From the IMG/VR virus record IMGVR_UViG_3300042866_001735, positions 1 to 34,547 of that record: DNA of 34,547 nucleotides. The stretch is one strand, 5' to 3'. The first letter of the stretch is position 1. Each line of letters starts with the position of its first letter. Source of the DNA: a virus. Lineage: Duplodnaviria > Caudoviricetes. Position numbers and translations under genes: made by a program. The notes below the pieces were generated by a model, which saw only the letters and a program-made list of their open reading frames with translations, made no database searches and was not told where the DNA came from. This document shows positions 1-34,547 of this stretch, one piece after another.

Positions 1-111
1 AAGCACTGTTATATATACGCTGTTTGGTGTACACATAGTTTCTGTTGGGTTTTGTTCTCTGTAAAGTTTATCTGCAATAGATATTAACTCTTCGTGTGTA
101 TGTTGTTTCAT
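1..111 (-). CDS. Hypothetical protein, partial (runs off the window start)
   Basis: ATG at 111-109, open frame MKQHTHEELISIADKLYREQNPTETMCTPNSVYITVL to base 1. Its ATG overlaps the TGA of the upstream ORF (ATGA coupling). Not in the ORF track. Confidence 0.6.
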   Translation of the reverse strand, partial: MKQHTHEELISIADKLYREQNPTETMCTPNSVYITVL

Positions 112-242
112 TTTACTTCATTTACTGTTCTACATACTTCGCATAACCTTTTGTTAAGAGGGGCAAGTCCTAACTTAGGTGTGTGCATTGTTTCTTTTTT
201 ACAAGTGGGACAATACTGCTTGCTTCTCTTGGTTGCTTCCAT
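108..242 (-). CDS. 44-aa zinc-ribbon protein (two CxxC motifs)
   Basis: Hand translation: MEATKRSKQYCPTCKKETMHTPKLGLAPLNKRLCEVCRTVNEVK*. Translationally coupled to the next ORF. Below the ORF-track size cutoff. Confidence 0.7.
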   Translation of the reverse strand: MEATKRSKQYCPTCKKETMHTPKLGLAPLNKRLCEVCRTVNEVK

Positions 243-305
243 GAATACAAATTAAGTACAAAACTTTACAACTTGCAAATAAATTTTTACAATGTGTATA
301 AATAT

Positions 306-596
306 CTACTTTTTCTTGCTTTCGTGATACTCTCTCTTCAGTTTTTCAGCTATCTCCATCGCCCTGGGATATGTCTTCATCGTCTTCCTGTTCCCAAACT
401 CCCAAAGCTGATGACAATCCATACAGTATAGCATCCAATTTTCGGGATGCTGTCTCAAAGTCGGATAGCTCCCTTTGGTAATGATATGAGACACAAACAT
501 CGGATGAAAGTGTGGAAGACGTATACCACATTCTTCGCATTGATGGTTCTGTCTTGTGGACCACATATTTTTGTACCACTCTATATCCCCTTTCAT
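306..596 (-). CDS. HNH-like (His-Me finger) Zn-binding nuclease, NinG/Rap-like
   Basis: CEECG...SHIITKG...HPENWMLYCMDCH pattern typical of small phage HNH proteins. Start overlaps the stop of the YqaJ gene. Confidence 0.7.
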   Translation of the reverse strand: MKGDIEWYKNMWSTRQNHQCEECGIRLPHFHPMFVSHIITKGSYPTLRQHPENWMLYCMDCHQLWEFGNRKTMKTYPRAMEIAEKLKREYHESKKK

Positions 597-1579
597 TAAT
601 TTATCCTAAATACTCTAGTACCGTTCTTATTGGGTCTCCATGTTACTCTTGCCAATTCGCTGTCAATTATCATATTCTCACCCATGTATGCTTTTATGTA
701 ATTGGAGTGTTCTCTCTTCTTTTCTTCTAGTTCCATGATCTGAGGCCCAATGGCAAGATACTCCTCAATGTGCTCATCTATCTCAGGAGTGCTGACAATT
801 GAATTCTCTTCCGGATTGGCAAAGCGAGTATTCAAGTACTCAGCATATGCTTCTGTTCCATCAGGAGGAGGAGCAAACTGATCATAGTCCTCTCCTAATT
901 CAAGAGCTAAACGGCCTGCATCTACCCTATCCCAAAAGTCTTTGGTGACATTAGCGATAGCATCCATAATTTCCTGATCCTTCTCAAAGTAGTGGACCTT
1001 CAAATTTCTTCCGTCCTCAAGCGCAACCAAGTAACCTTTGTCTATACCAAGGCCCATCATGTAGGTTTGCAACTGCAAGTAATAAGATGGAGGAACACCG
1101 CCTTCCCACTGCTTACTGCTCCAACCGCTGATTGTCTTAATCTCGATAATTGCCTCAACGCTGCTGAGATTAATCTGACCATTGCGTATGCGAATACCAC
1201 TTTTGCTGATCTGCAAGCGGTCCGGAGAGAAGAATAAGTGAGGATACTCAGGGTTTACGATGTAACCCACCGGCTCGTATAAAGTACGCACTTTGGTCCC
1301 GGCCTCATGATTCTTGAGCATGGACTCATCGTCTCCATCCCAATAGGAAAATATCTCAGCAACAGTCTGTTCCATAATAGTTCCCATGAACATAGGAATA
1401 TTCTGCTGTGCTTTTTGGGGGATGAGACCAATCTTCTGGTAATATAATTCAGCTGGGCTCTTCCAGCTATTTACGCCCATCAATGTTCCGACCTCAGAAG
1501 CCCCTAAGCCTCGTGATCGGAAGTTAAGCCATTCGTCATAGGCTTTATCTTTGTTAATTTGTACTAGTTGTAGATTCAT
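596..1579 (-). CDS. YqaJ-like viral recombinase / lambda-exonuclease-family nuclease
   Basis: EWLNFRSRGLGASEVGTLMGVNSWKSPAELY N-terminus, FSPD, IIEIKT (PD-(D/E)xK) and VPPSYYLQLQTYM motifs. Confidence 0.92.
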   Translation of the reverse strand: MNLQLVQINKDKAYDEWLNFRSRGLGASEVGTLMGVNSWKSPAELYYQKIGLIPQKAQQNIPMFMGTIMEQTVAEIFSYWDGDDESMLKNHEAGTKVRTLYEPVGYIVNPEYPHLFFSPDRLQISKSGIRIRNGQINLSSVEAIIEIKTISGWSSKQWEGGVPPSYYLQLQTYMMGLGIDKGYLVALEDGRNLKVHYFEKDQEIMDAIANVTKDFWDRVDAGRLALELGEDYDQFAPPPDGTEAYAEYLNTRFANPEENSIVSTPEIDEHIEEYLAIGPQIMELEEKKREHSNYIKAYMGENMIIDSELARVTWRPNKNGTRVFRIN

Positions 1580-1817
1580 CTCTTAACACCCATTTTTCAA
1601 ACTCTTCGGCAGCAAGCAGAGTCAATTCTACAAGTTGCTGAGGATTGTAATTCTTATCTTCCTTTGCAATCCAACCGCTCATCAGTTCAACTGCACTCTT
1701 AATAGAAGACTGGCGTATGATGGAAACCTGTTCACTAGCATAATGCTTCATGTGAACAGGTTCCACCTTTTTACCAATCTTATCAGCAAGAGTAGGATTA
1801 GCTACGCCTCGTGACAT
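1554..1817 (-). CDS. Hypothetical protein of the recombination cluster
   Basis: 87-aa ORF in operon context. The SIIRQSSIKSAVEL...AEEFEKWV pattern resembles small phage proteins seen near SSB/recombinase genes. Confidence 0.65.
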   Translation of the reverse strand: MSRGVANPTLADKIGKKVEPVHMKHYASEQVSIIRQSSIKSAVELMSGWIAKEDKNYNPQQLVELTLLAAEEFEKWVLRDESTTSTN

Positions 1818-1819
1818 AA

Positions 1820-2422
1820 TTAAAATGGGAGATCGCTACCTTCTTCTTCCTGGTAAACCTCTTCTGTCTCAACAACAGCAGGACCGGCAACCATATTGTT
1901 AAATGCTTTGGCCTCAGAAGCACGAGCATTCAACTCGTTAACCTTATCAATCCGGAAAGATTCAACCTCAGACCAATCTACAGAAACAAGTTCTCCTTTT
2001 TTGTTGAACACTTCTTCGGGCTCAGGCATACCCTCACCACGCTTATATGCCCACTTCAAAGTCTCACCACCCTGCTTGAGGAAAAGAGCGGACCGCTTTT
2101 TGTCGTCTACAATCTTCAGCGAAGGGATGAATTCTACTTTCTTACTTACATCGATGTTTGGAGCACAGTGTGCAAAAGCAATGAAGTATGCAGTCTGTTT
2201 ACCGCTTTCTCCTTTGAGACGGATTTGCAGTTGATACACCTCGTCATCTTTAATGTCAATACACAGATCTGTACCATAAGTACCCTCTCTTGTACTGATG
2301 CCCAAAATGTAGCCCTCGATAGAATCGTACAGCTCATACTTCTTGTCACCTAAACTCTTGGCAATCTTGCCTTCTCTAATTGTCAGGTAAGTTCTCTTAC
2401 CCATTCCAGTTTTTAATCCCAT
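1820..2422 (-). CDS. Putative single-stranded DNA-binding protein
   Basis: 200 aa with a beta-rich core and an acidic tail ending EEEGSDLPF, the classic SSB C-terminal tip. Same operon as the exonuclease. Confidence 0.7.
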   Translation of the reverse strand: MGLKTGMGKRTYLTIREGKIAKSLGDKKYELYDSIEGYILGISTREGTYGTDLCIDIKDDEVYQLQIRLKGESGKQTAYFIAFAHCAPNIDVSKKVEFIPSLKIVDDKKRSALFLKQGGETLKWAYKRGEGMPEPEEVFNKKGELVSVDWSEVESFRIDKVNELNARASEAKAFNNMVAGPAVVETEEVYQEEEGSDLPF

Positions 2423-2447
2423 ATCTATTTATTTTAAAAATGTAATG

Positions 2448-2495
2448 CGAATATACTACAAGTTTTGGTAATTCCAAATTTTTTGCGTAAAATTG
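2448..2495. promoter_or_regulatory. Overlapping divergent Bacteroidota-type promoters with a central inverted repeat
   Basis: Minus strand: TTTG(2478-2475)-N19-TATATTCG(2455-2448). Plus strand: TTTG(2464-2467)-N20-TAAAATTG(2488-2495). Each is one mismatch from TTTG-N19-21-TAnnTTTG. The inverted repeat TTTGG-TAATT-CCAAA spans 2464-2478. Confidence 0.65.
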
Positions 2496-2504
2496 TAAAA
2501 GAAT

Positions 2505-2750
2505 ATGAACAACGAACTTAAAAACAAAATTTTGGGCCTCAAAGAAAAGTTGAAGAGGGGCGACATGGCAAGGATTGTAGAACGCACCGAAAAGTTGGGC
2601 GTTAAAAAGTACGATGTGTATAACATCCTTAATGGTAAATCTCTGATTGATCAGCAAAAATTAATCATCGTTATGAAAGAGGTGGTTAAGCTAGTAGAAG
2701 AGAACGAGAGATACCTCAAAGAATTTGAAGCCAAGATAAATGAACTATGA
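2505..2750 (+). CDS. Small HTH-like DNA-binding protein (Cro-like position)
   Basis: 81 aa. RGDMARIVERTEKLGVKKYDVYNILNGK resembles an XRE-type helix-turn-helix. First gene of the divergent unit. Confidence 0.6.
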   Translation: MNNELKNKILGLKEKLKRGDMARIVERTEKLGVKKYDVYNILNGKSLIDQQKLIIVMKEVVKLVEENERYLKEFEAKINEL

Positions 2751-3153
2751 TCAATTAGAAGATAAAATCCGGTCCATCAAGAAAAGAGGGTTGAACATTA
2801 TGGTGGAGAACGAGCTCATTGCAGATGCTCGCAAAACCTACCATGAGGAGAGGATGAGAAAGAAGTTAGAAACTATGGCTGATTTAATTAGGCGTAATAA
2901 TAATTTCCTCGGTAAGCTCCATGGTGAGTACTGCTCCGCTCAGAAGATTAAATCTTTCATGGGATTGGAAACATCTGGTAATTTGAACAAGGCATTATAC
3001 GAAAATGGGATTTTTTATAATTTACACTCCATATACGCTGTAGCAGAATTCTACGGCATACCAATGGAACTTTTAATGTACACAGATTTAGAAGCAAATG
3101 AGGACATCATCAAAAGAGAATATCCTGCTATTATCAGACAGGGTAGAAATTAA
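2740..3153 (+). CDS. Hypothetical protein, possible degenerate XRE-HTH C-terminal half
   Basis: LHSIYAVAEFYGIPMELLM resembles the last helices of XRE domains. Overlaps both neighbouring genes. Confidence 0.5.
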   Translation: MNYDQLEDKIRSIKKRGLNIMVENELIADARKTYHEERMRKKLETMADLIRRNNNFLGKLHGEYCSAQKIKSFMGLETSGNLNKALYENGIFYNLHSIYAVAEFYGIPMELLMYTDLEANEDIIKREYPAIIRQGRN

Positions 3154-3490
3154 GGCTCTCTCAGTCAACAAAGCCTGGCAGGGAAAGCGTTTTAAGACAA
3201 AGGAATATGTAACCTATGAAAAAGAGGTAATGGACAAATTGGAGTTCGTAGATATGAGCCAAACCAAAATGCCCATTGAACTCTCCCTGATTGTAGGATT
3301 TAGCAATATGGCTTCAGACGTAGATAACGTGGTTAAACCATTCCTGGACATCCTCCAGAAGAAGTATAAGTTTAACGATAAATACGTCTTTAGATTGATT
3401 GTTGAAAAGATGTTAGTTGAAAAAGGGGCCGAATTTATTGAGTTCTACATCAAAAAGTGCGTTCCTCGTCATTATATACTTGACAAATAA
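3098..3490 (+). CDS. rusA: RusA-like Holliday junction resolvase
   Basis: LSVNKAWQG N-terminal motif, and SDVDNVVKPFLDIL...FNDKYV matching the RusA catalytic D-x-D-N-x-x-K-x-x-x-D...D pattern. Confidence 0.8.
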   Translation: MRTSSKENILLLSDRVEIKALSVNKAWQGKRFKTKEYVTYEKEVMDKLEFVDMSQTKMPIELSLIVGFSNMASDVDNVVKPFLDILQKKYKFNDKYVFRLIVEKMLVEKGAEFIEFYIKKCVPRHYILDK

Positions 3491-3510
3491 AATTAATGGT
3501 TGTAGGTTTG
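3479..3510 (+). promoter_or_regulatory. Bacteroidota-type promoter firing into the non-coding region
   Basis: CTTG(3479-3482)-N20-TAGGTTTG(3503-3510). No credible CDS follows for ~560 bp. Confidence 0.6.
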
Positions 3511-3513
3511 TAA

Positions 3514-3613
3514 TACCACATTGTATTGCCAATCTAAAACATTAAAGAACTTATTTGGGGTTCATCGGTGTTGGGTTGGTACTCAATGTGGTAACCGGTG
3601 GGCCCCTTTTTTT
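3514..3613 (+). ncRNA. Candidate small RNA / attenuator leader ending in an intrinsic terminator
   Basis: 13-bp stem 3557-3569/3594-3606 followed by T7 (3607-3613). Competing helices are 3514-3523/3584-3593 (10 bp perfect) and 3527-3537/3571-3581 (11 bp with G-U). Confidence 0.55.
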
Positions 3614-3619
3614 ATTTAA

Positions 3620-3980
3620 AAGGATTTCACCAAAAGCGGTTCTTACAGCTCTATATTCCGGTTCTTTTCTCCTAACCGAATATGACAAAAGGGAGGTAAA
3701 TAAAAATATACCTGTAAGTAACAGTACAAATAGATGCTGACTCAAAAAATTCCAGGCAATGTCCAAAATGACAACCTGGGGGTGAAGATGAAAAAAAAGA
3801 TGACGAGTCAGTAAGGCAAACAAAAATGGCTTTCCTTAAAAAAGAGGGTCTCCCATAGGCGAAGTGCTATTTGTGCTAGATGTTTTCGGATCTTAACTGT
3901 GTGTGTAGAGTTACTAGTATTTGTCTTATTCCCTTTTCATCTGACAAATACCAAGTTCATCCCCTCTTCACCCATAGATT
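3620..3980 (+). ncRNA. Candidate large structured non-coding RNA (family unknown)
   Basis: Many complementary segments found by eye: 3642-3648/3712-3718, 3653-3663/3674-3683, 3723-3733/3867-3877, 3735-3743/3805-3813, 3750-3756/3775-3781, 3917-3925/3943-3951, 3687-3694/3930-3937, 3780-3788/3965-3973. Confidence 0.5.
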
Positions 3981-4069
3981 AGCAGAACTTTGCTTTTTTC
4001 AACCAAAATATATATCTTAAAAACAAAAAAATTGTAAAATCCAAATTTTTTTTCATAATTTTGTAACTA

Positions 4070-6289
4070 ATGCCGTATACTATTACGAACCAACCTAACC
4101 AGTTTATCAGCGAAAGCAAAAAAGATAAAACCTGGTACATGGAGAATATCAAGTTTATCATGTCTCACTTTAACAAGAGGCATGACCGCATTTCTAGAGT
4201 TAGAAAAACAAGTGACTTAATGAATCCTGTGGATGAGATTGTTAGGATGTATACCTACTATCTTGGTCGTCAGTATAACAAAGATTATTACTACACCACT
4301 CAGGACCAGAACAATTGTGATTTGCCAACGGTTTGGATTAACGGTCAGAAGGTTACTTCTCTTATTGACTATATGGTGGGTAATGCTATCAGCATGATTC
4401 AGAATATAGATCCGAGCGTTAAATCTGAGTCCCAAGACGCAATAAATAGAAAGACTGAATTATTGGAGGAAGCTCTTTTGAAAATTGAGGCTCCCCAACT
4501 TTTTGAGGCAATGAATCAGTTCGGAATTGATTTCCAACCGCTTGGGCCTCAGACAAATCAGTTCGAAACTCCTGAAGATGTATATCGTTTCATGGAGTAT
4601 AACTATAAAGAAAGAAGCGAGATACTTGCTCTGCGTATGTGCGAAGATATTCTGAATCGTAACTCGTATATAGAAAAGTATAAGCAAGGTTTCCTCTATA
4701 CTCTGTTGGGTGGTTTTATCGGTATCGAGAACAGAATCGAAAATGGTAGACAGTACTTCGATATGATTCTGCCTCACAACCTTATTGTAGATAGGGCAAA
4801 AGATGATGATTTCAATCAGGATGCTCGTTTCGTTGGTAAGGTAGATTGGTTAAACATCACCGATATTATCGAGCGTTATCAGGATTCTCTCACTACAGAG
4901 GAGATTGAAGAGCTGAAGAAGATTAACTCAAATAATCTGTATCAACTGCTTGACCTCACTACCCATCCCTACGCAACCAACTGGGCTTTCAACGTAAACA
5001 ATCTTCCTACCTTGGCAGCAGTTACCGGCTATTGGGTTGGTATGAAAGATTTGGGTTATGAGAAGAGCAAAGATAAATTTGGCAATACTCATTATCAGAA
5101 AATCAGAAACGGAAGAAACGGACAGTATTGGACCAAAACTGTTTATAAAGGAACACTGATCGGAAATAAATATATGGTTGATTGGGGAGAAACTACAAAC
5201 ATCGTAAGAAAGACAGATAACCCTGGCGATGTTCTTCTTCCTCTTCAGGTATTTATTCCCAATATGGTTATGGGAGAAAACAGGTCAGTTACCATGCGTC
5301 TGCACCAACACCAGGATCGTATTGATTACATCACCAATGAGATTACCAAAATGCTGAATAGAGCAAAAGGTAAGGTGTATCTAATTAATCGTCAGAAGCT
5401 AGGTACTTCCACCCCTCGTGACGTAATCAGTGATTTTGAACGTATGGGTATCCACATTACCGATGGTAGCGCAACCGGAGAAGAATTTGTTGCCGGACAG
5501 GATGCACGTTTGGTAGAGGTTGTAGATATGACTCTTGATCCTAACGTACAGCAACTTGTTTCACTTCGTAGAGAAGAAGAAAGACTGATGGAAGAAATCG
5601 TTAACATTCCTAAGATTGCTCTTGGTCAGCAGTCAGGATATGTTGGAGCCAAAACCCAAGCTGGAACTATTGCTCAATCAAATCTTGGAACTTCTTACTT
5701 GTATCAGGGTTATATCCAATTTATACAAAAGCAATTAGCATACGCACTTAATCAGTATAAATTAACTTTGATTGATGAGCCCGAAACTGTTATTCCTGTT
5801 GTAGGCACAAAAGGAAAAGAATGGTTGAAAGTTACCAAAGATTTCCAGTTCGAAGAGTTGGGTGTTTATATCAAAGTTAAAGACTTCATCGATGAGCAGG
5901 CTAGAGAGAGATTACTCGCCATTGCTCAGGCTGCAATGCAGAATGGTGTTATCGATTTCATGGAATACTTGCAGGTTGAAAAGTGCAAGACTTACACAGA
6001 GTTGGAAAACCAACTTGAGTACACCATGAATAAGAAAAAGAGAGATGCCGAAAAGCAACAGCAAATGATGATGATGATGCAACAAATGCAACAGGAACAA
6101 CAGATGCAACAACAGGAAGCTCTTGCAGGTATGAAAGAGGAAGGTGCTAACTATCGTGCTGAACTCGGAATACAAGGAAAAATGGCTGAGAAAGCATTTG
6201 ATAAAGCCACTAGCGAGGAAGCAAGTCCTGAAGATGCAATGGCAGAAGAAGCAATGATGGGCGGTGGCGAAATGATGCCCCCACAATAA
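4070..6289 (+). CDS. Portal protein (crAss-like/P22-like podovirus type)
   Basis: 739 aa, first gene of the head module, upstream of scaffold and capsid. EEIVNIPKIALGQ...TQAGTIAQS segment and Q/M-rich coiled-coil C-terminus are typical of podoviral portals. TAATTTTG at 4056-4063. Confidence 0.85.
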   Translation: MPYTITNQPNQFISESKKDKTWYMENIKFIMSHFNKRHDRISRVRKTSDLMNPVDEIVRMYTYYLGRQYNKDYYYTTQDQNNCDLPTVWINGQKVTSLIDYMVGNAISMIQNIDPSVKSESQDAINRKTELLEEALLKIEAPQLFEAMNQFGIDFQPLGPQTNQFETPEDVYRFMEYNYKERSEILALRMCEDILNRNSYIEKYKQGFLYTLLGGFIGIENRIENGRQYFDMILPHNLIVDRAKDDDFNQDARFVGKVDWLNITDIIERYQDSLTTEEIEELKKINSNNLYQLLDLTTHPYATNWAFNVNNLPTLAAVTGYWVGMKDLGYEKSKDKFGNTHYQKIRNGRNGQYWTKTVYKGTLIGNKYMVDWGETTNIVRKTDNPGDVLLPLQVFIPNMVMGENRSVTMRLHQHQDRIDYITNEITKMLNRAKGKVYLINRQKLGTSTPRDVISDFERMGIHITDGSATGEEFVAGQDARLVEVVDMTLDPNVQQLVSLRREEERLMEEIVNIPKIALGQQSGYVGAKTQAGTIAQSNLGTSYLYQGYIQFIQKQLAYALNQYKLTLIDEPETVIPVVGTKGKEWLKVTKDFQFEELGVYIKVKDFIDEQARERLLAIAQAAMQNGVIDFMEYLQVEKCKTYTELENQLEYTMNKKKRDAEKQQQMMMMMQQMQQEQQMQQQEALAGMKEEGANYRAELGIQGKMAEKAFDKATSEEASPEDAMAEEAMMGGGEMMPPQ

Positions 6290-6330
6290 ATTTGTAACTT
6301 TGCAGAAAAAACAATAAATTTGTATAAATT

Positions 6331-7284
6331 ATGTCAGAATCATTTATGAACGATCTTGCTGAGCAACTAAGAAGTACTCAGACTCCACCTGCGGATTCAG
6401 CTCCTGTAGAAAATACTGCTGTTGATCCGACCCCTGCTGCTGAACCAGTTCCAGCAGAGCCTGTAGTTAATACTACTCCTACCCCGGCAGAGCCTGCTCC
6501 CGTAGAACCTGCTGAAAAACAATGGTGGGAAGAAGATACAACTACTACGACTGCTGCTAATCCTGCTCCTGCACAAGAAAAAACTGAAAAATCTGAGCCC
6601 CAATTAGAATTGGATGATGATTTGAAATTGATTCTTGAGTATAAGAAGAGCGGAAAAACTTTGGCCGATTTTGTTAAAGATTATAAAGTAGAAGATTTCT
6701 CTACCTGGTCTGAGGACAAATTGGTTGAAGAAGGTTTGAAAGAATTCATGAATCTCTCCGAAGATGAAATGGAGCAAGCCAAAATGGAATGGGACTCAGC
6801 ATCAATTTTCCAAAAGAAACAGTGGGCCGATTCTTTTAAACAGAAGTTTGAGGAGAGGAATAATAGTAAACTGAAAGAGTTAACAAAATCCAACACCCAA
6901 GCCGAAGAATATCAGAAGGCCATTTCTGCTAAATACAATGCCGAACTAGATCAGTTCTCAAACGAAGTTGTAGGCAAAGAGTTGTACGGTTTAAAAATCA
7001 CAGACGAAATGTCCAAGGATTTGAAAAACTTCATCGACAAAGAGTTTACTCTCCAAAACGAAGACGGTTCTTTCGACATCGCCAAAATGTATTCCATCGG
7101 GCTTTGGCTCAAATATGGAAAAGATTTGGTAAAAGCCAACATTACTAAAGCCAAGAATGAAGGTAGGGAACAGATAATTAAAGAAGTTTCCAATCCTAGT
7201 AAAAACATGACCGGTGGAAGTTCCGTTGTTGGTTCCGGACTTGAGGCAGCACAAGATGCCTTTAATAGCTTGTTCCAGGCTTAA
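6331..7284 (+). CDS. Putative capsid scaffolding protein
   Basis: Acidic protein with a P/A/E/T-rich disordered N-terminus and helical body, located between portal and major capsid. Confidence 0.7.
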   Translation: MSESFMNDLAEQLRSTQTPPADSAPVENTAVDPTPAAEPVPAEPVVNTTPTPAEPAPVEPAEKQWWEEDTTTTTAANPAPAQEKTEKSEPQLELDDDLKLILEYKKSGKTLADFVKDYKVEDFSTWSEDKLVEEGLKEFMNLSEDEMEQAKMEWDSASIFQKKQWADSFKQKFEERNNSKLKELTKSNTQAEEYQKAISAKYNAELDQFSNEVVGKELYGLKITDEMSKDLKNFIDKEFTLQNEDGSFDIAKMYSIGLWLKYGKDLVKANITKAKNEGREQIIKEVSNPSKNMTGGSSVVGSGLEAAQDAFNSLFQA

Positions 7285-7316
7285 TTGGATAAAACAAAAA
7301 AAACAAAATTTAAAAA

Positions 7317-8663
7317 ATGTCAACTATCACTAACCTGCCATTGAGTCAGTCACTTCTGCTCAAAGGCCTTTCATTGCCCAACAAGATGGCGATGGTTTAT
7401 GCCCAGGACTACGGGTATAACGTGTTGACTCAGCTTACTTCTAAATTGGCTTCTTCTATCTCTAGCCCTCAAGCTAAAGTAGAAATCAGCTCTCTTGGAA
7501 ACCTGGGTGTTTTCTCTAAAATCGTTGCTAACGGTACTGCCGTTGGTTCAGGTGCTCTTAACGTTGCTGTTGTAGATTCTAGCAAATTCCGTATCGGTGA
7601 CATCGTTGCTGATGGAAACATGGTACAAGGTATTGTTACCAATGTTGATTTGTCTGGTAACGCTATCGTAGTTGCTCCTCACAGCGTATCTTCTTTCGTA
7701 GCTGGTACTCACTTCCTCGCTGGTCAGAATGCTAAGCGTTTCTTTGACGCTTCTGCTAACCGTTCTAGCGTTGGTAAGAGCACTTTGAACTACACTCCTG
7801 ACACCGACTACGCCCTGACTGCTGTAACTCGTGAGAGCAGCCATCAGAGCCGTAGAGATCGTATCGCTTCTTTCGTGAAGTGGAATGGCGATTTCTGGTG
7901 GAGGAGCTATGACGATCTAACCTTGAAAGCTTTCGCTAAGCAGTTGGAATACAAATATGCCTTCTCTGAGCGTGCTATCAAAGTTGGTCCTCAGGGCGAA
8001 TACTTCACTACCGGTGGTCTTCGTTGGTCTATCATCAACAATGGCGGTTCTTACCTGTCTTTGACTGCTGAATTGACTCAGAACGTATTCAACGATTTCT
8101 TGGAGCAAATGGTTCGTGTATCTGCTGAAGGTGGACGTAAACTTGTAGCTCTTATGGGTTCTGCTGCTTTGGCTCGTCTTCAGACTATCCTCGGTGACTA
8201 CATCAAATATGCTGGTACTGCCAACACTTTCGGTGGAACTTCAGTTACCGGTCTGAACGTTATGAAGTATGCTTACGCTGGTCTTGAGATTGAATTTGTT
8301 CGTTGGGCTCTGCTTGATGACGAAATGTTCCGTGGTGAACTTTCTGCTATCAACGGCAAACCTAAGATGAGCAACTCTATCTACTTCATCGACATGACTC
8401 CTATCCCTGCTGCTGACGGAAGCGGAACTATCGCTGCCCTTCAGAAGTATCACTTCAACAATGATGAGCTTATCGCTAACTACGTTCCTGGTATGATTGG
8501 CCTGGACAGCAGCGATCCTAGCACTATCAAAGCTGCTATCTCTAGTGGTACTATGGCTTCTCTGGGTACTAGCGATGTTGACGGTGTTGACTTCCACATT
8601 CTTTCTGACTGTGGTCTTTACTGTGTTGCAGACAAAATGGGTCTGATTGAATTCGCTATCTAA
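7317..8663 (+). CDS. Major capsid protein (HK97 fold)
   Basis: 448 aa. KQLEYKYAFSER...FTTGGLRWSI matches the E...TxG motif region of HK97-type capsids. Strong high-expression codon bias (TTC, AAC, ATC, GCT, CGT) and synteny. Confidence 0.88.
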   Translation: MSTITNLPLSQSLLLKGLSLPNKMAMVYAQDYGYNVLTQLTSKLASSISSPQAKVEISSLGNLGVFSKIVANGTAVGSGALNVAVVDSSKFRIGDIVADGNMVQGIVTNVDLSGNAIVVAPHSVSSFVAGTHFLAGQNAKRFFDASANRSSVGKSTLNYTPDTDYALTAVTRESSHQSRRDRIASFVKWNGDFWWRSYDDLTLKAFAKQLEYKYAFSERAIKVGPQGEYFTTGGLRWSIINNGGSYLSLTAELTQNVFNDFLEQMVRVSAEGGRKLVALMGSAALARLQTILGDYIKYAGTANTFGGTSVTGLNVMKYAYAGLEIEFVRWALLDDEMFRGELSAINGKPKMSNSIYFIDMTPIPAADGSGTIAALQKYHFNNDELIANYVPGMIGLDSSDPSTIKAAISSGTMASLGTSDVDGVDFHILSDCGLYCVADKMGLIEFAI

Positions 8664-8683
8664 TTAATAAGGAGAACTAAAAA

Positions 8684-9451
8684 ATGTCACAAAATTTTGA
8701 TTATTACTGTTTCCCTTCAGTTGCTGCTGGTGCTACTGCTACCACTGACGCTGTAAACAAAGGTGGTTATCTGAACTTCAGCGGAGCTAATACACTTGCT
8801 ATTACTCCTGCTGCTCTGAGAAACTTCCCCATCTACCTGTTAGGCGTTAAGAATGGTACTTACAAAGCTTATGCTGCTGAAGTATTGCGTGTTGTTGTTG
8901 TTACTCCTACTGCTGTAAATAATACCGATTATCGTGTAGTATTGAGCGCAGAAAAAGGACAAACCTTTGACAACAACTTGCCTCAAGAAATTCAGGCTGT
9001 ATTCCAGTACACTTCTACTGCTAGTGCTACTCGTTTGGCCATTGTTAACGCTTTCGTAGCTGCTATCAATGCTCATCCTTTCTGGACCACTCGTGTAGTT
9101 GCTACTCAAACTGGCGGTGCAGGTACTGAAACCTTGACTGTTACTGCTAAAGCTGGCTTCCCAATCTTTGCTTTGGGTGTTGGTGCTAACCTGAGTGTTT
9201 CTGTAAGTACCGCTGGTTCACCCCAGATCGGTGCTACCGGTGCTCAGCTGTTGGCTACTGGCTACTTCAACAGCACTGTTGGTTTGCCTGTTGCTGGTAC
9301 TAACTACAGCGCACTGATTTTCGAAAGCTACAGCGGAACTGAAGCTGTTGCAAGCGGAACCGGTGACACTGAGAAGAGCATCATCTACATCGTAGACGGT
9401 GGTAACAACGCTAACTTGATTACTGCTTTATCAAGCTTATTGGTTAAGTAA
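8684..9451 (+). CDS. Abundant virion structural protein (auxiliary capsid/decoration-like)
   Basis: 255 aa, A/T/G/V-rich, with the same strong codon bias as the capsid gene. Co-transcribed up to the terminator at 9469. Confidence 0.65.
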   Translation: MSQNFDYYCFPSVAAGATATTDAVNKGGYLNFSGANTLAITPAALRNFPIYLLGVKNGTYKAYAAEVLRVVVVTPTAVNNTDYRVVLSAEKGQTFDNNLPQEIQAVFQYTSTASATRLAIVNAFVAAINAHPFWTTRVVATQTGGAGTETLTVTAKAGFPIFALGVGANLSVSVSTAGSPQIGATGAQLLATGYFNSTVGLPVAGTNYSALIFESYSGTEAVASGTGDTEKSIIYIVDGGNNANLITALSSLLVK

Positions 9452-9468
9452 TTAGCCTTTTCTTAAAG

Positions 9469-9499
9469 AAGGGGGAGAATAAAATCTCCCTCTTTTTTT
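9469..9499 (+). terminator. Rho-independent terminator
   Basis: AAGGGGGAGA-ataaaa-TCTCCCTCTT stem followed by a T-run. Confidence 0.85.
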
Positions 9500-9540
9500 G
9501 TTTTTCCGATTAAAATAATTTATATTTGTAAAAAGATATT

Positions 9541-10407
9541 ATGAGAATAAAAGCACAGATTATCCCTCAGCGTACCCGTGGTAGTGTTACCATCGTAGGT
9601 TCGTACCGTGACAAAAAGACAGATAAGGAAAAGTATCTGTTGGCGAGCGGTAAAAAAGTTGTCCTTTCTTTGGACGAAAAAGAACGTGTTTATCAACACA
9701 CATTTGAATCCGGTTATCCTGTAACCTTTACTTTGGATGATGCTGATTTTCAGGACTTGAGCGTAATCGAGTTTTGGAAGAATCATCCTTTGGTAAAAAC
9801 AGAAGGCTACGAGAATCCAAACTTTGTTTCGGAGCAGTTTGTTTTTGAAATCAAAGAAGAAAGAATTCGTGTTGAATACGATGCTCTTGTAAGCAAGTTG
9901 GTTTGCGTTGAGCAAGTTAGTAAAATGACCGATAGAGAAAGAAGAGACTTGACTTTTGCTTTGGGCTCAGATCCTCGCAATATGTCAGACAAAGAAGTAT
10001 ATCTGCATCTGATTGGTCTTACTCTTTCCGGTATTGCTATTGCCAAAAGAGATTTGGTAAGCAATTATCTCTCAGTTCGTTCAAATGAAAGAGTTGCTAC
10101 CATCTACGCAAACAAAGCTATCTCTTACGGCATCGTTAAGAAAGAAGGTTCTGTTTACAAGATCGGAGGCCGAAACGCAGGCATCAGTATTGACGCAGTT
10201 ATCTCTTTGATTTTGAGCGACAACGATATGTTCGAAAATTACATCAAACCCGAAGTGGATAAACATGATGCAATCGAGCATAAGAATGTTGAAACTGTAG
10301 ATGAACTGAATCTGCCTCAAGAAATCGTTGATCTTCTTCCTGTGACTACTTCTATCGATAAGAAAGAAGCTAGGAAAACCGGAAAGAGAAAAGAGAACGA
10401 AGAATAA
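9541..10407 (+). CDS. Conserved crAss-like virion/cargo protein
   Basis: 288 aa. C-terminal KAISYGIVKKEGSVYKIGG motif and position after the capsid genes resemble the conserved crAss-like post-capsid gene. Own promoter box TATATTTG at 9521-9528. Confidence 0.55.
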   Translation: MRIKAQIIPQRTRGSVTIVGSYRDKKTDKEKYLLASGKKVVLSLDEKERVYQHTFESGYPVTFTLDDADFQDLSVIEFWKNHPLVKTEGYENPNFVSEQFVFEIKEERIRVEYDALVSKLVCVEQVSKMTDRERRDLTFALGSDPRNMSDKEVYLHLIGLTLSGIAIAKRDLVSNYLSVRSNERVATIYANKAISYGIVKKEGSVYKIGGRNAGISIDAVISLILSDNDMFENYIKPEVDKHDAIEHKNVETVDELNLPQEIVDLLPVTTSIDKKEARKTGKRKENEE

Positions 10408-10434
10408 AAAATAGTTTTCTAGGTTATAAAAATT

Positions 10435-10459
10435 GGGCAGTTTATTCTGCCCTTTTTTT
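10435..10459 (+). terminator. Rho-independent terminator
   Basis: GGGCAG-tttatt-CTGCCC followed by T7. Confidence 0.85.
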
Positions 10460-10489
10460 ATTTAGCATATTTTTTGTATCTTTGAATAA

Positions 10490-11314
10490 ATGACTGGTGC
10501 ACAATTTTGGTCATATCTTCAGCAGAAAATTGACAAGGCTTATTCGGCATATCTAGATAATGCCAAAGCCAATTCTCTAATTAAGGAGGCGATGTCACGT
10601 ATTGTTGATAGGTACTGGCATAATATTTCTTTTGAGATTGAGGCTGACGAGATGATTGGTTTTCAGTTGAAAGACAAAACCTTCACTCCTGTTGCTGGTG
10701 TTTATATATTGAACGCCAACGCTACAACGCCTACTCCACCTGTAAATGAAATTCCTTTCTATATGCACATGATGCGTGTGCTTGGAAAGTTCGAACAGAA
10801 TTTGACTGTGACTGCTAGCGGAAATACTCTGACGAGTGTAAATCATCCATTGAGAAAGGGCTCTACCATTCGTTTAGGAGTTACCAACTATACTGTAAGT
10901 AAGGTGGATGGAGATACTTTCCAGGCAAAAGATTCAGGTGGAAACTTTGCAACTACACCTGGAACTTATGTATATTTTTACGATAGAGAAATAAGGCAGA
11001 TGTCTTCTACTCGCAAGGGTGGTTCTTTTCACAAGGCGAGCATTATTACTCCTCGTTATGAATTTATAAATAACGGAACTAGTCAGAACAGAATGATGAA
11101 AGTAACTCCGGCAGCTACTTCTATTACTGTGGATTACATTCGTACTGCTCCGTATACTATAGATGTTGCAAACAGCGTAATACTGCTGACGGATTATTAT
11201 TCTGAAAAGTTTTTGTATCGTCTGTTGGATGAATGTGCTCTTGCTTTCGCTGCTTCAAGTCACGACTATCCGGCAAAACAATCAGCAGCTCAAGATATAA
11301 TTAATAACCCATGA
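10490..11314 (+). CDS. Head-tail adaptor / ring protein
   Basis: 274 aa with helical N- and C-termini flanking a beta core (ITVDYIRTAP), as in podoviral adaptor proteins. Synteny. Confidence 0.6.
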   Translation: MTGAQFWSYLQQKIDKAYSAYLDNAKANSLIKEAMSRIVDRYWHNISFEIEADEMIGFQLKDKTFTPVAGVYILNANATTPTPPVNEIPFYMHMMRVLGKFEQNLTVTASGNTLTSVNHPLRKGSTIRLGVTNYTVSKVDGDTFQAKDSGGNFATTPGTYVYFYDREIRQMSSTRKGGSFHKASIITPRYEFINNGTSQNRMMKVTPAATSITVDYIRTAPYTIDVANSVILLTDYYSEKFLYRLLDECALAFAASSHDYPAKQSAAQDIINNP

Positions 11315-11940
11315 TTTACTTAGCAGAAATAGTAGACGAGATAAAAAGCGATTTGTTAAGTGGTATGACTTACAATGAGTCTCGTTTTGACGATGAATAT
11401 ATCGAAGTTAAGATTCATGCTGCCAGGGCTCATCTTATTGCAGCATATCTCAAGAAAATGGGCAAATTTATCAATGATGCCTGGGTTCAGACTCTTGATA
11501 TTAGTTTTGAGGAGAGAGATAAGAACTGTGAGTTTGTAACATTCGAGTGTCCTAATGTAATTAGCACCGATGGAATGAATGATGGTTTTGTATACGTTGG
11601 CCACGCCAATGGTCTGAAACCATTCACAAGGATTCGCAAGGGTTTTACTACTTTGACTCGACACTCAATATTCCTGAGGAAGAAGGATATTCTGTGGGAT
11701 TTTAAACACTTGGATCAGAATCGTCTGGTGTTGCAGTTTTATAACAACTCGAAACTGGAGTATATTATGGTGCGTGCGATGTTTAACAATCCTACCACTA
11801 TTCCAAATTTCAATAAAGATACTGACCACTACCCGGTGGATGAGAACTTGAAACATGATATTGTGCAGTTGGTGACTCAAGATCTGTTTAGAAAAACAAG
11901 TCGTCCCGTGCAGAACGGTACAACCAATATTCCTGAATAA
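11311..11940 (+). CDS. Neck ring / tail tubular protein
   Basis: 209 aa. IMVRAMFNNP...YPVD motif resembles crAss-like ring proteins. ATGA overlap with the previous gene. Confidence 0.6.
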   Translation: MIYLAEIVDEIKSDLLSGMTYNESRFDDEYIEVKIHAARAHLIAAYLKKMGKFINDAWVQTLDISFEERDKNCEFVTFECPNVISTDGMNDGFVYVGHANGLKPFTRIRKGFTTLTRHSIFLRKKDILWDFKHLDQNRLVLQFYNNSKLEYIMVRAMFNNPTTIPNFNKDTDHYPVDENLKHDIVQLVTQDLFRKTSRPVQNGTTNIPE

Positions 11941-12437
11941 TGAAAATAGAAGACATTATAGCAGCAGCAGCCGAAGAATTAAATTGTTCCTATGAGAATA
12001 ATGCTTTGTGGTTTGAGGTTCTTGTAAACCAAGCCATTCGGTCTCATAAAACAATGAATAAGTATATTCAGAAGAGTAAGAATCTTACTATAACTGATTC
12101 AAAAGCTACGCTGCCTTCTGATTGGTTCAAAGTAATTCGTGTTACATTGTGCAATACAAATGAGCACTATTGCCCAGATATAGATTACACCATCCAGGAG
12201 GACACTATTATTTTTGATGCTGCCATAGGTATGGCTGATGGCACAAGAATTGTTTTCCATTACTACGGCCTAAACACTGACAAAGACGATAACATAATCA
12301 TTCCTGATGATTGGGAGCGTATGCTCGTTGCTTACATCGGTTGGAAATATACTCGTAGGTATATCAACGATTTTGGTATGGGAGTAATGCAGAACTATCA
12401 AAGGGAATACCAAACACAAAAACTCGCTAACGTATAA
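11940..12437 (+). CDS. Neck ring / tail tubular protein
   Basis: 165 aa. ATLPSDW and VFHYYG...IIIPDDWERMLVAYI fit the adaptor/ring fold pattern. Confidence 0.6.
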   Translation: MKIEDIIAAAAEELNCSYENNALWFEVLVNQAIRSHKTMNKYIQKSKNLTITDSKATLPSDWFKVIRVTLCNTNEHYCPDIDYTIQEDTIIFDAAIGMADGTRIVFHYYGLNTDKDDNIIIPDDWERMLVAYIGWKYTRRYINDFGMGVMQNYQREYQTQKLANV

Positions 12438-15400
12438 TGCAGGTAAGAGTAACACCTTCAGGAAATTTAGATAAAGATACCGAATTGGTTTATGTGAACC
12501 AAGGTAACTATGTTGATGCCAATGATATTCGCCATCGTCACACTGGTGATCAGAACTTTGGCGGTATTATGTCTGTATTGGGCAATAAGAATGTAATAGT
12601 AGCAACCGATGACGCTGGAGCTACGGTTGATTATATTCCAGGCTACACGACAAAGACAAAGATTTACCGGGTTTATTTTGATTTAAATCCGTTAATAAGT
12701 CTTTCGACAGCGGCAAATGTTGGTGTTATCACTTTAGTTCGTTCTGATGGTACTCCGTTTTCTTCCGGCAACATTTCTATAAGTTCAACCAATCCTGTAA
12801 CATATTCAAATACTCTTAGAACTCAAATTGAATTATTAAGAGTTGCTGCTGGTTATGGTTTACCATTTACGTTTGGACCTTTGGTTCCTAGTGGAACAAA
12901 TATATATTATTTTACTGTAACACTTAATCCTGCTACAGATACAGATTATGTTTTCGAAATTGAAAATATTACTTCTTCTTTGTGTAGTTTTAAAGTAGAA
13001 CAAGAATATATTGGTACAGCGGGCACATTTACAGTTGTGGGTTCTCAGCAATTAGATGATTATTTATTTTTGTGGTTAGCTGGTTCTAACGTGCTTGGTA
13101 ATTTTTCTGAAGTAAGTGAGATAGGGGTTTTATCAAAAGGGACTGGTGTAAATCAGGGAAAATACTTATACAAAAGATTATTACGTGCTAAACAATTAGG
13201 TCTTTCGCAGAGCAAGAGAGTTGAGGCCGAAATAGAAAAGATTGGGACTCAGATAAATTTCTATTGGACCGATGGTAATAATAAACCAAGGGCAATATAT
13301 CTAAAGACTTCGAATCTGCAAGTTCTTGATGGTTTCTTATTTACTACCGGTGGTAGATATGAATACGAAACAATTGATCAGGAAACATCTTTCTTTTATC
13401 GTAATCCTTCTGCATATATCGATGAAATTAGAGTTGTTGAGGGAGAAGGATTTTTGTCGGCAGGAAACAAAAGATACACAGGTCGTTTTCTGACAGAGGA
13501 TTTAATTGGTACAGATTTTTTATATCCAACAGGATTAATTAATTTATATAGTGCTGTACAGACAAAACCTTCTTTAATTGCTGGAGATGCTGTCAACGTA
13601 ATCACAGGTAAATCTGTGAGAATGAAAGTAAGAAATTTTACTCCTGGTGTATATAAATTTTTCGAATTGGTTGCTATAGAATACGAAGGAGAAGTATTTT
13701 CATCCAAAATAGTACAGCGTTTCAAAATAGAAAATCAACAAACAGAATTAGACTTGGTACATAATAACCAAGGCCAAGAAAATATACCCCTGTCAATTAA
13801 TGAATTAGTCGCTATTACTTCTAAATATCTTACAGTAAAAACTTTGAAGATATTTGATAATAGAATGACAATGAGTAATTTGACCGAACAAATTGATTAC
13901 GATTTGACCGCTTGGAGTTCTCAAATAACTCATTCCGTTACACAAAAATATATAACTAGTGTAGGTAGAAGCGGTTCGTCTTTTTCTCATTCAACTCCTA
14001 ATTATAGATTTGGAGAATATCAAGATCCTCAAAACGTATTGAACAATACAGGATACATGATAAATGATACCTATCGTTTTGGTATTCAGGTTCAATGGAA
14101 AAGCACTGGTAAGTGGAGTGCGCCTTATTGGGTAGATGATGTACGTATTGATGATTTAGATTATAATATTGATTTAGGTAGTTCGAGGAGAGATATACGC
14201 AATAGAGTTATAGGCGGTGTAGATGTAGTAAATAATAGGATTCTTATCACTAATCATGGCTATGAAGATGGCGATGAAATACGCTTTACCATAACATCAG
14301 GTTTGGCTGGTTTGGTAATGAATGCAACTTATTTTGTTATTAATTCTACTCCTAATAATTTTCAAGTCACAAGTGATTATTATGGGTCTCAGATTATACA
14401 ACCTCTTATAAGCGCAGGAACAGGAAGTGTGCGCTTGGCAAAAATAGATCCTAATTTAACTAATACAACTGCTACATTAACAAAAGTATATTACCCCAAA
14501 TTTCACAATATAGATTTAGATTATCTTGTTGATACAGATGGTAGCGGATTAGGAGACACGCCCATTCGTGATTTGATTGTAGGCTATCGTTTTGTTCGTG
14601 CAGAAAGAATACCGGAAGTATTAGCAACGGGTTTCTTTTTCACATCGAGTTTGGTGGGTGGAACTAGTTGGACTTCAAGAATTACAAATCTATGGCAACA
14701 AAAAAGTATTAGAACACCAGTGCCCGGTGGTCTTGGTGGATCTCAAAGATTGTTTTTCTATTCGCCTGATTTGTATTTCGGAAAGAATTATGAATTTAGC
14801 ACTGCTGATAGACTCAAAATACTTTTACCATATGATGTAAACTATGAAACACAAATTCGTGGTGTTGCACAAGCTTTTGGATTTTCTTCTTATAGCGATA
14901 CAATCGGATATTTTGGTGATCAGATTAATTTTCCGTACAACTATGTTGATTATTCTTTAATATCGCATATTTCTTTGGATACAGGAAATCAAGGAAATAT
15001 GGACGGAGAAAATTACACGTTAGCTGATGGTGTAGGTTTGCAATATAGTTGTGAAGTTTTCAAATTGACCACGCCTGTAGCAGCACTTGGTGCTCCATAC
15101 AATGCAAATGAATTTGGTAATCATTACGGACAAATATTCAGAAATTTAGGTGCTAATAAAAAATATCCAATAAATAAAGAACAAACGGTTTATCAATCTA
15201 CTGGTCATATTGCTTATTTGTCTGTTGGACAAAATGGAGTAGTAGATAATGTAAGGATTTTTGGTGGAGACGTGTTCAGCCAAAAATCGCATATGCTTAT
15301 GAGATTGCAGCCGTGGAATAATCCTTTACAAGGTTATGGTGTCGGTTTTTCTTTTTATTCTCAAAATGCTTTAAACACGCAGATGTTTAATGTTATAGAG

Positions 15401-16894
15401 CAGAGTGGTGATTTTAATGGTCCAGGAAATGTTTATCCTCAGCTCACAGAAAAAACATATGGGGGTACATATCCTAAAGGTAGTTGGGCATCTGGTGCTT
15501 TGTATTGGTGTGAACAATGGCCTGAAGTATCAAAACAACAAGACTATAATGATGCATATACACCAAAAGACGGAACAATAATAGAGTTGGGGTATGATCC
15601 AAATTCTACTTACACTGGTGAGGTTCCAAACAGAATTATTTGGTCAGCAAAAAAAGTGATTGGGTCTCAGAAAGATAACTATCGTTTCTTCCAACCTCTA
15701 GACTTTGCTGATTTAGATTTAACTTTAGGTCCTATTACACATCATGATATAATTGACAATAATTTTTATACGTGGCAACCATTCTCTTTCCAAAGACAAT
15801 ACTTCCGGGATGCAACTTATTCTAACGCTTCGGCTGGTAGTGATGTTGTTGTAGGTAGTGGTAGCATATTAGGTAATCGTGGTCAGCAAATTAGTTCCAT
15901 TGGTCTTTTTGGAAAATGGCAGTTTGTTAAAGGTAAGACAAACACTGGAAAAGATACTGCTTATTGGTATAATGAGCTGAACAAAAAGATGATGCGTTTT
16001 GGCCAGGATGGTGTAAGAGTTATAAGCGATAGGGGTTTTGTTAGTTTCTTGAATAATAATACCGAATGGGCCTCAGGTAAATATAATCCCCTCACAGGAC
16101 AGGGCATACACGGAGTATGGAATGATAAATACTCAGAAGCCATATTTACGTTCAAAGGATACAATAGCAATATCCCATATTGGGAAACAACTGTTACTTA
16201 CAATGTAGGAGACTACGTATACATTACTCCAATTGGTACGTACACACATTCTTCAGGATTACCTTACTTCTATAAGTGTAAGCTAGCTCATACAGCAGCA
16301 GTTGGAAATAAACCTGAGACCGGAGCATCATGGCAAACTTATTGGACCAAAGTTACTCCCGGTACTGACTCGTATACAACAAATTGTTTTACTTTGGTAT
16401 ATGATGAGTTAAAGAATGGATTTGTTTCTTTCCACTCTTATTGGCCCAATATTTTCTTGAAGTACAATAATATTTACTACTCACCCAAACCAACTGATCA
16501 GAAATATTTGTGGTTGCATGACGTAGGTCCTGAGTCCGATTACTATGGTTCTTTCGTGGCTCCGAATATTACCGCAGTAATGAACTATGATCCTGACTTA
16601 ATTAAGAATTTCGAAGCTATTTTGGTTAACTCAGATAAAACACCTTTCAATACTGATTTCACAACTAAGAATCACATTTCTAATTTGGATGAAACAGAAT
16701 TCGAATTGAGAGAAGACTTGTGGTATAGCCCCATAAAGAATGATACTACCAATACTTTGGTAAATAATGGAGACACAAGTCGTTTGTGGGGATACTGGTT
16801 GAAAGTAAAAATGAGTCTTGAATCTACCGGAGGACAGAAGATTAAAAACTTTATAATTAAGTTCCGTCCGAGTCCACGTTTGTATAATCAATAA
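12437..16894 (+). CDS. Tail stabilisation / muzzle (nozzle) protein with inserted accessory domains
   Basis: 1485 aa, beta-rich. N-terminal GNLDKD...YVDANDIR, FYWTDGNNKPR, YRFGIQ, FGGDVF and C-terminal SRLWGYWLKVKM motifs fit crAss-like muzzle (P22 gp10-analogous) proteins. Confidence 0.75.
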   Translation: MQVRVTPSGNLDKDTELVYVNQGNYVDANDIRHRHTGDQNFGGIMSVLGNKNVIVATDDAGATVDYIPGYTTKTKIYRVYFDLNPLISLSTAANVGVITLVRSDGTPFSSGNISISSTNPVTYSNTLRTQIELLRVAAGYGLPFTFGPLVPSGTNIYYFTVTLNPATDTDYVFEIENITSSLCSFKVEQEYIGTAGTFTVVGSQQLDDYLFLWLAGSNVLGNFSEVSEIGVLSKGTGVNQGKYLYKRLLRAKQLGLSQSKRVEAEIEKIGTQINFYWTDGNNKPRAIYLKTSNLQVLDGFLFTTGGRYEYETIDQETSFFYRNPSAYIDEIRVVEGEGFLSAGNKRYTGRFLTEDLIGTDFLYPTGLINLYSAVQTKPSLIAGDAVNVITGKSVRMKVRNFTPGVYKFFELVAIEYEGEVFSSKIVQRFKIENQQTELDLVHNNQGQENIPLSINELVAITSKYLTVKTLKIFDNRMTMSNLTEQIDYDLTAWSSQITHSVTQKYITSVGRSGSSFSHSTPNYRFGEYQDPQNVLNNTGYMINDTYRFGIQVQWKSTGKWSAPYWVDDVRIDDLDYNIDLGSSRRDIRNRVIGGVDVVNNRILITNHGYEDGDEIRFTITSGLAGLVMNATYFVINSTPNNFQVTSDYYGSQIIQPLISAGTGSVRLAKIDPNLTNTTATLTKVYYPKFHNIDLDYLVDTDGSGLGDTPIRDLIVGYRFVRAERIPEVLATGFFFTSSLVGGTSWTSRITNLWQQKSIRTPVPGGLGGSQRLFFYSPDLYFGKNYEFSTADRLKILLPYDVNYETQIRGVAQAFGFSSYSDTIGYFGDQINFPYNYVDYSLISHISLDTGNQGNMDGENYTLADGVGLQYSCEVFKLTTPVAALGAPYNANEFGNHYGQIFRNLGANKKYPINKEQTVYQSTGHIAYLSVGQNGVVDNVRIFGGDVFSQKSHMLMRLQPWNNPLQGYGVGFSFYSQNALNTQMFNVIEQSGDFNGPGNVYPQLTEKTYGGTYPKGSWASGALYWCEQWPEVSKQQDYNDAYTPKDGTIIELGYDPNSTYTGEVPNRIIWSAKKVIGSQKDNYRFFQPLDFADLDLTLGPITHHDIIDNNFYTWQPFSFQRQYFRDATYSNASAGSDVVVGSGSILGNRGQQISSIGLFGKWQFVKGKTNTGKDTAYWYNELNKKMMRFGQDGVRVISDRGFVSFLNNNTEWASGKYNPLTGQGIHGVWNDKYSEAIFTFKGYNSNIPYWETTVTYNVGDYVYITPIGTYTHSSGLPYFYKCKLAHTAAVGNKPETGASWQTYWTKVTPGTDSYTTNCFTLVYDELKNGFVSFHSYWPNIFLKYNNIYYSPKPTDQKYLWLHDVGPESDYYGSFVAPNITAVMNYDPDLIKNFEAILVNSDKTPFNTDFTTKNHISNLDETEFELREDLWYSPIKNDTTNTLVNNGDTSRLWGYWLKVKMSLESTGGQKIKNFIIKFRPSPRLYNQ

Positions 16895-16914
16895 AAAAAG
16901 TATAAATTTGTAAT

Positions 16915-17772
16915 ATGGATCCATTTACTATAGCAGCGATGGCAGCACAAGGCGGTTCTGCTTTGTATCGCCTAATTAAAGCACAACAAGGTTTAGATGC
17001 AGTTAAGAAACAAAGGATGCCTAGTTTAATGGAAGCCATGGCTCCTTTGCAGGAAAACCGCAGACTTTATGAACAACAATTCAGACAAGGGTTGACTCCT
17101 GCAACAAGAAATTTAGCACAGCAGCAATTTGCTGCTACTCAGTTAGGTCAACAAAGAGCTGCTGCTGATTTATCAGGAGGACAGATGTCTTCTGCTTTAT
17201 CTCGTTTAGGTGCGCTGAATACTGGTCAATTTGCACTTGGTCTTGGGGCTCAGAATGAAGCAGCTCAAAGAGCAGGTATGGTAGGAATGATAGGAGCAAA
17301 TCAAGGTATATCAGCACTACAAAGAGCAGATGCAGCACAGCGTTTACAACAGCGTTTGGAATTGGAACGACAATTAGGTTTGGGTTTTCAACAGGCTGGT
17401 CAAGATATTGTTGGTGCTTTTGGAGGATTGGCCATGTCTCAGATGCAACAGAAAAATGCTGAAGCGAATCGTCAAATGTATAGAGATTTATATGGTAATA
17501 AAACTGCACCAACCACTGATGCAACAAAAACTTCTCCTATGACTCCTTCTACTTCTTTTGAAGGATTAACAGGTAGAACAGCTGGAATGTATCCAACAGG
17601 TAGTTCTGAGCTAAGCATTGGGGCTCCGACAATTTCTAGCAGAAGTTTTCCGTCTCTTGGTCCTGATCTCATGAGCGGAATAGGAACATATCCAGGAGAA
17701 GAATATAATTACGATTTAGGTTTACCTACTTTAAGAACAAGATACTCTACACCAAAAACTCGTTTTAGATAA
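16915..17772 (+). CDS. Putative internal virion / DNA ejection protein
   Basis: 285 aa, A/Q/G/M-rich, with a MDPFTIAAMAAQGGSAL hydrophobic N-terminus typical of podoviral ejection proteins. Lies after the nozzle gene. Confidence 0.6.
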   Translation: MDPFTIAAMAAQGGSALYRLIKAQQGLDAVKKQRMPSLMEAMAPLQENRRLYEQQFRQGLTPATRNLAQQQFAATQLGQQRAAADLSGGQMSSALSRLGALNTGQFALGLGAQNEAAQRAGMVGMIGANQGISALQRADAAQRLQQRLELERQLGLGFQQAGQDIVGAFGGLAMSQMQQKNAEANRQMYRDLYGNKTAPTTDATKTSPMTPSTSFEGLTGRTAGMYPTGSSELSIGAPTISSRSFPSLGPDLMSGIGTYPGEEYNYDLGLPTLRTRYSTPKTRFR

Positions 17773-17775
17773 TTT

Positions 17776-19266
17776 ATGGCAGAACAACCATCATTAGGTG
17801 GAGCGATTGCTCTACAAGGCAGAAACAGAATAGCTGAAGAGCTAGGTAAGATGCAATTCCAAATGGGCCAAAAAGAGGCCGATAGACTTGCTAAAAAAGG
17901 TTTAGAAGATGCCAAAAGAATTGCTGAGATAGAACAAAAATTTGCTATTCCCAAAGGTCAGTATCATCGCTTAGTTCTGCCCGAAATTCAAAAAACACAG
18001 GCTGTTTATTTGGATAAGGTAAAAGATTTGAAGGCGCAACGTCCAAACAATTGGCAAAACGAAATACAAAATTTGTCGAATCAATATGTTGGTGAAATGG
18101 AAAAGTTTGAAACATTGTCAAAAGATTTCAACGATTACGATACTAGAACTGCTAGCATAGATAAAGGCAATACTTACTTTTCTAAAGAATGGAATAAGTT
18201 TAATACTGCATACGAAAACGCACAGACTTTAGATGATTTCAAGACTAAATTAGGACAGAGTGGTTTTGATCCAACAAAGGCAAGTGATTTTATTGTTCGT
18301 CCTAATGGTTCAATATCTTACAGTCCATTTACTAATCAAAAACCTCTTGAAACTCTAGTAAGCCAAATAGAGAAATTTGATGGTGTTAAAGTTGGTTCAA
18401 AAACATCTAGAGATCAATTTGGTAATCTTGTAACTGAAGATATTAAATTAAGACCTTTAACATATGAGGAAGCCGACAAGATCAAAAATGATCCTGCGTT
18501 AGCTGGTTTATATTCAAATGTTGCTCAATTGCCGAGCATTGAAGCTACACTAGATTCAATCATAGAAACAAATCCTTATTTTGCTATTCAGTATGCTGAT
18601 CAAAGGAATTTGCCTTTGCGTAGAAATGCTGATGGTACATATGCTCAAGAAGATGTAGATGTAATCAAAAAGGATTTGTTGCAAAAAGTGCAGAACATGA
18701 GAGAGCCAAAAACAGGTAGAAGTGTTACGTTTGCTCCTCGTGGAACAAATGTTACTGTCAATGTTGGCGAAAGAGAAGAGGGAGAAATGGCCAGACCTGT
18801 TTATAACTATGGTAGAATTAAAAGTATAATGAGTGCTCCTAATTCTGCTTATAGATTAGGGGAATTGAATGTCTCATACGAAAAAGAAATGCCGAGTGTT
18901 CAAGTGGCACAAGGTGAAGTGTTTGATGACAATTTTAAATCCTTTACAGCAAGAACTCTTAATAAAGTTAAGCCTGATGGTGTATTAATATTGGCTGTTG
19001 ATAAAAACGGAAATCCAATATCATCTGTCGGAAGAACACAGGATGATAAAGCAAAAGTTGCTGGAGCTGATGTATTTATTCGTTTGAAGGCCGGAACCAA
19101 TGCTATTTATTATCAGAAATTAGATAATTATACAAATCTGACATCACAATATGGCACACCTAAAGGTAAAAAAGATGTGCTTGATCAGATGATAAAAGAG
19201 ATGATTCAGAAGGCTACGGCATACGATGCAAATGTCCAAAGCATTAAAGATCAAATCAAAGACTAA
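17776..19266 (+). CDS. Putative internal virion / ejection protein
   Basis: 496 aa with a helical N-terminal half. Middle gene of a small-medium-giant trio, as in T7 gp14-15-16 or P22 gp7-20-16. Confidence 0.55.
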   Translation: MAEQPSLGGAIALQGRNRIAEELGKMQFQMGQKEADRLAKKGLEDAKRIAEIEQKFAIPKGQYHRLVLPEIQKTQAVYLDKVKDLKAQRPNNWQNEIQNLSNQYVGEMEKFETLSKDFNDYDTRTASIDKGNTYFSKEWNKFNTAYENAQTLDDFKTKLGQSGFDPTKASDFIVRPNGSISYSPFTNQKPLETLVSQIEKFDGVKVGSKTSRDQFGNLVTEDIKLRPLTYEEADKIKNDPALAGLYSNVAQLPSIEATLDSIIETNPYFAIQYADQRNLPLRRNADGTYAQEDVDVIKKDLLQKVQNMREPKTGRSVTFAPRGTNVTVNVGEREEGEMARPVYNYGRIKSIMSAPNSAYRLGELNVSYEKEMPSVQVAQGEVFDDNFKSFTARTLNKVKPDGVLILAVDKNGNPISSVGRTQDDKAKVAGADVFIRLKAGTNAIYYQKLDNYTNLTSQYGTPKGKKDVLDQMIKEMIQKATAYDANVQSIKDQIKD

Positions 19267-19316
19267 AGTTCACCACAACTCTCTTTTTATTAAAAATTTT
19301 TTATTATCTTTGAATA

Positions 19317-22300
19317 ATGGCTATTCAGAACATAAACGAGCTTTATGATAAGCTCTCTGCAAACGAAAATTTTTCAGAGTTTAACTTCGGATCCGCAGAT
19401 GATTTTAAACTTTACTTAGAAGAATTACCAGAACAGAAAAAAGAAAAGTTCTATAACGCTTGGTTGGAGGATGAAGATATATCCAAAGATCAGTTTGAAA
19501 ATCTAGTAAAAAAAAAAGAAACAGGCCGAACCGGTATTTTGAGTTCAGCCTTAGGATCTATAGATTTCGCTTCTCCATCCGTTTCTAAATCTGAGCCCCA
19601 AGCAATTGCTCCCGAAGTACAAGCTCCGGAGGCAACTGCTATAGAAGACGTAACTGCTCCACTTGAGCCATTAGGATACGGCAAGTCTTTTGGTGGTACG
19701 CCATCTGGACCCAAGCCAGGTCCTACTTTCAAATGGGAAAATTATCTTAGTGATTTTCAGAAAAAGTATCCCAATGAATTAAAACCTCAGGATTATGCTA
19801 CAGGAGCTTTTTACGATAAGATTTATAAAAAAGAAGGCGAAAGATTAAAAACAGAATTTAATATTCAGTCTGCTAAACAGTTAGAACAATTCTCAAAAGG
19901 CGAACCTATTACAGCACCTACATTTGTAGAAGACAAACTGAAGACAGGTATAGAAAAAGCAAGAGAAGAATCTCTAAGGATTGGGGCTCAGAAAGAAAGA
20001 GGTTTTTTTGAACCTAAAGAAAAAGAGAAAAAGGCTATTCCTACAAAATTAGATGTTGAAGAACAGCGTGTATTCACAGATAATCCAATAGTTCAATACA
20101 ATATAGATCCTGTAGCAATAGCAGAAGGAAGAGAATTTGTAGATAGAAGAAAAGCAAAGGCATTAGAAGATTACAATAAGGAAGTTGCCGAATTAAAAGC
20201 AGATAAAAAATCTATATATAGCCAAATACCATTTTATGATTTCCAGGATGAAAATGGAAATACTATGGCACTAGATGAAATATCAATTGGTTCTTCTTTG
20301 TTCAACAATAAACCTATAACTCTTTTTGTCAAAGAAGGAAAGATGGCAGCAAATGTTGGTGTGCCTGGTTTTAGGAATGGAAGATTAGATGAACAAAGCT
20401 TCAAAAATCATTTGTTATCATTAGGTTTTGGAGAAGAAACAGCAGAGCAAGAGATAAGCAGATTAAAACAAGTTTACATCGAGGATTTGGGTAAACAAAG
20501 AATGGATTATCTCAAAAATAGTTTTTATTCCATGTCTGGTGATAATCCTGAGATGGCTAATGCTCGTTATTTAGAATATTATAACAATAAAGCAATTGAT
20601 TTGTTATCTGATGATGAGAAAGAGGGATATAATTTATCAAAACATATTGATGCTCTTTACGATAAATTAGATAAAGAAAGCAAGGCTCCAGGTGCATTGG
20701 GTGCTAAAAACGATAAAATAGAATCTATCAAGAGAACTATAAACGTACTTCAGAATCAACTTAATCAAATCAGGGAGAACCCGAACAACTTATATGACTG
20801 GAGAACAGGGGAATTTGTAAATAAGTCAATAAAGAATGCTCCTAGGTTTGCACAGATTCAACAAGAAAACAAAGAATTTCAAATAAAATATGGCAAAGAG
20901 CCAAAGAATGTTCTTGTTGAAAAGAGGGATAAGTTAATCCAACAAAGAGAAGAGATACTCAATCTCATGAAACAAGACGGTCTAGAAATTCCTGAGAAAG
21001 GAACATTTGCTAGTGCTGTTAAAGCCATGCAGATAAGTGCTGCTCGCACTGCCGGTACAGGACAAATACGTTTGCCTGATGGAAGCTATACAAATGCTGC
21101 TAGATACGAGAAGAAAATGGATGAGTATAACAAACAGTTATTTAATGTCGAAAGAGAATTGTACGGCATTAATAGGGCTGTTATGTTAAATGAAGATGTG
21201 GCGTTAAGAAACAAAGTTGAAACAGGTATAGTAGAATCTGGTGTAAAGTTTTTTGCTGAAGCTGGTAAGAGTATTGGTCGCACCATTACTCCGGGTTCTG
21301 TGAGTGAAGATGCCAAATCAGATTGGGAAATTAGAAATTCTCTTTTTCCAACTCTAGAAAAATCAGGTTTTATTATTGAACCAAAATTAAAATCTGCTGC
21401 TAGAAAAGATGTTTCTGAAATGATTAGCGATAGCGCAGGAACTCTTCTTGAAGCCATGGTTGGAATCGCTGCTGGTAATGCTCTATTACCTGCCGTTAAA
21501 ACTATGAAATGGGCAAACAAATTCAAAGATATATTAAGTAAAAAATACGGTAAGATAGGCGAAAGTCTTTTTGATAGTACTGCTGATATGATTAGAAGCG
21601 GTGTTATTTTCGAAACAGCAGGTCAAGGTTTTGCTACAGGTGTTGGTGAACAAGCTGGTCAGGTGGCATTTGATGCTTTGGATTTAGATAAGTTTTTTGG
21701 AAATAAAGGTAGATTCTTAGAATACTTTGCTCGTGTTCTTACCGGTGGTGGCGCAGAAACTGTGCAGGAATACGCTGGTCAATATTTACAAACACTTGCG
21801 GATCAAGGTATAGATATTGAGAAGAATTTCAAAACTGCTTTTGGTCGGGACTCAGAAAGTGCACTTGATCAGTTCTTACAAATAGCAATTACAAGTGCTT
21901 TGTTCTCTGGTGCTAGTAATGCTAAAATATTACTTGCTACTAGAACAAGATTAAATGATGTATTAACAAAACCGGGTGTTGCCTCACAATACGGTGTGAT
22001 ATTAGACGAAGATACTAGAAAAGAAGTAGAAGAAGTATTGAATGTAGTTGATGATAAGTTGAACGATAAATCAACTGTGCAAACCACCGAGAAGAAAACT
22101 AAAGAGATAAGTGAGGATTATATTCCAGAACCAGTTTCTACAGCTACCGTTGAACCTGCTGCGGAAATGGAAGCTCCTGAAGGAGTTACACCTGCTGCTG
22201 CCGAGGTTATTCCTGGCGAAGAGGGTGTTGGTCCTATAGAGGCTACGCCCGAAGCAGTTGGGCCTCAGACAGAAGCTGACATAGAGGCTAAAAAAGCTGA

Positions 22301-25300
22301 TATAGAACAGAGAAGACAAAAAGAATTAGAAGACACTGGAGTCGCAGATATTGATAAAGAAACTATAGAAGAAAAAACACTTCGTGAAATTACTGCTCTT
22401 TTTGAAAAATATAAAGATTCAAAAGATTCAGGAATAGAGTTTTATGTTGCAGAACAAAAAAGAACAGGAGCACTTGATGACAGAGCATATGCGACATTAG
22501 CCAATAAATATTTTGAAGAGCTTTCAGATGATGTAAGAAATTATTTAGAATTTAAAGCACCAGCAATTGATTTTGAAACACCAGAAGGTTATAGTCCTTA
22601 TTATAAAGGCTTTGGTTATAATCGAGACGAAGCTACTGGACATACTCCACAGGTTCATGGCGGCCACATAAGTTTGCTTAAAGAAAACATTTCTCAAGAC
22701 AATCTTGAAAAAGCAAATAAGCAAGATTTAGCAGAAGATATAAATGCTAAATATGATGCAGAATTAACTGCTTTGGAACAAAAACCTACCGAAGCAGTTG
22801 GGCCTCAGCCAAAAACAAATTTACAAGAAATAAGCACAGAAGTTGCACAAGGGGGTGTAACTGATGTATCTTTGCAAAAGATAGAAGATTATGGAAAAGA
22901 AATTGAATCGGGAAATGTTGACTTTGAACGATTTTCACCGGCAGAGCAACGAGGCCTCATTGAAGGAGGTCCAATCCATGTTGAAGCAACCATTATCACT
23001 GGAAAAAGTGATAGAGGAACAGACACTCAGGACGAAAGCAATGACAGGCAAGAGGAGATTGTAGAAGAATACGCCAAGAAAAAGGGTATTTGGACTGAAA
23101 ATGCTCACGCCAAATTAAATCAGCAGCACGGAAAACCTATTAATAGTGGCCAAGAATCTATAGTTTGGTTAGATAGAAAACGTGGTGTTGTAATCAAATC
23201 TTCTAACACTAGAAATTACACTACTTTAAGAGAAGCACTCGATAGCATTACATTAAGCAATGCTTATTTTCCAGCAGCAAAAATAACTGTTATTGGTTTT
23301 GGTACTGATGCAGAAGGCAATTTTGAAATTATTACTGAGCAACCCTATATTCAGGGCACAGAAGCTACAGAACAGGAAATAAAAGATTATTTCAACAATT
23401 TAGGTTTTACAGAAAACGAAAGATTATATGTTGGTAAAGATGCCTTTGGTAATGAAGAAGTTATTTTCAAAGATGCTGCACCTAAAAACGTAATCAAAAC
23501 TCCCGAAGGGAATATTATCCCCATCGATCTAATTGCCAAAATTAACAAGCCGGAGCTTAATGCAAATGGTACACGTATTGTGCCATCTACTGTTGCAGAA
23601 GAAGTAGCTCCTGCAGAAGTTACTCCTACGGAAGTTACTCCTACAGAGGCTGCTCCAGAAGCAGTTGGGCCTCAGGCACAAACCACTGCTGAAATATCTA
23701 AACCGAAAACATTTAAAGAATTTGAACAAAAAGCAAATTCAATTGCTCAAGAAAAAGAAAATATTGACTTTACAAAAGATAGTGTTGTTAAAGATGGTAA
23801 TCAAAATCCAATAGTAGTTTATAATAATACAAACGAAACAGAAACTCGTTTCGGTGAAGAAAAACCAACAGGATTATTTTTTACTACTAACCCTCAAACA
23901 TTTTCTGAATATGGTAAAAACAAATATGCAGCAGTATTAAACATCAAAAATCCTTATTATGCTTCGCAGCCTGAGGTAAGAAGAGAAGTTGACATAAAAA
24001 AATTAAAAGAAGCCGGATATGATGGAATTATAACTCATCCTAAATATAAGTATGATAGATATGTTCCTGTTAGTGAGGATGTAGAGGGAGCTCAAAAAGA
24101 ATATATTGAAAATCAAAGAAAGTACGATAATGTAAAAGGTAAAGACAACAGAAACGAACTAAATATGTCTGAGGCATATGAAGTTGTTGCTTTTTATCCA
24201 GAGCAAATAAAAGTTGTAGAATCAGCAGAAAATAAATCTCTTTCAGAAACTGCACCCGAAGCAACTACACCTCCCACAGAAACTACTCCTACTGAAGGTA
24301 CAGCCGAAGGTTATGGGTCTCAGAACACAATCGTAACAAAAGAAGATTATGACCAGGCAATAAAGAATCTTCGTAATCCTAATATACCATCCGGATTTGA
24401 TTTCTCTAAATTAGGAGATTTGATAAAAGCCGGTATGTATCACATAGAAGCTGGATCTCGTTCTTTTGCGAACTTCAGCAAAAAGATGATCGAGCAGTTT
24501 GGTCAAGCTGTTAAAAAATACTTACCTGTTGTTTTCAGAAGAAGTAATACTCAGTTACAGCAACAAGCTGCTGCCCCTGGTCGCACCAAAGCTCCTAAAA
24601 AAGCTCCTCGTCCTACTTTTGACGAAGTAAGAAAGAACATAAGAAAAGATCGTGATGATTTTGTAAAAGCAAATAAAACACAGAGTCCTAGTATTATTGG
24701 TCAATATTTGCTATCAAAAGGATATACATTAGGGCAGATAAAAACACATCTTCCTGAATATAATTCTTACTGGCAGAAAAAGGCTCGTGAACTTTTCATG
24801 GACTATGTAAAGGTACACCAAAATAAAATTGAACAGCGTAGAAAAGAAATTGCTGATTTCATGGATAAAAATCCTACGTTGGAATATGAAGACATCTACG
24901 AACAGTTAAAAGATAAATACAGCGATTTCGAATTGTTCAAAGCGTTTTATGAAGACGGAGCAAGCCCTAGTTTATTGGATGAAACGTTTGGTACAGAATA
25001 TAGACAAACCATTCAGAATTTAATTGACTCCAAAGGTTACAACCCTGATTTTCTCCGGGACATGGATGAAGATATTCGTACTCGCAAAGTAGAAAAGAAT
25101 TTGGGTGAGGCTAAATCTATATATGCAGATTTGCAAGACTTTGCCTCAGCAGAAGAATTGTTAGACGCAGCAGCAGAAGTATTAGGTATTTCTGGTGTTG
25201 AAGAGGCAATGAAAACCGCAACTGATAAAGTAAGAGCGGAGAACAAAAAGAAAGCTGATATATTAAAAGCGTATGGCAAAGCAATGAAGGGAGGTTTCAA

Positions 25301-28300
25301 ATCTGAAGATTCCGAACTCATTAAAAATATATCCGATATACTTTCTTTCTCCGGTAGAATGCTGAGAATGGGTCGTGGTCTATTCATGACAGAAAAAGGT
25401 TTGGCTGATTTGATTATCAGGAACTTGAGTAATATCACCTACAAAAAAGATAGCAACTTCGCAAAAACCAAAAAAGCATTTAGAGTTCCTGAAAAGACAC
25501 AGCAGAAAATTAGAGAGCTAGTTAAAAAGTATTTTGAAACAAAAGCAAAATTAGATGAAGCGATAGCACAGGTTGAAGATGGAGCAAATGCCTTTACAGA
25601 TGAAGCGTTTGATGAATTTAACAAAGCTAGAGCAGAACATCAAAAAGCGTCTACCGAATTAAAAGGATTGGTGAACAGATTATATGGAAGTAGAGCACCT
25701 CTGATTTCTCGGTGGTTTACATCTATGACATCCATGGCACTTCTTTCTTTCAGAACCATTTTTGTGGGTTTGATTGGTAATATGGAAATGATGTTGGCAT
25801 CTATGCCAAGAAAAACATGGGTTGGAAAGTTATTAGGTTGGACACGAATTTTAGCTAATTTTATAGTTGGACTTCCGATTTTAGCAAAAAAAGGAACACC
25901 TTTGGCATATGAAGCCACCAAAAGAGGAACAGGGGTTGGTATTGACCCTTCTATATATCGTAAACTTGCTTTCCAACAAGGAATACAACAAATTAAAGAT
26001 ATACTTCGTAAGGGATTAACAGAACAAACTTCTTCAGAAAGAGACTTTCTCCAGGGTTATGCAGAAATAGATGGTGTAAAAGATTTTCAGTTAGGATTCA
26101 AAATGATCTCTAAGATGATTAAGAATATTGCTGGAAAAGAGAAAATGACCGATGAAGAATTTGGTGCTGCGTTTGATAAAATGCTTATTGCTCTTGAGGA
26201 AAAAGACGCAAGCGGAAATCCAAAATTAGCCGGAATGCATAGCAAAGGTTATTACGCTGCTGCTGCTTTGCTTAGAGGATTTTTTGGTTCAATACCCACT
26301 ATTACAGGAAGAGCGATTGCGCTATCGGGCGATAGGGTGTTTTATCAATATGGCTATTATGAATTTTTGGCTGCATATGCTAATTCGAAAGGAATAACGG
26401 ATCCTGCCGAAGTAAAGAGATTTATTGCACTTAACAGTGTGGGAGACTCTGAAGCAGCAAGGGCAGCAGAAAGAGCAGCTAATAAGAGAATCTTTGCACA
26501 GAATAATGCGATAGTTAGATTCTTCGGATCGACAAAGGCGAAGTTGGATCAACTAGAACAGAATATTTATGGTGCGAAAATTAAAAAGAAAGTACAAGGT
26601 AAAGGAATTCAAGCTGCTGTAACAGGACTTGGGGCATATCCTATAGTCGCAGCTAAAATTGCATTGAATGCTTTTTCTCCTTTTGTAACTATTCCTTCTA
26701 ACGTTGTATCAAAATATCTTAGAATTGGTGTGCCTGTTTTCCCATTAGTAATGGCGGTTCGGACTCAGATGCAATTGAACAGCAGAATGAATGAGTATCA
26801 GAAAAATTATAGTCTGAAGGACAATGCTGAAATGAGTGAGACCACAAAGAAAAAGATGGAAGCGGATCGAGTTGCATTATTTGAACAACAAAGACTAGCT
26901 GCTCAGTATTGGACAGAATTTTTTCAAGGTGCACAATTAGCTGGTCTTAGTTATCTTTTGGTATCGACTGGTTCGGTAGGTGCTCCATATGGTGATGATG
27001 ATGAATCCAAAAAGAGAGCAAGAGCTGCTGGTATAGCACAGCAAGATGCAGGAAAATTAAACTTGTCTCATCTTTTTGATGTAGTAACTGGAAAAGAGAC
27101 AAGAGGAAGAGTTGCTAAAAAAGGAGATATAACCATTGATTATCGAAACTTAGGTATGGCAGGATTTTCTATAAGCACCTGGGCATCTGCTGGCGCATAT
27201 CTCAAAACGGAGCAACTAAAAAATAAAAAATTAATGGGTGCTGACGAAGATGTTATAGGTATGGTAAATGCCCATCTTATTACAGAGAGTTTAAAAAATG
27301 GTGTAACCCAATTAGGTTTTATTCAGAATATTTCTAATTTTATTAGCGGAATAAAATCAGAGAAAGGCACAGAAGCTCTCACTAGTAGTTTGTTAACAAC
27401 CGTTTTAACTGTTCCGACTTTAAGCTATGGCGTATTTAGTCCTTTCGAAAGAATAGAAGGTATAGGCTCAGATCCTCTTCGTGGTTATCATCCAGATTTG
27501 GAAAGTAGTGATGTGTTTATGGGTGAAGTGGGTGCAAGGGTATGGACCAAATTAACAGCTCGCTCTCCTTTGTTTGGATTTGGTTTGAGAAAAGAAGACG
27601 GTACTTTTGCTGCTCCTTTGAAAACCCTGGGCTTTACTCCTTCGCAATTTTATCGCCCTCAGATTGGGCCTCATGGTGAAAGATTGTATAAGAAGTCAAC
27701 ATTCTGGGATACTCGTAGCGGAAGTACGGTAGATAAATTCTTAGCTTTTGCTCAAGCATCTCTTGATCCACTTAATATGAGTGATTACGAAGGTTTTGTT
27801 TCTCAGGTTAAACCATTTGATATGAAAAAAGAATATAAAAAAGGTGATTTCATAGAATGGAATAATAATATATGGGTTGTTTTAAAAGATAAAATCAAAG
27901 GCAAAAGCCCCAAAGATGCAAAAATTAGGGTAGCCGGAGAGACATCGTTAGATGAAGATTATTTTTTAGTTGACGAAAAAACTAAGTTTTTTGATGCTAA
28001 TCAGTGGAGGAGAGACAAAGAAGGTACAAGAAAAACTCAGCTATTGTTTGACTTTGTTAACGAGTATGAGAAAGCTACCGGAGACAGAAAAGAATATGGT
28101 TTGTTTAGCAAATTGTACACCGATCCAGTTAAATTCAAAGATGAAGATGGTGAATTCGCTGTATACATACCCATGGAAGAGCAAAGAAAATTGAGCATTC
28201 TGCGTGGCGAAGCTATGGCAAGGAGTTGGGACTCAGACGAAGTACAAAATCGTCTTGACATCATTCAAAAAACTGCGGAAGACGAGAACATTTCCGATGC

Positions 28301-28580
28301 CGATTGGAAAAATTCAACAAAAGAATTGTTCTTGGATTACATGAAAGGTGCTATGGATGAAAATCAAAACCGCAGTGGTGGATTAATCGATAGAGTAAAT
28401 GAGGCAATAAAAGGAGTAGAAGAAAGCCCTGAATACGCTGCCATCGTTAGAGACGGTATAGTCAGGAGTGTTAAAGAAGGTTTGTTAACCGAAGCGGAGT
28501 TTGATCGCTTGGCTAAGCATACCGTAGCAGGTAATTTTATTGCGAGCATGGACAAAAGCAAGTTGAAATTTAGAAAATAA
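19317..28580 (+). CDS. Giant virion-associated polyvalent protein (kinase-like and ADP-ribosyltransferase-like modules)
   Basis: 3087 aa. Kinase-PolyVal-like segment at ~22920-23545 (SGQESIVW, VVIK, IITEQPYIQG, FKDAAPKNV, IPID). ART-PolyVal-like segment at ~23778-24215 (PIVVYNNT, GLFFT, LNIKNP, GYDGII, EVVAFYPEQIK). Hydrophobic G/A-rich helices elsewhere. Confidence 0.8.
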   Translation: MAIQNINELYDKLSANENFSEFNFGSADDFKLYLEELPEQKKEKFYNAWLEDEDISKDQFENLVKKKETGRTGILSSALGSIDFASPSVSKSEPQAIAPEVQAPEATAIEDVTAPLEPLGYGKSFGGTPSGPKPGPTFKWENYLSDFQKKYPNELKPQDYATGAFYDKIYKKEGERLKTEFNIQSAKQLEQFSKGEPITAPTFVEDKLKTGIEKAREESLRIGAQKERGFFEPKEKEKKAIPTKLDVEEQRVFTDNPIVQYNIDPVAIAEGREFVDRRKAKALEDYNKEVAELKADKKSIYSQIPFYDFQDENGNTMALDEISIGSSLFNNKPITLFVKEGKMAANVGVPGFRNGRLDEQSFKNHLLSLGFGEETAEQEISRLKQVYIEDLGKQRMDYLKNSFYSMSGDNPEMANARYLEYYNNKAIDLLSDDEKEGYNLSKHIDALYDKLDKESKAPGALGAKNDKIESIKRTINVLQNQLNQIRENPNNLYDWRTGEFVNKSIKNAPRFAQIQQENKEFQIKYGKEPKNVLVEKRDKLIQQREEILNLMKQDGLEIPEKGTFASAVKAMQISAARTAGTGQIRLPDGSYTNAARYEKKMDEYNKQLFNVERELYGINRAVMLNEDVALRNKVETGIVESGVKFFAEAGKSIGRTITPGSVSEDAKSDWEIRNSLFPTLEKSGFIIEPKLKSAARKDVSEMISDSAGTLLEAMVGIAAGNALLPAVKTMKWANKFKDILSKKYGKIGESLFDSTADMIRSGVIFETAGQGFATGVGEQAGQVAFDALDLDKFFGNKGRFLEYFARVLTGGGAETVQEYAGQYLQTLADQGIDIEKNFKTAFGRDSESALDQFLQIAITSALFSGASNAKILLATRTRLNDVLTKPGVASQYGVILDEDTRKEVEEVLNVVDDKLNDKSTVQTTEKKTKEISEDYIPEPVSTATVEPAAEMEAPEGVTPAAAEVIPGEEGVGPIEATPEAVGPQTEADIEAKKADIEQRRQKELEDTGVADIDKETIEEKTLREITALFEKYKDSKDSGIEFYVAEQKRTGALDDRAYATLANKYFEELSDDVRNYLEFKAPAIDFETPEGYSPYYKGFGYNRDEATGHTPQVHGGHISLLKENISQDNLEKANKQDLAEDINAKYDAELTALEQKPTEAVGPQPKTNLQEISTEVAQGGVTDVSLQKIEDYGKEIESGNVDFERFSPAEQRGLIEGGPIHVEATIITGKSDRGTDTQDESNDRQEEIVEEYAKKKGIWTENAHAKLNQQHGKPINSGQESIVWLDRKRGVVIKSSNTRNYTTLREALDSITLSNAYFPAAKITVIGFGTDAEGNFEIITEQPYIQGTEATEQEIKDYFNNLGFTENERLYVGKDAFGNEEVIFKDAAPKNVIKTPEGNIIPIDLIAKINKPELNANGTRIVPSTVAEEVAPAEVTPTEVTPTEAAPEAVGPQAQTTAEISKPKTFKEFEQKANSIAQEKENIDFTKDSVVKDGNQNPIVVYNNTNETETRFGEEKPTGLFFTTNPQTFSEYGKNKYAAVLNIKNPYYASQPEVRREVDIKKLKEAGYDGIITHPKYKYDRYVPVSEDVEGAQKEYIENQRKYDNVKGKDNRNELNMSEAYEVVAFYPEQIKVVESAENKSLSETAPEATTPPTETTPTEGTAEGYGSQNTIVTKEDYDQAIKNLRNPNIPSGFDFSKLGDLIKAGMYHIEAGSRSFANFSKKMIEQFGQAVKKYLPVVFRRSNTQLQQQAAAPGRTKAPKKAPRPTFDEVRKNIRKDRDDFVKANKTQSPSIIGQYLLSKGYTLGQIKTHLPEYNSYWQKKARELFMDYVKVHQNKIEQRRKEIADFMDKNPTLEYEDIYEQLKDKYSDFELFKAFYEDGASPSLLDETFGTEYRQTIQNLIDSKGYNPDFLRDMDEDIRTRKVEKNLGEAKSIYADLQDFASAEELLDAAAEVLGISGVEEAMKTATDKVRAENKKKADILKAYGKAMKGGFKSEDSELIKNISDILSFSGRMLRMGRGLFMTEKGLADLIIRNLSNITYKKDSNFAKTKKAFRVPEKTQQKIRELVKKYFETKAKLDEAIAQVEDGANAFTDEAFDEFNKARAEHQKASTELKGLVNRLYGSRAPLISRWFTSMTSMALLSFRTIFVGLIGNMEMMLASMPRKTWVGKLLGWTRILANFIVGLPILAKKGTPLAYEATKRGTGVGIDPSIYRKLAFQQGIQQIKDILRKGLTEQTSSERDFLQGYAEIDGVKDFQLGFKMISKMIKNIAGKEKMTDEEFGAAFDKMLIALEEKDASGNPKLAGMHSKGYYAAAALLRGFFGSIPTITGRAIALSGDRVFYQYGYYEFLAAYANSKGITDPAEVKRFIALNSVGDSEAARAAERAANKRIFAQNNAIVRFFGSTKAKLDQLEQNIYGAKIKKKVQGKGIQAAVTGLGAYPIVAAKIALNAFSPFVTIPSNVVSKYLRIGVPVFPLVMAVRTQMQLNSRMNEYQKNYSLKDNAEMSETTKKKMEADRVALFEQQRLAAQYWTEFFQGAQLAGLSYLLVSTGSVGAPYGDDDESKKRARAAGIAQQDAGKLNLSHLFDVVTGKETRGRVAKKGDITIDYRNLGMAGFSISTWASAGAYLKTEQLKNKKLMGADEDVIGMVNAHLITESLKNGVTQLGFIQNISNFISGIKSEKGTEALTSSLLTTVLTVPTLSYGVFSPFERIEGIGSDPLRGYHPDLESSDVFMGEVGARVWTKLTARSPLFGFGLRKEDGTFAAPLKTLGFTPSQFYRPQIGPHGERLYKKSTFWDTRSGSTVDKFLAFAQASLDPLNMSDYEGFVSQVKPFDMKKEYKKGDFIEWNNNIWVVLKDKIKGKSPKDAKIRVAGETSLDEDYFLVDEKTKFFDANQWRRDKEGTRKTQLLFDFVNEYEKATGDRKEYGLFSKLYTDPVKFKDEDGEFAVYIPMEEQRKLSILRGEAMARSWDSDEVQNRLDIIQKTAEDENISDADWKNSTKELFLDYMKGAMDENQNRSGGLIDRVNEAIKGVEESPEYAAIVRDGIVRSVKEGLLTEAEFDRLAKHTVAGNFIASMDKSKLKFRK
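22249..23675 (+). repeat. Three in-frame direct repeats GAAGCAGTTGGGCCTCAG (EAVGPQ)
   Basis: Copies at 22249-22268 and 22789-22808 (20 bp identical, including the leading CC) and 23658-23675 (18 bp). Confidence 0.95.
23601..23660 (+). repeat. Degenerate 15-bp tandem repeat (EVAPA EVTPT EVTPT EAAPE linker)
   Basis: gaagtagctcctgca gaagttactcctacg gaagttactcctaca gaggctgctccagaa. Confidence 0.85.
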
Positions 28581-28596
28581 TTCGTAACTTTGAGAT

Positions 28597-29175
28597 ATGG
28601 CACTGGATATTAAAATAAGTATTATTAACAATAAGAATGAGATTATTGTTGTAGATAGTACAGGAGATTATAATGCAATCACGAATCCTACAGGTTGGGG
28701 TGCTCCTAACGCTAATAGGAATAATGTTGATGTTACAACTGCACGACTGACAGTTACCAATCCTAGCGGAACTATTTTTACGGATAATCTTCCTCCTAAT
28801 AGTTTGTACAATACTACTTTTTGGACTGGTACTTCCAGGGCTTATGAAATCACAGCAGATGTTACAAATATTTTTACAACTAATCCAGTAGCATTTGACG
28901 GAGTGTGGAAATTCGTAACTCAATTTACAGTGCTTGGGTCTCCGATTACAGTAACCAAATATGCCCTCCGTGTCAATACTCTCAGTTGTCTTATTGGTCA
29001 ACTTGCTTTAGGAGACTTGGATACAAATAGTTTCGAAGAAATTAAGATTATGTATGACAAGATGCTTCAGGCTTTTGAATGTGGTGAGTATGTTTTAGCT
29101 CAGGACCTTTACAACGATATAAACGATATACTCAACGATTGCGATGCTACTATCTTTAGAAACTGCGGTTGCTAA
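28597..29175 (+). CDS. Virion structural protein (tail hub-like)
   Basis: 192 aa. DSTGDYNAITNPTGWGAPN, FDGVW and a C-terminal CGC resemble crAss-like tail-associated proteins. Promoter box at 28585-28592. Confidence 0.55.
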   Translation: MALDIKISIINNKNEIIVVDSTGDYNAITNPTGWGAPNANRNNVDVTTARLTVTNPSGTIFTDNLPPNSLYNTTFWTGTSRAYEITADVTNIFTTNPVAFDGVWKFVTQFTVLGSPITVTKYALRVNTLSCLIGQLALGDLDTNSFEEIKIMYDKMLQAFECGEYVLAQDLYNDINDILNDCDATIFRNCGC

Positions 29176-29561
29176 TGAATTACGCTACTATATATAGTTA
29201 TATTGGTGCTTACTTGGCGGTGAGAAAGGCTATTGTTGCTACTGAGGCCGAATTACAAGCCGATATGAAATATGATCGTCCTTGCTGCAAAAAAGAGGCA
29301 GAGCAGAAAAAAGGTCTCTTCTTGTTGTGGTGTTTGGAAAATATTGACTGTTATGTAGAGGGCACTACTGATAAAGTAATTTCTGTAGCGAATAGATGGG
29401 CTCGTAATTGTGCAAGTTGTTCTGTTACTCAAGCAGAGATAGATGCTTTCTTACTTACAGCCAAAGGAATAGAATTAAAAGCCAAAGCCGTTACCAACGG
29501 ATATATTGTAACTACGTCTGGAACCTGGACGGTGTACAATACCGGCTATCAAATTTTATAA
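29175..29561 (+). CDS. Cys-rich hypothetical virion protein
   Basis: The ATG at 29175 overlaps the upstream TAA and is preferred over the TTG at 29169. Contains PCC and CASC motifs. Confidence 0.6.
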   Translation: MNYATIYSYIGAYLAVRKAIVATEAELQADMKYDRPCCKKEAEQKKGLFLLWCLENIDCYVEGTTDKVISVANRWARNCASCSVTQAEIDAFLLTAKGIELKAKAVTNGYIVTTSGTWTVYNTGYQIL

Positions 29562-29564
29562 AAA

Positions 29565-29921
29565 ATGAGTTTCGAGATAACTAGACAGGAGCTGCTTAAA
29601 CAAGCAAATGAGTTACTCGTAAAGTATAATCAGACGAAGGATCCTGAATTTAAAGCACAGGAAACTAGGATACGCAAAATTGTTGCTGACCTAATTACTT
29701 TGGGTTATCTTGGGTCTCAGGACTTACAAGACATCACCGATAATGGAGCTACTACAACAAACGCTGTAACTATCAGTAATAATATAACAGCAAATGCTTT
29801 CATACGACTTGACGGAGTATCTACTCAGTTTTTAAAAGCCGATGGAAGTGTAGATAACAATACGTATTTAACTGCATCTAGTGCAGAAATAGTTAATCCT
29901 TTCTTATTAATGGGAGCATAA
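29565..29921 (+). CDS. Short tail-fibre-like protein
   Basis: LQDITDNGATTTNAVTI and QFLKADGSVDNNTYLT are repeat units common in fibre proteins of Bacteroidota phages. Confidence 0.55.
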   Translation: MSFEITRQELLKQANELLVKYNQTKDPEFKAQETRIRKIVADLITLGYLGSQDLQDITDNGATTTNAVTISNNITANAFIRLDGVSTQFLKADGSVDNNTYLTASSAEIVNPFLLMGA

Positions 29922-30250
29922 TGGCAACAAGTTATAAAATATTAGCACAATCAAGCCCGGTGGCAACTACAGAAACTGTTCTGTATACTGTTCCAGTTTC
30001 TACTTCTACAATCGCCAGTTCAATTATGGTATGTAATAGAGGCACTTCATCTGCTACTTTTAGAATTAGTGTTTCTGCATCTGGAGCAGCTACGGCTAAT
30101 AAAGATTACATTTATTATAATGTTCCCATTGGCACAGGAGACACTTTTGTTGCTACTATAGGTATTACCTTGGGAAACACAGATGTTGTAAGAGTGTATG
30201 CAACTACAGCAGATTTAAGTTTTAATTTATTCGGTTCAGAAATATCATAA
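29921..30250 (+). CDS. Small beta-rich tail-associated protein
   Basis: 109 aa with YKILAQ...LYTVP...IMVCN...FNLFGSEIS pattern. Coupled to the previous gene. Confidence 0.6.
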   Translation: MATSYKILAQSSPVATTETVLYTVPVSTSTIASSIMVCNRGTSSATFRISVSASGAATANKDYIYYNVPIGTGDTFVATIGITLGNTDVVRVYATTADLSFNLFGSEIS

Positions 30251-30251
30251 T

Positions 30252-31493
30252 ATGGCACAAGGATTTACCAAACCATCAGACGCAGTAACAATCAAAGATT
30301 CGGCTAATTTAGATGCATTTAGCCGTTTGCGTGTGAGCAATCCTTTGATTCTGTTTAATAGCCAATTTACTTACGATCTTAATCCGATTCTATTTGAGCA
30401 AATTACAAATGGAGCCGGGGCTGTTATAGCGCATGACACAACCAATAGATGTGCTACTTTAACTTTTGCCGGAACAGGTGCAGGAGGTAGTTCTTATATG
30501 CAGAGCTATGAATATTTGCCGTACCAACCAGGTCGGTCTCAGCTCATATTCGTAACATTCAATATGATTTCTGCTGTAGCAAATGTAGTTAAATTTGCCG
30601 GATACTCAGATGGTGTTAATGGTATAGAATTTCAACTTAACGGAACAACTAAACAATTCCACATTTATTCTGGAAGTGGAGCAGGCAATGAGACCGTTAC
30701 GCAATCATCCTGGAACCTAGATAAATTGGATGGTACAGGACCGAGCGGAATTACGCTTGATATTACCAAGACTCAAATCTTGGTTATAGATATTCAAGCT
30801 CTTTATGTAGGTCGTGTTCGTATAGGTTTTGATATAGGTGGTCAAATTATTTATGCTCACGAGTTTAAACACGCCAATAACGAGACTCATCCTTATATTC
30901 AATCTGCTAATTTACCTGTGAGATGTGGCATGACGTGTTCAGCACTATCTAGTACAACAATGGACTTTATATGCTCTGCTGTAATATCAGAGGGTGGTAG
31001 TGAAGATATAAACGTATTTGGATATACTTTTCAAACTGCTGCAAGTGTTACTACTTCTACGGCTGGTGTTCAGCTAATGACTCTGAGGCCCAAACTTACG
31101 TTCAATGGGATAACCAATAGAATGCGTGTGGCGTACATTGATGTTGAAATTTTCAATACAGGATCTACTAACCAACACGTTAGGTGGGATTTATGTATAG
31201 GACAAGCCATTACAGGTGGAACCTGGGCTGATGTGAATACTACCTATTCTGGGGTAGAAGTAAATACAGGAGGAACTTTATCCGGCTCTCCTGCGATTGT
31301 AATTGATGCTGGTTGGGCCTCAGTTGGTGCTAATACATCCACAGTAATAAATACAGCAGTTATATCTCGATACCCAATGACATTAGATGCTGCTGGTAAT
31401 AATAGAATATTAGGATCACTTACACTTAAGTTGACAGCCCTTGCAGGAACTCCCATAGTCTATGGTGCTGTAAAATTCAGAGAGATTAGGTAA
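30252..31493 (+). CDS. Tail-associated protein, probable lectin/ConA-like beta-sandwich
   Basis: 413 aa with DAFSRLRVSNP, YQPGRSQ, WNLDKLDGTGPSG and YVGRVRIGF motifs. Tail cluster context. Confidence 0.55.
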   Translation: MAQGFTKPSDAVTIKDSANLDAFSRLRVSNPLILFNSQFTYDLNPILFEQITNGAGAVIAHDTTNRCATLTFAGTGAGGSSYMQSYEYLPYQPGRSQLIFVTFNMISAVANVVKFAGYSDGVNGIEFQLNGTTKQFHIYSGSGAGNETVTQSSWNLDKLDGTGPSGITLDITKTQILVIDIQALYVGRVRIGFDIGGQIIYAHEFKHANNETHPYIQSANLPVRCGMTCSALSSTTMDFICSAVISEGGSEDINVFGYTFQTAASVTTSTAGVQLMTLRPKLTFNGITNRMRVAYIDVEIFNTGSTNQHVRWDLCIGQAITGGTWADVNTTYSGVEVNTGGTLSGSPAIVIDAGWASVGANTSTVINTAVISRYPMTLDAAGNNRILGSLTLKLTALAGTPIVYGAVKFREIR

Positions 31494-31521
31494 ATCAAAA
31501 AAAATTTTGTATTTTTGAATT

Positions 31522-31803
31522 ATGCAAGAAGTATCTTCAAGAAGTATAGACTTTACCGGTGGTTTAACTGGTTGCAGGGTTATAAGCGGAGTAAGTGCTG
31601 TTGTTGGAGGGTTTCAAGGCTTTGTTGTTAATTCTGATGCAGTAATAGCACAAGTTTTAAATCCGGCTGGCGTTGACGTTACATCGACAATTGGATTAAC
31701 AGGTGTGACTATAAAACAAGGTATGTTAATTACCGCTGCAAAAGGATCGCATTTTTCCTCTATAACTCTAACAAGCGGTAGCGTTATTGCTTACTTAATA
31801 TGA
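31522..31803 (+). CDS. Small beta-rich virion protein
   Basis: 93 aa ending FSSITLTSGSVIAY. Promoter box at 31510-31517. Confidence 0.6.
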   Translation: MQEVSSRSIDFTGGLTGCRVISGVSAVVGGFQGFVVNSDAVIAQVLNPAGVDVTSTIGLTGVTIKQGMLITAAKGSHFSSITLTSGSVIAYLI

Positions 31804-32594
31804 TAAGAATTGGTCCTTCTATAAGGCCAAAGTTTTTCGGTGGTACTGATGCCGATGCACAAGCGTTTATCACAGCTGCTGGTATAACTGATGCAACACA
31901 GCAGTCAGCCATCAATACTTTGGTGGTTAACCTCAAAGCGTATGGCATTTGGACAAAGATGAAAGCCATTTATCCTTTCGTTGGTGGCACGGCTTCAACT
32001 CACAAATGGAACTTGAAAGACCCACGTGATTTAGATGCTGCGTTTAGATTGGTGTTTACAGGTGGGATTACGCATTCATCAAGTGGTGTGGTTGGTAATG
32101 CTGTAAATGGTTATGCAAATACATTTGTAATACCAAGCACATCATTATCGTTAAATTCAACGCATTTAAGTTATTATTCAAGAACTGATATATCTCAATT
32201 AGCTTCTGAAATGGGAGCATCTGACACAGCAACAAAAAGATTGCAAATAACGATTCAATATTCAAGTATTAATTATAATGCAGTAAATAATGGTGTGTCC
32301 TCATTTTCATACGGAGGAAATAAAAATGGATTTTTTATAGCATCAAGAACATCATTAACTCAATTTAAATCTTATAGAAATTCTACAACATTAGATACAC
32401 GAACAATTTCAAGTGATGCTCTAACTTCAAGAGCAATTTCATTATTTGCTGTAAATGAAAATGGTAGTATAGTTCAATACAATAGCAAACAATGTGCCTT
32501 CGCTTCCATCGGTGACGGCCTAACAGATACCGAAGCCGCTAATTTCTACACCGCAGTACAAGCATACCAAACTACACTTTCACGCAATGTATAA
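31800..32594 (+). CDS. Tail-associated protein with a ConA/LamG-like C-terminal domain
   Basis: DADAQAFITAAGITDATQQSAINTLV...AIYPFVGG N-terminus and CAFASIGDGLTDTEAANFY C-terminus enclose a more AT-rich, variable-looking middle. Confidence 0.6.
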   Translation: MIRIGPSIRPKFFGGTDADAQAFITAAGITDATQQSAINTLVVNLKAYGIWTKMKAIYPFVGGTASTHKWNLKDPRDLDAAFRLVFTGGITHSSSGVVGNAVNGYANTFVIPSTSLSLNSTHLSYYSRTDISQLASEMGASDTATKRLQITIQYSSINYNAVNNGVSSFSYGGNKNGFFIASRTSLTQFKSYRNSTTLDTRTISSDALTSRAISLFAVNENGSIVQYNSKQCAFASIGDGLTDTEAANFYTAVQAYQTTLSRNV

Positions 32595-32718
32595 ACTATC
32601 CGAAATATCCCCCGAAAATTACAGCCAATATGTTGGCTTACTGACTGAAACTGACAAAGATTTACTCATTGGTCAATGGTATATGGATGACAGCTATTTT
32701 AATCCTATAATTTTGTAA
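32587..32718 (+). pseudogene. Truncated paralog (43 aa) of the 33329-33556 gene
   Basis: MYKLSEISPENYSQYVGLLTETDKDLLIGQWYMDDSYFNPIIL* aligns with YVGLLTVEQKDQLVGQWYAPDSFFNP of the downstream ORF and stops where the endonuclease cassette starts. Not in the ORF track. Confidence 0.8.
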
Positions 32719-32726
32719 ATTTGTAT

Positions 32727-33332
32727 ATGGCTTACGTTTACAGACATATAAGATTAGATAAGAATGAACCGTTTTATATTGGTATAGGTTCTGATAAAGC
32801 AAGGTGTTACACTAAACAAACAAGAAATAAACATTGGCATTCTATTACAAAGCATACAGAATATAGAGTTGATATTATTTTTGATGATTTATCTGTTGAA
32901 GAAGCGAAAGAAAAAGAAAAAGAACTTATTGCATTATATGGTAAAAAGTCAAATGGTGGTTTATTAGTTAATATAACTGATGGTGGAGATGGATGTTGGG
33001 GAGTTAAGGCAACAGAAGAACAACTTGAAGCAAGAAGAAAAAGAATGATTGAAAGCAATCATTTTAAAGGTAAACAGCATACTCCAGAAACAAAACAAAA
33101 AATGAGATTAGCTAAATTAGGAGTTAAAAGACCTAAAGAAGGTTATAATAAAAGAGCTGAAAAAATGAAAAAATATGTAGGTTTTAATCATTGGAATAGT
33201 AAACCTGTATTAGATTTTGAAACTGGAGTTTATTACGGTAGCGTTAAAGAGGCATCTATTTATGCTGATATGAATGTTACTACATTTATAAGAGCAATGA
33301 AAAAAGGAATTTTAAAATATAAAAGAGTATGA
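32727..33332 (+). mobile_element. Free-standing GIY-YIG homing endonuclease with NUMOD3 and a C-terminal HTH-like domain
   Basis: YVYRH...FYIGIG, conserved R, E (EKELI) and LVNITDGGDG; NUMOD3-like FKGKQHTPETKQKMRLAK; NUMOD1-like YGSVKEAS. Visibly more AT-rich than its flanks. The ATG at 32727 is preferred over the TTG at 32721. Confidence 0.88.
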
Positions 33333-33556
33333 GTACAATATACGTAGGTTTATTAACCGTTGAACAGAAAGACCAACTTGTTGGCCAGTGGTATGCGCCA
33401 GACAGTTTTTTTAACCCTCTGGAAGACAATGACGATAGGTGGGTAATATCAGTTGAAGAAATCAGCCAATGCGTTAACCCTGATTTTATGTGGGTGCAAA
33501 ACTTACCGCTTATTCCGTATGTTCCCAAACCAGCACCACCTTTTAAAACTGAATAA
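33329..33556 (+). CDS. Small conserved tail-cluster protein (possible fibre chaperone)
   Basis: 75 aa, ATGA-coupled to the endonuclease stop. Full-length version of the 32587 fragment. Confidence 0.7.
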   Translation: MSTIYVGLLTVEQKDQLVGQWYAPDSFFNPLEDNDDRWVISVEEISQCVNPDFMWVQNLPLIPYVPKPAPPFKTE

Positions 33557-33575
33557 AAATTCGTATCTTTGAATT

Positions 33576-34547
33576 ATGGCAATTACATTCGGAGATTTTC
33601 TCTCAATATTCACTACAAACGATGCTAGCGGTGGCCGTGCCATCAAAGCTACTTTTGATAATGGTGTAGATGATATTCAAAACTATCTCACCAAAAATGA
33701 TCCTGCCGGTGGACGTGCTATAAAAATCGTTAACGTTGGGGCTCCGCTTGGGCCTCAGTTTTGGACTGAAGCATATACTGCTACTACTCAAGCCACCTCT
33801 TCTTGGACAGCTATTGGTGCAGCAACTAATATAAACGCTGCTATTATACCAAAAGGTACGGGGGCTATTGTTGCATCTTTGCCTGATGGAACTGCGACAG
33901 GTGGTAATGCAAGGGGTGTAAATGCTGTTGATTTTCAAAGGGTAAGAAGTAACGCTAACCAAGTTGCAAGTGGAATTACAAGTGCTATTTTAAGCGGTCA
34001 AAATAACAGAATTTCATCAACAAGAACAAATAGTTTTTGCGTTATTGGTGGTGGTCAAAACCATTTGATAAGCCAATTATATGGTGCAACTATTGCAGGA
34101 GGAGATACTAATACTATTGGCGATAATGACGGATGGCAATGTACTATTGGTGGAGGTGCTACGAATACAATAACAGGTCGTATAGCGTCAACAATCGTTG
34201 GAGGTAATGGCAATACTGCTTCAAATAATTTTGTTACTATGGGCGGTAGAAATAACCTTGGTAGTGGAGATACATCAACTCTTATGGGTGGTCAGTCAAA
34301 TACTGCATCAGGAGCGTTTAGTGCTATCATAGGCGGACAATCCAATACAGCAAGTGGCAACCATTCTACTGCGATAGGGCAAGGTAGTATAGCAAGTGGA
34401 CCAAATTCCTTTGCAGGGGGAGGCGGTAATTCGGGCGGGTCATATTCTTTTGTTTTTGGTAGTTCACAAGGTAACGCTGAGGCAAGTATTGCAATAGGTA
34501 GAGGTTGCACCGCAAATAATCCAGGTCAGCGTGGCATGATTGCTATG
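33576..34547 (+). CDS. Tail fibre/spike with trimeric beta-helix (YadA-head-like) repeats, partial
   Basis: Hand translation MAITFGDFLSIFTTNDASGGRAIK...GGNARGVNAVDFQ...GGQSNTASGAFSAIIGGQSNTASGNHSTAIGQGSIASG, open to the window end (324 codons). Promoter box at 33564-33571. Not in the ORF track. Confidence 0.8.
   Translation, partial: MAITFGDFLSIFTTNDASGGRAIKATFDNGVDDIQNYLTKNDPAGGRAIKIVNVGAPLGPQFWTEAYTATTQATSSWTAIGAATNINAAIIPKGTGAIVASLPDGTATGGNARGVNAVDFQRVRSNANQVASGITSAILSGQNNRISSTRTNSFCVIGGGQNHLISQLYGATIAGGDTNTIGDNDGWQCTIGGGATNTITGRIASTIVGGNGNTASNNFVTMGGRNNLGSGDTSTLMGGQSNTASGAFSAIIGGQSNTASGNHSTAIGQGSIASGPNSFAGGGGNSGGSYSFVFGSSQGNAEASIAIGRGCTANNPGQRGMIAM

What the first reader, a model, noticed from the sequence alone, without database searches (positions are those of the whole stretch)
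630..33758. Window-wide 11-bp motif WTGGGNCTCAG embedded in coding sequence
Seen: 21 exact copies (16 plus, 5 minus) and 6 more TGGGNCTC cores (three end in CG, so the consensus is near WTGGGNCTCMG). All four bases occur at N. The motif is read in different frames: G-[PSTA]-Q, W-[AD]-S, LGLK, and on the reverse strand SEPQ/SESQ/LRPK. It often forces the GGG Gly codon, which is otherwise uncommon here, so the constraint appears to act on DNA rather than protein. A rough hand estimate at ~36% GC gives well under one expected copy in the window. Inference: a selected, non-palindromic signal. Options are a Chi-like recombination/protection site (the phage has its own YqaJ exonuclease, SSB and RusA), programmed nick sites like those in T5 or phiKMV-like virion DNA, a binding or loading site for a packaged protein, or a modification target. 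I do not recognise it as a described motif.
Basis: partly seen in the sequence, partly recalled or inferred. Interest (0 to 1): 0.9.

Follow-up and report, generated by a model that had tools for sequence, protein, structure and literature searches.

The report
Recombinase half-sites written through phage genes
A lake phage and its whole clade write one asymmetric DNA word into their protein-coding genes about once per kilobase, on both strands, and the word is likely the binding arm of the phage's own cut-down serine recombinase, which would use dozens of one-armed sites instead of one attachment pair.

Summary
The motif is real: 21 copies against 0.24 in synonymous shuffles. It is the top of a degenerate family (33 sites in the window). 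It is enriched in 14 of 14 large relatives tested, with lineage drift (TGGGNCTCAG, GGGGNCTCAG, GGGGNNTCAG, TGGGNCTCAC), fast site turnover and both strands used. All 13 near-complete relatives encode a ~228-aa serine recombinase: intact catalytic domain plus integrase-type recombinase domain, no zinc ribbon. The gene lies outside this fragment. In the window's subclade a weak mirrored arm upstream (SSWW, 59 of 363 vs 24.5) defines a 2-bp centre. Counted from it, the intolerant GG and CTC fall where Bxb1's loop (6-7) and helix (9-11) read, and the free N falls at 8. Strain variants of the giant polyvalent protein swap cassettes at motif-bearing linkers, once exactly 3' of that centre. Against: no two-armed site, no genome-wide breakpoint excess, a weak mirror in other subclades, and 37 unrelated viral loci with similar short recombinases show no clear motif. 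Binding is untested and a host origin could not be tested. Best reading (0.45): dispersed cut-and-reseal sites serving replication. One-strand virion nicks and polar Chi sites fit poorly.

The parts
621..33759 (.). Motif field: 21 strict and 33 wider-pattern sites, mean gap about 1 kb, spacing indistinguishable from random. Variant sites (first T of the 10-mer): 1908+, 2016+, 9961+, 16323-, 16539-, 17619+, 21846+, 26759+, 28935+, 29251-, 30533+, 33737+
740..750 (-). strict copy, in YqaJ gene (sense)
4425..4435 (-). strict copy, portal (antisense)
4542..4552 (+). strict copy, portal
6593..6603 (-). strict copy, 317-aa gene between portal and capsid (antisense)
6789..6799 (+). strict copy, 317-aa gene
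13242..13252 (+). strict copy, muzzle gene
14382..14392 (+). strict copy, muzzle gene
15660..15670 (+). strict copy, muzzle gene
16066..16076 (+). strict copy, muzzle gene
17243..17253 (+). strict copy, 285-aa gene
19591..19601 (-). strict copy, polyvalent gene (antisense); homology with related strains stops at 19608, just past its upstream arm
19981..19991 (+). strict copy, polyvalent gene
22246..22269 (+). cassette-junction copy 1 with partial inverted left arm and centre CA (22255-22256); best two-armed score among 366 group A sites
22790..22808 (+). cassette-junction copy 2, left arm CCGAA, centre CA; start of kinase cassette
23657..23675 (+). cassette-junction copy 3, centre CA; start of ART cassette; related strains diverge one base after the centre
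24252..24263 (+). left arm plus centre CA without a motif arm; a contig of run X10 continues from exactly here into a full motif arm and extra sequence
24305..24323 (+). cassette-junction copy 4, left arm CCGAA, centre GT
28226..28236 (+). strict copy, polyvalent gene
29710..29720 (+). strict copy, 118-aa gene
31083..31093 (-). strict copy, 413-aa virion gene (antisense)
31313..31323 (+). strict copy, 413-aa virion gene
33748..33758 (+). strict copy, last gene, 12 bp after a variant copy
19317..28580 (+). 3087-aa polyvalent protein gene: Kinase-PolyVal aa 1244-1410, ART-PolyVal aa 1495-1635; cassettes bounded by motif-bearing linkers vary between strains
596..2422 (-). In relatives this module also holds the serine recombinase (G001, L067:4475-5161), which is missing from this 51% fragment

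Best explanation
The word is likely the recognition arm of the phage's own short serine recombinase, which would bind dozens of one-armed sites around a 2-bp centre a few bases upstream and is predicted to cut and reseal there to serve genome replication rather than to integrate. SHOWN: the motif, its enrichment on both strands, its clade-wide presence and drift, fast turnover, the upstream WW/SSWW signal in group A, the core status and intact active site of the recombinase, its catalytic-plus-recombinase-domain architecture, its place in the replication module, and cassette polymorphism at motif-bearing linkers. INFERRED: that the recombinase reads the motif (about 0.55), with the long helix and its linker on the inner W,T bases, the loop on GG (+6,+7), the recognition helix on CTC (+9 to +11) and the partner subunit on the weak inner mirror. 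INFERRED, weaker: that most events reseal in place, as a site-specific swivel that relaxes replicating DNA or leaves a transient 3'-OH for the phage polymerase. True exchange would be rare and limited to sites with a partial second arm and a matching centre, such as the CA-centred cassette linkers.
For: Geometry: intolerant positions are GG and CTC, with N free. The centre comes from upstream flanks alone: SSWW 59 of 363 deduplicated sites vs 24.5+-4.9 (max 41 in 300 frame-matched draws), the peak of 24 offsets; WW 219 vs 138.6+-9.2; above the null maximum in 4 of 6 frames, with control anchors at 0.39-0.42 vs 0.60. That centre puts GG at 6-7 and CTC at 9-11, the Bxb1 loop and helix positions (passages, 10.1101/2024.05.09.593242), inside the 13-bp contact area of the recombinase domain (passages, PMC3783163). 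SSWW is commoner beside weaker arms (47 of 245 vs 12 of 118, p=0.033). Protein: present in 13 of 13 near-complete genomes; Y6, R8, S10, Q14, Q24, D45, R55, R80, R83 invariant in 72 of 72 sequences; helix T213 69 of 72 and K216 71 of 72. Model's best matches are the Bxb1 and SPbeta integrases. Two deeper lineages with divergent recombinases also carry the motif (L322, L327). The recombinase-free outgroup MW202828 has 1 GGNCTCAG in 60.9 kb. One strain junction lies exactly 3' of the predicted centre and another one base later. The neighbouring gene resembles the C-terminal domain of phage replication initiators.
Against: No binding or cleavage data. No full two-armed site, and none conserved across genomes. 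A profile-correlation scan ranks the proposed axis at r=0.37 but an unrelated axis at 0.47, and gives -0.11 in groups B/C; in B/C the WW excess is smaller (104 vs 81 of 229). 37 unrelated viral loci with 202-243-aa relatives of the recombinase show no clear dispersed word, while 12 of 15 in-clade loci in the same test did, so this protein type is not sufficient. Ends of shared segments are not enriched at motifs (56 vs 65). Motif changes do not track helix residues beyond kinship. Cassette junctions are also 18-36-bp direct repeats at codon boundaries, so homologous exchange explains them, and relatives' giant proteins do not generally have motif-bounded domains. The LI paper counts from G0, so the register is uncertain by one base.
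Confidence: 0.45

Rival explanations
1. The word is read by a host protein (a Chi-like signal for the host helicase-nuclease, or a host recombinase or nucleoid-protein site), and the phage accumulates it for protection or recruitment; lineage drift follows host genus.
For: The core is conserved across lineages that share only 37-59% protein identity. Dispersed, degenerate and fast-turning like Chi or uptake sequences (general knowledge). Earlier AI notes describe other phages filled with host dif half-sites (untested leads). Unrelated short recombinases do not bring a motif.
Against: No polarity. The footprint of about 20 bp with an inner dyad is long for Chi (recalled). The only bacterial bin holding a relative has 30 matches in 3.4 Mb, 15 of them on two contigs, and is probably mis-binned.
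Confidence: 0.2
2. The recombinase binds these sites only as a coat, roadblock or loading antenna, and cuts at one cryptic site elsewhere.
For: Same geometric evidence. Gene order is identical in 13 genomes but for one inversion, so sites are rarely recombined.
Against: No conserved two-armed site near the gene or elsewhere. A G preference at the predicted scissile side (128 vs 75 of 363) suggests chemistry at the dispersed sites.
Confidence: 0.12
3. Operator or stoperator-like sites for another phage regulator, such as the 137-aa HTH-like protein at 2740-3153.
For: Near-core gene (11 of 13 near-complete genomes); sense bias in late genes (176 vs 52).
Against: That protein is only 14-23% identical between subclades and was not found in G020, which has a dense motif. 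In leftward genes enrichment is equal on both strands (12.5 vs 14-fold). No clear intergenic preference in group A.
Confidence: 0.08
4. Programmed virion nicks of the T5/tf kind, made by a phage nuclease or the terminase.
For: Asymmetric word in coding sequence of a podovirus-like phage, with a modest top-strand excess in late genes (28 vs 15-fold).
Against: The described motif is near-exact, 13 copies, all on one strand (passages, PMC11780129). Here it is degenerate, 33-51 sites per record under the wider pattern, on both strands.
Confidence: 0.08
5. A modification target whose sites are created by biased repair, as proposed for cyanobacterial HIP1 (recalled).
For: Group A genomes encode methyltransferases.
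Against: Those families are patchy: family 46 in 8 genomes, all group A, while the motif spans all groups. Graded tolerance of mismatches.
Confidence: 0.07

Closest known systems
Large serine integrases and their att half-sites (Bxb1; Listeria LI/A118 integrase; PMC3783163, bioRxiv 2024.05.09.593242)
   Same: Catalytic domain plus recombinase domain; the motif's read and unread positions match the loop (6-7) and helix (9-11) pattern around a free central dinucleotide.
   Different: No zinc ribbon or coiled coil (228 aa); no attP-like two-armed site; tens of one-armed sites inside genes; the phage has its own polymerase and primase-helicase, and no true prophage context was found.
Resolvases and invertases (Tn3, gamma-delta, Sin, Gin)
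   Same: Small size and the same catalytic residues (passages, PMC2794168); serine recombinases can relax DNA by cut-rotate-reseal (abstract, PMC5062993).
   Different: Integrase-type recombinase domain instead of a simple HTH; no res site or invertible segment; described relaxation needs a synapse of two sites.
Nick motifs of Pseudomonas phages tf and Rembedalsseter (PMC11780129) and T5
   Same: Asymmetric word enriched across a phage clade despite low nucleotide identity.
   Different: Both strands, degenerate, several times more sites; no physical nick data here.
Chi sites, DNA uptake sequences and HIP1 (recalled)
   Same: About one per kb, in coding sequence in tolerated frames, both strands, positions not conserved.
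   Different: In a phage, with an apparent phage-encoded reader; no polarity; host enrichment untested.
Polyvalent phage proteins (Kinase-PolyVal, ART-PolyVal)
   Same: Giant protein with swappable enzyme modules.
   Different: In this species the module linkers carry the motif with a partial second arm.

Membership tests
Large serine integrase system | Serine catalytic domain with intact active site | tested here: met
   (72 of 72 invariant at nine positions; the D67 equivalent is T, S or N)
Large serine integrase system | Recombinase domain (PF07508) | tested here: met
Large serine integrase system | Zinc ribbon and coiled coil | tested here: not met
   genes end at 225-249 aa in 19 of 19 genomes
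Large serine integrase system | One two-armed attP site and integration | tested here: not met
   no strong inverted pair at any gap; one genome-contig hit, a 23-kb contig in a likely mis-binned MAG
Large serine integrase system | Half-site read at 6-7 and 9-11 from a free centre | tested here: inconclusive
   fits in group A; weak in B/C; no binding data
Resolvase/invertase system | C-terminal HTH and a res or inverted crossover pair | tested here: not met
   recombinase domain instead; no conserved site by the gene
T5/tf-type virion nick motif | All copies on one strand, near-exact word | tested here: not met
T5/tf-type virion nick motif | Physical nicks in virion DNA | not testable with these tools
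   only assembled contigs were listed
Chi or other host signal | Over-represented in the host chromosome | not testable with these tools
   host unknown; no Bacteroidota genome handle reachable
Chi or other host signal | Polarity along the replicon | tested here: not met
   12- to 28-fold on both strands
Stoperator-type repressor sites | One orientation to transcription, mostly between genes (recalled) | tested here: not met

The most novel reading that the evidence does not exclude
A lytic phage clade has turned a truncated serine integrase into a genome-wide, site-specific swivel or primer-generating nickase. It works on tens of one-armed sites written through coding sequence, beside a stand-alone initiator C-terminal domain, and as a side job reshuffles cassettes of its giant polyvalent protein. 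It would be to serine recombinases what type IB topoisomerases are to tyrosine recombinases.
Probability: 0.25. Interest if true: 0.92.

Novelty: new variant of a known kind. Interest (0 to 1): 0.77.

Why it matters
Serine recombinases are known for acting on one or two defined sites. A core phage enzyme with tens of self-written sites inside essential genes would be a new use of the family and a natural minimal enzyme with a ready-made specificity series (four motif variants paired with sequenced proteins), directly testable in vitro and of interest for recombinase engineering. If a host protein reads the word instead, it gives a strong candidate for a Bacteroidota protective or recombination signal. 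Ten literature searches returned no description of the motif, the clade or such an arrangement; the library lacks most subscription journals.

Tried and rejected
Chance or protein constraint: rejected. Even spacing: not supported; p for low gap variation 0.04-0.61 in 7 genomes. Internal palindromes TGAGNCTCA and TGGGNCCCA: not enriched. A perfect att or res site: none. Recombination hot spots at genome scale: 880 internal alignment ends, 56 near motifs vs 65 expected. Motif as a general domain boundary in giant proteins: not seen in relatives; 12 giants scanned, 5 with any Pfam hit. Residue-to-base covariation: nothing beyond kinship in 37 records. A rule that short recombinases bring a motif: not seen in 43 of 47 loci examined (four short or redundant loci left out; L271 and L288 reached log p of -8 and -9 and were not followed up). 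No cultured relative: capsid had no match, portal only about 23% to Flavobacterium FpV4-type phages and MW202828. A scan for relatives of the polyvalent gene found none, nor did a scan for the P0143-type recombinase (best 52%). A closer outgroup without the recombinase was not found. No RNA holder listed. The complex prediction for the recombinase and its neighbour was not available, and the wide PDB fold search of the neighbour was busy. The other strong words (AACCNNNGGTT, CCTA-N5-TGCA, TGCA-N5-TGCA) are clustered arrays, a separate feature.
Full report
OBSERVATION. The counts are exact: 21 copies of WTGGGNCTCAG (16 +, 5 -) and 27 cores, all inside genes. Synonymous shuffles give 0.24 copies, maximum 3 in 500. 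Three copies belong to one linker repeat, which does not change the conclusion.

THE PHAGE. The window is a 51% fragment of a podovirus-like phage with distant crAss/SU10-type portal, capsid, ring and muzzle genes, YqaJ, RusA and a 3087-aa polyvalent protein. Near-identical DNA is in lake metagenomes. Starts lack Shine-Dalgarno words (26 of 403) and are A-rich upstream, which by recalled knowledge points to a Bacteroidota host; this is inference. The capsid protein found 65 viral loci at 59-100% identity. I fetched 23 of these records whole; 13 are near-complete at 63-72 kb. Genes were called with my own ORF script.

THE MOTIF IS CLADE-WIDE AND DRIFTS. 29 of 30 records hold TGGGNCTCAG; the reversed control was 0 in 24 of 30 and at most 2 in the rest. 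De novo searches gave four variants (coding counts vs synonymous shuffles, related genomes pooled): A, TGGGNCTCAG 120 vs 3.8; B, GGGGNCTCAG 35 vs 0.9; C, GGGGNTTCAG 25 vs 2.3 with position 6 loose; D (G020), TGGGNCTCAC 20 vs 2.2. Each of 14 large genomes exceeds the maximum of 60 shuffles with its group's word, chosen from the same data. Two deeper metagenomic lineages carry it too. GG and CTC tolerate almost no change; positions 1, 2 and 9 do. 59 of 69 aligned sites occur in at most two genomes, and spacing is about random. Both strands are enriched 12- to 28-fold over coding opportunity.

A CANDIDATE READER. Protein clustering leaves, besides virion genes, YqaJ, the 200-aa gene, terminase, polymerase and a ~228-aa serine recombinase in 13 of 13 near-complete genomes (primase-helicase in 12). 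The five records lacking the recombinase, including this window, are partial and gave no meaningful tblastn hit. It has Resolvase and Recombinase domains, invariant catalytic residues (residue roles from passages of PMC2794168) and no zinc ribbon, and its model matches Bxb1 and SPbeta integrases best. It lies in the replication module next to a ~100-aa gene whose model resembles the C-terminal domain of phage replisome organizers and initiators (the named matches have E of 0.005-0.06, so this is a lead).

GEOMETRY. In 363 deduplicated group A sites (from 797 raw) the flank upstream of the word is non-random: W at -6 and -5, S at -8 and -7, G at -2. SSWW at -8..-5 mirrors W,T,S,G at 0..3 about a centre at -3/-2: 59 observed vs 24.5+-4.9. 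It exceeds the null maximum in 4 of 6 reading frames and is absent behind control anchors; 24 of the window's 33 sites have WW (counted). Counting from that centre, GG is +6,+7, N is +8, CTC is +9 to +11 and AGA is +12 to +14. Passages of the Bxb1 preprint place the recombinase-domain loop at 6-7 and its helix at 9-11. Passages of the LI structure paper give a 13-bp contact area with major-groove contacts at 9-11, counted from G0, so one base of uncertainty remains. Against: a cruder correlation scan is ambiguous and negative in groups B/C, where only part of the signal repeats, and no site has two strong arms.

INDEPENDENT TESTS, MIXED. The distant, recombinase-free MW202828 lacks the word and has a clustered palindrome instead (n=1). 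But 37 unrelated, mostly GC-rich viral loci with similar short recombinases show no clear dispersed word, so the protein type alone does not predict a motif. Mosaic boundaries are not enriched at sites. Gene order is fixed except for one inversion. Residue-to-base covariation could not be separated from kinship.

CASSETTES. Contigs from related lake strains show the giant protein's cassettes missing, replaced or reordered at the motif-bearing linkers. X8 and X10 skip 540 bp between copies 22259 and 22799. X11 and X17 lack the ART cassette, diverging one base after the centre of copy 23666. X10 leaves the window exactly after the CA at 24262-24263 and continues with a full motif arm. Four of five such left arms use C-ending codons of Pro, Thr or Ala (11-16% usage), which spell the inverted inner arm. 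These linkers are homologous repeats, so ordinary homologous exchange is an adequate alternative, and the pattern is not general in relatives.

MECHANISM. Free exchange among 50 sites with all 16 centres would be lethal, and synteny shows it is rare. I therefore favour cut-and-reseal at one-armed sites, as a swivel or a source of transient 3' ends in the replication programme. Controlled rotation by Bxb1 is described (abstract only, PMC5062993) but needs a two-site synapse, so single-site activity is my inference. Odds: the recombinase reads the word, about 0.55; with catalysis at dispersed sites, 0.45; host factor, 0.2.

LITERATURE AND EARLIER NOTES. Ten searches found no description of the motif or arrangement. 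Papers seen: passages of PMC3783163, 10.1101/2024.05.09.593242, PMC2794168 and PMC11780129; abstract and outline of PMC5062993; listing only for PMC3517423. No supplements were read. Statements on Chi, uptake sequences, HIP1, stoperators, T5 and Bacteroidota start signals are recalled. Earlier AI notes on phages carrying many dif half-sites are untested parallels, not support.

VERDICT. Real, clade-wide and not found in the papers searched. It works most like an integrase half-site but fails membership of integrase, resolvase and nick-motif systems. Interest 0.77.

Noticed in passing
G015, G016, G021, G025 vs G010, G011, G022 (oriented coordinates): One block from family 41 to the terminase is inverted in group B. 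In G010 a motif lies in the gap at one breakpoint (67865), and in G011 there are oppositely oriented motifs near both (7205 and 14856), but their centres differ and group B keeps no trace.
   Followed up: partly
G017 9848-11533, G014 27093-27656, G019 56886-58291; G021 66159-66519; G012 15829-16057: Clustered iteron-like arrays (AACCNNNGGTT; a 15-bp tandem; a 9-bp tandem), possible origins or coding repeats, separate from the dispersed motif.
   Followed up: partly
window 1273, 3595, 7211, 8011, 11833, 13347, 14724, 21742, 29957, 31556, 33706: CCGGTGG occurs 11 times, 10 on the + strand; 10 in genes vs 2.0 (max 6 in 200) in synonymous shuffles. A possible second, polar word.
   Followed up: partly
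L067:5458-5757 (G001) and 16 homologues: Stand-alone ~100-aa protein resembling only the C-terminal domain of phage replication initiators (DUF6291, DUF7833, DnaT-like leads), encoded between primase-helicase and the recombinase.
   Followed up: partly
L309/L310 (MW202828.1) 43747-55156: About 15 copies of a perfect 16-bp palindrome clustered in the rightward small-gene region, many just before genes; an operator-like array.
   Followed up: partly
window 32727-33332: 201-aa NUMOD3 homing-endonuclease-like gene inserted among tail genes.
   Followed up: no
G031 contigs C18, C22, C40, C41: A Sphingomonadaceae MAG holds a clade contig and several motif-dense contigs, probably mis-binned phage DNA; the motif could serve as a binning marker for this clade.
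   Followed up: no
L070:2371-3764 (G010): A C5 methyltransferase appears in two ORFs with an HNH gene directly upstream.
   Followed up: no
window 30800-32400: Strain contigs diverge repeatedly in the tail-gene region, with no obvious link to motif sites.
   Followed up: no

Follow-up and report, generated by a model that had tools for sequence, protein, structure and literature searches.

Modules of a freshwater phage giant protein are swapped mostly at joints carrying a genome-wide word, the likely crossover point

Two puzzles meet at the locus described here: what short words scattered through phage genomes do, and by what means cargo proteins with several enzymes diversify in the face of host defences. 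In a 34,547-nucleotide stretch of a freshwater phage genome (the whole stretch analysed, hereafter the window), an identical repeat bounds successive domains of one giant protein and contains a motif found across the genome. The original prediction, made by reading the sequence alone, took this for an in-frame cassette array whose junctions are recombination sites. Are the repeats indeed the joints at which modules are exchanged, and what does the dispersed motif contribute? Our comparisons indicate that this giant multi-enzyme protein swaps modules mostly at word-bearing joints, and that the word is likely the crossover point.

Results

Layout of the giant polyvalent protein gene

The giant gene is the last of three following the crAss-like muzzle gene. 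It lies 3' of the portal, capsid, ring and muzzle genes and thus sits among late or virion genes, a position suggesting that its product is ejected cargo, packaged in the virion and injected. Its features are as follows.

19317..28580, + strand: giant polyvalent protein gene, 3087 aa (protein P0001)
19317..19600, + strand: leader, aa 1-95, inherited together with the C-terminal domain as a fixed frame
19591..19600, - strand: minus-strand motif copy (S-E-P-Q on the coding strand), at the border between the shared leader and the variable N-domain
19601..22130, + strand: N-domain, exchanged as a block between lineages
22251..22268, + strand: repeat 1, 18 bp (motif 22259-22268)
22269..22790, + strand: module 1, whose helical core, with no assigned function, is enclosed by a KADIE...INAKYDAEL hairpin
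22791..22808, + strand: repeat 2 (motif 22799-22808)
22809..23657, + strand: module 2, Kinase-PolyVal (Pfam stretch 23046-23546, E 1e-29)
23658..23675, + strand: repeat 3 (motif 23666-23675)
23676..24313, + strand: module 3, ART-PolyVal and a Pro/Glu/Thr linker (Pfam stretch 23799-24221, E 3e-9, over the cut-off)
24314..24323, + strand: motif copy 4 (Y-G-S-Q; GY-GSQ-N), 648 nt downstream of copy 3, where the conserved C-domain begins
24324..28577, + strand: C-terminal frame domain, about 1400 aa, in 29/29 homologs found using the C-domain as query

The kinase-like and ART-like assignments of the original prediction are borne out by these profile matches, and the fourth motif copy does sit where the next domain begins. 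Both matches pass the Pfam cut-offs, and P0001 thus joins unrelated biochemistries in one polypeptide, the trait that characterises polyvalent proteins. By-eye placement puts strand 1 of the ART domain at VVYNN (aa 1500-1504), without the His of the H-Y-D triad; the strand placed in the same way in P0004 and P0008 likewise has no His. Module 1 has no Pfam or PHROG match and no Atlas or PDB fold match (single-sequence model, pLDDT 71), and its core is also present in three unrelated large proteins. The giant proteins of relatives add methyltransferase, GNAT-like and zincin domains. A pattern search found no HExxH zincin motif in P0001-P0008, P0010 and P0011; it is present in P0027, P0028 and most of the distant homologs.

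Identity and composition of the repeats

The exact 18-mer GAAGCAGTTGGGCCTCAG occurs three times, always in the frame of the giant gene, with spacings of 540 and 867; copies 1 and 2 have 20 bp in common. As originally noted, the codons for EAVGPQ are identical in all three copies, a coincidence expected with a probability of about 1e-4 under the codon usage of the gene. Repeats 1 and 3 are spanned, with 0-3 differences, by contigs from runs X8, X9 and X10, which are not flagged as source, and this together with independent proteins rules out the assembly artefact that the original prediction had considered. For repeat 2 there is no spanning piece among the matches listed; its two halves recur separately, the end of module 1 plus the repeat in P0011, and the repeat plus the kinase start in P0002.

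The modules are more AT-rich than the linkers, as had been noticed (GC 0.30-0.37 versus 0.50-0.56), but the linker excess reflects amino-acid content, since linker GC3 is only 0.15-0.33. The GC3 contrast that informs is between module 1 and ART (0.12-0.13) and the backbone and kinase (0.24-0.28). A foreign origin read from AT-richness therefore holds only in part, low GC3 being limited to module 1 and ART.

Module arrays differ among relatives

Module number and order vary among the 13 close homologs. The domain set is thus not fixed, and the array with modules gained, lost and reordered in frame stands, its boundaries lying mostly at the repeat. Units run from motif to motif. The motif peptide [VIY]G[APTS]Q is found at 41/50 junctions of these homologs by hand count and is missing from 9/50; the 50 junctions are not independent, and the corresponding figure is about 25/33 distinct adjacencies. 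All 43 array copies of the peptide lie in linkers (43/43), and its middle residue is only A, P, S or T, the residues of the four NCT codons. Junction DNA was read in the window, in L009-L011 (one lineage) and in L056 and L057; in P0002-P0008, P0010, P0011, P0027 and P0028 the joint codons are inferred from peptides.

The leader and C-domain form a fixed frame within which the N-domain and modules are exchanged. Leader identity follows C-domain identity across the 13 homologs; between P0001 and P0002 it is 99% in the leader, 97% in the C-domain and 14% in the N-domain. [ST]EPQ is found in 11/12 close database proteins, and an identity island between the window and L010 (19507-19600) stops at the motif edge. 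The Kinase-PolyVal module is present in 13/13 close homologs, and the ART module is missing from P0002 and L009-L011.

Individual rearrangements are caught in several relatives. P0011 carries module 1 at 99.4% identity (residues 2-180 of 180), placed after the kinase, and P0004 and P0006 hold two modules in reversed order, aligning over 2-186/186 and 1-220/220. In L009-L011, which do not have module 1, DNA upstream of repeat 1 runs straight into the kinase, the join lying precisely at the repeat. One contig from run X8 jumps from 22244 to 22789 with the frame kept. The 867-bp deletion that would remove the kinase occurs in 0/13 close homologs. Exact matches of at least 30 nt between the window and L010 in the giant gene are confined to the gene start, the leader motif, repeat 1, a stretch across the kinase, and motif 4. 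L009 and L010 differ at 6 sites over 12.8 kb past the first 252 nt, 2/6 of them at the N and +1 positions of the motif.

The expectation that breakpoints fall on the repeat thus holds at most junctions, and exactly in L009-L011, but not everywhere. In P0005/P0036 and P0002/P0034, slippage at other linker repeats, where the word is absent, has shortened or lengthened the sequence. In a close contig from run X11, divergence starts within module 1, about 60 nt beyond the repeat, and a nested swap inside module 1 happens without the motif; X8 and X10 joints within module 1 having sides under 30 letters were left out of the count. The ART indel relative to L010 takes motif 3 with it and stops, on the right, about 60 nt short of motif 4. 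Exchanged edges spread from about -60 to +3 relative to the word.

When viral contigs were searched with three queries (the C-domain start, alignment A1 and the kinase), the only trace of a close-clade giant gene was a 71-aa fragment. A scan for the pattern hit 30 loci, each a single time, none related to the giant protein. No cultured close relative was found, the capsid and kinase having no match; the portal matches 29 records at below 60% identity (22-24% among the best 15 of 29), of which 28 are Flavobacterium phages.

The core of the joint is a genome-wide word

The 10-bp core TGGGNCTCAG occurs 21 times in the 34.5-kb window with a strand ratio of 16:5. Outside the array lie 17/21 copies, most of them inside structural genes.

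4543..33758, + strand: further copies, starting at 4543, 6790, 13243, 14383, 15661, 16067, 17244, 19982, 28227, 29711, 31314 and 33749
740..31092, - strand: other minus-strand copies, with the 5' T at 749, 4434, 6602 and 31092

One copy falls in the linker-rich ORF 6331-7284. Within ORFs, 16+4 copies were observed and 0.26+0.03 expected by synonymous permutation (never more than 2 and 1 across 2000 rounds); the antisense copies are the more enriched, because the null prefers the sense strand about tenfold. The word is common to phages whose giant proteins are less than 40% identical. In relatives it turns up in more than one frame, on either strand and also between genes, and orthologous sites keep it where third positions are only about 50% identical. 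It is a DNA-level, family-wide signal. The single genome match is a Sphingomonadaceae MAG with binned phage contigs, and most of the 42 matches are on phage contigs. The literature searched holds no description of TGGGNCTCAG or of DNA-defined joints in polyvalent proteins.

The tie between dispersed motif and recombination that had been predicted holds insofar as the array joints share this word; no sign of it was seen at copies outside the giant gene. Word copies in structural genes show no recombination footprint. At shared copies outside the giant gene, synonymous identity was 433/701 against 425 expected and 479/783 against 464, with no excess on either side, in pair comparisons that are not independent. 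Most exact-match islands there mark the beginnings of genes or the capsid region and do not coincide with the word. A general hotspot at every motif copy is thus unsupported, raised local exchange being seen in the giant gene but not in structural genes.

Candidate recombination machinery

Three window genes encode proteins that could act in recombination.

306..596, - strand: small HNH / NinG-like endonuclease, 96 aa, coupled to the YqaJ gene and beside it in relatives too; candidate motif reader
596..1579, - strand: YqaJ / RecE-like exonuclease
3098..3490, + strand: RusA-like Holliday junction resolvase

No recombinase was found among the 26 ORFs scanned in the window, which is an incomplete genome, and inspection of the G007 and G008 ORF lists by eye revealed none; the diversification system suggested in the original prediction finds no support here as a dedicated one. 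A serine recombinase is encoded on L046, a motif-bearing phage contig co-binned with a relative.

Discussion

We propose, with a probability of roughly 55%, that the repeats are in-frame joints of a shuffled module array and that their core is the DNA-selected, genome-wide word, which likely supplies crossover identity. Short identity at the word would lead to crossovers that add, delete or reorder modules, presumably during recombination between co-infecting relatives or genome copies that uses 10-20 bp of identity around the word, and Pro/Glu/Thr/Ala linker repeats may assist crossovers besides it. The phage YqaJ exonuclease and the NinG-like and RusA nucleases would probably carry out the exchange. 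Most copies of the word are translated in the same frame (x-G-[PATS]-Q), so that proteins fused there would keep their frame and survive. Selection for the genome-wide job of the word may stop the joints from drifting apart, and thus the array could stay swappable without a dedicated recombinase. Recombination is read here from sequence comparisons, no event having been observed directly, and the linkers may simply tolerate the word.

It is tempting to ask whether the word itself actively promotes recombination, either by halting an end-resecting enzyme (host AddAB or phage YqaJ) in the manner of Chi or by being nicked by the HNH protein. Crossovers would then arise at the word and the array would exploit this hotspot; we regard this as possible but clearly less probable. 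Its density and strand bias are comparable to those in the Chi-rich phage LLS (23 sites, 20:3, in the part of PMC12315714 consulted), the bias recurs in G007 (10:0, including two copies antisense to early genes) and G008 (7:1), the motif tolerates little variation and is asymmetric, hardly any symmetric variants being present, several crossovers lie within a few bases of the word where flanking identity is small, and the HNH/NinG-like gene is coupled to that of YqaJ. However, the coding null is itself about tenfold sense-biased, early-region copies in relatives are split about 8:8 by strand (hand count), the side of the word on which homology lies, 5' or 3', changes from joint to joint, and neither synonymous identity nor exact-match islands mark the copies outside the giant gene. 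The nick-site version also sits poorly with phage tf, whose nick sites are on one strand only according to the part of PMC3517423 consulted. Bolder still, and to be held only tentatively, is the idea that this family of freshwater crAss-related phages writes a private 10-bp recombination signal both genome-wide and at every effector-module border, where its own nuclease (YqaJ or the coupled HNH protein) would focus crossovers. This would make a recombinase-free, in-frame diversifier of polyvalent proteins, whose joint would have taken over in the clade from which the zincin disappeared along with the peptide sites that it cuts.

The joint could instead act mainly at the peptide level, as a site of the form G-small-Q for a protease or other processing, with its DNA identity inherited through duplication. 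Zincin-bearing relatives do have separate peptide joints, [NDS]K[AG]R or KSQ, whose codons vary freely, a methyltransferase-like module begins directly after Q in both P0010 (GPQ) and L003 (KSQ), and zincin processing of polyvalent proteins has been predicted (Iyer et al., PMC5512222, in the text consulted). We nevertheless consider a peptide signal unlikely. The proteins P0001-P0008, P0010 and P0011 are without HExxH, L056 bears both junction signals as distinct neighbouring elements, and the G-x-Q frame of the word is also read inside portal and muzzle proteins. Moreover, proline follows Q at 17/43 motif junctions versus 0/81 KAR/KSQ junctions, and proline after the cut residue blocks most proteases. 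Most improbable is a dedicated site-specific recombinase, integron- or shufflon-like, excising and inserting cassettes at the word. The precise motif-to-motif units, the near-palindromic word and the serine recombinase on L046 would fit, but L046 has no link to a giant-gene contig, no such enzyme was seen among the 26 window ORFs scanned or, by eye, among the ORFs listed for G007 and G008, the exchanged edges are scattered around the word, and excision at its 17 other window copies, mostly in structural genes, would be lethal.

In the literature searched, domain addition and reordering in polyvalent proteins had no previously mapped sites. Here the joints lie at defined bases, one module turns up at two places in the array with 99% identity, and the joint coincides with a family-wide DNA word, so that the shuffling mechanism becomes directly testable. 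The phage family also separates two junction codes, the DNA word and a free-codon peptide accompanying the zincin.

As in the polyvalent proteins of Iyer et al. 2017 (PMC5512222), a large protein of the virion block joins disparate enzymes in a variable architecture. That variable domain content was already known, and the zincin MPTase, in about 36% of them, is not obligatory. The text consulted explains the variation by domain accretion and describes no junction sequence or shuffling mechanism ("linker" and "shuffl" have no matches in it), whereas in our phage a DNA word marks the mapped joints, and the zincin HExxH is missing from the close clade. The PeSL cassettes of the T4-type phages RB49 and phi1 (PMC2839356, in the part consulted) are likewise dispersed repeats with another primary job that act as modular crossover points. 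They lie between genes, consist of a promoter with a stem-loop terminator, move entire genes and give rise to mini-circles, in contrast to the present 10-20 bp joints, which lie within one reading frame, shuffle domains and are known from contigs alone. Chi in phages LLS and MD8 (PMC12315714, same part) is similarly a short, asymmetric, strand-biased word inside genes, about one per 1.6-4 kb; in our phage, however, polarity is largely explained by coding constraint, an exonuclease and a resolvase are phage-encoded, and no recombination footprint was found at the dispersed copies. The 9-10 bp nick-site words of tf and LUZ24-like phages (PMC3517423, same part) are also spread across a podovirus genome, but tf sites are all on one strand against 16:5 in the window, where the word is known from sequence alone. 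Integron and shufflon sites, finally, are confined to cassette borders, whereas here most copies of the word lie outside the array.

Architecture of the giant gene

The 34.5-kb virus record carries a crAss-like structural block of portal, capsid, ring and muzzle genes and, judging by relatives such as the genome G007 (64% complete at 44 kb), may represent about half a genome. Runs holding the giant gene are mostly from lakes and freshwater, and the host is probably a member of Bacteroidota, because the genes are crAss-like and the portal weakly matches Flavobacterium phages. Two genes, for products of 285 and 496 aa, separate the muzzle gene from the giant gene.

19317-28580: 3087-aa open reading frame encoding the giant protein P0001
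19317-19600: leader, ending in a minus-strand motif copy (19591-19600)
22251, 22791 and 23658: 18-bp repeats 1, 2 and 3, spaced 540 and 867
22269-22790: module 1
24314: fourth motif copy
24324-28577: C-domain
32721-33332: homing endonuclease-like gene among tail genes (PHROG 314, NUMOD3)

The original observation of three in-frame copies of the 18-mer is correct; the chance of the same codons in all three is about 1e-4, and repeats 1 and 3 are spanned by contigs of three runs, none flagged as source. The predicted kinase-like module 2 and ART-like module 3 proved to be Kinase-PolyVal and ART-PolyVal, and P0001 is therefore a polyvalent protein as defined in the part of Iyer et al. consulted (PMC5512222). 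In the ART-PolyVal module, by visual placement, Asn stands at the position expected for the family's first-strand His (23814-23828), as in homologs P0004 and P0008, and the module is possibly inactive or a variant.

The helical module 1, listed as unknown, still matches no family or fold; its core also occurs in three unrelated large proteins. This module is itself a cassette within a cassette, in which a helical hairpin (KADIE...INAKYDAEL) encloses an exchangeable core: the core occurs without the hairpin in homolog P0003, and a contig of run X11 has the hairpin start followed by different sequence.

Modules are exchanged within a fixed frame

A search with the C-terminal part of the giant protein returned 29 homologs. 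We compared a close set of 13 (twelve database proteins, including P0001, and the protein of locus L010) with a common leader and kinase, and handled the other 18 apart. Between N-domain and C-domain lie one to six modules, varying in number and order among these close homologs, which bears out the proposed gain, loss and swapping in an in-frame array. Module 1 recurs in P0011 (99.4% over residues 2-180 of 180) after the kinase, and P0004 and P0006 have two common modules in reversed order (aligned 2-186/186 and 1-220/220). The predicted 540-bp deletion has its counterpart in L009-L011, where DNA upstream of repeat 1 joins the kinase directly; a contig of run X8 has the same in-frame skip with a linker allele 3 nt longer. 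The predicted loss of the 867 unit was not seen in the close set, the kinase being kept in 13/13. Apart from kinase, ART-PolyVal and the L003 methyltransferase, module labels of relatives are ones we presume.

All 43 motif copies of array regions lie within linkers. The expectation that breakpoints fall on the repeat holds for 41 of 50 junctions, which carry the peptide [VIY]G[APTS]Q (hand count, close set; the junctions are not independent, and among distinct adjacencies the figure is about 25 of 33), and fails at the other nine.

Leader identity follows C-domain identity, whereas the N-domain moves between lineages as one block (P0001 versus P0002: leader 99%, N-domain 14%, kinase 99%, C-domain 97%). 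The fixed frame thus extends further than originally described. Leader and C-domain are co-inherited across the 13 homologs despite 4.7 kb between them, suggesting that they may function together. The two genes preceding the giant gene (16915-19266) are also mosaic relative to L002, L010 and L011, with breakpoints away from the word; in this region, L010 and L011 differ almost wholly within about 850 nt.

The word is a DNA-level signal

The word TGGGNCTCAG occurs 16 times on the plus and 5 times on the minus strand. Within plus-strand open reading frames there are 16 and 4 copies, where permutation of synonymous codons predicts 0.26 and 0.03. The word tolerates variation only at N, lies in several reading frames as well as intergenically in relatives, and is retained at orthologous sites whose third positions are only about 50% identical. 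It was found in 7/7 virus records searched, two of them with a giant protein 37-39% identical to P0027. Over 12.8 kb only 6 sites separate L009 from L010, and two of these are positions N and +1 of the junction motif; between the giant genes of the window and L010, exact matches of at least 30 nt occur only at the gene start, leader motif, repeat 1, kinase and motif 4. The word is a DNA signal, and the link from array repeats to a dispersed motif was well founded.

In two relatives, intergenic copies also lie downstream of early genes at conserved positions (L043:7666, 8730, 10449; L053:4188, 5421). The Sphingomonadaceae MAG G001 contains several phage contigs of low GC that the word identifies as members of this family (C18, C22, C34, C40, C41, C44, C45, C47 and C72, as L043-L051); C40 encodes a serine recombinase. 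Other over-represented words in the window are CCGGTGG (10 versus 0.9 expected) and AGCGGAA (11 versus 1.7).

Mechanism of module exchange

We favor, at a probability of about 0.55, that the word is kept genome-wide for another job and that its linker copies serve as identities used in exchange. Copies in flexible linkers would supply fixed, in-frame identities of 10-20 bp, which recombination proteins encoded by the phage itself (YqaJ exonuclease, HNH/NinG-like protein, RusA) may use; we infer these enzymes, a reader of the word and injection of the giant protein.

That the word is an active Chi- or nick-like signal is a weaker proposition, at perhaps one chance in four. Coding by itself favors the sense strand about tenfold, so strand bias carries little weight here, although in G007 the word is distributed 10:0 by strand, with two copies antisense to early genes. 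Several results speak against an active hotspot. Besides the nine junctions without the peptide, pairs of almost identical proteins differ by a 14-aa indel between short linker repeats that removes a motif, and by a 25-aa tandem expansion; the X11 contig matches the window through repeat 1 and departs 60 nt into module 1; and the ART indel relative to L010 starts immediately 5' of motif 3 and ends about 60 nt ahead of motif 4. Outside the giant gene, synonymous identity flanking shared copies shows no excess (433/701 versus 425; 479/783 versus 464), and most exact-match islands lie in the capsid region or where genes begin. In diverged relatives, short exact matches occur at gene boundaries (9365-9554, 10481-10521, 12411-12459, 19298-19345), presumably resembling classical boundary or linker sequences. 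Module swaps and their mapped boundaries are established; that the junctions are themselves sites of active recombination is less probable. A dedicated recombinase acting at the word is very improbable.

It is also unlikely that the joint at the word is a peptide site. Relatives with a zincin have a second junction code, which is a peptide. Zincin HExxH is present in P0027/P0028 and most distant homologs, and absent from P0001-P0008, P0010 and P0011. In zincin-bearing proteins [NDS]K[AG]R or KSQ forms the module joints, and its codons vary freely; from this codon pattern the joints are read as a peptide signal and as candidate autoproteolysis sites, in agreement with the processing predicted in the part of Iyer et al. 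consulted (PMC5512222). Giant proteins of this kind, whose joints never have proline next, are encoded at L003:11502-18962, L049:1-3330, L056:10001-21871 and L057:9758-21892. In L056, the word lies 9-22 codons upstream of 3/5 such joints. Across 17 distant proteins, 19 of 58 peptides compatible with the motif are no more than 30 aa from a zincin-type joint (2.2 expected), a count reflecting about three homologous positions and largely missing in the P0014/P0016-P0018/P0022 group. Proline follows Q at 17/43 G-x-Q joints and follows KAR/KSQ joints at 0/81, so G-x-Q probably does not serve as that kind of cut site.

Comparison with known systems

The literature searched, mostly outside subscription papers, describes neither the word nor DNA-defined joints in polyvalent proteins. 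As far as the parts of each source consulted allow, the word resembles Chi of phage LLS in density (PMC12315714) and tf nick sites in size (PMC3517423), but is not assigned to either class; the shuffling works like PeSL-mediated shuffling (PMC2839356), but inside one gene; and the giant protein agrees with Iyer-type polyvalent proteins in the features open to comparison (PMC5512222).
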